Below, piece by piece: positions 1 to 64,000 of a DNA stretch of 64,000 nt. The position numbers were made by a program, and so were the translations under genes. The DNA is from Arcobacteraceae bacterium (GTDB lineage Bacteria > Campylobacterota > Campylobacteria > Campylobacterales > Arcobacteraceae). The notes beneath the pieces were generated by a model. It was not told where the DNA came from and did not search any database. It saw only the letters and a program-made list of their open reading frames with translations. The first letter of the stretch is position 1, and the number at the start of each line of letters is the position of its first letter. The stretch spans positions 2,144,001 through 2,208,000 of the forward strand of contig OY759974.1 of assembly GCA_963662945.1 (NCBI GenBank), given 5' to 3'.

Positions 1-855
1 TACCGCTTCAATTTGAACATTTGGTATTGAAAGACTTACTGCTTCTGGTGAAAAGAAATCTATATATTCTTTTACTAAATCCCCAGCTTCTTGTGGATTA
101 TTTTTATACCAAGAAACAGCTTTTTTATACTCCTCTTCAACTCTTAGGGTTATTTGATTATCAAGTTTACCCACAACAGCAACAGCAGCTTGTGGAATTC
201 TTCCATCTACTTGAAAAACTTTCCCCCACTCTTTTTGCAAGTTCACACTTCGATAAATATCTGGAGCAATAAGTTTTAAAGGAAATGAACCTGTTTTAAT
301 CATAGCCATTGAAGTTGCAGGTTCTGCTAAAAGAACATTGTTTGCTCTTCTTAAAATAAGCATCTGCATAGCATCAGGAGGTGTTGGTGCATACTGTATA
401 TCAAAATCTTTTTTAGGATTGAGTCCCGCTTTTTTCATGATAGCTTGAAGAACAATATCTGGCATATCGTTTCTAAAAGGTACTACTATCTGTTGCCCTT
501 TTAAATCTTTAATTGTTTTGATATTTTTATCTCTTGATATAATTTCTAAAATTCCCCAAATAGATACATTTAGAATTTTTATATCCTCTTTTTTATTGTA
601 TAAATTTGCAGCAACATTTGTGGGAATAGCAACGATATGAGCCTCTTTTTTTAAAAGTATGGCTCTTAATTCATCTGGATTTTTCCATAGTCTAAATTCT
701 ACTTTTGAAGCTACATCAGCTAAAGCTCCACTTTCAATCATTTTAAAAAATGGATGTGAAACTGTAGCAACGGGTCCTGCAATGATAAGTTTATCCATCT
801 TTTGCATAGCAAAAACATTGACAATAAATAAAAATAGTAATAATAGTTTTTTCAT
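1..855 (-). CDS. ABC transporter substrate-binding protein (SsuA/NMT1-like fold); 3' end runs off the window
   Basis: Not in the ORF track. ATG at 855 overlaps the TAA of the upstream receptor (TAATG). Reads MKKLLLLFLFIVNVFAMQKMDKLIIAGPVATVSHPFFKMIESGAL...KTIKDLKGQQIVVPFRNDMPDIV...LLAEP, with a signal peptide and typical SBP motifs. Confidence 0.8.
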   Translation of the reverse strand, partial: MKKLLLLFLFIVNVFAMQKMDKLIIAGPVATVSHPFFKMIESGALADVASKVEFRLWKNPDELRAILLKKEAHIVAIPTNVAANLYNKKEDIKILNVSIWGILEIISRDKNIKTIKDLKGQQIVVPFRNDMPDIVLQAIMKKAGLNPKKDFDIQYAPTPPDAMQMLILRRANNVLLAEPATSMAMIKTGSFPLKLIAPDIYRSVNLQKEWGKVFQVDGRIPQAAVAVVGKLDNQITLRVEEEYKKAVSWYKNNPQEAGDLVKEYIDFFSPEAVSLSIPNVQIEAV

Positions 856-2990
856 TAGAAACTCACATTCATACCAGCAAAGTAGTATCGTCCACTGCTA
901 CTTCCAAGTATATCATCGATTTTTTTATCAGTTAGATTATCTATACCAGCATAGAGTGAAATATGTTTTGTATAATCATAGTTGATATTCCAATTTAGTG
1001 TTGTATAACTGTTTGTTGTACTATCTACTATTGTTTCTGTTGGAGTACCTCTATTGATAGTTTCTTGGTAGTATTGCTCCCCTACATATTTTGCCCCAAT
1101 TGAACTATCGATATCTTCAGTGATATTGTAAGCAAGTTTTAGATTTATAATTCTATCTGGATTAAATTCTAGATCTTCATCTGTTTGTTCATTTTTTGTT
1201 TTAAGTTCTGTCCAATTAAATTGAATATCAAGCTTGTTATTAATTTGATGTTGAATACCTAGTTCCATACCATAACTTTTTGCTTTATCTAGATTTTCAA
1301 AAGTATAATAAGTACCTTTGTTTACTTGACTTATTAGATCTTCAATCTTATTGTAAAAAAGTGCAAAATCATATTTTGTATTTTTAATTTGACCATTAAA
1401 GCCTACTTCATAAGTTAAAGTAGATTCAGGTTTTAAATCATAAGTAGTTTTTCCTAAAGTGGCATCTGCTGTGTCGGCTCCTCTTTGCATACCACTTGCA
1501 GTATTTTTAAAAATATACAATTCTCTTAAGTCAGGGGCTCTGTATCCTTGTGCAACATTTACTCTTACATTAAACTCTTTTGAGAAGTTTTTAATAGCTC
1601 CAAATTTAAAAGTTGCTTTACTATCATTATTGCTTATATCATCATATCTTGCACCAAAAATAGCATTAAGTGTATCATCTATAGTCCATTCATCCTGTAA
1701 ATACACCGCTTTATAATCTACATTTTTTTCAGTCAATTCACTAGATTGAGTAAAAACACTTGCTTCTCGCTTCTCTTTTCTTGATTCAATACCAGCTGTT
1801 AAGAGATGACTTTCGTTTAAAAAGTAGTTTGCTAGAGCTTCAAAACTTCTCACATCTACATTTGCCGTCATACCATTTTGAGCAGAGTTTGCTTGACTTG
1901 AATATTTTAGTTCACTCCAATAAGGTGTTGTAGTTGTATTTTTCTTTTCATAATAACTTTTATACCCTCTAAGTTGTACAACTAAATCATCAGTTGCATT
2001 TATTTTAAAATCAATTGCAGTATCGAGTCTTTCATTTTTATCTTCTGAATCTACTGGTATATTATATACAGGTATAAAACCAGCCCCTGCAGCAACATTT
2101 GATGGATGAAAATATCCTATATAGCTTCCATTTCTCTCTTCATCAAATTTATTGAACTCAAATCCAGCTGTTATGCTATCACTAAATTCATATTCAATTC
2201 TTCCACCGTAAGTTAATATATCACTTTCCTCTTTATAAGTAACATTATGAAGGTAGTTATCATTTAAACCATTTAATTGTGCAGATAATCCCACGGCAGC
2301 TGATGGCTTCACATTGGTTACTCCTGTAGGTATTTGTTTTACATAAACATCCGCATTTTCTTGTTGTGTATAAGGTGTTGTTTTTGTTTTATTTATATAA
2401 AAGCTATAACCTAGTTTCTCTTTTTTCCCTTTTACACTTAGATTAATATTTTTATTTTCATCATCTCCATGTTCATTTTGCCCATATCTAATACCAAAAT
2501 TTACTGTAGGAGTAGAAGTTGGTTTTTTTGTGATGATATTTATAATTCCACCTGTTGCGTCAGCACCATATAAAGTACTCATAGGACCTTTTACTATCTC
2601 TATTTTTTCTATTTGACTAGCTGGAATTCTATCTAAGTCATAAGGATTTGATACTTCCCCTCCTAATCTTCTTCCATCAACTAAAATGAGTGTACCATTT
2701 GTACTCATTCCTCTTATACTGACAGAAGATTTTGATTTACTACTTGCATTTGGAAATGTTCCATATTGTATATTTAACCCAGAAGTACGACTTAAAATAT
2801 CCTTGAGTGATTCTGCACCCATTTTTTTAATATCTTGTTCTGTTATTACTGAAACACTTGCAGCTACACCATCAATCTTTTTTTCTGTTTTCGTTGCAGA
2901 TGATATTGTTACAACATCTTCTAATACTATTGTGTCATTTGCCATTAGTAAATTAGAAGCTATGATACTTAGTAATATCGTTTTTTTCAT
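855..2990 (-). CDS. TonB-dependent outer-membrane receptor (CirA/BtuB-like)
   Basis: Signal peptide, TonB box-like VVTISSAT, plug motif SIRGM...LILVDG...IEKIEIVKGPMSTLYGADATGGIINIITKK, C-terminal Phe. Start placed at MKKT (GGAG RBS). Confidence 0.92.
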   Translation of the reverse strand: MKKTILLSIIASNLLMANDTIVLEDVVTISSATKTEKKIDGVAASVSVITEQDIKKMGAESLKDILSRTSGLNIQYGTFPNASSKSKSSVSIRGMSTNGTLILVDGRRLGGEVSNPYDLDRIPASQIEKIEIVKGPMSTLYGADATGGIINIITKKPTSTPTVNFGIRYGQNEHGDDENKNINLSVKGKKEKLGYSFYINKTKTTPYTQQENADVYVKQIPTGVTNVKPSAAVGLSAQLNGLNDNYLHNVTYKEESDILTYGGRIEYEFSDSITAGFEFNKFDEERNGSYIGYFHPSNVAAGAGFIPVYNIPVDSEDKNERLDTAIDFKINATDDLVVQLRGYKSYYEKKNTTTTPYWSELKYSSQANSAQNGMTANVDVRSFEALANYFLNESHLLTAGIESRKEKREASVFTQSSELTEKNVDYKAVYLQDEWTIDDTLNAIFGARYDDISNNDSKATFKFGAIKNFSKEFNVRVNVAQGYRAPDLRELYIFKNTASGMQRGADTADATLGKTTYDLKPESTLTYEVGFNGQIKNTKYDFALFYNKIEDLISQVNKGTYYTFENLDKAKSYGMELGIQHQINNKLDIQFNWTELKTKNEQTDEDLEFNPDRIINLKLAYNITEDIDSSIGAKYVGEQYYQETINRGTPTETIVDSTTNSYTTLNWNINYDYTKHISLYAGIDNLTDKKIDDILGSSSGRYYFAGMNVSF

Positions 2991-3097
2991 TTCATTCTCC
3001 ATTTTGTATTCTTACTTAAGATTAAGACAGCCTATTTAGGCTATCTACAGCGAATTATTTTTTGTATCATAGTATCCCTTTTTTGAATTATACTATT

Positions 3098-3116
3098 AAT
3101 GATAATCAATATCATT
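3098..3116. promoter_or_regulatory. Fur box upstream of TonB-dependent receptor
   Basis: AATGATAAT-C-AATATCATT, a 9-1-9 palindrome with 1 mismatch, beside a minus-strand TATAAT at 3088-3093. Confidence 0.8.
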
Positions 3117-3132
3117 GACTTATATCAAGATT

Positions 3133-3810
3133 TTATCGTAATTGAAAACTAATAGGTAATATAAGGGTTGTAGTATTTTTTGGTTTTGGTAAATTTTCAG
3201 ATGTAATAGCTTTTACAGCATTAAGCGCGGCATCGTCTAAACGTTTTTTCCCTGATGATTTATGAATGAAGTATGATAGTAATTTTCCTTTTGAATCTAT
3301 CGTAAGTTTTACTTCAGCAACCCCAGTCCATCCCATCCGTTTAGCAATATTTGGATAAATAAGATTGGAGAGTACCATATCACGGATAATGGCAAAATTT
3401 GTTTTGATAAAAGCTTGTTTTTGAGCTTGTTTATTTGGCTGCATTGATTCTGGTTTTACGATATCTTTGACTATTTCTTTAACCTCTTTTTTTATAGGTT
3501 CTGGTTCTTTGATAGGTTCAGGTTTTGGTTCTTGTTTTTTGTGAACTATTGGTTTATGTTTTGGTTCCTTTGTTTTTATAGGCTTTGGTTTTGGTTTTTC
3601 AACTTTTTTTGGTTCAGGTCTTGGTTCTTGTTTTTCAATAACCTTAGGCTTTGGTGATTGATAACTTACCAAATCTATAGAAACCATTTTTTCTTTGTCT
3701 GCTTGTTTTATAAGTTTGTCATCACTTAATAGTACTACTCCTAAAATTATTGAATGCATCAAAAGAGAAAAAAATATCCCTTTTGATTCGTTTGTTTTAA
3801 TCCATGCCAT
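3133..3810 (-). CDS. tonB: Energy transducer TonB
   Basis: N-terminal TM with SLLMH motif, EP/KP-rich linker, YPNIAKRMGWTG and SSG..LD.AAL C-terminal domain. Confidence 0.92.
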   Translation of the reverse strand: MAWIKTNESKGIFFSLLMHSIILGVVLLSDDKLIKQADKEKMVSIDLVSYQSPKPKVIEKQEPRPEPKKVEKPKPKPIKTKEPKHKPIVHKKQEPKPEPIKEPEPIKKEVKEIVKDIVKPESMQPNKQAQKQAFIKTNFAIIRDMVLSNLIYPNIAKRMGWTGVAEVKLTIDSKGKLLSYFIHKSSGKKRLDDAALNAVKAITSENLPKPKNTTTLILPISFQLR

Positions 3811-3828
3811 TGAAAAATTCCTCAAGAG

Positions 3829-4266
3829 TTAATATGTTATCCAAACTTGCCATTGTTGGGGAGTAAGAATAGATTTAATTTTCATAAGTGCTTCAATTTT
3901 GTATTCTAAAGCTTTTTGTTTGAGATTCGTTACATTGTCAATTTTGTTTTGAAGTTGTGCATCAAAAATAGAGGTTGTTTGCTTTACCTCTTTTTGAATT
4001 GATTTTTCAAGTAAAAATATTTCTTGAATAAGAGGATTGTATTTCCCATGCATAATTGGTCGTACATCATTAGCAAGTTGTACTTGTTGTTCCTCATTAA
4101 GTTTTATCTTTCCTGATTTAAATATTTTTCCACCAGGGAAGGGGAGGGGTACTATATCATGAACCATCATCCTATTTTTTTTTAATTCTTTCATCTTATT
4201 GTCTGCTCCAAATAGAGGGATAGTTATTAATAATAAGATAGTTATAATTATTTTTTTGCTGTACAT
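3829..4266 (-). CDS. Exported Spy/CpxP-like helical protein
   Basis: Signal peptide; two LTXXQ-like motifs (LNEEQ, LTPQQ). Confidence 0.55.
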   Translation of the reverse strand: MYSKKIIITILLLITIPLFGADNKMKELKKNRMMVHDIVPLPFPGGKIFKSGKIKLNEEQQVQLANDVRPIMHGKYNPLIQEIFLLEKSIQKEVKQTTSIFDAQLQNKIDNVTNLKQKALEYKIEALMKIKSILTPQQWQVWITY

Positions 4267-4342
4267 ATTTGCAATCCTTATGATAATTGTTTGATTGGCT
4301 GGCTACTATCTTAAATAAATTAGAATTTGCTAGCTATATGAA

Positions 4343-4361
4343 ATTGATAATTGATATCATA
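4343..4361. promoter_or_regulatory. Fur box upstream of Spy-like gene/tonB
   Basis: ATTGATAATTGATATCATA, near-consensus Fur palindrome. Confidence 0.65.
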
Positions 4362-4417
4362 TAATAATGTTTCTTAAATTTTTTATAAAAAGAATTTACA
4401 ATATCAAAAAAATAAGC

Positions 4418-5380
4418 TTAATGCCCATCACAATAATTGGAACTATACATATACTTTGAGGTTTCAGGTTGCAATAAAGTATGTGTTACTCCAAAATGTT
4501 GAAGCTTATGACGAATTTTTTCTAAAAGTTGTTCTATCTCTTTTATAGCTTGATTATTTTTCAAAATAATATGTGCCGAAAAATATTTTTCTTTTGATGA
4601 TGGATGTATCAAATGTACATCATGAATTGCTTCAATTTCATCAAATGATAACAACATTTTTTCATATTTTGAAATATCTTCTTTATTTGCATCCATAAGA
4701 CTCATAAAGCTTTCTTGTAAAACACCAAAACTACTTTTTAATATATAAACTCCAAAAAGAAATGTTATGATAGGGTCAATGTATGGAGTATTTAAATACA
4801 TAGTTGCAATTGCTCCAATTATTACCCCAAGAGATATACCCGCATCACCTAACATGTGAAGGTATGCAGCTTTCATATTTAGATCTTCGTTATGAGAATG
4901 TTGGTGATTACAAGAATGGGAATGTTCATTATCATGATTGTGTTCTTTGTGTCCATGATGATGGTGTAAGTGGTGATAGTCTTTAAGTAAATATGCACTA
5001 ATTCCATTTACGATTAAAGCAACAGTTGCCACGAGAATAACACTATTTGTTTCTATAAGTATTGGATTAAAAAACCTTAAAACAGCCTCATATAATATAT
5101 AGGTCATTGTGATACATAAAAATAGAGAATTGACAAAAGCAGCCATCATCTCAGCTCGAACAAAACCAAAAGTCATTTTTGAACTAGCAGCTTTTAGGGC
5201 ATAATATGCGGCAATCAATGCCACAAATAAAGCTAATACATCTCCAAGATTATGCAAAGCATCCGTAATCAAAGCCAACGAATTAGAAATCGCACCATAA
5301 ACCAACTCTAAAATAACTATTGTTATATTTAACATAGCTACAAACATAATTCGTGAATTAACACTAACTTTTTTTTCCAT
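4418..5380 (-). CDS. Cation diffusion facilitator (CzcD/ZitB-like Zn/Co/Cd exporter)
   Basis: SNSLALITDALHNLGD, His-rich loop, AAYLHMLGD, HDVH motifs. Confidence 0.92.
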   Translation of the reverse strand: MEKKVSVNSRIMFVAMLNITIVILELVYGAISNSLALITDALHNLGDVLALFVALIAAYYALKAASSKMTFGFVRAEMMAAFVNSLFLCITMTYILYEAVLRFFNPILIETNSVILVATVALIVNGISAYLLKDYHHLHHHHGHKEHNHDNEHSHSCNHQHSHNEDLNMKAAYLHMLGDAGISLGVIIGAIATMYLNTPYIDPIITFLFGVYILKSSFGVLQESFMSLMDANKEDISKYEKMLLSFDEIEAIHDVHLIHPSSKEKYFSAHIILKNNQAIKEIEQLLEKIRHKLQHFGVTHTLLQPETSKYMYSSNYCDGH

Positions 5381-5419
5381 TAAAAATTTCCTTTTATTAA
5401 AATAAATCTATACTTCATC

Positions 5420-5959
5420 TTATGCTATGAGTATTTTAAGTCCAATAAGTATCAAAACAATACCACCAAATTTTTCTGCATTTTGTTCATATTTAGCTCC
5501 AGTTCTTTTTCCTATATACACTCCTAAATAGCTAAATATAAATGTCGTACAACCTATAACTACTACTGAAACATAAGGATTTAAATCAAATAAATGAAGT
5601 GTAAATCCAGCTGCCATAGCATCAATACTTGTGGCGATGGCTAGTGTTAAAATAATACGATTTGAGACACATCTTATCTCCTCTTCCACTTTTTCTTGAT
5701 ATGATTCATAAATCATTTTTGCCCCAATTAAAGATAATAGAGCAAAAGCAATAATACTATCATATCCACTAATGTACTCTTCTAATCCAACTCCACCAAG
5801 ATACCCAATAAGTGGCATCAAAGCTTGAAATAAACCAAATAAAAATCCTGCTTTGAAAGCAATAATTTTAATGTTTTTTTTCTCTTTTATTCCAAGACCA
5901 ATAGAAACAGCAAAGGCATCCATACTCAAAGCAATAGCTAAAATCAAAACCTCAAACAT
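5420..5959 (-). CDS. mntP: Manganese efflux pump MntP family (copy 1)
   Basis: LAIALSMDAFAVS, FQALMPLIG, IATSIDAMAAG motifs. Confidence 0.9.
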   Translation of the reverse strand: MFEVLILAIALSMDAFAVSIGLGIKEKKNIKIIAFKAGFLFGLFQALMPLIGYLGGVGLEEYISGYDSIIAFALLSLIGAKMIYESYQEKVEEEIRCVSNRIILTLAIATSIDAMAAGFTLHLFDLNPYVSVVVIGCTTFIFSYLGVYIGKRTGAKYEQNAEKFGGIVLILIGLKILIA

Positions 5960-7115
5960 CTGAGTTCCTATAAATCAATAATAACAATATAAAAAATAGT
6001 AATCCACTAAAAACAAAAGGTAAAGAACTCGAAAATCCATATAATATAGTACTCACTAATGGACCAAAAATCATCCCTATTCCATTAGCTGAAGATACCG
6101 TGCCTGCTGCATATCCTTGTTCATGATTTTCAACAGAATTGGCTGTTATTGACATAATAGATGGAAACAAAAAGCCCATTCCCAAACCAAAAAGTGAAGA
6201 GAATAACAAAGAAACCCAAATCTCTAAAGAATATGCCATCCCAATCATTCCCATAGCCAAAAGAATAGTCCCCAATTTCATAAAAGTATGAGGTTGGAGT
6301 GTTGTTATTTTTGTAACAATAATTTGAGCTACTATAAGAGTAAAACCTATACTTCCCAAAATATATCCTGTCACTTTTGCAGCCTCCAGGTCATTAAGTT
6401 TAAAAATATCAAGTGCAAAAAAACCTAAACAAGAATTAATAGTCATAAAAGCAAACATAGCTAAGAAAGCAGAAAATATAGGGATAAAAAGCCTTTTATC
6501 AAAAAACTTTGTTGTAACTTCTTGTTCAATATGAATTTTAGGAGCTCTTTTAATACTAAAATACAAAACAATAGCAGCTATAAATGGCAATATTGCAAAA
6601 GTATAAAGAGGCATTTCAAGCCCGTAAATAGCCAATGCCCCGCCTGCAATAGGACCTAAAACCATACCAATACCATTTGCGGCTCCTAGTTTTGCCATAT
6701 AATTAGATCTAAGATGTGGCTCAACTTTATCAGCTACAAATGCAGCTGAGACTGGCGATATGGCAGAATAAAATATACTAATGGCTCCTCTTGTTAAAAT
6801 AAGAACAATTAAGGATACAATAACTAAAGGAGGATTTTCTAAAGCAAAATCTATGAAAATTGCTAACACAAGATAAGAGATAGCTATCCCTAAAACTCCA
6901 GTTATAAGTACTGGTTTTCTTCCTATTTTATCACTTTTTTTACCCCAATATCTGGCAAAAAACACCCATGCTATTGCTCCAAAAGTTACCGTAAATCCTG
7001 CATGCCATTCTTGTAATCCAAGATTTCTAACTATTGGTCCAACCACTGGCATAAAAGCCATACCGGCAGTTGCACATAAAATATTTGTGAGCATTAATGG
7101 TTTAATTTCTTTCAT
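5952..7115 (-). CDS. MFS transporter (TetA/DHA1-like)
   Basis: About 12 TM, motif A WGKKSDKIGRKP, GMVLGPIAGG. Start placed at MKEIK (AAGGA RBS). Confidence 0.85.
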   Translation of the reverse strand: MKEIKPLMLTNILCATAGMAFMPVVGPIVRNLGLQEWHAGFTVTFGAIAWVFFARYWGKKSDKIGRKPVLITGVLGIAISYLVLAIFIDFALENPPLVIVSLIVLILTRGAISIFYSAISPVSAAFVADKVEPHLRSNYMAKLGAANGIGMVLGPIAGGALAIYGLEMPLYTFAILPFIAAIVLYFSIKRAPKIHIEQEVTTKFFDKRLFIPIFSAFLAMFAFMTINSCLGFFALDIFKLNDLEAAKVTGYILGSIGFTLIVAQIIVTKITTLQPHTFMKLGTILLAMGMIGMAYSLEIWVSLLFSSLFGLGMGFLFPSIMSITANSVENHEQGYAAGTVSSANGIGMIFGPLVSTILYGFSSSLPFVFSGLLFFILLLLIYRNSDV

Positions 7116-8319
7116 ATTCAATTCCTTTAAAAAATAATAATACATACATCATTGAAATAAATGAAAACAAAGAAGCAACAATAATCATAGTGCTATAACC
7201 AAAAGTTCCTGATAAAGATACTCCAAAAGCACTAGCTAGAACTCCTATGAGCATAAAAGGGAAAAATTGTAAAGCATATTCTGTAGTTGGAGATTTTGTT
7301 GATAATTGATCCATCATTAAAGCATGAATAATTGGCATAGATGCACTATAACTTATAAAAATAACACTCATAGATAAAGAAGCAAATAAAATATTTGTGT
7401 ATCCATTAATTAAAAATAATAGTGTTAAAAATCCTAAACATTCAAAGACACTAATACCAATAAGCATCGTTTTTCTTGAGAATATTTTTAATAAATATCC
7501 ACTAATTACAGAAGCAATAATTCCTAAAATACTTCCAACTACTCCATTTATAAAGCCAATTTTATCTAAGCCATAACCAATATCAACCAATATGGGACTT
7601 AATAAAGCATAAGAAATACACATTCCTATTGGATAAAGAATTAACAAAATAAGTAGTAAAACTCGCCCTTTTTTATTCCAAAATTGAAAAAAAAGTTTCC
7701 ATGATATATCATGAGTAGTATGTTCAACTACACATTTTGATTCTTTATAAAGTAACAATTGAATGAAAGTAATAGTTGTAATAAATGCTAAAAGTAAAAC
7801 TGTCAAACTCCAACCAAAATACTCATAAATAGTTAAAGCTCCTCCTACTCCTAAAATATTTCCAATTATTCCTCCAGAAGTTTTAAGTGTTCCTCCTAAT
7901 CCTCTTTCACTTTTTGTTAAAAGTTTAAATGCTAAACCTTCAGCTGCTATATCTTGAGTAGCAGCTAAAAGTCCCACTAAAATTAAAGCAGTGATTATGA
8001 TTAATTTATCTTCTATTACATTAAAAAAAGAGGTAAAAATGATTGAAACTATCAGCAAAAGTTGAACCATTTTAAGAAAACCAGAATAATTTCCATGGTG
8101 TCTAGTAACATATTTGTCTACCCAAGGTGCCCATAAAAATTTTATTACCCAAACCAAACTAATCAAAGAAAAAAACCCCAATTGTTCAAGTGGCATCCCA
8201 CTTTTTCTCCAAATTGCAATAATTGCAATTGAAAAAAAAGAGAATCCTACATATTGAGTAACATATAAACTAGCTAATAATAAAATAGATTGAGGAGTTA
8301 AACAAGAACATTTATTCAT
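7102..8319 (-). CDS. MFS siderophore permease, RhtX/FptX/YbtX (AmpG-like) family
   Basis: LYVTQ, WVIKFLWAPWVD, AATQDIAAEG motifs; cluster context. Confidence 0.8.
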   Translation of the reverse strand: MNKCSCLTPQSILLLASLYVTQYVGFSFFSIAIIAIWRKSGMPLEQLGFFSLISLVWVIKFLWAPWVDKYVTRHHGNYSGFLKMVQLLLIVSIIFTSFFNVIEDKLIIITALILVGLLAATQDIAAEGLAFKLLTKSERGLGGTLKTSGGIIGNILGVGGALTIYEYFGWSLTVLLLAFITTITFIQLLLYKESKCVVEHTTHDISWKLFFQFWNKKGRVLLLILLILYPIGMCISYALLSPILVDIGYGLDKIGFINGVVGSILGIIASVISGYLLKIFSRKTMLIGISVFECLGFLTLLFLINGYTNILFASLSMSVIFISYSASMPIIHALMMDQLSTKSPTTEYALQFFPFMLIGVLASAFGVSLSGTFGYSTMIIVASLFSFISMMYVLLFFKGIEYERN

Positions 8320-10081
8320 TTATATTCCAATCTTTAACTCTTTGTTGTGCTGACCACATACCATAATATCTACCATTTTTTGTTACTAGCTTATCATGTG
8401 TACCACTTTCAACAATTTCTCCATTATCAACCACAAGTATATTATCCGCTCCGGCGATAGTTGATAATCTATGGGCTATAACAATAATAGTTTTATTTTC
8501 TACTAGCTTATCTATGGCACTTTGTACTGCTACTTCACTTTGGGTATCTAATGCGGCAGTAGGCTCATCAAGGATTACAATCGGAGCATTTTTTAAAATA
8601 GCTCTTGCTATTGATATTCTTTGTCGCTCACCTCCACTTAAACTTCCCCCAATATCTCCTATTTTTGTATTGTATCCATTTGGCAATCTTGTGATAAATT
8701 CATGGCAATAGGCACTATTTGCCGCTTCTTCTACCTCTTTGTCTGTGGCATTTGGATTTGCCATACGAATATTGTTTATGATAGTATCATCAAATAAATA
8801 AACATCTTGAAACACCACAGAGATATTTTTCATCAAATCTTCAGGTGTCATATTTTTGATATTTATTCCACCAATTTTGATATTTCCACTTTGTGGGTCG
8901 GCATATCTCATAATCATTTTAGTAATAGTAGTTTTACCGCAACCAGAGTGTCCTACAAGTGCTGTCATTGTTTTATTCGGTATAGCGAAACTTACATTTT
9001 TCAGTACTTTTGTTGCATGATTATGATAAGCGAAACTCACATTTTCAAACTCAATGTTATAATCTTTTATGGTTCCCAATGGTTTGTTTATTTTGAGAGG
9101 TTCAATATCCAAAATAGATTTGATTCTTTTAAATGCTGAATCCATCAAATCAAATACTGATACTACACCTAAAAAGATTGATAATGGTTCAGCAAGTCTT
9201 GATATGACAATAATTGCAGCAGCTAGAGTAATAAACGACAAGGTATTATCAAGAACAAAAAATGCCCCGATAAATACAAGTATTAGTAGTGTTACTTCTA
9301 TCAAAACTCCCATTAGTACAAATGGAACTTGTCCTTTATAAAGTCCTTGTTTTTGCACCTTTTTGACATAAGCTATTGAGTCTTGTAATTTTTGTGCATT
9401 TACACCTACTTTATTGACAGCTTTTAGTACTGGTAAGCCTTGAATATACTCTACAAAATCTGATTCTAATATCCCGTTAGCCTGATTGTATTCACTTTTC
9501 TCTTCATAAGAAGCTCTTCTTTTCCAGCTATATAGTGGAATAGCAAGAGGAAGCATCGCAAGCATTATAAGTGCAAGTCGCCAATCTACAAAAAAAGTAA
9601 CTACAATTATCGTTATAGGTACAATTACAATTTGCAAAAACATAGAAGCTACCATTCCCATGTGTAATACAGACTCATCGACATTACTTGAAAAAGTAGA
9701 GTTAAGTTCACCTGTTTTATAAGTTGAAAGTTTCTCTAATGGCATCTCTCGTAAAGCAATTCCAAGTTTTGTTCTTAGATCATGGGTTACATCGACAATT
9801 TTTCCATTATAGTCAAAATCATGTCCTTTCCATTTTGCCCAAAAAGACAATATGCTAAAAAGTACCATTAAACCAAGATAAAGGACAATATCAGATATTA
9901 CTAGTGTATCTGCGAACATTGATAAAAGTAGTGGATAAAACATACCAAAAGCAAGACCTTGAAATACAAATGCTAAAGTAAAATAGACTAAACTTTTTTT
10001 AAAACCACTTCCGTATTCACCTGCTAACTCTAAAGTTAATTTATAGATAGCATACATAGAGGCAAATTGATTCTTTTTCAT
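8312..10081 (-). CDS. ABC transporter permease/ATPase, YbtQ/IrtB-like
   Basis: TMD plus GHSGCGKTT, LSGGERQRISIARA, ILDEPT; paired with the adjacent half transporter. Confidence 0.88.
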   Translation of the reverse strand: MKKNQFASMYAIYKLTLELAGEYGSGFKKSLVYFTLAFVFQGLAFGMFYPLLLSMFADTLVISDIVLYLGLMVLFSILSFWAKWKGHDFDYNGKIVDVTHDLRTKLGIALREMPLEKLSTYKTGELNSTFSSNVDESVLHMGMVASMFLQIVIVPITIIVVTFFVDWRLALIMLAMLPLAIPLYSWKRRASYEEKSEYNQANGILESDFVEYIQGLPVLKAVNKVGVNAQKLQDSIAYVKKVQKQGLYKGQVPFVLMGVLIEVTLLILVFIGAFFVLDNTLSFITLAAAIIVISRLAEPLSIFLGVVSVFDLMDSAFKRIKSILDIEPLKINKPLGTIKDYNIEFENVSFAYHNHATKVLKNVSFAIPNKTMTALVGHSGCGKTTITKMIMRYADPQSGNIKIGGINIKNMTPEDLMKNISVVFQDVYLFDDTIINNIRMANPNATDKEVEEAANSAYCHEFITRLPNGYNTKIGDIGGSLSGGERQRISIARAILKNAPIVILDEPTAALDTQSEVAVQSAIDKLVENKTIIVIAHRLSTIAGADNILVVDNGEIVESGTHDKLVTKNGRYYGMWSAQQRVKDWNINE

Positions 10082-11865
10082 TTTATACCTCCTATATGGT
10101 GTATATCCCAATTTTGTGCTTTTTCATAATTACTCCAAAGTTTTGCATAAATACCGTTTTGTATTGTTAAAAGTTCTTGATGTTTACCTTTCTCTTGCAC
10201 TTCTGCGTTATCAAATACGATTATTTGGTCAACATCTTTGATGGTTGAAAGTCTATGTGCTATTACTATAACTGTTTTATTTTTCATCAAATTTGCAAGT
10301 GCTTTGATAATCTCCTCTTCATTTTCAGGATCAGCAAACGCAGTAGCCTCATCAAGCACCACTATAGGGGTATTTCTCAAAATTGCCCGTGCAATAGTGA
10401 TTCGTTGTTTTTGTCCTCCTGAAAGATTTGTCCCTCTATCTCCAGCCATAGTTTCATAACCATTTGGCAAACTTAAAATAAAATCATGGATTTGAGCTGC
10501 TTTGCAAGCTTCTATCATATCTTTATCTGTTGCATTTTCATTTGCCATTTTGATATTGTTTGATAAAGTGTCATTGAACAAAAAGGTATCTTGAAATACA
10601 AATGAAACAGTATCCATCAAAGTTTGTGAATCAATATCTTTGATGTCAATACCGCCTATTTTGATACTACCGCTCGTGACATCCCAAAACCTAGGTATGA
10701 GTTTTGCCACCGTACTTTTCCCTGCTCCACTTGGTCCTACAAGTGCTGTAACAGTATTCGCTTTGACTTCAAAATTGATATTTTTTAGGGCATAGTTGTC
10801 TTTTTCATTGTATTTAAAATCAACATTTTCAAACAGAATATTTGTATTTTGTATTTTTTTATGTGTGTTTGAGTTATGAAGTACTGGTATATCCATAATT
10901 TCTTGTATTCTAATAGCTGCAGCACTTGATTTTTTGACAAAATTGCTCATCCACATTAGAGGCATTAATGCATCAGCCATCCCAGTGCTTACAAGTAATG
11001 CTGCAATAAATGGCGCAAACTCTAAAGTTCCATTCATCAAAAAAAAGAGTCCCATAATCGTAACCGCAAGAAGTGTTGGCATAGGACTAAGAACAGTCAT
11101 TGCTATTTTTGCAGGAGTACTTGTAGAGCCAAACCACGCTTTAAGATTTGTTCTATATTTTGCAAGGGCATCATTGTATCTTTTAAATGAAGTTGTCCCA
11201 TCATCAAAAGTTCGTACAACCGGCATAGCTTGAACAAATTCAATAACAGCCTTGTTGATTTCACTTTGGCTTTGCTCATAGTTTTCCCTATGGCTTACAG
11301 AATCTTTCATCACAAATTTCATAAGCACGGCACCCACCAATAAAATAGCAATAGCAACTAATCCCAAACGATAGTCAATCACAAAAAGTGCAACCATAGA
11401 AGCAAGTGGAGCTACAATCGCCTTGGCAAGCATAGGTGTCGTATCAGCAACAAATGCATGAAGATTTTTCACATCATCAAGAAGCACTTTTTTGATAGCA
11501 CCTGTTCCAAGAGTGATAATATGCCCTAGTGGAATTTGAGCTAAATGGGTAGTAATATCTGTTCTTAAAATTTGTTCCAGTTTAAAAGCACCCAAATGAG
11601 AAATCACAAAAGAGTAAAATTTAGTTAAAAACGAAAGAATAGTGATAGAAGCTAAAAGTATCAATGCTTCTTTAAATCCAAGTTCAAAACCAAATAAATT
11701 GATAGTTCCACCCATAACAAGCCCAATAACATAAGCCAAAAAGACAAAACCCACAACTGATAATATTCCACTAAAAGCAGAAATCACCATAGCCCATCTA
11801 ATATAACTATTTACAGGAGCTATAATAGCCCAAAGCCCCCGTTTTTTAGTATTTTTTGTATTCAT
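10078..11865 (-). CDS. ABC transporter permease/ATPase, YbtP/IrtA-like
   Basis: SHLGAF, GPSGAGKST, LSGGQKQR, VLDEATAFADPENE (typical of the YbtP group). Confidence 0.88.
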   Translation of the reverse strand: MNTKNTKKRGLWAIIAPVNSYIRWAMVISAFSGILSVVGFVFLAYVIGLVMGGTINLFGFELGFKEALILLASITILSFLTKFYSFVISHLGAFKLEQILRTDITTHLAQIPLGHIITLGTGAIKKVLLDDVKNLHAFVADTTPMLAKAIVAPLASMVALFVIDYRLGLVAIAILLVGAVLMKFVMKDSVSHRENYEQSQSEINKAVIEFVQAMPVVRTFDDGTTSFKRYNDALAKYRTNLKAWFGSTSTPAKIAMTVLSPMPTLLAVTIMGLFFLMNGTLEFAPFIAALLVSTGMADALMPLMWMSNFVKKSSAAAIRIQEIMDIPVLHNSNTHKKIQNTNILFENVDFKYNEKDNYALKNINFEVKANTVTALVGPSGAGKSTVAKLIPRFWDVTSGSIKIGGIDIKDIDSQTLMDTVSFVFQDTFLFNDTLSNNIKMANENATDKDMIEACKAAQIHDFILSLPNGYETMAGDRGTNLSGGQKQRITIARAILRNTPIVVLDEATAFADPENEEEIIKALANLMKNKTVIVIAHRLSTIKDVDQIIVFDNAEVQEKGKHQELLTIQNGIYAKLWSNYEKAQNWDIHHIGGIK

Positions 11866-11873
11866 TTTTATCC

Positions 11874-13961
11874 TTAAAATTTATATCTGGCACCAATACC
11901 AAAAGTTCTTGGTTCATTGAATCCTGCTATTTGCATTCCTGATGATGAGGATCTAAATGAATCTATATACTCTTCATCGGTGATATTTTTGATATACCCA
12001 TAGATATCCCAATCTTTTATCTTATATCCAACTTTTAGATTTGAGATAATTGCTCCATCAGCCGTAACCATAGTGCTGTTTGCTCCATCAAAATAGCTTG
12101 TGTCTCCTCTAGCAAAAGCATCCAATCTTCCATAAATTCCACTATCTGATACATACGCTATCCCAACATTTGCTGTGTATTTAGGAGTATTTTCTATCCT
12201 TTTACCATCGTAGATGGCGGTTCCTGTATCGTAGTCATCGTACTTAGCATCTATAAATCCTATCGCACCTGAAAGTTCGATATTATCTGTTAAGAAATAT
12301 TTTCCATCTATCTCTATCCCTTGAGTATGGGCTTTTTTAGCATTGTCTGTAATCCAAATAGTTCCTCCACCTGCAACTCTATAGATATGAATATCCTCTA
12401 TATCCATTCTAAATACCGAAGCATTTAAAAGATAGTTTTCACCTGTATATTTCATACCTACTTCATAGTTAGTCGATTTTTGTGGGTCAAAACTATTTTC
12501 AGCAGTTGCTCCACTATTAGCAAAATAGTTAAAACCTCCAGGCATATATCCTTTTGAAACAGAGGCAAAAGTGGTTAAGCTATCACTGTTTTTATATGAG
12601 AGGGCAACTTTTGGTAAAAAAGTATTCCAAGACTTGTCATCTTTATATACAAAATCTGGAAGTGCAACACCACCAAAACTTGACTTCATGGTCAAATCAA
12701 TATCTTTTTTGATTTTTTGGTATCTTCCACCAAGGGTGAGTTCAAACTTCTCAGCAAAGGGAATCATCGTCTGACCAAATACAGCTTGAGTTTTACTATT
12801 CGCTTTGGCATAAGCATCAGATACATAAACAGCTCCCATATTCATCATCTCCATACCATAAGGTCCGATATCTCTTTCTTCATCATCAGCATAAACTCCA
12901 GCTACCCATTTTATATCTTGAATTTTTCCTGAGAGTTTAATCTCTTGGGTCCAAGTATCCGAATTTGTATAATTGAACATTCGTAGCCCATCATTTATGG
13001 TACCAGAGATATAATCTCCGTCATAATCCCCATCTAAGTTAAATTTTTTATGAGTGGTTGTAGAGTCTAATGTTATATTATCAAAATCATAATTTAGATT
13101 TAAACTTTGAGATTTGACTTTTGATTCTTCATAGGTAGGTACATCAAAGTTTGCATTTTTGGCACTATCTCTTTTGATACTACTTATTGGAGTAGAAATA
13201 TCTGCTGTATTAAGTCCATCCATCCAATTTGTTTTTGAATAGTTATCAGTAATAGTTAATTTTGTCGAAAACCTATCTGTTGGTTTAAATAATAAAAATG
13301 CACTTGTTTTTCTCTCTTTATCTTTATCTGCGTTTTTGTCCATCCCTGGATAATTGTTGCTTATCCATCCATCATCAGACATAAAAGAACCATTTATTCC
13401 TGCAAAAAGTTTATTTTCTATCAATGCACCACTTGTATTAAAAGAACTTTGCATATAGTTATTGTTACCATATTCAGCACCAATACTACCACTCCACTCA
13501 TTAGTAGGATTTTTTGTGATGATATTGATAACTGCACCGATTGCATCTTTACCATAAAGTGTCCCTTGAGGACCTCTTAGTATTTCTACTTGTTCAACAT
13601 TTGCCAATGATGGGTCAAAGTCATATCTATCGTAATAGGGCACACCATCTACATAAATAACAACAGGATTGCTATTTGTAAACATTGAAAGATTTAATCC
13701 TCGAAACGAAGTTTGAACACCATTATTTGAACCGCTTGTAATCATATTTGGTACTTCTTTAACTACATCATTGATAGTTTTAATCCCTTTTTCTGCTAAT
13801 ATCTCTTCATCAATTACTGTGATACTTTGCGGAACATCTTTGATGTTTTCCTCTATTTTATTGGCACTAACTGATACATCATCTAATTTGATAGTATCGT
13901 TTGCAAATAAAAAGTTTGCACATACGATAGATATCCCAAGTGCTAATTTCTTTGTATTCAT
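11874..13961 (-). CDS. TonB-dependent siderophore receptor (FyuA-like)
   Basis: VVIYVDGVP, VEILRGPQGTLYGKDAIGAVINI, SKGYMPGGFN, PRTFG...YKF. Confidence 0.9.
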   Translation of the reverse strand: MNTKKLALGISIVCANFLFANDTIKLDDVSVSANKIEENIKDVPQSITVIDEEILAEKGIKTINDVVKEVPNMITSGSNNGVQTSFRGLNLSMFTNSNPVVIYVDGVPYYDRYDFDPSLANVEQVEILRGPQGTLYGKDAIGAVINIITKNPTNEWSGSIGAEYGNNNYMQSSFNTSGALIENKLFAGINGSFMSDDGWISNNYPGMDKNADKDKERKTSAFLLFKPTDRFSTKLTITDNYSKTNWMDGLNTADISTPISSIKRDSAKNANFDVPTYEESKVKSQSLNLNYDFDNITLDSTTTHKKFNLDGDYDGDYISGTINDGLRMFNYTNSDTWTQEIKLSGKIQDIKWVAGVYADDEERDIGPYGMEMMNMGAVYVSDAYAKANSKTQAVFGQTMIPFAEKFELTLGGRYQKIKKDIDLTMKSSFGGVALPDFVYKDDKSWNTFLPKVALSYKNSDSLTTFASVSKGYMPGGFNYFANSGATAENSFDPQKSTNYEVGMKYTGENYLLNASVFRMDIEDIHIYRVAGGGTIWITDNAKKAHTQGIEIDGKYFLTDNIELSGAIGFIDAKYDDYDTGTAIYDGKRIENTPKYTANVGIAYVSDSGIYGRLDAFARGDTSYFDGANSTMVTADGAIISNLKVGYKIKDWDIYGYIKNITDEEYIDSFRSSSSGMQIAGFNEPRTFGIGARYKF

Positions 13962-14008
13962 TCTTTTCCCTTATCTTTTTATTAAAATTAAAGTAGAACT
14001 ATATTATA

Positions 14009-14027
14009 ATTGATATTAATTATCAAT
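14009..14027. promoter_or_regulatory. Fur box between divergent receptor and AraC regulator
   Basis: ATTGATATT-A-ATTATCAAT, 9-1-9 with 1 mismatch. Confidence 0.8.
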
Positions 14028-14079
14028 ATCTAGATAATGTTATAAGGATTTATTTTAGTGGGAAAAGGATTTTAATTTT

Positions 14080-15072
14080 ATGAGTAGTTTTATATCTTCA
14101 AATGAGTTATGGGATAAAGTGTGCGAAAGTGTTGACTATCCAAACAATCCAAGAGGGAAGACAAATATTAATATAGCACGAGATTATGGTGTGATGAATA
14201 TAAATCATTATAATACAGGGGTTGGTATAAAGTATACCTCCATATCTGGGTTATTTAAAGATGATACTGTAGTAGAAAATACCAACTCTTTTGATATTAA
14301 TTTTTTGTGTTTTAATAGCGGCAATAATATTTATATGGAAGATACAATAAAACATAAAAAGGTCAAGTGGGATTCAAATATATGTTGGAATGGTGAACTA
14401 TTTACAGGGCATAAGTGCAATAGTTTTTATCCAAAAAATCAACTTATTCAGTTGCACCAGATAAGTTTTGATAAAAATTTGTTTCAAGAACTTATTCAAA
14501 ATCATAATAAATTTAAAAATACAAAATCTATACACAAAGGGGATTATATAGATGTGAATTTTAACAATCATATAAATATAAATCAAAAAACACTGCTCAA
14601 TGATTTAGTTCAAACTTCAAATTTAGATGGTGATAAACTCCAAGAACTATATCTAGAATCAAAACTTTTGGAATTGGTCTATACAAGTTTAACTTCAATT
14701 GAGACAAAAGAAAAAACTGATAGTTTTTATTTGAGTCAAAAAGATATAGAGTGTTTATATAATGCAAAAAAAATTTTACTTGAAAATATGACAAATCCTC
14801 CATCGCTTAAAGAGCTATCTCATAAATCAGCATTAAATGAATTTAAGCTCAAAAAAGGCTTTAAACAACTTTTTGGAACAACTGTCTATGGTATGCTTCA
14901 ATCATATAGACTCGATTATGCAAAAAATCTTCTTATCAAAAATGATATTTGTATTCAAGAAGCAGTAACAATGGTTGGGTACAATAGTATGAGTCATTTT
15001 AGTAAAGTTTTTAAAGAAAAATATGGTTTTCTACCAAAAGAGATAAGAAAGAGTAACTTATATCAAATTTAA
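14080..15072 (+). CDS. AraC-family regulator, PchR/YbtA-like
   Basis: LYLESKLLEL, PPSLKELS, LNEFKLKKGFKQLFGTTV, VGYNSMSHFSKVFK..YG. Confidence 0.9.
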   Translation: MSSFISSNELWDKVCESVDYPNNPRGKTNINIARDYGVMNINHYNTGVGIKYTSISGLFKDDTVVENTNSFDINFLCFNSGNNIYMEDTIKHKKVKWDSNICWNGELFTGHKCNSFYPKNQLIQLHQISFDKNLFQELIQNHNKFKNTKSIHKGDYIDVNFNNHININQKTLLNDLVQTSNLDGDKLQELYLESKLLELVYTSLTSIETKEKTDSFYLSQKDIECLYNAKKILLENMTNPPSLKELSHKSALNEFKLKKGFKQLFGTTVYGMLQSYRLDYAKNLLIKNDICIQEAVTMVGYNSMSHFSKVFKEKYGFLPKEIRKSNLYQI

Positions 15073-15094
15073 GTAATAAAAATTTGATATAAGT
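15056..15094. terminator. 15-bp perfect inverted repeat at the end of the AraC gene (probable terminator/stem-loop)
   Basis: ACTTATATCAAATTT-N9-AAATTTGATATAAGT. Confidence 0.5.
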
Positions 15095-15304
15095 AAAATA
15101 TTGCAATATGGCATGAGATATTAATTTTGAGAATTACATAGTGAAAAAGAAAGTGGAACTGATTTTTTTGCTAAATATGTTTACTATTTAGTAAGTATTA
15201 GTTTATTTTCTTTTGTAATTCTCAGTGTATAGATTGCTCCATTATGGAGTATTTTTACCACTTTTTTATCATCAAATACTATTTTTGAATCTATTAGTTT
15301 TATA

Positions 15305-15688
15305 TTATCCTTCATGCTGTACTACCATTGATATTTTTTCTATCCCTTTTTGTTTTAATAAGTCTACAATAAAGACAAATTCCTCGTAAGGGGTGAGTTT
15401 ATCTGCTTGTATTGAGACAATATCTTGTTTTGTTATCTCATTTAGTTTGATTTTAATTTCCTCTTTTAGTATTTTTTTATTGTTAATAAAAAATTCTTTT
15501 TGCTCATTGATAGCTATATCAAATGTTTTAGATTTTATTTTTTCTTGTGTAACTCCACTTGGAAGTGTTATATCAAGTTTTCCCAATGCAATAAAAGAAG
15601 AGATAGTTAGTATTATTGCTAATAATACTAACATAACATCAATAAGTGGAACAACATTAATTCCTTCAACTTTTTTTAATGACTTCAT
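15305..15688 (-). CDS. exbD: ExbD
   Basis: INVVPLIDVMLVLL, IQADK. Confidence 0.92.
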   Translation of the reverse strand: MKSLKKVEGINVVPLIDVMLVLLAIILTISSFIALGKLDITLPSGVTQEKIKSKTFDIAINEQKEFFINNKKILKEEIKIKLNEITKQDIVSIQADKLTPYEEFVFIVDLLKQKGIEKISMVVQHEG

Positions 15689-16100
15689 CTTCCCACTCGC
15701 TTATAATTAAATCAACTTTTCGTAAAAAACCACCATAAATCATAGTTGAAGGAATTGCTACAATAAGTCCAGCTGCTGTTACTTTTAAAGCAAGTGCTAA
15801 ACCTATAATGATTTTTGAAGTATCTATCGCACCTCCACTTAATCCAATATCATAAAACACTAACATAATTCCACCAACTGTTCCTAGTAACCCAACATAA
15901 GGTGCATTAGAACCAATCAATGAAATAATTGTAAGATTTTTTGTTGTTACTCGTTCTAGTTGATTGAGTGTTTTATAACGGGAAAAATCAGTATTTCTAT
16001 AAAATACCCATCGCTCTACCGCGTAACCAACTACAAGGATACTCATAAAAAACAGTATCCCTAAGCTTCCATAATCAACTAATAATTTTATATTTTCCAT
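15666..16100 (-). CDS. exbB: ExbB (short type)
   Basis: SNAPYVGLLGTVGGIM, LALALKVTAAGLIVAIP. Confidence 0.92.
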   Translation of the reverse strand: MENIKLLVDYGSLGILFFMSILVVGYAVERWVFYRNTDFSRYKTLNQLERVTTKNLTIISLIGSNAPYVGLLGTVGGIMLVFYDIGLSGGAIDTSKIIIGLALALKVTAAGLIVAIPSTMIYGGFLRKVDLIISEWEDEVIKKS

Positions 16101-16143
16101 TTTTTCTCTACTTTTTATTTAGAATTAGGTGTGATAATTTCAT

Positions 16144-16338
16144 TTATGAAATAACTTGTATATCAAAATTTTTATCAAATTTATACAAAACCTTATTTTT
16201 ATCTAGAATATTCTGAATATTTAAAAACTCATCAATGTTTGTCTCTTCTTGAAATTTCATATTGACAACTCGATTTGTATTTTTATCAAATTTAAAAGTT
16301 GTAAAATTATTTATTTCATCAATTGTTTTTTGTCCCAT
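16144..16338 (-). CDS. Small hypothetical protein (64 aa)
   Basis: AAGGA RBS; tight operon spacing. Confidence 0.6.
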   Translation of the reverse strand: MGQKTIDEINNFTTFKFDKNTNRVVNMKFQEETNIDEFLNIQNILDKNKVLYKFDKNFDIQVIS

Positions 16339-16351
16339 TACTTATCCTTTT

Positions 16352-16852
16352 TTATAGAATATCATTTCTGATTTGTTCACACCAAGCGATAATTCTTTCT
16401 TGTGTAAGGTTGTCTTGATTATCTTCATCAAGTGCAAGTCCTACAAAACTATTATCTCTTACTGCTAGTGATTCATCAAAAGTATATTCATTAGAAATTT
16501 CCCATCTTCCAATAACTTTTGCCCCATTTTCAATAACTTTGTCGTAAATAGTTCCCATAGCATCAAGATAATTATAAGAATATCCATCTTGATCACCTAA
16601 TCCAAATAGAGCAACTGTTTTTCCTGAAAAATCTATTTTGGTAAAACTCTCCCAATGCTCATCCCAATCATCTTGTAATTCACCATCACCCCAAGTAGAA
16701 GAACCAAGTATCACTTTATCATATTGAGATATTGTTTCTATATCACAAGAAGCTATGTCAAAAGTTTTAAGACCACCTAGAATTTTTGCTATATCTTTAG
16801 CGATATTTGAAGTATTTCCTGTACTACTTGCATAAAATATTGCTGTTGCCAC
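16352..16852 (-). CDS. fldA: Long-chain flavodoxin
   Basis: ASSTGNT, STWGDGELQDDW, FGLGDQ..Y, FVGLALDEDNQ. GTG start with AGGAG RBS. Confidence 0.95.
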   Translation of the reverse strand: MATAIFYASSTGNTSNIAKDIAKILGGLKTFDIASCDIETISQYDKVILGSSTWGDGELQDDWDEHWESFTKIDFSGKTVALFGLGDQDGYSYNYLDAMGTIYDKVIENGAKVIGRWEISNEYTFDESLAVRDNSFVGLALDEDNQDNLTQERIIAWCEQIRNDIL

Positions 16853-17270
16853 TGCATCTCCTTTTTTTTCTTAATAATGAATTGAGTGAATAAGGTATAA
16901 CTTTGATTATATACTCTTCACTACATGAATCTAACTCTTTGAGTTTAATTTGAATATGTTTTGTAAAATTATCATGTTTTGGATACACAAGATATATTTG
17001 TGGAATATTTCCTTGAAGTATGATATTTTTTGCTGTTTCTATCTCTTGTTCAATATGGAGATTTGTTATATCAATCTCTTTATGAATAGGGATAACTTTT
17101 ACAGGTGAGCTATCAAATGGTGTGATATCAATACTATCACAATTTTTAGTCACATATCTATTTTTTGTGTCCCTTGCTATTTTTTTATATACAAAATCAA
17201 AAAAACTGTTTTGATTGTCTTTTGTAGAATCATATATTCCTAGTAATCTGTTACATTCATTTATACTCAT
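16824..17270 (-). CDS. Hypothetical protein
   Basis: 148-aa ORF overlapping both neighbours in the operon. Confidence 0.6.
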   Translation of the reverse strand: MSINECNRLLGIYDSTKDNQNSFFDFVYKKIARDTKNRYVTKNCDSIDITPFDSSPVKVIPIHKEIDITNLHIEQEIETAKNIILQGNIPQIYLVYPKHDNFTKHIQIKLKELDSCSEEYIIKVIPYSLNSLLRKKRRCSGNSNILCK

Positions 17271-17608
17271 TTTATACCTCTTTGTTTACAATTTTCATTT
17301 GCATAGCACTCTTTACAATCTGTAATTCCCATGATTTTTACATATTCTTCATACAAACAACTGGCACTTTGTTTTGAACAAATTACGGGTAAGTCTCTTT
17401 TTTTTGCTTCACTTTTAAAGTGTTTCATAGCATTGTGATTAAGATATGAAGTCAGCATTACTACACACTGTGTATCTTGTGGAATTGTTTTTTTACAAGC
17501 ACTTGATTTGTTTCTTGCATCCCAATGATTAATTTTTGTTACACCTAACTCTTTTAAAACATTACTTAATGTTGTTACTTTGTCACCACCTATAATTAAT
17601 GCACACAT
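17267..17608 (-). CDS. DUF2325-family protein
   Basis: LIIGGD, IPQDTQCVVMLTSYLNHN, AKKRDLPVI pattern. Confidence 0.75.
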   Translation of the reverse strand: MCALIIGGDKVTTLSNVLKELGVTKINHWDARNKSSACKKTIPQDTQCVVMLTSYLNHNAMKHFKSEAKKRDLPVICSKQSASCLYEEYVKIMGITDCKECYANENCKQRGIK

Positions 17609-17622
17609 AATTATCCTTTCAT

Positions 17623-17641
17623 ATTAATAATCATTATCAAT
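17623..17641. promoter_or_regulatory. Fur box
   Basis: ATTAATAAT-C-ATTATCAAT. Confidence 0.75.
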
Positions 17642-17680
17642 ATGAAAGTATAAAGAGATTTTGCTTAAATGATTCTTAAT

Positions 17681-17699
17681 ATTGATAATAATTATCAAT
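17681..17699. promoter_or_regulatory. Fur box (perfect palindrome) between fur and the flavodoxin operon
   Basis: ATTGATAAT-A-ATTATCAAT. Confidence 0.85.
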
Positions 17700-17758
17700 A
17701 AGATATTTAAATTTTTTATGTTATAATCTCTAATAAAGATTTATATTGGAGAGATAAT

Positions 17759-18196
17759 TTGGATAATAGTAAGATAATAGATAAATTGAAACAAGTAATT
17801 AAAGACAAAGGTTTAAAATATACAAAACAAAGAGAATTAATCTTTGAAACTATTTTAGATTGTGAAAAACATTTAAGTGCAGAAGATACATACAATGTTA
17901 TCACAGAAAAATATCCAGATGAAAAAATTGGAATTGCTACAGTTTATAGAGCTTTAGCATTTTTAGAAGAAGCTCATCTGATATCATCAATTTCAGTTGA
18001 TAAAAATATACGAAAATTTGAGACAAATTTTAAAGAACACCATGATCATTTGATATGTACAGAGTGTAATAAAATTGTAGAATTTGTAAATGAAAAAATA
18101 GAAAAAGAGCAAGAAAAAATAGCAAAAGAAAATAATTTCAAGCTATTAAATCACACAATGTATTTGTATGGTATATGTGAAGATTGTAAAAAATAG
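17759..18196 (+). CDS. fur: Ferric uptake regulator
   Basis: GLKYTKQRE, HLSAE, IGIATVYRAL, HHDHLICTEC, CEDC. TTG start with GGAG RBS. Confidence 0.92.
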   Translation: MDNSKIIDKLKQVIKDKGLKYTKQRELIFETILDCEKHLSAEDTYNVITEKYPDEKIGIATVYRALAFLEEAHLISSISVDKNIRKFETNFKEHHDHLICTECNKIVEFVNEKIEKEQEKIAKENNFKLLNHTMYLYGICEDCKK

Positions 18197-18216
18197 ATAT
18201 TTGGAAAGGAGAATAG

Positions 18217-18768
18217 ATGTTTGAAGTGATGTTATTGGCAATTGCACTTAGTATGGATGCGTTTGCAGTTTCAATTGGTGTTGGGGTCAAAGCAAAAATT
18301 TTTGATAAATACTTGGCTGTAAAAGTAGCACTGTTTTTTGGTATATTTCAAGGACTTATGCCATTATTCGGTTATCTTGCTAGTATTGGATTAGGAAGTT
18401 TTATAGAATCAATTGATCATTGGGTAGCATTTATACTTTTAAGTTTGATTGGTGGAAAAATGCTTTATGATAGTTTTGGTGAAAATACAGAAGATGAAAT
18501 CTCTTCAACAACAAATAAAGTTTTATTATTACTTGCCATTGCTACAAGCATCGATGCTATGGCTGCTGGATTTACTTTAGAATTAATGAGTCTAAATCCT
18601 TTTGTGTCTATGATTGTTATAGGAATAACTACTTTCATTTTTAGTTTTATTGGAGTGTATTTGGGGACTAAAGGGGCAACTGCTTTAGAAGATAAAGCTG
18701 AAAAGTTAGGGGGAATTGTACTCATAGCAATTGGTTCAAAAATTTTATTAGAACATCTAATGAGTTAA
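18217..18768 (+). CDS. mntP: Manganese efflux pump MntP family (copy 2)
   Basis: Same motifs as copy 1; 20 bp after fur. Confidence 0.9.
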   Translation: MFEVMLLAIALSMDAFAVSIGVGVKAKIFDKYLAVKVALFFGIFQGLMPLFGYLASIGLGSFIESIDHWVAFILLSLIGGKMLYDSFGENTEDEISSTTNKVLLLLAIATSIDAMAAGFTLELMSLNPFVSMIVIGITTFIFSFIGVYLGTKGATALEDKAEKLGGIVLIAIGSKILLEHLMS

Positions 18769-18783
18769 TATAAAAGATACTTA

Positions 18784-18856
18784 ATATGATAATCATTATC
18801 ATATATAAGTAGCCTTTAAGATTAGTTATCATATTATTTTGATAATGATTACTAAT
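18784..18856. promoter_or_regulatory. Fur boxes upstream of the Fe(III) ABC operon
   Basis: Perfect ATATGATAAT-C-ATTATCATAT (18784-18804) and weaker TTTGATAATGATTACTAAT (18838-18856). Confidence 0.85.
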
Positions 18857-18869
18857 ATAAAGGAATAAA

Positions 18870-19877
18870 ATGTTTCCACATTTAATTTTTTCACTACTAT
18901 TTACTAGTTGTATTTTTGCAAATATACAAGAGGTAAATATTTACTCTCACAGACACTATGATACAGATAAGCAACTCTATAAAATCTTTGAAGAAAAAAC
19001 AGGTATTAAAGTCAATATTGTAAAAGCAACAGCAAATGAACTAATCAAAAGGTTAGAGAGTGAAGGAAAAAATTCACCTGCTGATATACTTATCACATCA
19101 GATGTAGCAAGGTTATATTTAGCACAAAGTAAAGGTTTGTTACAAAAAATAGATTCTAAAGTTTTAGACGAAACTATACCAAAAAATTTACGACATAAAG
19201 ATGGATATTGGTTTGCTTTAACCAAAAGAGCTAGAGTAATTGTTTACAATAAAGAAACCGTAAATCCATCAACAATTATTACTTATGATAGTTTGCTCAA
19301 TTCGGAATTTAAGGGTAAAGTCTTAATGAGAAATTCAAGTAATATTTACAATCAATCTTTACTAGCTTCAATGATTGCAAATTATGGGGAAGAAAGAGCA
19401 CAACAATGGGCACAGGGTATGGTAGACAATTTTGCAAGAGACCCAAAAGGGAACGATATAGATCAAATGAAAGCAGTAGCTGCTGGAATGGGAGATGTTG
19501 CTATTGTCAATACATATTATCTTGGAAAATTATTAAGCTCACAAAAATTCAGTGAAGTTGCAGTTGGAAAAAAGATGGGTATAGTTTTTCCAAATCAAAA
19601 TACAACAGGAACTCATGTAAACATTTCTGGTGCTGGAGTTGTAAAATATAGTAAAAATAAAGACAATGCCATAAAACTCATAGAGTTTTTAGTTTCAAAA
19701 GAAGCACAAAGTTTATTTGCCCAAGCGAATTATGAGTATCCAATAAACAAAGAGGTAGAACCATCAAAGATAATAAAAGCGTGGGGAGAATTTAAAGAAG
19801 ATACACTTCCGTTAGATCAATTAGGTCTCTATAATGAAAAAGCAGTAAGAATATTTAATAAGGTTCATTGGAAATAG
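18870..19877 (+). CDS. fbpA: Fe(III) ABC transporter substrate-binding protein (FutA/FbpA)
   Basis: VNIYSHRHY, EGKNSPAD, LTKRARVI, NTYY, GTHVNISGAG, ANYEYP. Confidence 0.92.
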   Translation: MFPHLIFSLLFTSCIFANIQEVNIYSHRHYDTDKQLYKIFEEKTGIKVNIVKATANELIKRLESEGKNSPADILITSDVARLYLAQSKGLLQKIDSKVLDETIPKNLRHKDGYWFALTKRARVIVYNKETVNPSTIITYDSLLNSEFKGKVLMRNSSNIYNQSLLASMIANYGEERAQQWAQGMVDNFARDPKGNDIDQMKAVAAGMGDVAIVNTYYLGKLLSSQKFSEVAVGKKMGIVFPNQNTTGTHVNISGAGVVKYSKNKDNAIKLIEFLVSKEAQSLFAQANYEYPINKEVEPSKIIKAWGEFKEDTLPLDQLGLYNEKAVRIFNKVHWK

Positions 19878-19878
19878 T

Positions 19879-21468
19879 GTGAAAAAACTTTATATTGCAT
19901 CAAATTGGATAAGTTTTTCTACAATCATCACACTTATTTTAGTAACGCCTATTATTTTAATTGTACTGAATGCTTTTGGGACACAAAGTGATACTTTAAT
20001 TCATTTGAAACAAACTGTATTAAATGGTTATATCATCAATACGCTTATATTATTGGTTAGTGTTTCTATTTTAGCTTTTATTTTTGGAGTTGGTGGTGCT
20101 TATTTTGTCACTTTTTATGACTTTAAATTTTCAAAGTTTTTTGCTATTGTTTTGGTATTACCTTTTTTAATTCCTTCTTATATTTTGGGATTTATCTATT
20201 CAGATATTTTTGGGTTTTATGGTATTGTCCATATGTCTTTTATGGATATGGGAGGAAAAAATTATTTTGATATACTTAATATGAAGTCAGTTATCATAAT
20301 ACTTTCACTTGCTTTATATCCGTATATATATCTTATTGTAAAAGCTTCTTTTGCAAAAAATTCTAGTTTTTTACTAAATCCAGCATTATCTTTAGGTGCT
20401 AGTAGATTGAAAATATTTTATAAAATAATTTTACCATTATCTCGTCCTGCGATTATTGGGGCTCTTTCTTTAGTAATGATGGAAACAATTAGTGAATATG
20501 GTTTAGTAAAATATTATGGAGTTGATACTTTAAGTACAGCTGTTTTCACAGCATGGTTTGGCTTAAATGATCCAAATAGTGCTGCATATATTTCAACTAT
20601 AGCTATGGTAATGGTATTTACTATTTTAATAGTTGAAAAACTTAATCGTGGAGATGCAAAGTATAAAATTGAAGCAGTGCCTACTGCTATTAAAAAAATA
20701 AAACCTACAAAAGTAGGGCAGTTGGGTATTATTGTTTTTGTATCATTCCCTTTTGTTTTTGGTTTTTTAATTCCTATTCTTTGGATAGCTTTTTATTCTT
20801 TTGAACACTATACTTTGATTGTACAAAATGAGTTTATAACTACAGTTATAAATAGTTTTATAGCAGCATTTCTTTCCGCATTTTTTATTATTTCTATAGC
20901 TATTCTTTTAGGATATAGTGCAAGAGTGTTTGATAATACTTATATGAAATATCTTTTAAAAGTAGCGACATTGGGATACTCAATTCCAGGTGCAGTTATT
21001 GCTGTTGGTATAATAATTTTAAGCACTTCAATTGATAATTATTTAATTGACATTTTTCAAATCAATGGTTTGGTGTTAGGTGGAACATTATTTATTCTTT
21101 GTTTTGGATATGTAGTGAGATTTTTAGCTGTTGGATTAAATAGTGTTGAATCTTCTTTTGAAAAAATTGGTTTTGGAGTAAATAAAGCTTCAAGAAGTTT
21201 GAATAAATCTCTTTTTCAAACTCTTTTAAAAGTAGATTTACCATTGATAAAAAGTGGAGTTGTGGCAGGTTTTATTCTTGTTTTTATTGATATTTTAAAA
21301 GAGTTACCAGCAACATTGATTTTGCGACCTTTTAACTATGATACATTGGCTACTAAAACTTATGAGTTAGCTTCTATTGAGATGGTACAAGAATCTTCTA
21401 TTTATGCTTTAAGCATTGTTCTAGTTTCCATTATACCAATTATTTTTATACTTAGGAATTATAAATGA
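19879..21468 (+). CDS. fbpB: Fe(III) ABC transporter permease
   Basis: Duplicated permease modules, LYPYIYL, LPLSRPAI, KELPATLILRPFN. Confidence 0.9.
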   Translation: MKKLYIASNWISFSTIITLILVTPIILIVLNAFGTQSDTLIHLKQTVLNGYIINTLILLVSVSILAFIFGVGGAYFVTFYDFKFSKFFAIVLVLPFLIPSYILGFIYSDIFGFYGIVHMSFMDMGGKNYFDILNMKSVIIILSLALYPYIYLIVKASFAKNSSFLLNPALSLGASRLKIFYKIILPLSRPAIIGALSLVMMETISEYGLVKYYGVDTLSTAVFTAWFGLNDPNSAAYISTIAMVMVFTILIVEKLNRGDAKYKIEAVPTAIKKIKPTKVGQLGIIVFVSFPFVFGFLIPILWIAFYSFEHYTLIVQNEFITTVINSFIAAFLSAFFIISIAILLGYSARVFDNTYMKYLLKVATLGYSIPGAVIAVGIIILSTSIDNYLIDIFQINGLVLGGTLFILCFGYVVRFLAVGLNSVESSFEKIGFGVNKASRSLNKSLFQTLLKVDLPLIKSGVVAGFILVFIDILKELPATLILRPFNYDTLATKTYELASIEMVQESSIYALSIVLVSIIPIIFILRNYK

Positions 21469-22415
21469 AACATATCGTATCTTTACAAAATATCTCTAAA
21501 ACTTTTGAAAAAAACAAGGTTTTAGAAAATATCTCTTTAGATATTGATAAAGGGAAAATCATATCTCTTTTAGGAAAAAGTGGAAGTGGTAAGACAACTT
21601 TATTAAATATTATTGCAGGTTTTGAAACAAGTGACAGTGGAATGATGGGATTGAATAACAAAATCATTTTTGATAGCAATAATTTCATTGAACCACAAAA
21701 AAGAAATATAGGTTTTGTATTTCAAAACTATGCACTTTTTCCCCATATGAATATTTTTGACAATGTAACTTTTGGAGTAGATAATAAATCTTTGGAAGAA
21801 AAACAAAAGATTGTAAATGGACTTTTAAAATTGGTAGATTTAGAAGGTTTAGAAAAAAGATACCCACATGAATTATCAGGAGGGCAACAACAAAGAATAG
21901 CACTTATACGTGCTATGGCATTAAATCCTCAACTTATACTTTTAGATGAACCTTTTTCAAGTATAGACAATATGGTGAAATCTACTATACAAAAACAACT
22001 TTTAAGTATACTAAAAAGTAGTCATAAAACAGCTATTATTGTAACTCATGATGCCAATGAAGCAATGGCATTAAGCGATAAGATAATCTATTTAGAAGAG
22101 GGTAAAATAGTCCAATATGATACCCCACAGAATATTTATAAATATCCAAAATCAAAACAAGTTGCAAGTAGTTTTGGAGTAGCTAGTTTTATAGTTAAAG
22201 AGGGAAAAACTTATTGTATTAGACCTACTGATGCAAGTTTTGTGAAAAATGGTACATATAGGACTGTTATAAAAAGTAAATTATTTCAAGGTGAAAAGTA
22301 TATTTATGAGGTAAAGATAAATGATGAAGTTATCATCTTATATTCAACAAATGATATTCAAGAAGAGTATGCAAACATAGAGATAAATTGGGAAAATGCA
22401 TCACTTATTGATTAG
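21465..22415 (+). CDS. fbpC: Fe(III) ABC transporter ATPase
   Basis: GKSGSGKTT, VFQNYALFPH, LSGGQQQR, LLDEPFS. Confidence 0.9.
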   Translation: MKHIVSLQNISKTFEKNKVLENISLDIDKGKIISLLGKSGSGKTTLLNIIAGFETSDSGMMGLNNKIIFDSNNFIEPQKRNIGFVFQNYALFPHMNIFDNVTFGVDNKSLEEKQKIVNGLLKLVDLEGLEKRYPHELSGGQQQRIALIRAMALNPQLILLDEPFSSIDNMVKSTIQKQLLSILKSSHKTAIIVTHDANEAMALSDKIIYLEEGKIVQYDTPQNIYKYPKSKQVASSFGVASFIVKEGKTYCIRPTDASFVKNGTYRTVIKSKLFQGEKYIYEVKINDEVIILYSTNDIQEEYANIEINWENASLID

Positions 22416-24374
22416 TGTTGGTTTCCCAAAATAATATCCTTGTGCATAATCAACACCAACTTCTTTAATTTTTTCAAATACATCTTTTGAATAAACAAAC
22501 TCACCTATTGTTTTAATATTGAGTTTACGTGCAAAATCAACAATTGTTTCAGTAATAATTTTAGAATCATTATTGACATCAATGTTTTTAATCATAGAAG
22601 CATCAATTTTAATATAATCAACTTTTAATTTCATAAGATATTCAAAGTTTGAATATCCAGTACCGAAGTCATCAATTGATATTTTACATCCATAAGGTTT
22701 AATTTCATTTATAAACTCTACTACTTTTTCAAAGTTTTCTATACCTTCTGACTCTATGATCTCAAAAACTATTTTATTTCCAATATTACTTTGTTTAAGT
22801 CTTTGTTTTATTAGTGTCACAATCTCTTGATTTAAGATATCATCTACACTTAAATTAATTGAAACCATACAATCTAAATTTTTAAAAGTATCAAAAGTTT
22901 TGTTAATAATGATTGTTGTCAATGCACTGTAAAGTTTATTCTTTTTTGCTAATTCAAGAAAATAAGCAGGAGCTATATATTCCCCATTGTCATCTAACAT
23001 TCTCATTAAAGACTCATATTTTACAATTTTCTGAGTTTGACAATCAACAATTGGTTGAAAGAGTGGTACAATTTTGTCATTTTGTATTGCATCTTTAATT
23101 TTTTTTGTCCATTTAAGATTTTGTTCATATTCATGTTCAACTTGCATCGATGGATCATAAATCAAAAAGTGTTGTTTTCTTTTTTTTGCAATTTTAAGGG
23201 CGATATCTGCATTTGTTAAAAGAGAATGATCACCATGTGCAATTCCTATAGTACAGTTTATAAAAATACTATTGTGTAGGTTATCAATATCAAAATTTTC
23301 TTTATTGAGTTTAGAAAGAAGTGTATTTGTGAAAGTTTCAAAATAAGCTAAATCATAATTTTGATTAAATAATATTGCATATTCATCAGCATTAAGTTTA
23401 AAAAGTATTGTATCTTTTTCAAGTTTTTCATTTAAAAATAATGCAAGTTGTTTAAGTATCTCATCACCAACAATGTGACCATAAAGATCATTTATCTCTT
23501 GAAATTTATCTATATTAAGAAGCATTAGTACATAATAGTGTTGTTGGTCAAGGTATTCTATGAGTTTTCTTCTATTAGGTAGTTGTGTTAGATGATCATT
23601 ATAAAATTGAAACTCTATTGAATCTAACATCGTATTAAATACTTCTTGCATAGACCCTATCTCTTCAACATTATCAATAATATTTATTCTTTCACTTAAA
23701 TCGTGACTTTTAGAGATATTATGTATAACTTTAACAAAGTTTTTGATTGGTTGGAGAAGATGTTTATTAAATTCAAAAAAAAGTATCATAAATAATACGG
23801 TAGTGAAAATTATTATAAAATAAATAAAAAAGTTAATCATCTCACTAAGAGAAACTTTTAAATCAACTACAGGGTAGGTTATGTTGATTACTCCAAGTAT
23901 ATCTTTTTCTTTTGCACTTAAGTGACATTTTAAACACTCTTCTTTTGCAATAATTGGATAAAAGTATTCAATATTTTCATTTTCTAAAATATTAAGAACT
24001 TCTTCTCCCTTTAATGCAGTTTGTATTTTTGTATTACTTTCTCTTGCTAGTTTATCTTTTTGAAAATCATCAAAATCTTTTACAACAATTTCAGAACGAA
24101 ATACATCAATTTTTAAATCTTTATTCACTTGATTTAATCTGTAAACTATTTGTGCTAACTCTTCTTTATTCCAACCTTTTGCCATAGCTGAATATAAAGA
24201 TTCAAAGATAAACATACTTGTTTGTTTTGCATCTACTTTAGAAAGTTTATGAATAGAGTCTCGTTTTAAATATTCCCCATATAAATAAGCAACAAATAGA
24301 GTCAGTATTAAAGTAATAGCCATTATTTTTGCTGTAATTTTAGTATATGATGTTTTATTGATAGTATTTCCCAC
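22401..24374 (-). CDS. Membrane sensor: periplasmic CXXCH domain, HAMP, degenerate GGDEF and EAL (probable c-di-GMP phosphodiesterase)
   Basis: Two TMs flanking ECLKCH; NADEY replaces GGDEF; ESL and DDFGTGYSNF...KIDAS...QGYYF. Confidence 0.85.
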   Translation of the reverse strand: MGNTINKTSYTKITAKIMAITLILTLFVAYLYGEYLKRDSIHKLSKVDAKQTSMFIFESLYSAMAKGWNKEELAQIVYRLNQVNKDLKIDVFRSEIVVKDFDDFQKDKLARESNTKIQTALKGEEVLNILENENIEYFYPIIAKEECLKCHLSAKEKDILGVINITYPVVDLKVSLSEMINFFIYFIIIFTTVLFMILFFEFNKHLLQPIKNFVKVIHNISKSHDLSERINIIDNVEEIGSMQEVFNTMLDSIEFQFYNDHLTQLPNRRKLIEYLDQQHYYVLMLLNIDKFQEINDLYGHIVGDEILKQLALFLNEKLEKDTILFKLNADEYAILFNQNYDLAYFETFTNTLLSKLNKENFDIDNLHNSIFINCTIGIAHGDHSLLTNADIALKIAKKRKQHFLIYDPSMQVEHEYEQNLKWTKKIKDAIQNDKIVPLFQPIVDCQTQKIVKYESLMRMLDDNGEYIAPAYFLELAKKNKLYSALTTIIINKTFDTFKNLDCMVSINLSVDDILNQEIVTLIKQRLKQSNIGNKIVFEIIESEGIENFEKVVEFINEIKPYGCKISIDDFGTGYSNFEYLMKLKVDYIKIDASMIKNIDVNNDSKIITETIVDFARKLNIKTIGEFVYSKDVFEKIKEVGVDYAQGYYFGKPTLINK

Positions 24375-24491
24375 GCAAAATCCAAAGTATTAAATTAGAT
24401 TAATAGTATCGAAAAATAATACATTTATCCCTTAAAGAGTCTCAAAAAAGTTTTAAAATTTTTGATTGAAAATTGATATTAAAAAAAGGAG

Positions 24492-24518
24492 AAAAAAGGT
24501 CTTAAGATGACCTTTTTT
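24492..24518 (-). terminator. Intrinsic (bidirectional-type) terminator
   Basis: AAAAAAGGTC-TTAAGAT-GACCTTTTTT right after the stop of 24523-25089. Confidence 0.75.
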
Positions 24519-24522
24519 ATTT

Positions 24523-25089
24523 TTATACAGCACCCATTAGTACTTTTGTGCTTTCTCCAATTAGTTCACACATTTCTTCATAAGATTTTGATTTCTCTTC
24601 AACATCTGCTTCAAGTAATTCTTCATAAAGTTTTTCAATTTTATCTTCATTGCTTTTGATTGATTTCATATCTGATTTATCTAAATCAGCTAAATCTAAT
24701 AATTCATTCCAAACTGAACTTTCATCAAGCATAAAAGCTGTGAATTTTACACCTTCGTATTCAAATGTACCATTTCCTTCTAAGTCTGTTACATATAAAA
24801 GATTTAATCCATCTTTGCTAAAAAATTGTTTGTATTTTTCAAAAAGAGGTTTGAAATGATTAAAACTTTCTAACTCACAAGCAAAAAATTTGATTGCTTC
24901 ACCTTCATTAATCATAATAACTTGTCTTGCTTGGATTTTTGGAGGTAATTTTCTATCTGGGCTTAATTGTTTTCCCTCTTCAACTATCATAGCTCCTCTG
25001 TAACCATAAAGTCCGTTACTTAATTCACCACTAAAAGATGGTTGCCAATCTAATTCATTTTCTTTCATATACTCAATAACAGTTGCCAT
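24523..25089 (-). CDS. Hypothetical acidic protein (188 aa)
   Basis: AAGGA RBS, own promoter and terminator; no family recognised. Confidence 0.75.
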   Translation of the reverse strand: MATVIEYMKENELDWQPSFSGELSNGLYGYRGAMIVEEGKQLSPDRKLPPKIQARQVIMINEGEAIKFFACELESFNHFKPLFEKYKQFFSKDGLNLLYVTDLEGNGTFEYEGVKFTAFMLDESSVWNELLDLADLDKSDMKSIKSNEDKIEKLYEELLEADVEEKSKSYEEMCELIGESTKVLMGAV

Positions 25090-25122
25090 TGTAATTCCTT
25101 GTTGTAATTTATCAATTGGCTA

Positions 25123-25139
25123 TGCAAGTATTGTTCCAA
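25123..25139 (-). promoter_or_regulatory. Sigma54 (-24/-12) promoter
   Basis: Minus strand TTGGAACAATACTTGCA (GG-N10-GC). Confidence 0.8.
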
Positions 25140-25156
25140 AATGTATTATTGAAATA

Positions 25157-26224
25157 TTATACGGCAATATCTATAGAATTTACCATACCAGCTCCACTTC
25201 CATCTTCTTTAAGAAAAACTCCATTACTTTTTTGTACGGCTTCTGTGTTGTCAATACTACTTTGGTATTTAAAGCCACTTTGCACATCTCCTAAATAGAT
25301 TGCACCAACATTTAAATCAAGTAATGAAACGAGTTTACCTTCACCTTGTTCATCTATTTGCCAAATTTTTAATTTGTTAAAAACGTCATCATTTTCATCT
25401 ATCCAGTTATTATGGTCTTTATCATAAATAGACAAATCTTTAAACCCATTTCCTGATTCTGTTCCAAATAGTTCACTACCATTATCTATAATGCCATTTT
25501 CATTTTTATCTAAAGCTAAATATCCAGCACCTTGTTTTAACATTGGAATTAAATCTTTTTTTCCATCATTATTTAAGTCAAATTCAAATTTTAATTCACT
25601 TAAATTTTCAAAAGGATTAACATCGTCATCATAGTTAATCACTAATGGGTCAAGGAAACTTTCATCTCCTATAGATATTCTTGTGCTATGTGATTCGTAT
25701 AATTCTTTGGAATAAGAGATAGATAAATTAATATTAAAACTTTTATTTGGAGTTTTTATTTCTAGTGAGGTACTAAAATCTACAGTTTGTTTTTGATAGT
25801 ACTCTTCTGTTTGTTTATAAACCATTCCAAAAAGTCCACTATTATTTTGTGTTCCATTGTCTCTTTGTACATAAGGATTTTGTTGAGGATAATCTAGACT
25901 AACAGATTTGCTTTTTGGATACATATCTATGGTGGTTTTATCTCCATAAAGTCGACCTAAAAGCTTTTCTATTAGAAGTTTTTTTATTCTATCTTCAAGA
26001 CTCATCGTATCTTCATAATCATAAATGATTCTACTTGAAGATACAGTTGTTGTTTGAGAATAATTAAAATCAAGAAAAAAAGCATTACTCTGTTGACTTT
26101 TATTTGCTTCTTCTTGATTTGCATTATTTTGCCCAAAGTGTATTCTTAAATCAGTAGTCGTAGAATGTGAGTACTGAAATGTTGATTCACTGTACATATT
26201 GACGTTTGCACTTTCTATTTTCAT
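25157..26224 (-). CDS. Hypothetical protein with DxNxDG Ca-binding (EF-hand/VCBS-like) C-terminal module
   Basis: DPLVIN, FDLNNDGKKD, LALDKNENGIIDNGSELFG, YDKDHNNWIDEND..FNKLKIW. Confidence 0.75.
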   Translation of the reverse strand: MKIESANVNMYSESTFQYSHSTTTDLRIHFGQNNANQEEANKSQQSNAFFLDFNYSQTTTVSSSRIIYDYEDTMSLEDRIKKLLIEKLLGRLYGDKTTIDMYPKSKSVSLDYPQQNPYVQRDNGTQNNSGLFGMVYKQTEEYYQKQTVDFSTSLEIKTPNKSFNINLSISYSKELYESHSTRISIGDESFLDPLVINYDDDVNPFENLSELKFEFDLNNDGKKDLIPMLKQGAGYLALDKNENGIIDNGSELFGTESGNGFKDLSIYDKDHNNWIDENDDVFNKLKIWQIDEQGEGKLVSLLDLNVGAIYLGDVQSGFKYQSSIDNTEAVQKSNGVFLKEDGSGAGMVNSIDIAV

Positions 26225-26256
26225 TAAAAACTCCTTAATTTAAACTATATCAAAGA

Positions 26257-26285
26257 ATTGTATAATAAAAAAGGGTCTTTGTCAA
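26257..26285 (-). promoter_or_regulatory. Sigma70 promoter
   Basis: Minus strand TTGACA-N17-TACAAT upstream of 26224. Confidence 0.7.
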
Positions 26286-26313
26286 TACCTATTATTATAA
26301 TTTTTAAAATTAT

Positions 26314-27129
26314 CTAGTTTGGTTTTTTATATCCTAACTTTGTCATAATATCCATAGGACTCATATCATAGTTTTCTGCAACTTCTTTAAATTTATCATC
26401 TTCAGAAGCTTCTATGCCTAAAGCTTTTAGTTTATCCAGTAATTCTTTTGGAGATATATTTAAAGCCATTGCTACATCTTTAATTTTCTTTTTTCCTAAT
26501 CCTGTAAGAGCAACTATTTTTTCTCCACTTGCTTCAAAGTTCTTTTTTAAAAGACTATAAATAAATTGTGGACTAACATTATTTTCTTTTGCTATTTGAG
26601 ATAAGCTTTTTTCTAGTTCATATACAATATTATTTTTTTTGAGTATCTCTTCACTTTTTTCTAAATTAAAACCAACTTTTTTACAAAAGCTTTTTAATGA
26701 TGAGAGTTCTGCATGAGAATAGGGTGCTGTACCATATTGTTTTTCCCAACTCTCTTTTATATCAGAACCAAAATCTAAAAATGTAGAAAATGGTGTAATT
26801 TGGTAGAGAGTACCTGTTAAAAATACTATAGTTAATAAAATAGCTATAATCATATCTTGAGTAAATACTATCATCTCTTTGGCAGTATTTTTCATATAAC
26901 TTGTCATTGGCTTCCAATTATAAAAAACATGTAGTATAGTTGCTATAATAAAAAGAACCATAAAAGTTGAATGTATATCAGCATATTGAGTTTTAGTCAA
27001 TCCTAAAAGTTCCCAATTTGCCCAATTTGCAATTCTTCCAGGAGGTGTTATAAATAACATAATACCAGTATAAGTCATAACTATCATTGATAGTAACATT
27101 GTGAGTGAAGTTGTTTTTTTAAGGTTCAT
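26314..27129 (-). CDS. DUF4405-like membrane protein with helical repeat tail
   Basis: TGIMLFITPPGRIANW, IH...LH.FYNWK, PYSHAELSSL. Confidence 0.7.
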   Translation of the reverse strand: MNLKKTTSLTMLLSMIVMTYTGIMLFITPPGRIANWANWELLGLTKTQYADIHSTFMVLFIIATILHVFYNWKPMTSYMKNTAKEMIVFTQDMIIAILLTIVFLTGTLYQITPFSTFLDFGSDIKESWEKQYGTAPYSHAELSSLKSFCKKVGFNLEKSEEILKKNNIVYELEKSLSQIAKENNVSPQFIYSLLKKNFEASGEKIVALTGLGKKKIKDVAMALNISPKELLDKLKALGIEASEDDKFKEVAENYDMSPMDIMTKLGYKKPN

Positions 27130-27140
27130 CTAAAATCCTT

Positions 27141-27638
27141 TTAAAGTTTATTGAGTGTTAAAAACAGTTTACCTTGTATTATAGCAAAGAATAGGATATA
27201 TAAAGTCATTAAGATAGTAAAGTGAATTCCAAATATTCCTATCATAAAAGGAAGCATAGGTATTTTTATAGCACGTGCATAAAAGAAAATTATAAGAAGT
27301 TCATCTTTGACACCTTCCTCTCTTAATTCAGATATTAAACCATACCACGCATACATTGGACCATGACTTATAATACCAGCTACTAATGCGTAGAAAATTC
27401 CTTTTTTTCCACTATTTTCTCCAAAATGTTTGATGATATCTTTTGGTTTTAAAAAATAGTTAATAAATGCAGTTAAAATGATGATAAAGATAAATATAGG
27501 TATGAGTGTATAAAGTATTGAAAAAAAAGATTTTAGGGAGATAAGAGCATTATTTGTGTCAAAAAGCAATAATAAAATATATGTGAAGATAACCACATAT
27601 AAAAATTTTAATCCTTTATATTCTATGGTGTTTTTCAT
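27141..27638 (-). CDS. Predicted permease (DUF318-type half)
   Basis: GIISHGPMYAWY, RAIKIPMLP; hydrophobic. Confidence 0.7.
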   Translation of the reverse strand: MKNTIEYKGLKFLYVVIFTYILLLLFDTNNALISLKSFFSILYTLIPIFIFIIILTAFINYFLKPKDIIKHFGENSGKKGIFYALVAGIISHGPMYAWYGLISELREEGVKDELLIIFFYARAIKIPMLPFMIGIFGIHFTILMTLYILFFAIIQGKLFLTLNKL

Positions 27639-28078
27639 CTAAAAATCTCTAAAGTTAAAACAGTGAGATATGCAACAAACATTGTTGCTCCTAAAGTTAA
27701 AATATTTTTATAAAAAGTAAATTTTAAACCAAATACACTCACCTCTGCTGGAAGTTGGACAATACCCAGTGTTACCCAAGAAAGGATAAAGGCACTGACC
27801 GCGTATAATGATACACCTTGGGTTAGTAATTGATCACTTATGATATAACTAACAGCAGGATTTCCAGATGAAATAGCTCCTATAAAAGTACCTGTAAAAA
27901 TATCAGTTATTTTTCCATATCCAAAAAGATGGGCTAACATATCTGGTGTTATATAGGTTTGCAAAATTCCAATAAACCCAATAACTCCCAACAGCATAGG
28001 TATCATTGATAAAAAATTGTCTAGTGCTTTTTTTAAAGCAAATTTTGGCGTCATATTTTCTTTAATTTTTGTATCCAT
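27635..28078 (-). CDS. Predicted permease (DUF318-type half)
   Basis: GAISSGNPAVSY, SWVTLGIVQLPAE. Confidence 0.7.
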   Translation of the reverse strand: MDTKIKENMTPKFALKKALDNFLSMIPMLLGVIGFIGILQTYITPDMLAHLFGYGKITDIFTGTFIGAISSGNPAVSYIISDQLLTQGVSLYAVSAFILSWVTLGIVQLPAEVSVFGLKFTFYKNILTLGATMFVAYLTVLTLEIFR

Positions 28079-28199
28079 TTCTATTCTTTTATAGTATTTT
28101 ATAAATTTTATCGCAAATCTTCTATAAAAGATATTTTTTCATATTTATATTAAGTTCCCCTATGATAATATTCTAAAAATTTTAATATAAGATTTACCT

Positions 28200-28718
28200 A
28201 TGAAAAAAATAGAAAAAACAAATACACCGAATTTCATCGATAGAATATTTAAGAAACTCAGTAATATTGATAAAATACTAGAAAATAAAATAGATAAAAT
28301 TTTATTACAATTGATTAATATTTTAAGATATGTTTTTATTATAACAATGATGTTGTACTTATTTATTTGTATTATGAGTTTATCACATAAAATTATTTCC
28401 CTTACAATTAGTCAAGGTGCTTTAGATTTTCAATCAATAAAAATGATTTTAACTGATGGTTTATTTACTCTAATTGTTATTGCAATTGTAAAAACACTGT
28501 TTATTAAAAATGGTTATGATTATGCATTGACATTTTTAGAGATAGGATTTGTTGTTGTAATACGAAAATTAATTCTTTTAGATGCCTCCCCTGAAGAAGC
28601 TATGATGACAATGACATTAGGCGCGACATCTGCTTTATTTTTTATTCTAATTGTGTATGTGCATAATATAAAAAATAAAGCAAAAAAAGAGGAAGAGTTA
28701 CTTTCCAATAGCAAGTAG
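28200..28718 (+). CDS. PsiE-family membrane protein
   Basis: Four TMs, FLEIGFVVVIRKLIL. Confidence 0.6.
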   Translation: MKKIEKTNTPNFIDRIFKKLSNIDKILENKIDKILLQLINILRYVFIITMMLYLFICIMSLSHKIISLTISQGALDFQSIKMILTDGLFTLIVIAIVKTLFIKNGYDYALTFLEIGFVVVIRKLILLDASPEEAMMTMTLGATSALFFILIVYVHNIKNKAKKEEELLSNSK

Positions 28719-29954
28719 ATAGAGAATATTATTCTCTGTCTTTAAAAACTCTTTTGTTTCCTCATCATAATAAGCTCCAATCCCACTACAACCTATTTCT
28801 CTTAGTTCTGATTTTAAATAAATAATTTGTGCAATAAATCCACTTAAAATATTTACTTTTTGGTATGCATGATTTTCATTTGAAGTGAAGTAAAAAGTTA
28901 CTGCACTTTGTCCTCCAAGGTTTTGTTCTAAGCTTAAATAACGAGATCTTGCACTAAAATCACCTTCACTTTGAAGTTGATTATTTTTATATAAGCCTTG
29001 AGCCATTCCTTGCACTCTATGAACAGTATAAAATATATCAATATTATTAGAAGTAGCAAATGTAAAAAGACTTTGCGTGATAAATGCAAAATCACTTTCT
29101 TCTATAGGTAGTTCTCTAAATGCTCTAATAGAACGACGATTTAAAATAGCACTTTTTAGCTGTTCTTTAGGAATTGAATCAAAAAAAGTTAGATTCGTAA
29201 TATCATCGCTTAGATAGTTTGCAGTTTGTTTATATTCTTTTTCTATAAATTGATTTGTTTCTAAAAAATCACAACCACTCACAAATGGTAATCGTTGTCG
29301 TAAAGGTTTTGTTTCTTTATCAGTTTGAGTTGTTGAAGAGATTACACAAGTAAACATCTCATCATCTCTAAACCCAAAGATATCATTTAAACTAAGTTTA
29401 TCAAAATCAAACACTATTTTTGATTCTTTCTCCATTACACAAAGTGCTGCATAAATGCTTCCTAAAGCATGACCAGAATCTAGAAAAATATATCGAATAC
29501 TTCTATCTCTATATTTCCACGAACTTCTAAAATAAATAGAAGAGATTAAAAAAGTAATCCCTTTTTGTTTTGATTTATCTTTAAAATAATATTCGACTCC
29601 ATCATTGTCAATTTCTTGGAGTAAACATAATGATTTAGTATGAGGTTCATAATGATATACACCACTTATCAGTCCATTGATACCTCTTAATTGTACATAT
29701 ATTTCACAAGGATATAAAGCTCCTGCACTAGGATTTGTTCTAAGATAATATTTCCCCTCAGGATACTCTTTTTCAAAAGTAATCCCACCTATTAGATTGA
29801 GATTTTTTAACTCAGGATAATCATCTATAAAAAATCTTTGAGAAAAATGAGGATAAGTTTTAAAGTTTTTAGGTTGCGTTCTCCAATCTAAAAAGTTGGC
29901 ATTTTTACGAATACTCATATAAGAATGGTTTGTTTTATTATGTTGATGTGACAT
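28698..29954 (-). CDS. SagB/ThcOx-type nitroreductase-family protein
   Basis: LRTNPSAGALYPCEIY, WKYRDRSIRYIFLDSGH, RRSIRAF, GCSGIGAYYD. Confidence 0.85.
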   Translation of the reverse strand: MSHQHNKTNHSYMSIRKNANFLDWRTQPKNFKTYPHFSQRFFIDDYPELKNLNLIGGITFEKEYPEGKYYLRTNPSAGALYPCEIYVQLRGINGLISGVYHYEPHTKSLCLLQEIDNDGVEYYFKDKSKQKGITFLISSIYFRSSWKYRDRSIRYIFLDSGHALGSIYAALCVMEKESKIVFDFDKLSLNDIFGFRDDEMFTCVISSTTQTDKETKPLRQRLPFVSGCDFLETNQFIEKEYKQTANYLSDDITNLTFFDSIPKEQLKSAILNRRSIRAFRELPIEESDFAFITQSLFTFATSNNIDIFYTVHRVQGMAQGLYKNNQLQSEGDFSARSRYLSLEQNLGGQSAVTFYFTSNENHAYQKVNILSGFIAQIIYLKSELREIGCSGIGAYYDEETKEFLKTENNILYLLAIGK

Positions 29955-30047
29955 TATTATAAATCCTTTAAATTGGATTATACATATTATATACCATAAT
30001 TATATTTAACTATTTAGTTACTAAAAAATTTTATAAATTTTTTTATT

Positions 30048-31865
30048 TTACCAACAATAAACTCTATTTCTACCTGTTTCTTTTGCTTGATATAAACCTT
30101 TATCTGCTTTTTCTAAAATCATTTCAAAAGTTTCAAAATCATTTTTTGCACAACTTAGACCAAAAGATGCAGTTACATTTTTTACTTCTGGAAAAGTATG
30201 CATTTCTATAGCTTTTCTTATTTTTTCTGCAATTTTTTGAGCAGTTAGTATATCTGTATTCGTTGTTACTAATACAAATTCTTCTCCTCCCCATCGAGCA
30301 AAAATATCGTATTCTCTAATTTGTTTTTTTACTATAGTAGCTAGTTCTTTAAGAACTTCATCTCCTACACCATGACCATAAGTGTCATTTATATTTTTAA
30401 ACTTATCTATATCTATCATCATCACACACATAGAACTTGTAAAAGGATTGATATCTTTTAGTCTTTCTTCTAAAGCTCTTCGATTGAGTATTTTTGTAAG
30501 AGAATCTATTTCTGCTTTATTTTTTAATGTTATGTTTATTTTTTTTAGTTCTATTTGTTTTTTTTGTAAAATAGTTAAAAGATAATTAAAAAATTTTGCT
30601 ACAAGTCCAACTTCTGTTCCTCTTTCTTCATGTATTTTACTTTGAATATTCCCTGTTTTCATAATCTTTACAATACTTTCAATAGTATCTACCCAAGGAA
30701 GTTTTGCATTATGTTCACTTACATTTAAACCTAATACTTCATGTCTTTTTCGTACTCTTAAAAGACCTATTTTTGCTAAGAAAAGAAAAAAAGCTATACC
30801 AATAAAAAAAGCAAAAACAAAAGCCGTAGAGATACCAAGAGTTTGTACTAAAATATACTCTATACGAGTTTGTCCTTCTTGAAGTGGTGCAAAAATACCA
30901 ACAGCTAATGTTCCCCAGATACCTGCAAATCCATGAACTCCAACAACACTTAAAGGGTCATCTATTTTAAACTTCTTTAAGATAAGTTGGTCAAAAAAGA
31001 ACATAATAAAAGCTGACATTAAACCAACAAAAGCTGAAATATGTGTTGTAAATTGATCACAACCAGCCGTAATACCTACAAGACCTGCAATAAGACCAAA
31101 TGAGAAAATTTCTACACCAACTTTATCTTTATTGATAAGACTTATGAGCCATCCTCCAAGTCCACCAAAGGCAGCTGCAATAGTTGTATTTAAAAGAATT
31201 GTAGTTACGAGTGGGTCAAATTTGAGTAAACTTCCTGCATTAAATCCAAACCAAGCAAAAAAAAGTATAAAAACACCAAACACAATGAAGTTATGATTAC
31301 TTGGGGCAAAATAATTTATACGACCATGTTTAAATTTTCCTAATCTTGGACCTAATATTAATGCCCCAGCTAATCCAATCCAAGCACCAATGGAGTGTAC
31401 AACTGTAGAACCTGCAAAATCTTTAAAACCTAGATTTTGAAGCCATCCATTTTCTCCCCAAGCCCAATGTCCAAAAATAGGGTAAATAAAAGAAGTAACA
31501 ATAATTGCAACTACAATATAAGCATTAAACTTCATTCTTTCAGCAACAGCACCCGATACGATTGTTATGGCAGTTGCTGCAAACATTGCTTGAAAAAAGA
31601 AAAAGCCATTTTCATTTAAGTTTGTTCCCTCAATTGCAAAATTACTAAAACCAATAATTCCACCAATATCAGTACCAAACATCAGTCCAAAACCAATAAG
31701 CCAAAAAAAGATAAGACTAAATACTGTATCAATGAGGTTTTTCATAGCTACATTGATAGTATTTTTTGATCTTACTGTTCCAGTTTCAATAAGTGCAAAA
31801 CCAAGTTGCATCATAAACACCAAAAATGCACAAAGCAGTATCCAAAGTAAATCAATATTTTCCAT
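30048..31865 (-). CDS. Ammonium transporter (Amt) fused to a GGDEF diguanylate cyclase
   Basis: FMMQLGFALIETG, DFAGSTVVH, WFGFNAGS, DDPLSVVGVHG; C-terminal DIDKFK...REYD...GGEEF. Confidence 0.92.
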   Translation of the reverse strand: MENIDLLWILLCAFLVFMMQLGFALIETGTVRSKNTINVAMKNLIDTVFSLIFFWLIGFGLMFGTDIGGIIGFSNFAIEGTNLNENGFFFFQAMFAATAITIVSGAVAERMKFNAYIVVAIIVTSFIYPIFGHWAWGENGWLQNLGFKDFAGSTVVHSIGAWIGLAGALILGPRLGKFKHGRINYFAPSNHNFIVFGVFILFFAWFGFNAGSLLKFDPLVTTILLNTTIAAAFGGLGGWLISLINKDKVGVEIFSFGLIAGLVGITAGCDQFTTHISAFVGLMSAFIMFFFDQLILKKFKIDDPLSVVGVHGFAGIWGTLAVGIFAPLQEGQTRIEYILVQTLGISTAFVFAFFIGIAFFLFLAKIGLLRVRKRHEVLGLNVSEHNAKLPWVDTIESIVKIMKTGNIQSKIHEERGTEVGLVAKFFNYLLTILQKKQIELKKINITLKNKAEIDSLTKILNRRALEERLKDINPFTSSMCVMMIDIDKFKNINDTYGHGVGDEVLKELATIVKKQIREYDIFARWGGEEFVLVTTNTDILTAQKIAEKIRKAIEMHTFPEVKNVTASFGLSCAKNDFETFEMILEKADKGLYQAKETGRNRVYCW

Positions 31866-31954
31866 GAGTATTTTATGTCCTAAAGTTATTTTTTTATTCT
31901 AGCACATAAAATAGTTGAAGAGTTTATAGGGATTATATACTTTTTATACAATAT

Positions 31955-34564
31955 TTATTGTTTTACTATTTCTTGAAGTTTTGAAATATTTAAAAGTGTC
32001 AAAAGTTTATGTCCATGTACATCTTTTGGTGGTTGGACTATACTTTCTCCTATCATACCACCACTTATGAGATGATTTTCAAATGGTTTGATGTATTGTG
32101 TAGGTATTTTCATAATTTCACCTAATCTATCTACAACAACTCCAATAGTGTGTTTTCCATCTGAACCCTCATAATTAACAATAATAATATCATTCTTTTT
32201 GCTCTCTTTGTCATTTTTAATAAAAGAACTTATATCTAATACACTCACAAAATATTCTTTATGTGATATCGTCCCTTTAAAATGATTTTCGATTTCTGTA
32301 CTAATAGGAGTTTCTAGATGTTCTAGCCCTACTGCTTCTATAACTTGCTTTTGTGGTACTCCAACCCATTTTTCACCAATATAAAAAGTTGCTATTTCTT
32401 GTACAGTTTCATTTTGCTCTATAGGATACGTGTAATAATGATTTTCTATCGCTTGTGTTGTTGTTATATTATTATTTGATATATTCCCAGCTTCTATAAA
32501 TACAAGAGCAATAATATCATTTACATAATCATCATTTTCACTTTTGTATTCTCTATATCCATTAGAACAAGAGCTACCTACAATATAATATTTATTTTCA
32601 AATTCTATAATTTGTGAAGTAGATTCACCATGGTGTAGATTGAAAAAAGAATCATTGATATTTAAAATATCACCAATTGTATAATTGCTATTTGAACAAC
32701 TTACTATGGTTTTTGATTTTTTTTCAACAAAGAATGAAAACATTTTATCATCAACCTTTGGGAGAGCATCTTTTAACATATCTTGGAATTGCGGTGTACT
32801 ATCAAATACAATTCCAATACCACCAACACTTTGGTTACTTTCTACACTTGTGATGCTTGCACCATAAATATAACTATGTTTTCCATTATATAGAGGTGTA
32901 GCTTCAAATGGTGAAACTGAATATTTAGATGAGTTTTCCAAATGTAAAGTTTTGTTTATCCAGTCATTTGTTAGTTGTTTTCCAACAAGGTGCGTTTCAT
33001 TTTCATTAGAAACTGCGAGGATGATTCCATTTTTATCATAGATAAAAAGATTTGTATAGACTGTATAAAGATCGTTAATATATTTTAAGATACTCGATAT
33101 TTGTTCTTTTTGTATATCAGAAATTGATTCATTTTGAGAAAGTATCTCTTTAAATGTACTTGTTAATGCCCACCATCTACAATCATTGGCTCGCTCATAA
33201 AGATTTCTATCCATAATATCAATAGAAAGTGATGATAAAAATACCGCACTATCTAGAAGTGAAAGAATAATAGTTTCATTGAGTTGTTCTATTGAAGTGT
33301 TAAATGATTTTTTTGTATTTTCACCAGTTTGTCTTACTTCCCGTAAAATAGATCGTGCAAAATCTGCTCCACCTAAACTACTATTTTCATCTGTTTGAGA
33401 TACATTACCATTCCAAACTGCACGGTCTAATTCATCTTGAATAGTTGTTGCTTTGATTGGAATTGCTAACATCTCTTTTTTAAAAATATCTTCATTATTC
33501 ATAATTGATTGAAGAATAGGTGCTTCTATTTCTATATTTTTATCATTTTCATGAAAAGCACTACTAAGTGGTATCATAATATGACCAAGCCATCCTAATC
33601 CAAAAAAACCTTCATAACCATTAGTTTTACAAGTTTTAATAAGATAATCACGTCCTGCAAAAGAGGTTATAGCAAATGGTTGTTCTAATTCTATTTGGAG
33701 TTTTGCACCAATTGGTATATGATAAACATCACTTGAAGCAATAGAAACACCATCACTATCTAATAATAAAATAGTTTCTTTATTCTCTTTTGCAACTAAT
33801 CGTGCAAAAACACCTTCCATCTCATTTTCAAATTTAAAACAAAGAGAGAGAAAACCAATAATTTCATCACTCTCATTTGTTTTTGTTACTTTGTATGTAT
33901 ATACTAAAGATTTTTGATGATTTGGTAAAAAGTCATGATATTTAAATGTTTCAACGTATTCATCATTTGTATTGAGTGCTTCATTGATAATAGAATCATT
34001 TGTTTTTGTAAGAGTATTTGAATCATCTAGTTTTGCAACAATATTCCCCTGCGTATCAAATAAGACAATATCGTAATAGACACTATATTTAGCTACATAT
34101 TCTTGAAATCTATTTTTAATAGAAATGAGGTCTTCTTTATAAGTTTTTTTAGCAATTCTGAAATTTGTATCATCTTCATCATCTTTATGTATTTCGATTT
34201 GTTCAATAGTTTTTGGAAGTTTTAGTAAAAATTTTCGTATATCATCATCTGTTGCTAAAAATCCAATATCCGCTGTTCTTTCAAAAAGATTTCTTATTAC
34301 TATGTCAACTGCAACTTGTGCTTTAGACTTCATTTCATTTATGACTTTATTTAACGTTGCATCTGCAAGATGAGATATAAGTTCATTTGTTAAATTATTA
34401 AAATTTGTTTTTGTTTGACTCATATCAATACCAGTAGAACCTAATTGACTCAAGAGAATAAGTTGATCCCAGGTTTTACTTATATCATTGAGTTCTGTTT
34501 TAAATTCTGTAACATTTTGCATATATTTAAGAAGTTCTTGAAACTTATTTGATTTTGAATCCAT
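31955..34564 (-). CDS. Soluble protein with two Cache-like repeats and a C-terminal CheW domain
   Basis: Repeats RNLFERTADIGFLATD and RNLYERANDCRWWALT, each followed by Y.VY...(L/I)(F/Y)D..G; C-terminal ATFYIG...IGVVVDRLGEI; no TM. Confidence 0.75.
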   Translation of the reverse strand: MDSKSNKFQELLKYMQNVTEFKTELNDISKTWDQLILLSQLGSTGIDMSQTKTNFNNLTNELISHLADATLNKVINEMKSKAQVAVDIVIRNLFERTADIGFLATDDDIRKFLLKLPKTIEQIEIHKDDEDDTNFRIAKKTYKEDLISIKNRFQEYVAKYSVYYDIVLFDTQGNIVAKLDDSNTLTKTNDSIINEALNTNDEYVETFKYHDFLPNHQKSLVYTYKVTKTNESDEIIGFLSLCFKFENEMEGVFARLVAKENKETILLLDSDGVSIASSDVYHIPIGAKLQIELEQPFAITSFAGRDYLIKTCKTNGYEGFFGLGWLGHIMIPLSSAFHENDKNIEIEAPILQSIMNNEDIFKKEMLAIPIKATTIQDELDRAVWNGNVSQTDENSSLGGADFARSILREVRQTGENTKKSFNTSIEQLNETIILSLLDSAVFLSSLSIDIMDRNLYERANDCRWWALTSTFKEILSQNESISDIQKEQISSILKYINDLYTVYTNLFIYDKNGIILAVSNENETHLVGKQLTNDWINKTLHLENSSKYSVSPFEATPLYNGKHSYIYGASITSVESNQSVGGIGIVFDSTPQFQDMLKDALPKVDDKMFSFFVEKKSKTIVSCSNSNYTIGDILNINDSFFNLHHGESTSQIIEFENKYYIVGSSCSNGYREYKSENDDYVNDIIALVFIEAGNISNNNITTTQAIENHYYTYPIEQNETVQEIATFYIGEKWVGVPQKQVIEAVGLEHLETPISTEIENHFKGTISHKEYFVSVLDISSFIKNDKESKKNDIIIVNYEGSDGKHTIGVVVDRLGEIMKIPTQYIKPFENHLISGGMIGESIVQPPKDVHGHKLLTLLNISKLQEIVKQ

Positions 34565-34684
34565 ATCTTAACCTTTGGTTTATCTATATAAGGGAAGATT
34601 ATATCATAGTTGAGTCTTAAATAAGTCTCAAAACATAAATAATATATAATAACTTATATAAAATATATACAATTATATGTTTAT

Positions 34685-34984
34685 TTAGTGTTTTTTATAT
34701 TTTTTTGTTAATCTTGCAAAATCATAAAAATCACTTAGCATTAGATAACGAATTTGTATGTCATCAAACTTTTGCAATAGTGGCGAAAAACCTTCATGAA
34801 AAAGTCTTACATCATTGATAAATTCTTTTGGATATTCTAATTTCTCTTCTTTAAGTTTGCCAAAACAGGTCATAAATTCAAGAAATAATTTATTGACAAG
34901 TTTTTCTTTTTCTGGAGTTTGTTCCTGTAAAAACCCACTAAGTTTTTCAAACTCTACACATATTTTTGTTAAACAATCATTCAT
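34685..34984 (-). CDS. Hypothetical protein (99 aa)
   Basis: ORF fills the intergenic gap with protein-like composition. Confidence 0.6.
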   Translation of the reverse strand: MNDCLTKICVEFEKLSGFLQEQTPEKEKLVNKLFLEFMTCFGKLKEEKLEYPKEFINDVRLFHEGFSPLLQKFDDIQIRYLMLSDFYDFARLTKKYKKH

Positions 34985-35139
34985 TTATAGTTCTTTTTAT
35001 TAATTTCAAAGAGGACATATTCATTTTTTATACCAAGTGATTAATTACAGTGTTGTAATAGAGTTGATATAAGTTTAAGTTAATTTTAATTTAGAAAGTA
35101 ATATTCTTGAGTTATTTTAAAATTTACGGGAAGAAGTTT

Positions 35140-35952
35140 ATGAAATGGCTAATTATTTTTATTATTTGTAGTTCATTATTTGCCAAAGATGTCATACGAT
35201 TTTCTCCTTTACCTATGGAAAGTGCCTCTAAAACCTTAGAGATATTTAAACCATTTATAGAATATTTAGAAAAAAAAAGTGGAAAAAAAGTTAAATTAGT
35301 TTACCGTGCTACAAATCTAGAGATAATAAAAGGACTTAAAAATAAAGAGATAGATTTAGCACATTTTGGTCCATTACCTTATGTTATTTTAACCAAAGAG
35401 TATAAAGATATTGTTCCTATTGCACAATTTCTTGAAAAGAATGGTAAAAATAGCTATACCTGTACTTTATTTAAAAGAAAAGATACAAAAATAGATCTAC
35501 ATAAGATTCAAAATAAAAAATTTGCACTGACACATAAATATTCAACTTGTGGATATGTTTTTGTTGAAGATATGTTGAAAAAATATGATAGTTCTTTAAC
35601 AAATAATGAATTCAAATATTTAGGCTCTCATTATACAGCAATTGCTGATGTTGTTACAGGAGATTATGATATTGGAGGTGTGAAAACATCCATATATGAT
35701 CAATTTAAATATTTAGATGTTGAAGCTATCGGAATAGGAGAGGAAAATCCAAGTTTAATGTTGGTTGCAAATACAGCAACACTTAGTAAAGAAGAGATTA
35801 TTCAATTTCAGACAATCATTACATCTGCTACAAAAAAAGATAAGAAGGATTGGGATGTAAAAATTAATAGTGCAGCAAAAATACCAGACATTCAAGCTTT
35901 ATTACAGTATCAAAAAAGAGTAGAAAATATTGAGATAGAAGATGAAAAATAA
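35140..35952 (+). CDS. PhnD-like (phosphate/phosphonate-type) periplasmic binding protein
   Basis: Signal peptide MKWLIIF, IDLAHFGPLPYV, FALT..YSTCGY, YLGSH. Confidence 0.75.
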   Translation: MKWLIIFIICSSLFAKDVIRFSPLPMESASKTLEIFKPFIEYLEKKSGKKVKLVYRATNLEIIKGLKNKEIDLAHFGPLPYVILTKEYKDIVPIAQFLEKNGKNSYTCTLFKRKDTKIDLHKIQNKKFALTHKYSTCGYVFVEDMLKKYDSSLTNNEFKYLGSHYTAIADVVTGDYDIGGVKTSIYDQFKYLDVEAIGIGEENPSLMLVANTATLSKEEIIQFQTIITSATKKDKKDWDVKINSAAKIPDIQALLQYQKRVENIEIEDEK

Positions 35953-37816
35953 AAGATCGTTAATTAGTCTTATTTTAGTTCCTATTACTTTAGTTTCTAT
36001 TGTAATTATTTTTATTACTTATGAAACATTTAGTCATTATTTACAAAAAGAATATGAAAAACAACATTTATCCAAAATAGAACAAGATGCACAAAGACTT
36101 TTTTTAATTATGAAAAGTAGATATACAAATATAATATTTCAATCTATTGATGATAAAGAATATTATATAAGATTGGTACAAGCTTTAAAAGTAGATTTGC
36201 AAAGAGATTTAAAAAATGAACTATCTTATTTAAAATATGATGGATATATTTATGATATAAATACTGATTCTATGATTGAATTATATATGCAAAATAATTT
36301 TATCCATATGAAAAATGATTCAAACATAAAAAAAGCTTCTATAGTATCAACACAAGAGGGCGATTTTATAGTTAAACAAATAGAATTTAAACCTTTTAAG
36401 TGGGTAGTTGTAATTTCTAAAAATACTGATGACTTACAGCGAGATATAGAAGAAAACTTGCTTATTACACTTCTTTTTATGATTATAATGCTCTTTTTTA
36501 TTATTTTGATTTTTTTATTAGTATTTAACAAATACATAAAAAAAGATATTGTAAAAATTATAAACCATTTTAAAAATAAATTGGTAAATAATCAATATGA
36601 ATTATTACAAGTAGATATGGTTTCTCAAGAAACACAAGAACTTGAAGATGGATTGAATAGTGCAATTTTAGAAATAGAAAAATATGCTAAGCAATTAGAA
36701 ATTGCAAATCAAAATCAAGATATATTGTTATCATTATTTGATAATGGAGATACAGTTTTAGTCAAATGGAATAATGATCAAAACTGGAGTGTTAAATATA
36801 TTTCAAAAAGTATTTCAATTTTATTAGGGTATAAACAAGAAGAATTTTTAGAACATAAAATATCTTATAAAGATTGTATATATAAGGATGATTTGGATTA
36901 TGTAGAATTTGGTGTTAAAAAATCTTTGTCAAAAAAATTTAGATTTTTTAAATCAGAACCATTTAGATTAGTAACTAAAAATGGGAAACTCAAATGGGTT
37001 ATTAGTCATTCTATACCTGTAAAAGATAAAAAAGGAATTGTAAGTCATTTTGTAAGTCACATATCAGATATTACTTATTTAAGAGAAAAAGAAGTAATAG
37101 TTTCACAACAATCTAAATTGGCTTCAATGGGTGAAATGATAGGAAATATTGCCCATCAATGGAGACAGCCATTATCGATTATTTCAACAGGTGCTACTGG
37201 TATGCTAATGCAAAAAGAACTCTCTGCACTTAATGATGAAAGTTTTGAACAAACTTGTAATATGATAAATGAAAATGCACAATATCTGTCTAAAACTATA
37301 GATGATTTTAGAAATTTTATAAAAGGCGACAGAGTTAAAGAAAAGTTTACTATTGAACGAAGTATAAATCGTTTATTGAGTTTACTGGATGGTTCCATTA
37401 AGCATCATAATTTGACAGTGATTGTTGATATAGATAAAACAATTGAAATAGATAGTTATGAAAATGAACTGACACAATGTTTGATGAATATATTTAATAA
37501 TGCAAAAGATGCATTGAAAGAAAATAATAAAGAGAATGATAGATTAATTTTTATAAGAGTGAAAAGAAAAGACAATTTTGCCATTATAAAAATAAGAGAT
37601 AATGGAGGAGGAATACCAGAAGAAATTTTGCCAAAGATTTTTGAACCATACTTTACTACAAAACATAAAAGCCAAGGTACTGGACTAGGACTGCATATGA
37701 CTTATAATTTAATAGTATCAGGATTACAAGGTACAATTGAAGCTAAAAATGTTAAGTTTAAATATCAAAATACTATGTACAAAGGTGCAGAATTTAAAAT
37801 TGTATTAAAAATTTAA
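35942..37816 (+). CDS. Membrane PAS sensor histidine kinase
   Basis: [16 protein letters not shown]-box, [26 protein letters not shown]. Confidence 0.92.
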
Positions 37817-38244
37817 TGAATACTTTGACAAGAGTCACTACTTTGACAAGTTGGTACTGAAATTCTTTCGCAAATATTTGTGTTAAGTAATTTATTTATT
37901 TTTTCTATATCAAATCCACATAAATAACTACTGCCAATTTGAAGAAGAGGTCTTTTAATTAAAATAGGCTCTTGACACATTCTCTCAATCAGTTCTTCTT
38001 TTGTAAAGTCTTCTATTTTTAATTCATTATTTTTTATTTTAGGTGCAAATTGATTTACCATGGCACTTTTGTTTAAGCCTTGAAAAAAAGGTTCTAACGT
38101 TTCTTTTGTCCATGGAGTATCAAGCAGGCTTTTTGTTTGATAAGAAAGACCATTTTTTTCTAAAACTTGTTTTTGTCTTTGGTTTCCAGAACAACCTGTT
38201 TTTTCATAAAAAACTATAGTGTACTTATTTGGTATAAATTGCAT
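37813..38244 (-). CDS. ArsC/Spx-family protein, nitrogenase-associated subtype
   Basis: FYEKTGCSGNQRQK..L, PWTKETL, APKIK, PILIKRPL, GFD. The N-terminus fits the nitrogenase-associated ArsC-like group (recalled motif FYEKPGCxxNxRQK). Confidence 0.7.
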   Translation of the reverse strand: MQFIPNKYTIVFYEKTGCSGNQRQKQVLEKNGLSYQTKSLLDTPWTKETLEPFFQGLNKSAMVNQFAPKIKNNELKIEDFTKEELIERMCQEPILIKRPLLQIGSSYLCGFDIEKINKLLNTNICERISVPTCQSSDSCQSIH

Positions 38245-38252
38245 TTTTTTCC

Positions 38253-38822
38253 TTAATTCATATATGGTATATCTAATGTAGCATCTCTATCACTAGCACT
38301 GAAATCATAACTATCATCAGTATTGAGTTTTGACAAATTTTTTTCGACCATTTTGATTTGAAGTATATGATAGTTACTTTTTTCAATGTTATATTGTATT
38401 TGTGTTTTGTAATAACTTAAAATAATTGGATGAATTTTATCTTGATTTTCAAGCAATTTTTCTAAAAAACTTTTTATTTTAGAGATATCATATTCATCAA
38501 TTTTTTTTAACTTTCGTAATAAATTTCTTACAAATTGTTTTTGGTGGTATTGTTCGCTAATAGTTAAAAGTTTTGAAGCAGCATAGATATCTGCTACAGT
38601 TTCAGAATAATTATAAAGATATCGAAAGTGTTCACAAACTATCTCTATATATTTTGGATAGTGTTTCAGTACAAAAACAAGCTCTTTTAAGTCTCCATCC
38701 ATCAACACTTGGAATAAAGTTGCAGTTCTTTTTTGTATCTTTTCCCAGTGACCACTACCCTCCGTAGTATTTAAATCACCTAAAAATCGTTCATAATTTT
38801 CTAAATCATATTCTTCTTCCAT
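38253..38822 (-). CDS. Hypothetical protein (189 aa)
   Basis: Start moved to ATG 38822 because the TTG at 38837 lies inside the promoter. Confidence 0.7.
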   Translation of the reverse strand: MEEEYDLENYERFLGDLNTTEGSGHWEKIQKRTATLFQVLMDGDLKELVFVLKHYPKYIEIVCEHFRYLYNYSETVADIYAASKLLTISEQYHQKQFVRNLLRKLKKIDEYDISKIKSFLEKLLENQDKIHPIILSYYKTQIQYNIEKSNYHILQIKMVEKNLSKLNTDDSYDFSASDRDATLDIPYMN

Positions 38823-38832
38823 ACCGTAAATA

Positions 38833-38848
38833 TGCAAGAAGTGTACCT
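38833..38848 (-). promoter_or_regulatory. Sigma54 (-24/-12) promoter
   Basis: Minus strand AGGTACACTTCTTGCA. Confidence 0.75.
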
Positions 38849-38862
38849 ATATTAAATAAAAT

Positions 38863-40731
38863 TTATAGGGAATAAATAGTTGTTTGATTTCTCCCATTAT
38901 TTTTTGATTCATATAGAGCTATATCAGCTTTTTTGATTAAAGTTTCTTCTGTATCATCAGTAGTAAATTGACCAATACCTAAACTAATCGTTTTTTGTCC
39001 TATTTTGTCAAAATTATAATTTGCAACCTCATTTCTGAGCTTTTCAGCTAAAATAAATGCTTGGTCTTTATTAGTTTCTGGACAAATAATAAGAAACTCC
39101 TCTCCTCCAAATCGTCCAAAAACATCTGATTCTCTTATAAGGTTTGTTATTAATTTTGTAATTTTAAAGAGTACTTTATCTCCCATTTGATGTCCATAGT
39201 TATCATTAACATCTTTAAAATGATCAATATCTACAATGATAAGTGAAAGATTTTTAGAATATCTTTTAGTTACAGACAATTCATATGCTAAAAATTCATC
39301 AAGTTTTCTTCTGTTTAAAATACCTGTAAGTTTATCTATTGAAGAGAGTTTCTCTAACTCTTTTTTAAAAGTGATATCTTGACCAACAGATACAAAAGAC
39401 TCTATCTCTTGGTTTTCATTTCTAATAACTATGATATTTTGTTCTAACCAAAATTCAGTTCCATCTTTCTTTTTATTGTGTAGTTCTCCACTCCAGTTAT
39501 CATTATCTAAAAGAAAGTTCCACATTTTTTTGAAAAATTCTTTTTTTGTTTTTTCATGTCTGATAATATTCATAGGTTGCCCCACAAGTTCTTCTTTACT
39601 GTATCCGCTTGCATTTTCAAAAGCAGTGCTAACTTCTAGTATCTTTGTATCTTTTGTTGTTTTAGCACTTACAACATATTTGTCCAAAATTGAAGCAAAT
39701 CGCTCTAATTCTTTATTTGCCAATAAAAGTGCTTTTTGTAATTGTGCTGGGCGAACGGAAGCGTAAAATGCCATAATAAGACTAGCTAAAATACTTAATA
39801 GTATAATATAAAATGTTGCTTTTAACTTATCAAATAATATTGCACCCTGGTATGATTCTCTTGGTTTTAGTACCATTAGTGCCTTATCTTCATTATTTAA
39901 AATATCATTTAAAGGATAAACATAACAAGAATCACATTTAGTAGGATTGGATAATAACTGGATGGCATCTTTAGAAAAATCTTGACTAAGTGTTCTTGAA
40001 ACACCTTTATATTTATTAAATGAAAATTGATCATCAGGATGCATAATATAGTTACCATCTTTATCAATAATAAAATGATCAAAAGCAGATGAACTACGAA
40101 TTGAGTTAAATAAGTTTGTTGTGAGCATATTTACTATAACCATACCTATAAATTCATTGTTTTTATCAAAAAGAGGTTGTGCAACTCTTAGTGTTGGTCG
40201 ATATGGAACTTCAATTTTTCCATGTTCAACATTTAAATTGAATTTTGAGTGCCATATTGTAGATTTTTTTAGTTGTGAGACTTGTTCAAAATAATCTCTA
40301 TTTTTTTTATTTTGTAGTTTTGTAGTTTCTACTAAAAAAGGTTCATTTTGTTCATTTGTTCTATCAACTCTTACTATTTCCATCCCATTTTTATCTATAT
40401 ATCTTAGTTGCATAATTTTTGTATTAATACCAGCTATTGATAAAAATATATTGTTGAGCTCATAAAGTTGATGCTGGTCTTTTGTTTCTAGATAGCTTTT
40501 CATTGTAGGATTTTTAGCTATACTTTTTACAATATTATCAATATCTTTAATTTTCTCTTTAAGTATAGTAAATTTTTTGATAATCATCACTTCATTAGCT
40601 TTATTGTCTAAATCAGTTTTAAGACTTCGTAGTTGAATGTTATAACTGATAATACCACCAAAAATAGATACTATCATCCCAAAGAGTATAAAATAGATTG
40701 TAAATACAGTTTTAAAATTTTTTTGAGTCAT
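38863..40731 (-). CDS. Diguanylate cyclase (dCache-PAS-GGDEF)
   Basis: TM, MQLRYIDKNGMEIVRVD, PAS (SGYSKEELVG...WSGELHN), RESD I-site, GGEEF. Confidence 0.9.
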   Translation of the reverse strand: MTQKNFKTVFTIYFILFGMIVSIFGGIISYNIQLRSLKTDLDNKANEVMIIKKFTILKEKIKDIDNIVKSIAKNPTMKSYLETKDQHQLYELNNIFLSIAGINTKIMQLRYIDKNGMEIVRVDRTNEQNEPFLVETTKLQNKKNRDYFEQVSQLKKSTIWHSKFNLNVEHGKIEVPYRPTLRVAQPLFDKNNEFIGMVIVNMLTTNLFNSIRSSSAFDHFIIDKDGNYIMHPDDQFSFNKYKGVSRTLSQDFSKDAIQLLSNPTKCDSCYVYPLNDILNNEDKALMVLKPRESYQGAILFDKLKATFYIILLSILASLIMAFYASVRPAQLQKALLLANKELERFASILDKYVVSAKTTKDTKILEVSTAFENASGYSKEELVGQPMNIIRHEKTKKEFFKKMWNFLLDNDNWSGELHNKKKDGTEFWLEQNIIVIRNENQEIESFVSVGQDITFKKELEKLSSIDKLTGILNRRKLDEFLAYELSVTKRYSKNLSLIIVDIDHFKDVNDNYGHQMGDKVLFKITKLITNLIRESDVFGRFGGEEFLIICPETNKDQAFILAEKLRNEVANYNFDKIGQKTISLGIGQFTTDDTEETLIKKADIALYESKNNGRNQTTIYSL

Positions 40732-41078
40732 TCTTTTGAATACCTTTTCATTTGATATCTTTATAACATAAATTATTATAAATTCTACTGAGATAAATAA
40801 AATATTGTGTAAGTTTGGATGAAAAGAATTATAATTAAATAATTTATACACTAATTTTTTAAAAAAGAAATTTTTAAGAAATAATCTTTGCTTATAATGA
40901 AATAAAAGAAAAAAAGGTAGTGGTTATGAATATGTATAGGTTATCTACAAAACTTATTGAAAAACTAAAAAAAGCCTCAGTAAAAATATCAAAAAAACAA
41001 AAAAACAAAAGAAAATAAATTATTCTTTAGGTACACTTTATGAATATAATAAAGCATATTCATAAAGGTAACAAAACT

Positions 41079-42257
41079 ATGTTAGAAAAAATATCATTTG
41101 GTACATATCGTACTACATTTCAAAATCCAGTTCACCAAGAAGCTATAAACTATGCACTTGATAATGGAATAAAATCTATAGATACCTCGTCAAACTATAT
41201 GTATGGAGAAGCAGAAGTTTTAATAGGACAAGCTTTACAAGGTAGAATCCGAGAAGAATTTACAATAGTTTCAAAAGGTGGATATATACAAGGGCCAAAC
41301 CTTCAAAGAGTAAAAGAAGGTTGGAAAGTTGAAGAACTTGTAGAGTATGACCCTAATTGTTTTCATAGTATCTCTCCAATGTTTTTAGAAGATCAAATTT
41401 CTAATAGCTTACAAAGATTAAATACCTCATATATTGATTGTTACTTACTTCATAATCCTGAGTATTATCTTCTTACAAATTTAAAAAGTAATGCAACCGA
41501 TGAAGATATAAAAAAACATCATGCAATTATGCAAGAACGTATAAAAAAGGCATTTGCATTTTTAGAAATAATGGTAACAAAAGGAAAAATAAAATCTTAT
41601 GGTATTAGTTCTAATTCTTTTGCAAAGAAAGAAAACGACTATCATTTTTTAGAGTATAAAAATCTTATTGAGTATGCAAAAGAAGTATGTGGAAAGAATC
41701 ATCATTTTAAAGTGATACAACTTCCTTTTAATATGTATGAAAAAGATGGAGTTCCTTGTGCTAAATGGGCATATGAAAATGGCTTGGAAGTCCATGCAAA
41801 CAGACCATTAAATGTTTTTTTTATGGGTGGAATGTTAAGACTTGCTTCTTATGAGTCTTGTGAAGATTTTGATGAATTACTAGAAAACGTGCGTAAAATA
41901 AAAAACGATAAGTTACAAAAACTTATTGATGATCTTCTAGAAAACCAATCAAGATTTGGATTTGCAGGTGATGTTGATGATACTATAGAATATCAAGTGA
42001 TACCATATATTATACAAGGAATACAAATAGAGCAAGAACATTATCAAACAATAGATAACTTTTTAACTTGTTATAAACAAAACATCAAATATTCATTAGG
42101 AAAAATTACTGCAAAAAAACTTGATTTACAAGAGCCACTTGATAAAATTGCATTAGAATATTTATTGAAAAAACATTATATTTCAAAAATTTTAGTTGGT
42201 ATGAGAACAAGAAAATATGTTGATAAAGTTATATCATATACACAAGAGGAAAAATAA
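41079..42257 (+). CDS. Aldo/keto reductase family protein
   Basis: FGTYR, IDTSSNY..GEAE, IVSKGGY, SLQRL...IDCYLLHNPE, GKIKSYGISSN, IQLPFN. Confidence 0.85.
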   Translation: MLEKISFGTYRTTFQNPVHQEAINYALDNGIKSIDTSSNYMYGEAEVLIGQALQGRIREEFTIVSKGGYIQGPNLQRVKEGWKVEELVEYDPNCFHSISPMFLEDQISNSLQRLNTSYIDCYLLHNPEYYLLTNLKSNATDEDIKKHHAIMQERIKKAFAFLEIMVTKGKIKSYGISSNSFAKKENDYHFLEYKNLIEYAKEVCGKNHHFKVIQLPFNMYEKDGVPCAKWAYENGLEVHANRPLNVFFMGGMLRLASYESCEDFDELLENVRKIKNDKLQKLIDDLLENQSRFGFAGDVDDTIEYQVIPYIIQGIQIEQEHYQTIDNFLTCYKQNIKYSLGKITAKKLDLQEPLDKIALEYLLKKHYISKILVGMRTRKYVDKVISYTQEEK

Positions 42258-42259
42258 AA

Positions 42260-42487
42260 ATGAAAAAAATAAAACAGCCATTTAATCCGAATGCTTTTGA
42301 TGTAAATTTAAAAGTATCTGATGTAGTAGAAAAATTTCCGCAACTTTTAGAAAACAATTATCAAACAGTAAGTTTAAATGAAGAACTTACAAAATTAAAT
42401 TACGAGATAGCTTCAAGAGATTATGAGGATAAAAAATATGAATCTATCGAAGAATATTATGATTTAGATGTGGATTATATCGTATAG
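42260..42487 (+). CDS. Small acidic hypothetical protein
   Basis: GAGGA RBS; 2 bp after the AKR stop. Confidence 0.6.
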   Translation: MKKIKQPFNPNAFDVNLKVSDVVEKFPQLLENNYQTVSLNEELTKLNYEIASRDYEDKKYESIEEYYDLDVDYIV

Positions 42488-43093
42488 CTCTTCAAATCTA
42501 TAATGTTCTTTTAGAAGCTTTAATGAGTTTTTAAAGGTACGAGTTTCTTTTTCATCAAATTCAGAACCATTGAGTTTTAATTTATCGTAAATAGTATTAA
42601 GTTCTTTTTTTGACAGTTGTGTTAAGTCTTCATTATGCATTAGGTCTTTAATTTCATTTATATCTGATTGTGGCATAGGAAAGTCAGTATAATATTGTCC
42701 TATTTTATTTACACCCCAAAAATCAATTCCTAATCTCAGATAAAATTGTAATGAAGATGAAACACAATGCATTTTGACTCTTTCAATATCTGCTTGAAGA
42801 AGTATATTATTAAATAGTAAAGTTAAGAGTTGTTTTGCATAACCTTGAAATCGAGATTCAAATGGAGTAAGAATATTATGAATTGTAAGGTATTGATTGT
42901 TTCTTGAAATATGAAAAAAAAGATAACATACATCTTCTCCATTATCTTCTAAACAAAGGCAAGGAAATTTATTCCAACTATAATAACTATCCCACCAATC
43001 AAGTGATTGTTGTGCAAATTGCTGTGAACCTGCGTGTTTGATGTGGGCGATAGATTGAATGTATTGTTCTCTGTTTAAATTTTTTGTTGTCAT
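42464..43093 (-). CDS. GNAT-family acetyltransferase
   Basis: LTPFESRFQGYAKQLL (motif A), SLQFYLRLG. Confidence 0.7.
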   Translation of the reverse strand: MTTKNLNREQYIQSIAHIKHAGSQQFAQQSLDWWDSYYSWNKFPCLCLEDNGEDVCYLFFHISRNNQYLTIHNILTPFESRFQGYAKQLLTLLFNNILLQADIERVKMHCVSSSLQFYLRLGIDFWGVNKIGQYYTDFPMPQSDINEIKDLMHNEDLTQLSKKELNTIYDKLKLNGSEFDEKETRTFKNSLKLLKEHYRFEELYDIIHI

Positions 43094-43161
43094 TTTGGCT
43101 CTCTTTCGATTACAGGCCAAATGTCTAATTTTAAGCAATAAATCTTTATTAAATAATACTC

Positions 43162-43177
43162 TGCAAGTACTATACCA
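43162..43177 (-). promoter_or_regulatory. Sigma54 (-24/-12) promoter
   Basis: Minus strand TGGTATAGTACTTGCA, overlapping the stop of the upstream gene. Confidence 0.7.
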
Positions 43178-45122
43178 CTACTTTATTTCTACCACTTTCT
43201 TTTGCTCCATAAAGTTTGTTGTCAGTAAGTTTATATATCTCTTGAGCTTGATAGGTATCATTAAAATCTATAATAAAAAGTCCCATTGAGATAGTAACAT
43301 ATTTAGAAGCAGAATTTCCTGTATGTTCAATATGTAAAGCTTCAATATTTTCTCTAACTTTTTCTGCCATAGAAAAAGCATCTTCTGAAGTTTCTACAGA
43401 GTAAAGCATACCAAATTCTTCTCCACCTAGTCTAAAAATATAGTCGCCAGCTCTATTTAAACTCTTTGTCAAAGACAGTGCCACTTTTTTGAGGACACTA
43501 TCCCCTTCTTGATGACCATAAGTATCGTTGTATTGTTTAAAGTGGTCTATATCCATAATTGCAAATGCTAAAAGTTTTTTGTCTCTTTCGGCTATTTTTA
43601 TTTGTTTTTCAAATATCTCATCAAAATATCTTCTATTGTATAGATTTGTTAACCCATCTGTAATAGAGATAGTATGGAGTAGTTTGTTAGCTGTAATATT
43701 TTGTGCATAGGAGTGATAACCAATAATCTTGTTATTTTTATCTTTCATAGTAGTAATATTAAGATGTATCCAGTAGGTATTTCCCTCTTTATTTACATTT
43801 TGTAGCTCTCCACTCCAGCTACCATTTTCTTCTAAACTTTTATAGAGTTCTTGATAAGTTTCTTTTGGCGTATTGATGCCTGAAAGCATATTATGTTTTT
43901 TCCCTATAAGTTCCTCTTTTGTATATCCTGTAAGTTCACAAAATGCACTTGAGACATTTACCATTTTAGATTCTAAATCTGTAGTGGAAAAAGCTACATA
44001 CTTATCAATAATTTTACTCTCTCTTGAAAGTTCTTCTTGTGTTTTCATCAACTCATTACTAAGCTTTACAGGGGCGATTGCCATTAAAAATGCTATAGGG
44101 ATAGAGATAATAAAGATAATCAAAGTAATAGTTATGATATAGCTTGACTGCTGTTTTTTCATCTGCTCTATTTTATCTTGATCAAATTCATATAAAAGTA
44201 TAAGACCATCTTCATTATATAAACTATCTGATATATTATAAGAGAATATCCCATCGGTACTAAATTGTTTCAAATTTAAAATTTTTGATGCAACTGCTGG
44301 AAATTCTGTTTTTAAAGAGATGTTTTTATTGAGATGTTTTGACCAAGAATAATCCTCTATATTTCCTTTTGTAGTTTTTTCATAATGGATAAAATCACCA
44401 TTTTTATCTATAATAGAGACTTTAAAAAGTGCTGATTTTATAATTTCATCAAGTATAGATTTTGCAAATATGTTTATGATAACAATACCTTCATATTTAT
44501 GCTTAATATACATAGGCATTGCAATTCGTAAGGTTGGAGTAAGGGGATAGCTGATTTTGTTGTTTTCAATATTAAGATCAATTTTTGAGCTCCATATTTC
44601 ATTCTCATTTTTCCCTTTTGTTTGTTGAAAATAATATCTATCAGCTTTGTTTTGAAGTTTTTCATCTGGCATAATATAAGGTTTTGAAGCTATGTTATTT
44701 CTATCAATTCTTATATTTTCTAAACCATTTTTATCTATATATCGTATTTGCATAAGTTCATCAACAACAACCATATGACTTTTTAAAATCTCTTGCATAT
44801 TTTCTTTGAACTTTTGTTTCATTTGAATATCATCGTTATTTATACTTATATATTGTTGGAAAGTTTTATTTTCATTGATTGAATGTAAAATATTTTCATA
44901 AATCTTTATATGATTACTTAGAGTTGAAATTTTTAGTTCAAAACTACTTTGTGCTGAGTCATAGAGTTCTTCATTGATACTCTTTTTTTCATAGTAGGTG
45001 CTTACAAAAAATGAGATAAAAGCAATAATAAGTCCAAATATTCCAAAAAGAAATATAAAAAGAGCTCGAACATTAAATGAACTTGAAAATATAAATTTTG
45101 TAAAATTACTTGATCCTTGCAT
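43170..45122 (-). CDS. Diguanylate cyclase (dCache-PAS-GGDEF)
   Basis: MQIRYIDKNGLENIRID, PAS, RAGD I-site, GGEEF; paralog of 38863-40731. Confidence 0.9.
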   Translation of the reverse strand: MQGSSNFTKFIFSSSFNVRALFIFLFGIFGLIIAFISFFVSTYYEKKSINEELYDSAQSSFELKISTLSNHIKIYENILHSINENKTFQQYISINNDDIQMKQKFKENMQEILKSHMVVVDELMQIRYIDKNGLENIRIDRNNIASKPYIMPDEKLQNKADRYYFQQTKGKNENEIWSSKIDLNIENNKISYPLTPTLRIAMPMYIKHKYEGIVIINIFAKSILDEIIKSALFKVSIIDKNGDFIHYEKTTKGNIEDYSWSKHLNKNISLKTEFPAVASKILNLKQFSTDGIFSYNISDSLYNEDGLILLYEFDQDKIEQMKKQQSSYIITITLIIFIISIPIAFLMAIAPVKLSNELMKTQEELSRESKIIDKYVAFSTTDLESKMVNVSSAFCELTGYTKEELIGKKHNMLSGINTPKETYQELYKSLEENGSWSGELQNVNKEGNTYWIHLNITTMKDKNNKIIGYHSYAQNITANKLLHTISITDGLTNLYNRRYFDEIFEKQIKIAERDKKLLAFAIMDIDHFKQYNDTYGHQEGDSVLKKVALSLTKSLNRAGDYIFRLGGEEFGMLYSVETSEDAFSMAEKVRENIEALHIEHTGNSASKYVTISMGLFIIDFNDTYQAQEIYKLTDNKLYGAKESGRNKVVV

Positions 45123-45166
45123 AGAGTACCTTTTTCTTTGTTTTGTAACAGAATAAATTAATTGTA

Positions 45167-47149
45167 CTATAAACTATCTATATCTTTTATAATCTTTTGA
45201 ATATTAGTAGAGTAACTAAAACAGCTACTTATCTTACACGCTAAATACTCATCACTATCATACTCTTTTTTATAAACAAAGGGATAGTTGAAATCTTTTG
45301 GTGAAAATTTTTCAAGATTTTCTTTTCTTGCTTTGATAAATACAGGTTCATATTGAAAATACAAAGATGCCATTGTAGTATTTGGAAAATATGAGGGATA
45401 TTTGTTGATATGTTCTATGTAGTATTGCATTGATTTTTTTACTATCTCATATACTTTGTAATCTTCTTGCATAGAACTATAGAGTATGAGGTTGTTAAAA
45501 AGTACCCCTAAAGCACTTGCATACCCACTCTCTTCAATATCTGCATAAGTTTCAAATCCATCATTTGATTCTATCCATCTTCCATCTTTGTAAAACAGTT
45601 CAATTGATTTTTTTACAAGCTCTTCATAGAGGGTGAGATATTTCTCATCTAAAGTAATTTGATAGGTTTCAAACAAGGTATCAATCAAAAAGCTATAGTC
45701 TTCTAATATCCCACTTTGAACAGGTGTTTTCCCTTTGATTGTTTGGTGGTAAAGTTCCCCATTTTTATACATCAAAGATATTAAACTATCAAGTGAGCTT
45801 AGTGAGTTTTTTAGGTACTCTTTATCTATTGTAGAAGCTATGAGTTTCCCTTTTAGATACAAGGCATTCCAAGCTGTATTTATTTTATTGTCTATAAATG
45901 GATACTCTTTTGTATCGCGGATTTGTTTTAAAAGTGTTATAACTTTTTTTAGGTTTTGTGGTTTGTTTACCCCTAAAATCTCTGGGTTTGAATACTCCCC
46001 ATCAAAGTTTCCATCTTTTACAATTCCTAAATATTTAAGTGACTCGATGGCATCTTTTTCATCAATACCATTTTGTTCTAAATACTCTAAACTCTCTATA
46101 TAATCAAAGACAAAATAATACCCCTCTTCATTTTTCCCTTGGGCATTTTTGCTATCTGCATTACTTGCACTTTTATATACACCATCTTCTAAAAATCTTT
46201 CATCAATTTGAGAAATTGTTTTTTCAATAATCTCTTTAAACAAAGGCTCTTTTGTAATTTTGTAAGCTAAGGTGTATGCTTCAAGAGCTTCTGCATTGGT
46301 ATATAACATCTTTTCAAAATGTGGTATTGTCCATTTTTGATCTACACTATATCTATAAAAAGCCCCCTCAATTTGATCAAATATACCACCTCTTGCCATA
46401 GCTTTTAGAGAATCTACAGCCATAGTTAAAGCTTCTTTGTCACCGTTGATTTGATAGAGTTTTAAAAGCAATATAAGATTTGTAAATTGTGGAAACTTTG
46501 GATGTGTACCAAACCCTTTATACTCTTTGTCATAACTATTTTGAAATTGAGTGATAAGAGTATCTACTACCTTATCATCATAAGTTGCTTTTGAGAGTTG
46601 AAAGTTTTCTTTACTGTTTACCACTTCAAGGATATGTTTCCCTTGCTCTTGTAATTTTGTCCTATCAAAAAGAGCAATCTCTTTTAATACTTCTATAAGT
46701 CCTCGTGAGCCATATCCCGCATATTTTGGTACATAGGTTGCAGAAAAAAATGGCTCTTTGTCAGCTGTCATTGCAATAGTAAGTGGCCATCCACCACCTC
46801 GTTTATTCATCACTCTGTAAACTTTTTGATAAAAACCATCAATATGAGGAAACTGCTCTCTATCTATTTTTATAGAGATAAAATCTTTGTTTAAAATCTT
46901 TGCCACCTCTTCATCTTCAAAAGACTCATGTGCCATCACATGACACCAGTGACAAGTGCTATATCCAATAGATAGAAAGATAAGTTTATTTTCTTTTTTA
47001 GCTTTAGAAAAAGCTTCATCTCCCCAAGGGTACCAATTCACTGGATTGTCTTTGTGTTGTAAAAGATAAGGGGAAGTTTCATTTTGTAATTGATTTGCCA
47101 TAATAATTCCTAAAAAAATAATAAATAATAGAAGAGCTTTTGTAAACAT
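45167..47149 (-). CDS. YyaL/SSP411 (DUF255) thioredoxin-domain protein
   Basis: [53 protein letters not shown]. Start at 47149 (AGGAG). Confidence 0.9.
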
Positions 47150-47258
47150 AGTAAACTCCTTTTGATTAATCATAGCACTTGATTATTAAGAGATATTGAA
47201 AATTATAATTGAGTTTTTTGAATAATATTGGATTTATTTAAAGAGTTTGGAGAAGGAG

Positions 47259-48398
47259 CTATTTATCAAAAATAACCAAACTTCTCCCAAATGGTATCTT
47301 ATTTTTATTTTGAGATAAAGCCCATATCACTTCATATGCAGGTGGGATTCTTGGAAAAATCCCCTCCCCATCAGTAAAGTATAATAACATACTAGACATT
47401 GGAATATTTGCATCAATATACTCAAAAGTAGGGCGATAGTCTGTTCCACCTCCACCTTTGAGTGGAAAATCCATCTCTTCTCCACCCATAAAACTATGGT
47501 GCGAGTGTACCTTCGCATCTGCTATAAGAAGTTCTATAGAAACAGCAGGGAAGTTTTGCATGATAGATTTAAACTCCCCTATAAATGCTCCTAAGATATC
47601 TTCTCGTATTGACCCAGAGGTATCTATGGCAACTATGAGGCTTAGTGTATCACTGGTTAAACTTGGCAGTGCTACACCCCTATAGATATGTTTTTTGTTT
47701 GGTGGCATGAAGGCATAGTTATTTCTCATGTGACGATTGATGGCGTTGTAAAGTTCAAATTTCCAGTCGATGTCGTTTGCTTTGATTTTTTTGGCAAATC
47801 TTTCAAGTCCTAGTGGAGTTGAGCTGTTTTTTAGTGTAACTTCTTTTGCTAAACTAGCTGCATAGTCCCACTCCTCCATAGTTTTTTCATCATCTGGATT
47901 GTTGATATTTTTGAAAATAGAGCTATCTCCATCTTTTTCTTTTATAAAGCTTTCTAAGTTTTTTACATCATCATAACTACTTGTACCATTTTGTTCTGCA
48001 AATTCTTTTTTAAGTATCTCATATATCTCTTCAGAATACATATTTTTATACTCAGTGTTGTAGTTTGCACCCTTTGGTATTTTGAGTTTATTTTTGGCTA
48101 ACATATTATTTATAGCATAGTCAGTTGCCAGTTGCCACAATACACCTTTACGATTTAGTTTTCTTTGATTGTGTGCTAAAATATGGTGCATAACGCAGTT
48201 TGTAAGGATAAAAAAAAGTTCATCTTGTGAGAGACTTTCTATATAAGTTGGATTATAGATAAATCTTTTACCATTACTTGCAAAATAATCTATAGCAGAA
48301 TTTTCCTCATGCTTTAATCTTGAAGCTAACATCCCAAAGTAGGGGTGTTTTGCTGTGAGTTGACTTTTTGCTTTGGTTAATTTAAGAGTTGCATCCAT
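47259..48398 (-). CDS. DUF2201-type protein (metallopeptidase-like N-terminus plus VWA domain)
   Basis: LWQLATDYAIN, VAIDTSGSI MIDAS, GGGGTDYRP, YFTDGEG. Confidence 0.85.
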   Translation of the reverse strand: MDATLKLTKAKSQLTAKHPYFGMLASRLKHEENSAIDYFASNGKRFIYNPTYIESLSQDELFFILTNCVMHHILAHNQRKLNRKGVLWQLATDYAINNMLAKNKLKIPKGANYNTEYKNMYSEEIYEILKKEFAEQNGTSSYDDVKNLESFIKEKDGDSSIFKNINNPDDEKTMEEWDYAASLAKEVTLKNSSTPLGLERFAKKIKANDIDWKFELYNAINRHMRNNYAFMPPNKKHIYRGVALPSLTSDTLSLIVAIDTSGSIREDILGAFIGEFKSIMQNFPAVSIELLIADAKVHSHHSFMGGEEMDFPLKGGGGTDYRPTFEYIDANIPMSSMLLYFTDGEGIFPRIPPAYEVIWALSQNKNKIPFGRSLVIFDK

Positions 48399-49399
48399 TA
48401 GTGTAGTAAGGTATTGAACTTTCTAGCCCATAGTGGCCAACTTTTTATATAATCAAGTGCAATATCACGGCTTCGTAAATCTTGCACTATCATAACAGCA
48501 AATTCTCCTGGTAAATTAAGAGTATATTTAAGAAGATTATCTAATTCGGCTGCTCTTGTTTCTTCGTCTATTTTCATAGTAAGTGAAGTACAAAGTATAT
48601 GTAAAGCAGAAGTTTCTTCAGGTACATCTGTACTAGTTCCATCAAGAATTTTATCTATATCTGGCAGGTTTTTTGCAACACTTTTAAATCCTAAAAAGGA
48701 AGCAGCCAACTCTTGCCCAATAGCACCACTTACCATATCCATAAGAAGGTCATCATCTGGCGTTGAAGCTAAAATCTCATTGACATATTCCCAAGTTCGT
48801 GGAGTTGCAAATGCTTTTGAGTCATTTTGTGTATTAAAAGCAAAAAGAGCATCTGGTCTATAAGAAGTAAAAGCGATAATAGTAGGGTCAATATCTGTAG
48901 TTTTTGCCCAAGCTTGCCAAACATCTAAATCAACTTCCATATCAAGGTGAACAAATCTATTTGCAAGTGGTGAAGCCATACGAAATACAACGCCTCTATC
49001 ACTTTCTCTATTTCCAGCAGCAACTATAGCCCAACCATCAGGCAAAGTGTATTCACCTATTTTTCTATCAAGGATTAACTGATAAGCACTTGCTTGTACC
49101 ATAGGAGCTGCTGTGTTAAGTTCATCTAAAAATAAAATCCCCTCTTTAACACTTCCATCAGGTAAAAATGAGGCTTTCGCCCAAACAGCACTATTATCTG
49201 CACTATCAAAAAATGGTATTCCTCGTAGATCTGTAGGGTCTAAAAGTGAAAGTCGTAAATCTATAAAACCTATCTCTCTATCTTTTGCAATTTGAGATAC
49301 GATTGAAGACTTTCCAATACCTGGAGGTCCCCATAAAAATACTGGTACTTTTCTTTTTGTTAAGTGGTCTATTGATCTTTTTGCTTTACTTGGATTCAT
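48398..49399 (-). CDS. MoxR/AAA_5-type ATPase
   Basis: WGPPGIGKS, DPTDLRGIP, LFLDELN, AAGNR, PLANRF, TPRTWE. Start placed at MNPSK (AAGGAG 49408-49413). Confidence 0.9.
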   Translation of the reverse strand: MNPSKAKRSIDHLTKRKVPVFLWGPPGIGKSSIVSQIAKDREIGFIDLRLSLLDPTDLRGIPFFDSADNSAVWAKASFLPDGSVKEGILFLDELNTAAPMVQASAYQLILDRKIGEYTLPDGWAIVAAGNRESDRGVVFRMASPLANRFVHLDMEVDLDVWQAWAKTTDIDPTIIAFTSYRPDALFAFNTQNDSKAFATPRTWEYVNEILASTPDDDLLMDMVSGAIGQELAASFLGFKSVAKNLPDIDKILDGTSTDVPEETSALHILCTSLTMKIDEETRAAELDNLLKYTLNLPGEFAVMIVQDLRSRDIALDYIKSWPLWARKFNTLLH

Positions 49400-49428
49400 A
49401 TATGCTACTCCTTGGTTTGTTAAGCTTA

Positions 49429-49445
49429 TGCAAGAAGTATGCCTA
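49429..49445 (-). promoter_or_regulatory. Sigma54 (-24/-12) promoter
   Basis: Minus strand TAGGCATACTTCTTGCA. Confidence 0.8.
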
Positions 49446-49492
49446 AGTGTTATTTGCTTTTTATTATAATCCTGCGAAATGGAAATACATAT

Positions 49493-49630
49493 ATGCAAAC
49501 AATAAGTATTTTAGGAAGTGGTTGGTTAGGCTTGCCTTTTACTTTTAAAAACCTAGTTCAATATACAGAAAACTCACAAATAAAAAAGTTAATTTTTTAT
49601 CAAGTCCTGCAAAGCTTCGAAAACTGTTGA
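49493..49630 (+). pseudogene. Internally deleted remnant of an NAD-dependent epimerase (paralog of 50615-51349)
   Basis: MQTISILGSGWLGLPF joined directly to FKNLVQYTENSQIKKLIF, then a frameshift. Confidence 0.8.
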
Positions 49631-49633
49631 TAG

Positions 49634-50446
49634 CTAAGACGAGGCTTGACAATTATATTGTTCAATATAATATTTCATATCAAACAAATCAATCTGCTGA
49701 TAGTACGGAGCATAAGGAATCTTAGGACGCTTAAAAATAACACCCCTAACAGCCATTACTCCAAGAGCACCTGCAACGTAAGAATTTGCAGTAGATGAAG
49801 GAATGTGACCTTTCCCAGCAAGTAATTCCTCTACAGCATAACCATAATGAATGTCACTTGTAGGATTGGGATAAACCCCTTTAGCTAATTTTTTAAAGAA
49901 CGTGTCTTGTGTTTCATTTTCATCCAAACCAAAATACTGGTCAAAAGAGATTCCACATTCTTTATCAAAAACAAGACAGATTGAACCTTGTCCCACTAAG
50001 TAATTTGAAACAATAGGCTTGCCTGTTTCATAGGCATACTGATTTAGCTTTTGCTTAACATTACCAGCAGTCACATCAATAGCATCCATAACAAGATCAG
50101 CCCAATCTACAATCTCCTTATAGTTTTCAAGAGTCACTCCATCGTGATACTGCTTTAATTGAACTTCAGGATTAATATCCTTTATCGCCTCTGCTACACA
50201 TTCAACCTTGCTTTTGTCCATTGTTTTCATACTTGAACTAAACTGACGATTTAAATCAGGAGGATCAAAAAGGGCAACATCAGTAATGAGTAAGTTTTCG
50301 CAGCCAAGACGCACAAGAGATTCAGCATAACGTCCACCAACTCCACCAACTCCTAAAATTGCAATTTTCGTATGACGTAGCTTTTCCATCTCATCACTAC
50401 TGACTGTTCCAATATTCCGCCCAAAAGCCTCATCATAGTTGAACAT
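49634..50446 (-). CDS. ThiF/E1-like adenylyltransferase
   Basis: AFGRNIG, IAILGVGGVGG, DLNRQF, KSKVE, DLVMDAID. GGAGG RBS before ATG 50446. Confidence 0.85.
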   Translation of the reverse strand: MFNYDEAFGRNIGTVSSDEMEKLRHTKIAILGVGGVGGRYAESLVRLGCENLLITDVALFDPPDLNRQFSSSMKTMDKSKVECVAEAIKDINPEVQLKQYHDGVTLENYKEIVDWADLVMDAIDVTAGNVKQKLNQYAYETGKPIVSNYLVGQGSICLVFDKECGISFDQYFGLDENETQDTFFKKLAKGVYPNPTSDIHYGYAVEELLAGKGHIPSSTANSYVAGALGVMAVRGVIFKRPKIPYAPYYQQIDLFDMKYYIEQYNCQASS

Positions 50447-50614
50447 TTTCCCCTCCAAATAACAAAAAATTTAAATAAACAATAATATAATATATATTAA
50501 TGTAAGATAAATATATTTTAACTACTTAAAGTATATATTACAAAAAAGTAAAAGTGGAAGAGTATGTTTAAAGAATTTGATCATATAAAATTCAATATAT
50601 AGTTTAGGATATTT

Positions 50615-51349
50615 ATGCATAGTATAAGCATATTAGGAAGCGGTTGGCTTGGGTTTCCTTTGGCAAAAGAGTTATCTGCAAAGTACGATATAAAACTAAC
50701 AACTAAAACAAAAAGTAAAATAGCTGGTTTAGTTTTTAAAAACATAGAACCATATTTAATAGATATAGATAATCTTTCTCAAACTATTGAAGAGTTTTTA
50801 GAAGCGGATATTTTGATTATCAATATACCATCAAAAAATATTGAGGCTTTTAAAAATTTAGCCCAAGATGTAAAAAAATCACAAATAAAAAAGTTGATTT
50901 TTATAAGTTCAACTAGTGCATGTAGAGATGAGAAAAGTTCCCTTTTAAAGATAGAAAAAATATTTCAAAATATTGATAAACAAACTACTATTTTACGCTT
51001 TGGTGGACTTATCGGATATGGAAGAAACCCAGCAAACTTTTTTAAAAACAATAAAATAGTACCAAATCCACAAACACCTGTAAATATGATACATAGAGAT
51101 GATTGTATCTGTATCATACAAGAGATTTTAAAACAAGATGTTTTTGATGAGGTTTTTAATTGTTGTAGTCCTACCCATCCTACAAAAAAAGAGTTTTATA
51201 CTTATTGTGCTATATCTTCTTGTTTGCCTATTCCTACTTTTGATACAGTAGAAAACAAAGAGCAATATACTATAATTTCAACTGAGAAACTAATAGATAA
51301 ATTAAACTACCAATTCATCCATCCTGATTTGATGAAAATACAACTATAA
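50615..51349 (+). CDS. NAD(P)-dependent epimerase/dehydratase (YeeZ-like SDR)
   Basis: ILGSGWLG, FISSTS, ILRFGGLIG, PVNMIHRDD. Confidence 0.85.
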   Translation: MHSISILGSGWLGFPLAKELSAKYDIKLTTKTKSKIAGLVFKNIEPYLIDIDNLSQTIEEFLEADILIINIPSKNIEAFKNLAQDVKKSQIKKLIFISSTSACRDEKSSLLKIEKIFQNIDKQTTILRFGGLIGYGRNPANFFKNNKIVPNPQTPVNMIHRDDCICIIQEILKQDVFDEVFNCCSPTHPTKKEFYTYCAISSCLPIPTFDTVENKEQYTIISTEKLIDKLNYQFIHPDLMKIQL

Positions 51350-51359
51350 AAGAGTAACA

Positions 51360-51803
51360 ATGAAAGTAAAATATATAAAAAAACTGATGATCTCAGGTAT
51401 CAGTGTAACTACAAACAATACAAATGAGATGAATGAAGAGACACAAAAGATAGCACCACTTTGGGAGAAATATGACACAGAAAATATTTATGCAAAAACT
51501 TTCAATAAAGCAAATGATTCTAGTTTTTATGGGGTGTATTCTAATTATGTTTCAGATTTCAATGGTGACTATGATGTAACAGTTGGGGTGGAAGTAACAA
51601 CGCCAAAAAATGCAATAATCATAGAAGATGAAAGATACTTAGTATTTACAAAACAAGGGGAACTTCCAGATGTTGCTTTTGAAGCTTGGCAGGAGGTATG
51701 GGATTATTTTGCAAACAATAGTGAATATGAAAGAAAATATACGGTAGATTTTGAAAAGTATTCAAAAGAAGATGAGATAGAGATTTATATAGCTATCAAA
51801 TAA
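51360..51803 (+). CDS. GyrI-like small-molecule-binding protein
   Basis: GISVTTNN, YGVYSNY, AWQEVW, RKYTVDFEKY, IEIYIAI. Confidence 0.8.
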   Translation: MKVKYIKKLMISGISVTTNNTNEMNEETQKIAPLWEKYDTENIYAKTFNKANDSSFYGVYSNYVSDFNGDYDVTVGVEVTTPKNAIIIEDERYLVFTKQGELPDVAFEAWQEVWDYFANNSEYERKYTVDFEKYSKEDEIEIYIAIK

Positions 51804-51816
51804 AGGGTAAGACTAG

Positions 51817-52416
51817 ATGTCTATAGAGATAAAAGACCATGCTGATATTTTTGCAGAAGAATTTACAGAGTTAAAACTTCACGGACAAAAGATAAAATAT
51901 GCTGAATTTGAAGAGTGTACTTTTAAGTCATGTGATTTTAGCCAAACTACTTTTTTAGCTTGTAGATTTATAGATTGTTATTTTCATAACTGTAATCTTA
52001 GTGTTGTAAAACTCACAGATACAAAACTTGGAAATGTTGAATTTATCTCTTCAAAACTCATAGGAATTGATTGGACTATGTGTGATTGGAAAAGTTTATT
52101 GGGTGATAAAAGATTAAGTTTTTATGAGTCTATCTTGGATGGAAGTAATTTTTATGGATTGAATATAGATAGAATTATTTTAAAAAATTCTCAGGTTAAA
52201 GATGTAGATTTCCGTGGATGTTCTATGAAAAATGGTAATTTACAAGGAAGTGATTTTCATAGAAGTGTATTTGAAAATACATATCTTGAATATAGTAATT
52301 TTACAGATGCTAAAAATATATCTTTGAAAATTTGTGCAAATCATTTTAAAGAAACTATTCTGCCACACTTTGAAGCACTTAATTTACTTGAATCACAAGG
52401 CATTATCTTAAATTGA
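51817..52416 (+). CDS. Pentapeptide-repeat protein
   Basis: Tandem (A/C/S)-(D/N/T)-(F/L)-x-x repeats, SKLIGIDW. Confidence 0.85.
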   Translation: MSIEIKDHADIFAEEFTELKLHGQKIKYAEFEECTFKSCDFSQTTFLACRFIDCYFHNCNLSVVKLTDTKLGNVEFISSKLIGIDWTMCDWKSLLGDKRLSFYESILDGSNFYGLNIDRIILKNSQVKDVDFRGCSMKNGNLQGSDFHRSVFENTYLEYSNFTDAKNISLKICANHFKETILPHFEALNLLESQGIILN

Positions 52417-52485
52417 AAAAATGTAATAAACTTCTATGGAATAGATAATGTAGTACTTTTAGAATAAAATCTATAAGGAGTCACT

Positions 52486-52686
52486 ATGCAACATCATGTA
52501 GTAGTAGAAAAATTGTGCGGTTGTGCAAAAAGAAAGAATATGCCTCAGATTAAAACATTTGAAGATAAAGAAAGTGCTTTGAAAGTAGCACGAGCATGGG
52601 CTCAAGAGTTAAATAATACTTTTTGCGGAGAGCATGAATTTAATGTAGTTGAAGTAGATGACAACTATGTTATCTCTGTGAGTTAA
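52486..52686 (+). CDS. Small Cys/His protein (66 aa)
   Basis: AAGGAG RBS; CGC and FCGEH motifs. Confidence 0.75.
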   Translation: MQHHVVVEKLCGCAKRKNMPQIKTFEDKESALKVARAWAQELNNTFCGEHEFNVVEVDDNYVISVS

Positions 52687-52764
52687 GTTATTCTTTTGAA
52701 ATACAATTTAAACTAAATTTAAGTTTAAGTTATGTAAAGTTTCACAAATTAACAAGGAGAAAAC

Positions 52765-52854
52765 ATGAAAAATAGATTTACAACACAATCATACTTTATG
52801 CAAAGTGCAAGTACAAAAGAAACTTCACTACTCCTTCTTCTCAACACACTCTAA
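52765..52854 (+). CDS. leuL: Leucine-rich leader peptide (attenuator uORF) of leuA
   Basis: AAGGAG RBS; MKNRFTTQSYFMQSASTKETSLLLLLNTL* with CTA CTC CTT CTT CTC..CTC. Confidence 0.8.
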   Translation: MKNRFTTQSYFMQSASTKETSLLLLLNTL

Positions 52855-52910
52855 TATTAAAATAGTAATTTTAATTTAAATCAAAACAAACAACATATAC
52901 GCAACATTAG

Positions 52911-52947
52911 TGTAAAACTTTACGGGCTATTGCCTTATAGTTCTACA
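52911..52947 (+). promoter_or_regulatory. Leader hairpin between leader peptide and leuA
   Basis: TGTAAAACTTTACGGGC-TATT-GCCTTATAGTTCTACA imperfect stem followed by AATTTTATT. Confidence 0.55.
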
Positions 52948-52979
52948 AATTTTATTATAATAATTTTAAGGAAAAAACC

Positions 52980-54281
52980 ATGAGTTTTAAAAAATATAGA
53001 CAATATCCTATTGTCAAAAATATAGTTCGCCAATGGCCAAATAACAGTATAACAAAAGCACCGATTTATTGTTCTGTGGATTTAAGAGATGGAAATCAAG
53101 CGTTAGTAAACCCATTGAGCGTAGAGCAAAAAGTGGAGTATTTTAACTATTTAGTTAAGATGGGATTTAAACACATAGAGGTAAGTTATCCAAGTGCTAG
53201 TGATACAGATTTTGCATTTACAAGAAAGATTATAGAAGAGGACTTAGTTCCTGATGATGTATATATTCAAGTATTAATCCCTGCACGAAAAGAATTGATA
53301 CAAAGAAGTGTAGAAGCATTAAGAGGTGCAAAAAAAGCGATATTTCATTTGTATAATCCCACAAATGAGTTTCAAAGAAAAGTAGTATTTCAAAAAACTG
53401 ATGATGAAATAATTGCTATGGCAGTTGAAGGAATAAAAGAGTTGAAAAGATTAACTGCTGATTTTGAGGGAGAAGTGATGTATGAATATACACCTGAAAG
53501 TTTTTCTCAAACTGATTTAGAATTTGCAAGTCAAATTTGTAATGCAGTAATAGATGTAGTACAACCAACACAACAAAATAAGATGATAATAAACTTGCCA
53601 AATACGTTAGAAGCGTGTACGCCAAATATCTATGCAGATAGAATAGAATGGATGTGTGCAAACTTGAATAAAAGAGAAAATATCTTAGTAAGTGTTCATC
53701 CACACAACGATAGAGGAACAGCCGTAGCCAGTGCTGAGATGGCTATATTAGCGGGAGCAGATAGAGTTGAGGGGACATTGTTTGGAAATGGTGAGAGAGC
53801 AGGGAACTTAGACTTAGTAACTTTGGCATTTAATATCTATTCGCAAGGGATAGACCCACAAATAAGATTAGATTTTATAGATGAAGTCAAAGAGTTTATA
53901 GAAAAAACAACGCAGATAAAAACACATATACGACACCCTTATGTGGGAGATATGATATTTACAGCTTTTAGTGGTGGTCATCAAGATGCTATCAAAAAAG
54001 GGTTTGATTTTTATAATCAAAGTGACAAAAAATATTGGAATGTACCCTATTTACCAATAGACCCAAAAGATATAAAAAGAGACTATGATAAAGTTGTCAG
54101 GATTAACTCACAGTCAGGAAAAGGTGGAGTAGCATTTATAATAAGCGAATTTTTCGGCAAAGAGATGACAAAGGATGAAGCCATAAAATTTGGAAAAATT
54201 GTCAAAGAAGCATCCGATAATCAAGGGGTAGAGTTAAGTAAAGAGGAGATTATATCTTTGTATAAGGGTATGAAAAACTAA
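52980..54281 (+). CDS. leuA: 2-isopropylmalate synthase (yeast/actinobacterial type), short form
   Basis: CSVDLRDGNQAL, HLYN, YTPESF, HPHNDRG, GNGERAGN, RINSQSGKGG; ends at 433 aa. Confidence 0.92.
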   Translation: MSFKKYRQYPIVKNIVRQWPNNSITKAPIYCSVDLRDGNQALVNPLSVEQKVEYFNYLVKMGFKHIEVSYPSASDTDFAFTRKIIEEDLVPDDVYIQVLIPARKELIQRSVEALRGAKKAIFHLYNPTNEFQRKVVFQKTDDEIIAMAVEGIKELKRLTADFEGEVMYEYTPESFSQTDLEFASQICNAVIDVVQPTQQNKMIINLPNTLEACTPNIYADRIEWMCANLNKRENILVSVHPHNDRGTAVASAEMAILAGADRVEGTLFGNGERAGNLDLVTLAFNIYSQGIDPQIRLDFIDEVKEFIEKTTQIKTHIRHPYVGDMIFTAFSGGHQDAIKKGFDFYNQSDKKYWNVPYLPIDPKDIKRDYDKVVRINSQSGKGGVAFIISEFFGKEMTKDEAIKFGKIVKEASDNQGVELSKEEIISLYKGMKN

Positions 54282-54345
54282 GCATTATATCTTTTATAAA
54301 AGATTAGATAAAATTTATAAAATATTATTTACAAAAAGGTGTAGT

Positions 54346-54627
54346 ATGGGTGTTTTTGTAATAGGACAGATAAAAATAAAAGATGAAAAAAAGTGGCTAG
54401 AATATAAAAGTAAAGTACAAAGTACACTTGAACCTTATGGTGCAAAGATTCTTATAAGAGGTTCTCATATAGACTCGTTTGTAGGAACACTTGAATATCC
54501 AGATGTGGTAATCATAGAGTTTGAAACAGAGCAAAAAGCACAAGAGTGGTACAACTCAGAGAGTTATCAAAGTATTGTACCTATAAGAGAAAAGGGTGCA
54601 GATATTATTTTGCATCTGTATCAATAG
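54346..54627 (+). CDS. DUF1330-family protein
   Basis: YGAKILIRG, VIIEFE, WYNSESYQ..R. Confidence 0.85.
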   Translation: MGVFVIGQIKIKDEKKWLEYKSKVQSTLEPYGAKILIRGSHIDSFVGTLEYPDVVIIEFETEQKAQEWYNSESYQSIVPIREKGADIILHLYQ

Positions 54628-54631
54628 ATAA

Positions 54632-54985
54632 ATGATTATGAATTTTAAAGAACTAGATAGCTATTTACTTTCAAAACAGGGTGCAACATTTGATTATCCT
54701 TTTGATGAGGTGGTGCGGGTGTATCGTGTGGGAAATAAGATGTTTGCACTTATGGTAGATGAAGAAAATCTCAGTATAAATCTAAAATGCGATCCTCTCT
54801 ATGCCCTCGAACTTCGCTCGATTTATGAGGGGATAAAAGCTGGATATCACATGAATAAAAAACATTGGAATACAGTAAGTGTCGGCGGCGATGTGGATGA
54901 TGAACTTCTAAAAGAACTTATAGACCATTCTTATGAGTTGGTTTATAACAAATTGCCAAAAAGAGAAAGGTTATTGATTGGATAA
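54632..54985 (+). CDS. MmcQ/YjbR-family DNA-binding protein
   Basis: YPFD, VGNKMFA, NLKCDP, GYHMNKKHWNTV, IDHSY. Confidence 0.9.
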   Translation: MIMNFKELDSYLLSKQGATFDYPFDEVVRVYRVGNKMFALMVDEENLSINLKCDPLYALELRSIYEGIKAGYHMNKKHWNTVSVGGDVDDELLKELIDHSYELVYNKLPKRERLLIG

Positions 54986-55058
54986 TTTTTAGTTAAAACT
55001 TTGCAAACCTGAACGAATTGTAATATAATAAGAAACCAACAATATGAAGGGGTCTATT

Positions 55059-55649
55059 ATGAAAAATGTTTTAATAATAAATGGTCACAAGTATTACAAA
55101 GGGATAGCTGAGGGAAAGCTAAATGGTGCATTTGTTCAAAAGGCAAAAGAGTTTTTTGAACAAAATGGTTTTGAGGTAAAACTTACAGAGATAGACAAAG
55201 GTTATGAGGTACAAGAGGAGCTTGAAAAGTTTTCTTGGGCTGATTATATTTTGTTTCAATACCCAACAAACTGGATGGGTGTACCTTGGATTACAAAAAA
55301 ATATATAGATGAGATATTTTCAGGTGGAGCTGGAACTGTTACCTATGCAAATGATGGAAGAAGTAGACATGACCCATCAAAGAGATATGGAACAGGTGGT
55401 TTAATGGGTGATAAAAAATATATGTTAAGTATCACATATAATTGTCCTGCTTGTGAATTTGATAACAAAGATGGTTTTTTTGAAGGATTAAGTGTTGATC
55501 AAGCTAATTATCTAGTACATAAAACATTTCAATTTTGTGGGATGCAACAGTTAGAAACATATTCTGTACACGATGTATTTAAAGGTGAGTTAAATATGGA
55601 AGAAGAATTAAAAAGATTTGAAGGAATACTTGCAAAAAATTTTTTATAA
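55059..55649 (+). CDS. mdaB: NAD(P)H-quinone reductase MdaB-like (copy 1)
   Basis: WADYILFQYP.WMGVPW.KKYIDE, DGRSR..YGTGGL, KYMLSITYN. Confidence 0.85.
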   Translation: MKNVLIINGHKYYKGIAEGKLNGAFVQKAKEFFEQNGFEVKLTEIDKGYEVQEELEKFSWADYILFQYPTNWMGVPWITKKYIDEIFSGGAGTVTYANDGRSRHDPSKRYGTGGLMGDKKYMLSITYNCPACEFDNKDGFFEGLSVDQANYLVHKTFQFCGMQQLETYSVHDVFKGELNMEEELKRFEGILAKNFL

Positions 55650-55685
55650 AATTTTTTACAATTTAAGTTAAGTGACTAAACTATT

Positions 55686-56057
55686 TTATGAACATAAAGT
55701 AGTTTTACATTTATTTTCATCTGTTATTTTTCCATGTGTAGATGTGTATGAAATTCCCCACTTATACATAGCTTCTAAAACAGGTTTAAGTTCTTTGCCA
55801 ATAGTTGTGAGAGAGTAAACAACTTTTGGAGGAACTTCTGGAAATACTTCTCTATTGATAATATTTTTTTCTTCTAACTCTTTGAGTTTTACTGTGAGCG
55901 TTTTTTGAGTAATTTCACTTATATCTTCGTGAAGCTCTTTAAATCTTTTATTGCCATCTAATAAATGCCAAATAATTGCTAACTTCCACCTATCATTAAA
56001 AACATCTAAAGTAACTGCAACCGAACATCTATACTCTTTATCATTAATATAATACAT
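55686..56057 (-). CDS. HxlR-family transcriptional regulator
   Basis: RWKLAIIWHL, RFKEL, ITQKTLT..LKELE, EVPPKVVYSLT. Confidence 0.9.
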   Translation of the reverse strand: MYYINDKEYRCSVAVTLDVFNDRWKLAIIWHLLDGNKRFKELHEDISEITQKTLTVKLKELEEKNIINREVFPEVPPKVVYSLTTIGKELKPVLEAMYKWGISYTSTHGKITDENKCKTTLCS

Positions 56058-56107
56058 AACTAAATCCTTATAATTGTTATTATAGCATAAAGAGAATAAA
56101 TCTTCAT

Positions 56108-56127
56108 TACTTACCTAAAGTAAAGTA
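56108..56127. promoter_or_regulatory. Candidate HxlR operator
   Basis: TACTTAC-CTAAA-GTAAAGTA imperfect inverted repeat in the divergent promoter region. Confidence 0.4.
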
Positions 56128-56178
56128 AGAGTAATTTAAGTTAATAATAAATATAATTTCACAAATAAGGAGTTTACA

Positions 56179-56769
56179 ATGAAAAAAGTTTTAATAATAA
56201 ATGCACATCAATATTATGAAAATATTGCAGAAGGAAAACTAACTCAACACTATATTGATAAAGCAAATGAATTTTGTACAGCAAATGGTTTTGAAGTAAA
56301 AAATACAGCTATAGATAAAGGCTATGATGTACAAGATGAGGTTGAAAAATTTGCTTGGGCGGATTATATTTTATTTCAATATCCTGTGTATTGGATGACT
56401 GTACCTTGGATCTCTAAAAAATATATTGATGAGGTATTTTCAACAGGTGTTGGAACTGTAACATACCAAAGTGATGGAAGAAGTAGAGATGATGCTTCTA
56501 AAAAGTATGGAAGTGGCGGTCTAATGACTGAAAAAAAATATATGTTAAGCCTTACATACAACTGTCCTACAAGTGAATTTAACAATAAAGATGGTTTTTT
56601 TGAAGGATTGAGTGTAGATGAAGCAAACTTTGCAGTGCATAAAACATTTCAATTTTGTGGTGCAAAACAGTTAGAAACTTACTCTGTACACGATATATTT
56701 AAAGGTGATTTAGATTTAGATAAAGAGTTAGAAAAATTTGAAAATATATTAAAAAAGAATTTTGTATAA
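56179..56769 (+). CDS. mdaB: NAD(P)H-quinone reductase MdaB-like (copy 2)
   Basis: Close paralog of 55059-55649. Confidence 0.85.
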   Translation: MKKVLIINAHQYYENIAEGKLTQHYIDKANEFCTANGFEVKNTAIDKGYDVQDEVEKFAWADYILFQYPVYWMTVPWISKKYIDEVFSTGVGTVTYQSDGRSRDDASKKYGSGGLMTEKKYMLSLTYNCPTSEFNNKDGFFEGLSVDEANFAVHKTFQFCGAKQLETYSVHDIFKGDLDLDKELEKFENILKKNFV

Positions 56770-56770
56770 A

Positions 56771-56788
56771 TAGCAATTTTTAGATTGT
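56771..56788 (+). promoter_or_regulatory. Repeated 18-bp promoter motif, copy 1
   Basis: TAGCAATTTTTAGATTGT, 19 nt before -10 TATCAT (56808). Confidence 0.75.
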
Positions 56789-56839
56789 TTTTCATTCAAA
56801 ATATCGATATCATTTCACGATTTAATAAAAAGGAAACAA

Positions 56840-57730
56840 ATGGAAAAAAGTGAAACCTCATATAAGTATTTTATAGGGATGACTATAGCTATGATACTAT
56901 GGGGTATCGCTTGGACTTCTGGAAAAGTGGCAGCTGAACATGCAAATGCACCAGTTGCAGCTTTTTGGCGTTATGCTATCTCTCTTATTACTATTATCCC
57001 TGTAATACTCTATTTGAAAGTATCATTGAAAACAAATAGAAGAGGTTACTTTTATATGGTTTTAGGGGGATTGTTTACTGCACTTTTTAATTATCTCTTT
57101 TTTAAAGGATTATCTCATGGAGCAGCTGGATATGGAGGTACTTTAGTAACGGCCATTGCTCCCATTATGACCTATTTTTTATCTGTACTTTTTTTTAAAA
57201 CTCCTATAACATCTCGACAAGTTTTTGCTTTATTTATAGGAATTATTGGAGCGATTGTTTTACTTCGTATACCATTTGATGGTTTGAGTTTTTTAAATGT
57301 AGATAGTTTATACTTTTTTGAGTGTGCAATTGTTTGGGCAATAGTGACCATCATTTCTCAAAAGGCTTCTTCATATGTTTCTCCACTTTTTTATACAATG
57401 GTTGTTTTTGCAATTGCAAGTATTATTAATATGTTATTTTCTTTTCCATATCACCCGTTTGCATTTTCTAGTTATGATTGGCTTTTTTGGTCAAATATTA
57501 TTTTTGTAGGGATATTACCAGGTACTTTTGCCACAACATTGTTTTTTCTTTCAGCTGGAAAAATTGGGGCTCATAGAACTGCTGTATTTATGTTTATTGT
57601 TCCTGTTGGTGCTATAGTTTCTAGCTTCATAGTATACAATGAAGTTATTGTACTTTCAACTATCATTGGATGTTTATTTGCTTTTGTGGCAGTAGTGTTG
57701 TTTAATATGAAAAAGAAGGTTGTTTTATAA
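56840..57730 (+). CDS. DMT/EamA-family transporter
   Basis: About 10 TM, ILWGIAW, AAFWRY, FMFIVPV. Confidence 0.88.
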   Translation: MEKSETSYKYFIGMTIAMILWGIAWTSGKVAAEHANAPVAAFWRYAISLITIIPVILYLKVSLKTNRRGYFYMVLGGLFTALFNYLFFKGLSHGAAGYGGTLVTAIAPIMTYFLSVLFFKTPITSRQVFALFIGIIGAIVLLRIPFDGLSFLNVDSLYFFECAIVWAIVTIISQKASSYVSPLFYTMVVFAIASIINMLFSFPYHPFAFSSYDWLFWSNIIFVGILPGTFATTLFFLSAGKIGAHRTAVFMFIVPVGAIVSSFIVYNEVIVLSTIIGCLFAFVAVVLFNMKKKVVL

Positions 57731-57732
57731 AT

Positions 57733-57750
57733 TAGCAATTTTTGGATTGT
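57733..57750 (+). promoter_or_regulatory. Repeated 18-bp promoter motif, copy 2
   Basis: TAGCAATTTTTGGATTGT, 19 nt before -10 TAAACT (57770). Confidence 0.75.
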
Positions 57751-57800
57751 ATTAAAATTTTAATTTTGTTAAACTTTTAAAAAATATTTGGAGTTCGTTA

Positions 57801-58637
57801 ATGAATAGTAGTTTAAAAACTTTAAATAACAACTACAAACAGATTGAAAAAGCTATTAAATATATAGATGAAAACTTTAAAGAACAACCTTCCATAGATG
57901 AGATAGCTCAAAATATTGGTATGAGTAAATACCATTTCATACGAGTGTTTAAAGAATATGTAGGTGTGACACCAAAACAGTTTTTACACTCTTTAACACT
58001 TAACTATGCAAAAGAACATATCAAAGAATCAAAATCTATCCTTGATAGTAGTTTGGATATTGGACTTTCAAGCACAAGCCGACTCCATGAACTTTTTGTA
58101 AACTTAATAGGGGTGACTCCAAAAGAGTATAGAGAAAAAGGGAAAAATGTAACTATAACTTATGGATATGGAGATACTCCTTTTGGAGAAGCACTACTTG
58201 CTTTTACATCTAAAGGTATCTGTTATCTTGGATTTATAGATAAAAATAAAGAGGAAAATTTTGATAGATTTTATGAAATTTGGGGCAATGCAAATCTCAT
58301 ACATGACAATGAAAAAGCAAAAGAGTATATAGAAAATATTTTTATTAAGAATAAAAAATATAATCTTTTAGTCAAAGGGACAAATTTTCAAGTGAATGTT
58401 TGGAAAGCTCTTTTAAATCTTCCAAATGGTGTAGTTACTACCTATCAAGATATGGCTAATTTTATTGAGAAACCAAAAGCAGTACGAGCAGTAGCAAGTG
58501 CTATAGGAAAAAATCACATAGGATATCTTATCCCTTGTCATAGAGTTATTGCAAAAAGTGGTGCAATGAGTGGATATAGATGGGGTGTGATGCGCAAAAA
58601 AATATTAATTGCCTATGAAGCTATCAATCAAAAGTAA
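57801..58637 (+). CDS. ada: Bifunctional AraC regulator / O6-methylguanine-DNA methyltransferase (Ada-like, no Zn-binding N-domain)
   Basis: QPSIDEIA..SKYHFIRVFK..GVTPK HTH; GTNFQVNVW, IPCHRVI active site. Confidence 0.88.
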   Translation: MNSSLKTLNNNYKQIEKAIKYIDENFKEQPSIDEIAQNIGMSKYHFIRVFKEYVGVTPKQFLHSLTLNYAKEHIKESKSILDSSLDIGLSSTSRLHELFVNLIGVTPKEYREKGKNVTITYGYGDTPFGEALLAFTSKGICYLGFIDKNKEENFDRFYEIWGNANLIHDNEKAKEYIENIFIKNKKYNLLVKGTNFQVNVWKALLNLPNGVVTTYQDMANFIEKPKAVRAVASAIGKNHIGYLIPCHRVIAKSGAMSGYRWGVMRKKILIAYEAINQK

Positions 58638-58654
58638 TATATTGTGAGGGTATA

Positions 58655-60049
58655 TTAATTAATTGATTTGGAGATATCTTTTATTGCATTGAAAAATACT
58701 TCTGAAAAAGCTTTTACAGCAATAGGAATCTCTTCTTCTAGAAATCCTCCAAATCCCATGCATATAGCTTGAATTGTCGCAGTAGAATCATAGTGTATAT
58801 AATAAAGTTTTATTTTTTTATCTTCTGCTTCTTTATTGAGTTTGTCCCAATCTAATATTACAGTAGGTACAATTACTATAGATAAACCACTCCCTTCTCT
58901 TAATATGGAGATATATTTATCTAAATACAATAATAAATTTTTTTTCATAATATCGTGTTTTTTTCTATTGAGCGTACGAGTTTTACGAATATGTTTTTCC
59001 CAATAACCTTCTTTTATAAAAAGTTCAAGTGTTTTTTGTGTATCAATTGGTACCCCTGAGAAAGGAAAAGTAAATAGATCTTGATATTTTTTTAATAAGG
59101 TTGTAGGTAACACAAGATAACTTATTCTCAGAGCTGGAGAAAGAGATTTTGATAGTGTACCTGTATAGATGACACAATTGTTATGGTTAATACCTTGCAG
59201 TGCTGGTATTGGACGATTGTTATAGCTTAATTCACTGTCATAATCATCTTCTATTATATAAGCATTATTTTGTGTAGCCCATTGTATAAGCTTAAAACGG
59301 TTTGCAATAGGGATCGTAACACCTGTTGGATACTGATGTGATGGGGTTACATATAAGAGTTTCGATTGACTTTTTTCTATATCTTTTAAACTAATTCCAC
59401 TTGAATTTATAGGAATATCTTCAATAGAATAATCAAATTGCTTGAATACCTGTTTCACAACATTATATCCTGGAAATTCAATTGCTAGTTTTGAAGTAAA
59501 AGATTTCAATAAAGAAGCAATAATAAACATAGAGTCTGCAAATCCACTACACACTATAATTTGTTCAGGAGTAGATTGTACTCCTCTGCTACTACTGAGG
59601 TATTTAGATATTTGTATTCTAAGTGAAAGTTCCCCTTGTTTATTTGGATATTCTCCAAAATCAATTGTATCATTCATAACTTTATTATGTAATCGTGTCC
59701 ATAATTTATTTGGAAAATTATTATTGTGGAGTTGAGCTGGAAAGAAGTTATATAAAAAATTAGATGTTTCTGGTGGAGAAGATTGTTTTTTAGATTTATT
59801 AAAAGGTAGATAATGTTCAATTTCATCACTTACAAAATAGCCACTTTGTGGACGACTTTCAATATAACCTTCAGCAAATAATTGACTATAAGCAGACTCT
59901 ACAGTGTTTTTACTTATTTGATAATCTTGAGCCATTTTTCGTATAGAGGGAAGTTTACTCCCTGCTGATAATTCTTTTTCTATTTTTTCTTTTATTTGAT
60001 TATAAAGTTGAATATATAAAGGTGTAGAAGAATTTATTAGTTTATAGAT
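58655..60049 (-). CDS. MocR/PdxR-family GntR regulator with PLP aminotransferase domain; apparent ATC start
   Basis: Frame open 38 codons upstream of the track start (PLYIQLYNQIK...GSKLPSIRKMA); TPSHQYPTG, IIEDDYDSE, SKSLSPALRISY. Confidence 0.85.
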   Translation of the reverse strand: MYKLINSSTPLYIQLYNQIKEKIEKELSAGSKLPSIRKMAQDYQISKNTVESAYSQLFAEGYIESRPQSGYFVSDEIEHYLPFNKSKKQSSPPETSNFLYNFFPAQLHNNNFPNKLWTRLHNKVMNDTIDFGEYPNKQGELSLRIQISKYLSSSRGVQSTPEQIIVCSGFADSMFIIASLLKSFTSKLAIEFPGYNVVKQVFKQFDYSIEDIPINSSGISLKDIEKSQSKLLYVTPSHQYPTGVTIPIANRFKLIQWATQNNAYIIEDDYDSELSYNNRPIPALQGINHNNCVIYTGTLSKSLSPALRISYLVLPTTLLKKYQDLFTFPFSGVPIDTQKTLELFIKEGYWEKHIRKTRTLNRKKHDIMKKNLLLYLDKYISILREGSGLSIVIVPTVILDWDKLNKEAEDKKIKLYYIHYDSTATIQAICMGFGGFLEEEIPIAVKAFSEVFFNAIKDISKSIN

Positions 60050-60098
60050 AACTGTCCTTTTTTTTTATATAAATCTGTACCTTGTAAAAGATACAGTT
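60050..60098. promoter_or_regulatory. Candidate MocR operator repeats
   Basis: AACTGTCC (60050), ATCTGTAC (60073) and inverted GATACAGTT (60090) in the divergent intergenic region. Confidence 0.45.
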
Positions 60099-60152
60099 AA
60101 TTGTTATTATAACACCAGAAAACTTAAATAAGTAGAGTTTATGGAGGATTAT

Positions 60153-60854
60153 ATGAAAACAAAAATAGCAAGAGTTTTATTTATAAAAGTTGGAAAAGTT
60201 ACAACAACAATTTTAGAAAACAGTAAAAGAAAAGAGTTAACTTCTGGAATCAAAAAATATCCAGTACAAAATGCTTTTCTAACAAAAACAGGATTTCTTG
60301 ATGATGAACAAGGTGATTTAGAACATCACGGAGGAGAAAATAAAGCACTTTTTATGTTTTCTCAAAAAACTTATGAAGAGATAAATAAAGAGTGTAAAAT
60401 GGATTTAAATATTGATGAAGTGTCTCATTTTGGAGAAAATATTATTTTTTCAAATGTTTCAGAAGTTGATATATGCGTTGGGGATATTTATCAATTAGGA
60501 GAGGTAAAAATACAGATTACACAACCAAGACAACCATGTTGGAAATTAAGTGCCAATACAAATAAAAAAGAGATGACAAAATTTATTTTTCAAAGTGGTT
60601 TAACTGGTTGGTATGCAAAAGTTTTAATAGAAGGTGTAGTTTGTGTAAATGATGAGCTTATTTTAGAAAAGAGAAAATATCCCAACTTAAGTATTAAAAA
60701 ACTTAATCAACTTATTGTAAATCCATTATTAGATGAAAAAATAACCAACGAAGCACTAAATTGTAAAGTATTAGGAAAGCCTTTTTGGGAGTCATTGTCA
60801 AAAAGATATAAATTTAAAGATGAAGATGAACAGTTTTCATTTTATCATACTTAA
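60153..60854 (+). CDS. MOSC-domain protein (YiiM-like)
   Basis: DEQGDLEHHGGENKA, FGENI, ICVGDI, TQPRQPCWKL, TGWY. Confidence 0.9.
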   Translation: MKTKIARVLFIKVGKVTTTILENSKRKELTSGIKKYPVQNAFLTKTGFLDDEQGDLEHHGGENKALFMFSQKTYEEINKECKMDLNIDEVSHFGENIIFSNVSEVDICVGDIYQLGEVKIQITQPRQPCWKLSANTNKKEMTKFIFQSGLTGWYAKVLIEGVVCVNDELILEKRKYPNLSIKKLNQLIVNPLLDEKITNEALNCKVLGKPFWESLSKRYKFKDEDEQFSFYHT

Positions 60855-60864
60855 AAGGGAAGAG

Positions 60865-62049
60865 ATGAACGAAAACAATTATTTATTGCCATTATATAAT
60901 AGATTAGATGTCTCATTTGTAAAAGGTAAGAATTCTATTTTATATGATGAACAAGGGAGAGATTATGTTGATTTTTCTTCTGGAATTGGTGTGAATAGTT
61001 TGGGTTATTGTGATAAAAAAGTTGTTAAAACGATAACTAAGCAAGCCAATAAAATTTTACACACATCAAATATTTACCATATAAAGTCACAAGAAAAATG
61101 TGCGAAAAAAATAGTTACATTAAGCACCTATGATATGCAGTGTTATTTTTGTAATAGTGGTGCAGAAGCAAATGAAAGTGCCATTAAACTAGCTCGAAAA
61201 TATGGAAATACAGCTTTTTGTAAAACAAAGTATAAAATTATAACCATTAAAAACTCGTTTCATGGAAGAACAATAGCAACTTTAAAAGCAACAGCACAAG
61301 AGGAAAAACATAAATATTTTGGACCTTATCCTGATGGATTTGTTTATGCTGATAATATAAATGGGGCGATAAATTTAATAGATGATGACACTGTTGCAGT
61401 TATGCTTGAACTGATTCAAGGAGAAGGTGGTATCTTTATGCAAGATAAAGAGCAAGTAAAAAAGTTAAGTGAGGTATTGAAAAAAAAGAAATTATTATTG
61501 ATAATAGATGAAGTTCAAACAGGTGTTTATAGAAGTGGAGAATTTCTAATGTCACATCATTATGAGATTAGACCAAATATTATAACTTTAGCAAAAGGCT
61601 TAGCAACAGGAGTTCCAATAGGGCTGATGATGACAGATGTAAGAAATGTTTTAAAGCAAGGTGATCATGGTTCAACTTTTGGAGGAAATCACTTTGCGAC
61701 AACTGTGTCAATTAAGGTTTTAAATATTTTAGAAAAGTATCAAAATAGTGGAAAACTTGAATCAAACATTAAATACTTTAATGATTATTTAGACTACTTT
61801 ATAGAAAGATATCCATCTTTGTTTTTATCAAAAAATGGCTTTGGTTTTATGCTTGGACTCAAACTTAAAGATGAAACAAAGCTCAATGAGATTGTAAAGT
61901 TATCTTTAAAGCAGGGTGTTTTAGTACTAAAATCAGGAAAGGATATAGTGCGATTTTTACCACCATTGAATATATCAAAAAAAGAGATAAAAATAGGATT
62001 TAAAAGATTTGAAAAGGTTGTAATAAAATTGAAAGGAAAAAATATATGA
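60865..62049 (+). CDS. argD: Acetylornithine aminotransferase (class III)
   Basis: DFSSGIGV, CNSGAEANE, SFHGRT, ELIQGEGG, DEVQTG, LAKGL, HGSTFGGN. Confidence 0.85.
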   Translation: MNENNYLLPLYNRLDVSFVKGKNSILYDEQGRDYVDFSSGIGVNSLGYCDKKVVKTITKQANKILHTSNIYHIKSQEKCAKKIVTLSTYDMQCYFCNSGAEANESAIKLARKYGNTAFCKTKYKIITIKNSFHGRTIATLKATAQEEKHKYFGPYPDGFVYADNINGAINLIDDDTVAVMLELIQGEGGIFMQDKEQVKKLSEVLKKKKLLLIIDEVQTGVYRSGEFLMSHHYEIRPNIITLAKGLATGVPIGLMMTDVRNVLKQGDHGSTFGGNHFATTVSIKVLNILEKYQNSGKLESNIKYFNDYLDYFIERYPSLFLSKNGFGFMLGLKLKDETKLNEIVKLSLKQGVLVLKSGKDIVRFLPPLNISKKEIKIGFKRFEKVVIKLKGKNI

Positions 62050-62159
62050 GACATAGAACAAAAACACATTTACTTACACAAGAAGAAGTTGAAAAGTCAT
62101 TTATACGGGCTGTTATTGGTAGAGATGTTATGAAATGTGTAGGAAGATATTATAAATAA
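62046..62159 (+). pseudogene. Short ORF, probable internally deleted remnant of a pyridoxamine-5'-phosphate-oxidase-family gene
   Basis: ATGA overlap with argD stop; MRHRTKTHLLTQEEVEKSFIRAVIGR...GRYYK resembles the fused ends of that family (recalled, not searched). Confidence 0.45.
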
Positions 62160-62163
62160 GAAA

Positions 62164-62181
62164 TAGCAATTTTTGGATTGT
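62164..62181 (+). promoter_or_regulatory. Repeated 18-bp promoter motif, copy 3
   Basis: TAGCAATTTTTGGATTGT, 19 nt before -10 TATGAT (62201). Confidence 0.75.
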
Positions 62182-62233
62182 GTAATGTTGTTAGTTAGGT
62201 TATGATTTTAAAAGTAAATAAAAGGAGATAAAA

Positions 62234-63496
62234 ATGAGTTTTATAAAAAATGAAAGTCTAGAAAAAGCAGATTATGAGGTATTTTCAATAATTGAAAATG
62301 AGTTAAAAAGAGAAACAAATCACTTAGAGATGATTGCATCAGAAAACTTTACTAGTCCTGCTGTGATGGAAGCAACAGGAAGTATTTTTACAAATAAGTA
62401 TGCAGAAGGTTATCCATATAAAAGATATTATGGTGGATGTAAATTTGCAGATCAAGTTGAGCAGTTAGCTATCAATAGAGCTTGTGAAATTTTTGGTTGT
62501 AAATATGCAAATGTTCAACCACATTCTGGAAGTCAAGCCAATAGTGCTGTATATGCAGCATTGTTAAGTGCAGGAGATAAAATTCTTGGTATGGATTTAA
62601 GTCATGGTGGACATTTAACTCACGGAAGTAAACCATCCTTTTCAGGAAAAAATTATAATGCTTTTTCTTATGGAGTGGAACTAAATGGATATATTGATTA
62701 TGATAAAGTTATGGATATTGCAAAAGTTATACAGCCAAAAATTATTATTTGTGGTGCAAGTGCTTATGCTAGAGAACTTGATTTTAAAAAATTTAGAGAA
62801 ATAGCAGATGCTGTAGGAGCAATTTTGTTTGCTGATATTGCACATATTGCAGGACTTGTTGCCGCTGGTGAACATATGTCACCTTTTCCTTATGCTGATG
62901 TTGTTACAACAACTACACATAAAACACTAAGAGGACCAAGAGGTGGTATGATTATGTGTAATGATGAAGAGATTGCAAAAAAACTTAACAGTGCAATTTT
63001 CCCAGGAACACAGGGTGGTCCTTTGATTCATGTTATTGCTGCAAAAGCAGTTGCATTTAAAGAGGTGTTAGATGTTTCATGGAAAGAATATGCAAAGCAA
63101 ATAAAAGCCAATGCAAAAGTATTAGAAAAAGTTTTAATCAATAGAGGATATAATTTAGTAAGTGGTGGTACGGATAATCATCTTGTACTTGTAAGTTTTT
63201 TAAATAAAGAATTTTCAGGTAAAGATGCAGATTTAGCACTTGGAAATGCAGGGATTACTGTAAATAAAAACAGTGTACCAGGAGACACAAGAAGTCCTTT
63301 TATCACAAGTGGTATAAGAATAGGAAGTCCAGCTTTAACAGCACGAGGAATGAAAGAAAAAGAGTTTGAATTTATAGCAAATAAAATTTGTGATATTTTG
63401 GACAATATTCAAGATCTAAAATTACAAGAAAAAATTAATAAAGAATTAGAAGAGTTAGCAGGAAAATTTGTTCTTTATAGTAAATCAACTTTTTAA
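62234..63496 (+). CDS. glyA: Serine hydroxymethyltransferase
   Basis: [45 protein letters not shown]. Confidence 0.97.
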
Positions 63497-63510
63497 TAAT
63501 AAAATTAAAT

Positions 63511-63530
63511 ATATTCATTGCCTATGAAGC
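63511..63530 (+). repeat. Direct repeat of the ada 3' end (58602-58621)
   Basis: ATATTCATTGCCTATGAAGC vs ATATTAATTGCCTATGAAGC, 19/20 identical. Confidence 0.7.
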
Positions 63531-63547
63531 AACAAAAAAGGAAACTG

Positions 63548-64000
63548 ATGAAATCACAATTTGAGATAAAAGATAAAAAACTTATAGAGAATATTTTAGC
63601 AATAGTAGAGTATGGAACTTTAGCACTTTGTAAAGATAACAAACCTTATAGTGTGCCAGTAAATTTTGTATACAGTAACGATGTTATCTATTTTCATGGA
63701 AGTAAAAAAGGGAAGAAAAAAGAGTTTATGTTAGATAACTCTTTTGCCTCTTTTAGTATTGTAGAGTCTTATTCTATGATACAGTCATATTTTAGTTCTA
63801 CAGATAATACAGCTTGTAGCGCAACACATTTTTTTAAATCAGTTAGTTGTGATGGAAAAATAGAAATTGTAAAAAACTATGATGAAAAAGCTATAGCGCT
63901 ACAACTTTTGATGGAAAAATTTCAGCCTGAAGGACAATATATACCACTTAGTGATGGAATTTATCAAAAAATGATAGATGCAACAGAAGTTTTTAAATTA
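63548..64000 (+). CDS. Pyridoxamine 5'-phosphate oxidase/NimA-family flavin-binding protein; runs off the window
   Basis: Not in the ORF track. MKSQFEIKD...YGTLAL..KPYSVPVNF...IYFHGSKKGKK...ATHFFKSV. Confidence 0.8.
   Translation, partial: MKSQFEIKDKKLIENILAIVEYGTLALCKDNKPYSVPVNFVYSNDVIYFHGSKKGKKKEFMLDNSFASFSIVESYSMIQSYFSSTDNTACSATHFFKSVSCDGKIEIVKNYDEKAIALQLLMEKFQPEGQYIPLSDGIYQKMIDATEVFKL

Follow-up and report, generated by a model that had tools for sequence, protein, structure and literature searches.

Four similar motifs on the minus strand precede four gene units in a 64,000-nucleotide stretch of contig OY759974.1 (assembly GCA_963662945.1) from an Arcobacteraceae bacterium, called the window below. 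The question raised by this locus is whether the motifs are promoters of the alternative sigma factor sigma-54 (RpoN) and, if so, whether the genes behind them belong to the nitrogen-fixation program of the organism, as a preliminary description had proposed.

Probable sigma-54 promoters in the window and in the genome

The pattern WGGNAYANTWCTTGCA has exactly four matches, each on the minus strand of the window (positions 25123, 38833, 43162 and 49429), and none in 100 dinucleotide-preserving shuffles of the window (mean 0.00, maximum 0), but this count is circular, because the pattern was derived from the same four sites. A scan of the whole genome (2.50 Mb) served as the independent check and returned only six matches, the four window sites and two others, located 5' of a clpX paralog in a nif cluster (C1:447869) and 5' of nifV (C1:2304838). 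At all four window sites GG and GC are exactly 10 nt apart (GG-N10-GC) and the -12 box reads TGC(A/T), so the spacing given in the preliminary description was confirmed, as was the placement of each site just upstream of a gene unit.

Promoter P1 (TGGAACAATACTTGCA, 25123..25138, minus strand) lies upstream of unit 1, its end 33 nt from the start codon, and scores 24 bits with a position weight matrix (PWM), the second best value genome-wide. P2 (AGGTACACTTCTTGCA, 38833..38848, minus strand) lies only 10 nt 5' of the unit 2 ATG, and its mRNA is predicted to be leaderless or near-leaderless. P3 (TGGTATAGTACTTGCA, 43162..43177, minus strand) overlaps the stop codon of an upstream GGDEF gene and ends ~68 nt before the unit 3 start codon, and P4 (AGGCATACTTCTTGCA, 49429..49444, minus strand) lies 29 nt 5' of the unit 4 moxR ATG. 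Two of the promoters are indeed masked by over-long ORF starts, as had been noted earlier: the mechanically called ORFs 38253..38837 and 48398..49498 begin with TTG and extend into the promoter or across it.

The PWM scan of the genome gave 370 matches of at least 8 bits. Each of the top nine (at least 21 bits) is located no more than 140 nt 5' of an ORF on the same strand, and they include the promoters of nifH, nifX, nifV, clpX2 and an AKR/flavoprotein operon adjoining nifA; lower-scoring matches lie 5' of a flavodiiron+nifQ operon and of an Oxidored_nitro gene. A matrix of this kind, suggested at the outset as a check, thus retrieves known nif promoters. The sequence (T/A)GGAAY-N5-YTTGCA precedes nifH, nifX, nifV, the flavodiiron-nifQ operon, the clpX paralog of the nif cluster and the four window units, and the nifB promoter has a GA variant at -12. 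The canonical sigma-54 consensus is GGCAC...TTGC, whereas the consensus here is GGAAY...TTGCA. The clpX2 gene, a second ClpX copy in the nif region that is 49% identical to the housekeeping ClpX, lies outside the window and is relevant here because its sigma-54 promoter validates the promoter model. A clpX2 gene also belongs to the nif cluster of Azotobacter vinelandii, which likewise has its second ClpX copy in the nif region.

The motifs were found to be conserved in orthologous loci, to a degree that differs between units. The GG-N10-GC element of P1 is kept at the same distance in 11/12 loci, although the DNA upstream of unit 1 is wholly different between lineages. A relaxed -24/-12 element is present at 76/78 unit 1 loci across the phylum, against a background of 1.6%, and four families retain the unit 1 promoter. 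P2 is kept in 11/11 readable loci, with a gap of 10-12 nt to the ATG, P4 in 9/10, and P3 in 5/10, which are the closest ones only.

These data bear on the possibility that the motifs arose by chance or serve as some other type of binding site or structure, which might be suspected from the overlap of one site with a stop codon and from the 10 nt that separate another from its ATG. None is expected in shuffled sequence, nifH, nifX and nifV carry the motif too, orthologs keep its position and orientation although the flanking DNA has diverged, and rpoN is present; we therefore give this explanation practically no weight.

The sigma factor and its activator

The genome has one rpoN gene, with AID, CBD and DBD domains, located at the end of the nifX-nifW-nifZ operon region. 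A genome search with PF00158 returned one strong match (4.3e-78); the runner-up (4.8e-7) is a generic AAA+ protein. The strong match has the architecture GAF+Sigma54_activat+HTH_8 and carries GAFTDA in place of GAFTGA in its loop; its best NCBIfam match is nifA, at 511.4 bits, below the equivalog cut-off of 528.85. Both rpoN and the activator gene are located in nif clusters. This protein, the one NifA-type enhancer-binding protein (EBP) of the genome, is very probably the activator that the preliminary description had left unidentified. The genome encodes a complete Mo-nitrogenase set, and nifHDK, nifENX, nifB, nifV and nifQ are all found elsewhere in it; the window holds no nif structural gene, as had been reported. 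The check for rpoN, nifA and nifHDK proposed there accordingly found all of them, with the activator classed as NifA-type.

No TGT-N10-ACA site, the NifA activator sequence expected about 80-200 nt upstream, was found within 260 nt of the four window sites, which bears out the earlier observation. Within 400 nt of 17 promoters there were two such sites against 2.5 expected, and no dyad was enriched. Because the genome has no other activator, this result weakens the case for a classical proteobacterial NifA site, not that for co-regulation.

The gene units

Unit 1 (24523..25089, minus strand) encodes an acidic protein of 188 aa whose Campylobacterota family has no name. It has no Pfam or NCBIfam match, and a fold search with its AF2 model (pLDDT 93.5) returned no known match. 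Its identity between genera of the family is 59-94%. Its gene is located between rpoN and nifH in two genomes (G040 and G147), and in other families it sits among nif-regulon genes. The DNA within 10 kb of a unit 1 homolog carries ClpX2 in 25/80 phylum loci and orf277 in 25/80, and in many of them also NifX, NifV or NifA. A hairpin resembling an intrinsic terminator, with a 10-bp stem and a T run (24492..24518, minus strand), begins 5 nt past the unit 1 stop codon (0.1 expected in shuffles), and the unit looks monocistronic with a terminator of its own.

The first gene of unit 2 (38253..38822, minus strand) encodes a 189-aa protein of another unnamed family, with no Pfam match; its AF2 model (pLDDT 81.8) is all-alpha and has no fold match. 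A paralog of this protein encoded elsewhere adjoins or overlaps a gene of the VWA-C class in 14/14 loci. The second gene (37813..38244, minus strand) encodes an ArsC/Spx-fold protein that matches Pfam ArsC and follows the 189-aa gene in 10/14 phylum loci holding a match to the latter; no ArsC-like match was found at the other four (L125, L145, L158 and L168). Its best NCBIfam match, over the whole length (residues 9-133 on model positions 2-126), is TIGR01616, 'nitrogenase-associated protein', at 102.6 bits against a cut-off of 109. The preliminary description had called this ArsC subtype typically nif-associated, and the protein falls just short of that family's cut-off. A further difference from that family is the pairing here with a helical protein of an unnamed family.

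Unit 3 (42464..43093, minus strand) encodes a 209-aa GNAT-like acetyltransferase, whose own Pfam match, to Acetyltransf_7, is weak and sub-threshold (E 0.023). Among its homolog clusters, which are 47-55% identical to it, 4/49 carry PF00583 and one is named GNAT family N-acetyltransferase. By eye, RFQGYA corresponds to the motif R-x-x-G-x-A. The 68-nt 5' leader (43094..43161, minus strand) has no Rfam match; a stretch within it appeared, by eye, to be conserved in 7/10 loci, two of which are without the promoter.

Unit 4 consists of two genes. The first (48398..49399, minus strand) encodes a 333-aa MoxR/AAA_5-type AAA+ ATPase that matches AAA_5 and AAA_3 at E 2e-6, above their cut-offs; its Walker A motif is GPPGIGKS and its Walker B motif LFLDE, and it belongs to a set of three paralogs encoded by the genome. 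The second (47259..48398, minus strand), whose start codon overlaps the moxR stop codon at 48398, encodes a 379-aa protein composed of DUF2201_N and a VWA-like DUF2201 domain (80.5 bits), in which DTSGS fits the MIDAS motif D-x-S-x-S. None of the solved VWA chains matches this protein in sequence. A VWA paralog class of ~40% identity occurs in both nif+ and nif- genomes.

A gene for a DUF255 thioredoxin-domain protein (45167..47173, minus strand) lies 85 nt downstream of unit 4, and read-through into it is possible. It was considered as a nif-linked member of the unit and rejected, as it is found in 40/151 genomes of the family, nif+ and nif- alike, and adjoins the VWA gene in the four closest relatives only. 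The Amt sensor, flavodoxin and iron uptake genes that had been noted nearby are present as Amt-GGDEF, flavodoxin, TonB/ExbBD/Fur and iron transporter genes. The units of the window are interspersed with GGDEF/EAL and Amt-GGDEF genes.

Co-occurrence with nitrogenase

The distribution of the units was compared with that of nifH, as had been proposed, in a family sample of 151 genomes, of which 53 are nifH+ and 98 nifH-. The rpoN gene is present in 52/53 nifH+ and 0/98 nifH- genomes. A strong EBP was found in 52 of the 151, only where nifH is present, with one NifA-type protein per nif+ genome. Unit 1 is found in 46/53 nifH+ against 2/98 nifH- genomes. Orthologs of the 189-aa protein (26/151) are divided 25/53 to 1/98, the ArsC-like protein (40/151) 39/53 to 1/98, unit 3 (30/151) 30/53 to 0/98, and VWA-A, the ortholog class of the VWA partner of MoxR at 70% identity or more (29/151), 29/53 to 0/98. 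The ArsC-like protein is thus nearly confined to nifH+ genomes (39/40), a likeness to the TIGR01616 family. Seven genera contain both nif+ and nif- members, and all the units are absent from G011, a complete nif- genome from the genus of the organism studied here. In a phylum sample of 301 genomes (33 nifH+ and 268 nifH-), unit 1 was found in 20/33 nifH+ and 1/268 nifH- genomes, and the single nifH- copy is broken. Co-occurrence with nifH hence extends across the family for all units and across the phylum for the 188-aa gene, although it could partly reflect shared inheritance, because related genomes are non-independent samples. The number of nifH+ genomes that lack a given unit ranges from 7 to 28 (out of 53), so no single unit can be essential for fixation.

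The same counts help to weigh a reading in which the sigma-54 promoters are real and the activator is a broader regulator of nitrogen or redox stress, so that the units would serve general nitrogen-limited or microoxic physiology, such as c-di-GMP-linked behaviour or thiol homeostasis, and not nitrogenase. The sub-cut-off score of the activator, the missing NifA-type UAS, the presence of flavodiiron protein, redoxin-like, AKR/flavoprotein and clpX genes in the regulon, the interleaved GGDEF/EAL and Amt-GGDEF genes and the absence of every unit from some nifH+ genomes would all fit. However, rpoN and the activator are confined to nifH+ genomes (52/53 against 0/98) and both reside in nif clusters, and the units essentially never occur without nifH, whereas one would expect to meet a module for general stress in nif- relatives as well. 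We therefore regard such a broader role as improbable.

The units could also be passengers on horizontally moving nif-associated DNA, which owe their promoter type to a common origin and contribute nothing to fixation. The patchiness of nif within seven genera suggests gain or loss as a block, in relatives the units cluster with each other and with nif genes, and each is dispensable in some nif+ genomes. In the genome studied here, however, the units lie ~1.7 Mb from nifHDK and are split by unrelated genes, and the promoters are still kept. This retention despite distance, the 59-94% identity of the unit 1 protein across genera, its promoter in four families and the broken state of its only copy in a nifH- genome of the phylum sample argue for selection tied to nif, and the passenger explanation appears distinctly improbable, more so than a broader regulator. 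The layout called dispersed in the preliminary description applies to this genome, but not to relatives, in which the same units adjoin each other or lie inside nif clusters.

Discussion

The four sites are very probably sigma-54 promoters of the NifA regulon of this organism. The proposal of a co-regulated RpoN module tied to nitrogen fixation is supported by the nif promoters that share the motif, by the orthologs and by the co-occurrence with nifH. When fixed nitrogen is scarce, and probably oxygen low, NifA would remodel closed complexes of the sigma-54 holoenzyme at all these promoters, and the four units would be switched on together with nitrogenase.

In the NifA-RpoN regulons of Proteobacteria a GAF-AAA+-HTH activator and sigma-54 drive nif and additional non-nif genes from GG-N10-GC promoters, as is predicted here, and the rpoN and nifA genes, like those of this genome, are found in physical linkage with nif genes. 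Mesorhizobium loti R7A is reported to have nifA and a second rpoN on its symbiosis island (PMC3538637). In contrast, this genome has a single sigma-54 gene, rpoN, and a single activator for it, the NifA-type protein; no TGT-N10-ACA site was found, and the extra members belong to other protein families. The lineage is otherwise without sigma-54, and A. butzleri is reported to have no rpoN, fliA or NtrC (PMC2147049).

What the products do can be addressed more tentatively. The units may serve the maturation of nitrogenase, its redox or oxygen protection, or its repair, and the MoxR/VWA pair may be an ATP-driven remodeller, with the 189-aa family as an adaptor or client. Pairs of a MoxR-type AAA+ ATPase and a VWA protein mature or repair metalloenzymes, as CbbQ/CbbO do for Rubisco, NorQ/NorD for NO reductase and CoxD/CoxE for CO dehydrogenase. 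Unit 4 resembles them in the translational coupling of an AAA_5/AAA_3 ATPase to a MIDAS-containing VWA protein and in its predicted co-regulation with a complex metalloenzyme, but its VWA protein is a DUF2201 protein with an N-terminal DUF2201_N. In the papers found to mention MoxR, nitrogenase and NifA together, no title or abstract links such a pair to nitrogenase.

It is conceivable, although we hold it to be a minority prospect, that the window units are nitrogenase helpers specific to Campylobacterota. The 188-aa protein might then partner nitrogenase or NifA/sigma-54 in a protective or regulatory role. Two sigma-54-driven MoxR/VWA(DUF2201) systems, together with 189-aa and 238-aa helical partners and the ArsC-fold thiol protein, might form an ATP-driven machine for nitrogenase maturation or repair in microaerophiles, like CbbQO (the Rubisco activase) or NorQD. 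For the 188-aa protein, the helper reading draws on its confident model without a known fold and on its occurrence in nif clusters of four families, often beside rpoN or nifH.

Work on how Campylobacterota fix nitrogen (Arcobacteraceae, Sulfurimonas, Sulfurovum and their relatives in sediments, at vents and in oxygen-poor waters) has consisted mainly of nifH surveys. Our literature search turned up no publication about a NifA/RpoN regulon from the phylum, where regulation and accessory genes are essentially unstudied. The regulon is of a known kind; its new part is the set of lineage-specific members, several of which are uncharacterised families that co-travel with nitrogenase in the phylum. 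In this family sigma-54 appears to be used only for nif, with a single activator, and every sigma-54 promoter would therefore point directly to a gene linked to nitrogen fixation. This yields a short, testable list of candidates, namely the protein of unmatched predicted fold, the helical and ArsC-fold pair, the GNAT-like protein, the two MoxR/VWA systems and the flavodiiron protein. These candidates are relevant to the way in which microaerophiles assemble an oxygen-sensitive enzyme and keep it protected.

Sigma-54 promoters in front of four units

The preliminary description had placed sigma-54 promoters (P1-P4) on the minus strand in front of four units, which encode a 188-aa protein (unit 1), a 189-aa and an ArsC-like protein (unit 2), a 209-aa GNAT-like protein (unit 3) and a MoxR ATPase with a VWA protein (unit 4), and had proposed an RpoN regulon with a possible link to nitrogen fixation. 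The pattern behind this proposal had exactly four matches in the 64-kb window (25123, 38833, 43162 and 49429) and 0.00 on average in 100 dinucleotide-preserving shuffles; the window count is circular because the pattern was made from those four sites. All four sites have the exact GG-N10-GC spacing and lie just 5' of a gene on the same strand. P1 precedes the 188-aa ORF (24523-25089), whose ATG lies 33 nt past the site; the corresponding distances are 10 nt for P2 and the 189-aa ORF (38253-38822), about 68 nt for P3 and the 209-aa ORF (42464-43093) and 29 nt for P4 and a 333-aa ORF (48398-49399). As had also been stated, two of the promoters are masked by over-long gene starts: the mechanical ORFs 38253..38837 and 48398..49498 begin at an upstream TTG and cover the sites. 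A terminator-like hairpin at the end of unit 1 (24518-24492) sets the start coordinate of the region. Sites found in a scan for sigma-70 promoters were no more numerous than in shuffles, and a search of window positions 22000-52000 against Rfam gave no match at E<=1.

Four c-di-GMP genes are interleaved with the units (22401-24374, 30048-31865, 38863-40851 and 43170-45122), encoding a HAMP-GGDEF-EAL protein, a fusion of an ammonium transporter with GGDEF, and two dCache-PAS-GGDEF proteins. Two of these genes have their ends at P2 and P3, promoters that in relatives have different upstream neighbours. The window also contains an unrelated-looking cluster (26314-29954) with a 418-aa SagB-type dehydrogenase/nitroreductase, a DUF4405 protein and an ArsP-like permease that is divided between two ORFs (27141-27638 and 27635-28078).

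Sigma-54, its activator and the genome-wide set of promoters

The genome, a single contig (C1) of 2,497,315 bp with 28.9% G+C, contains one rpoN gene with all three sigma-54 domains (C1:715339-716592), which is the last gene after nifX-DUF269-flavodoxin-PII-nifW-nifZ and two ferredoxin genes. The genes nifH, nifD and nifK are present, each above its equivalog cut-off. Ten proteins matched PF00158 at E<=1e-3, with one true activator among them (4.3e-78); the next match (4.8e-7) falls on ordinary AAA+ proteins. The activator (C1:452391-453911) consists of GAF, Sigma54_activat, AAA lid and HTH_8 domains, and nifA is its top NCBIfam model, with a score of 511.4 bits (cut-off 528.85). The loop that contacts sigma-54 has the sequence GAFTDA, and the protein has no cysteine-rich linker. 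This NifA-type protein is, as predicted from the gene content, the sole activator open to any sigma-54 promoter in the genome.

The strict pattern matched six times genome-wide: at the four window sites, at C1:447869, 5' of a clpX paralog (clpX2) within a nif region, and at C1:2304838, 5' of nifV. A position weight matrix was then built from nine sites, and its scan, limited to NGG-N10-GCN, gave 370 matches at the threshold of at least 8 bits. The best nine (at least 21 bits), each followed within 140 nt by an ORF on the same strand, were the four window sites and those of nifH (TGGAACACTATGTGCA), the nifX operon that ends in rpoN, nifV, clpX2 and an aldo-keto-reductase/flavoprotein operon adjoining nifA. 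Weaker intergenic matches were found 5' of an operon for a flavodiiron protein and nifQ, a 277-aa ORF adjoining nifA (orf277), an Oxidored_nitro paralog, a redoxin-like/ankyrin/GNAT operon, another MoxR gene and another VWA operon. The nifB site, TGGAACACTTATTGAA, carries a GA variant at -12.

Among the genes fronted by sigma-54 sites, the flavodiiron protein (ODP and flavodoxin domains) is encoded with nifQ at C1:479417-481002, the extra NifD/K/E/N-like Oxidored_nitro gene lies at C1:497150-498552, and the clpX paralog (C1:446588-447884), 49% identical to the housekeeping copy, is followed by FmdE-like and MOSC-like genes.

The preliminary description had found no TGT-N10-ACA site in the upstream stretches it covered, and no such site was enriched upstream of 12, then 17, promoters of the genome; nor was any dyad of 4-5-mers with 0-20 nt spacers. 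A palindromic AAGATAAA..TTATCYT-like (AAGATAA..TTATCTT-like) box lies 5' of the nifH promoter (C1:471600-471640), at a distance of about 90-125 nt, and is kept in most of 17 readable nifH promoters of the family (loci L070-L089). The box is a candidate site for an activator or IHF; a search around the remaining 16 promoters of this genome, those of the window units included, did not recover it.

Distribution of the units and of sigma-54 relative to nifH

In a set of 151 Arcobacteraceae genomes from 22 genera, nifH was present in 53 and rpoN in 52, the latter comprising 52 of the 53 nifH-positive and none of the 98 nifH-negative genomes. The sole nifH-positive genome without rpoN is an assembly of 350 contigs. 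A strong sigma-54 activator was found in 52 genomes, with one NifA-type copy per nif-positive genome; a second activator type occurs in only four nif-positive genomes, and a different activator in two nifH-negative ones. Sigma-54 looks dedicated to nif in this family set. This nif-bound pattern agrees with a report on Arcobacter butzleri, which describes that species as being without rpoN, fliA and NtrC-type regulators (PMC2147049).

The window genes track nifH in the same 151 genomes, in line with the proposed link. The 188-aa protein is encoded in 46 of the 53 nifH-positive and 2 of the 98 nifH-negative genomes, the ArsC-like protein in 39 and 1, the 209-aa protein in 30 and 0, the VWA ortholog class (at least 70% identity) in 29 and 0, and 189-aa orthologs in 25 and 1. 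Of the two nifH-negative carriers of the 188-aa protein, one is assembled in 330 contigs and has only part of the gene, at the end of a contig; the other is a 77%-complete genome, which also supplies the lone nifH-negative match for the 189-aa and ArsC-like genes. Nif-positive and nif-negative members occur together within seven genera, and a complete nif-negative genome from the window's own genus is without any of the units. Each unit is missing from 7 to 28 nifH-positive genomes, and one genus (g13, three nif-positive genomes) is without all of them. A VWA paralog class of about 40% identity is present in both nif-positive and nif-negative genomes. We also considered the DUF255 gene downstream of unit 4 as a conserved member of it and rejected this: the gene occurs in 40 family genomes, nif-positive and nif-negative, and only the four closest relatives have it beside the VWA gene.

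In a phylum sample of 301 genomes, 33 of them with nifH, a profile of the 188-aa family found 21 carriers: 20 nifH-positive genomes from four families and one nifH-negative genome. The copy in the latter is broken, with two TGA stops in a gene spread over two frames (G398:C180:1158-1521). Decay after loss of nif would fit this state; the assembly has 230 contigs, and the break may instead be an assembly error.

Conservation and variation of the promoters

At 11 of 12 loci of unit 1 orthologs, GG-N10-GC was found at an unchanged distance from the gene, and the upstream DNA is unrelated between lineages although the promoter is kept. For unit 2, all 11 readable loci (window 38823-38848; L038-L048) have the motif 10-12 nt 5' of a conserved ATG that opens a conserved MEEEY-type N-terminus. 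With the C at -12 in this position, transcription would start on the A of the ATG or at most 2 nt from it, and the mRNA is predicted to be leaderless or nearly so. The promoter of unit 4 was recovered in 9 of 10 loci. For unit 3, conservation held in the five closest of 10 loci but not in the others, where either a conserved leader persists or the gene comes after another ORF. The leader (window 43094-43161) contains a AAAGATTTATTGCTTAAAATTAGACATTTGGC...GATCGAAAGAGAG-like stretch in 7 of the 10 loci, two of them without a sigma-54 site. The leader has no Rfam match, and the stretch could be either a regulatory RNA or a site bound by a protein.

The -24 and -12 dinucleotides of sigma-54 promoters are normally invariant. 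Of the unit 1 loci from the phylum (L091-L170, upstream of 188-aa homologs), 78 could be tested, and 76 of them matched the relaxed pattern [AG]GAAY-N5-NTGNA, compared with 1.6% of random 105-nt windows. The matching loci fall into the classes GG/GC (34), GG/GT (20), AG/GC (19) and GG/GA (3). AG at -24, in the form TAGAAY-N5-TTGCA, was found mostly in Sulfurimonadaceae and GT at -12 in Aliarcobacter/Arcobacter, while GA at -12 is shared by its three loci with nifB of this genome (L188:1380-1400).

Proteins encoded by the units

The 188-aa protein has 256 homologs in a word index, all labelled hypothetical and, where the organism is named, all from Campylobacterota; its family comprises 87 representatives at E<=1e-3, with identities down to about 20%. 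Carriers of the protein include Halarcobacter ebronensis, Halarcobacter anaerophilus, Arcobacter sp. LA11 and Sulfurimonas lithotrophica. Invariant residues include YRG, LPPK, LDES(S/T)VWNE, three lysines and a C-terminal GAV. Pfam searches with 57 family members identified no family (one stray match), a profile search of the PDB gave no sequence match (best E 0.3), and the ESM Atlas gave no usable match. The AlphaFold2 model has a pLDDT of 93.5, and no known fold was recognised in it by Foldseek (best E 3.7e-3, TM 0.29) or by a wide VIA search (best Z 3.7); such a weak or absent match to a predicted model is not proof of novelty.

The 189-aa protein is not a paralog of the 188-aa protein, as a comparison of the two showed. 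Its predicted model is all-helical (pLDDT 81.8) and has no Foldseek fold match (best E 0.32). It does have a 238-aa paralog of 34% identity (C1:2263379-2264095), which adjoins or overlaps a third VWA gene (VWA-C) in all 14 loci examined. This coupling alone hints that the 189-aa family may act with MoxR/VWA proteins. In this genome VWA-C and the paralog are followed by genes for a Mqo-like (Mqo/DAO-type FAD) oxidoreductase and a HAD hydrolase, with the sigma-54 site CGGCACATTTATTGCA in front of the operon, and a third MoxR gene, at a distance of 4 kb, has its own site, TGGTATAAAATATGCA; these further MoxR/VWA-type units occupy C1:2261815-2270565, about 55 kb past the window end. Between them lie genes for an 848-aa ankyrin-repeat protein and a radical-SAM protein.

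The second gene of unit 2 encodes an ArsC/Spx-fold protein for which TIGR01616, 'nitrogenase-associated protein', is the nearest model, at 102.6 bits with the cut-off at 109. The assignment of the 209-aa protein of unit 3 to GNAT comes from the annotation of its homologs and a weak direct match. In unit 4, the ATPase matches AAA_5/AAA_3, has Walker motifs and finds its best solved relatives in midasin AAA modules, and the VWA-like protein carries DUF2201_N/DUF2201 with the MIDAS motif DTSGS.

Gene order in relatives

The units had been described as dispersed, which is true of this genome but not of relatives, where they cluster together or with nif genes. In two genomes the 188-aa gene is located between rpoN and nifH, in two more it adjoins rpoN, and in one genus (g20) units 1 and 2 are adjacent. 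One genome (G103) carries VWA-C, the 189-aa paralog, the ortholog of the unit 4 VWA gene, the 189-aa gene and the ArsC-like gene on one contig with nifH, and the 188-aa gene 16 kb on. Related 188-aa loci were also sought with a 13-row alignment. All 80 loci from named public records were from Campylobacterota (Arcobacteraceae, Sulfurimonadaceae, Sulfurovaceae, Sulfurospirillaceae and Nitratifractor), and tblastn with the proteins of this genome found, within 10 kb of the 188-aa homologs, ClpX2 at 25 loci, orf277 at 25, NifX at 13, NifV at 7 and NifA at 6.

A probable nif-linked sigma-54 regulon

Taken together, these results make it very probable that the four units belong to the sigma-54/NifA regulon. 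That their products act directly on nitrogenase is doubtful. The induction and start sites of the units are predictions, and their functions are inferred only from regulation, distribution and domain content. A NifA/RpoN regulon is a well-known kind of system, and a study of the Mesorhizobium loti symbiosis island provides an earlier example in which rpoN and nifA are linked to nif (PMC3538637). Our literature search, which excluded subscription journals, found nothing on this regulon in Arcobacteraceae or Campylobacterota. What is new here, as read from the genomes compared, is that sigma-54 and its single activator are confined to nif-carrying genomes in the Arcobacteraceae family set, that the promoters follow the consensus GGAAY...TTGCA and vary with lineage at the 'invariant' dinucleotides, and that the regulon includes conserved nameless families, one of them without a recognisable fold, together with two MoxR/VWA systems.
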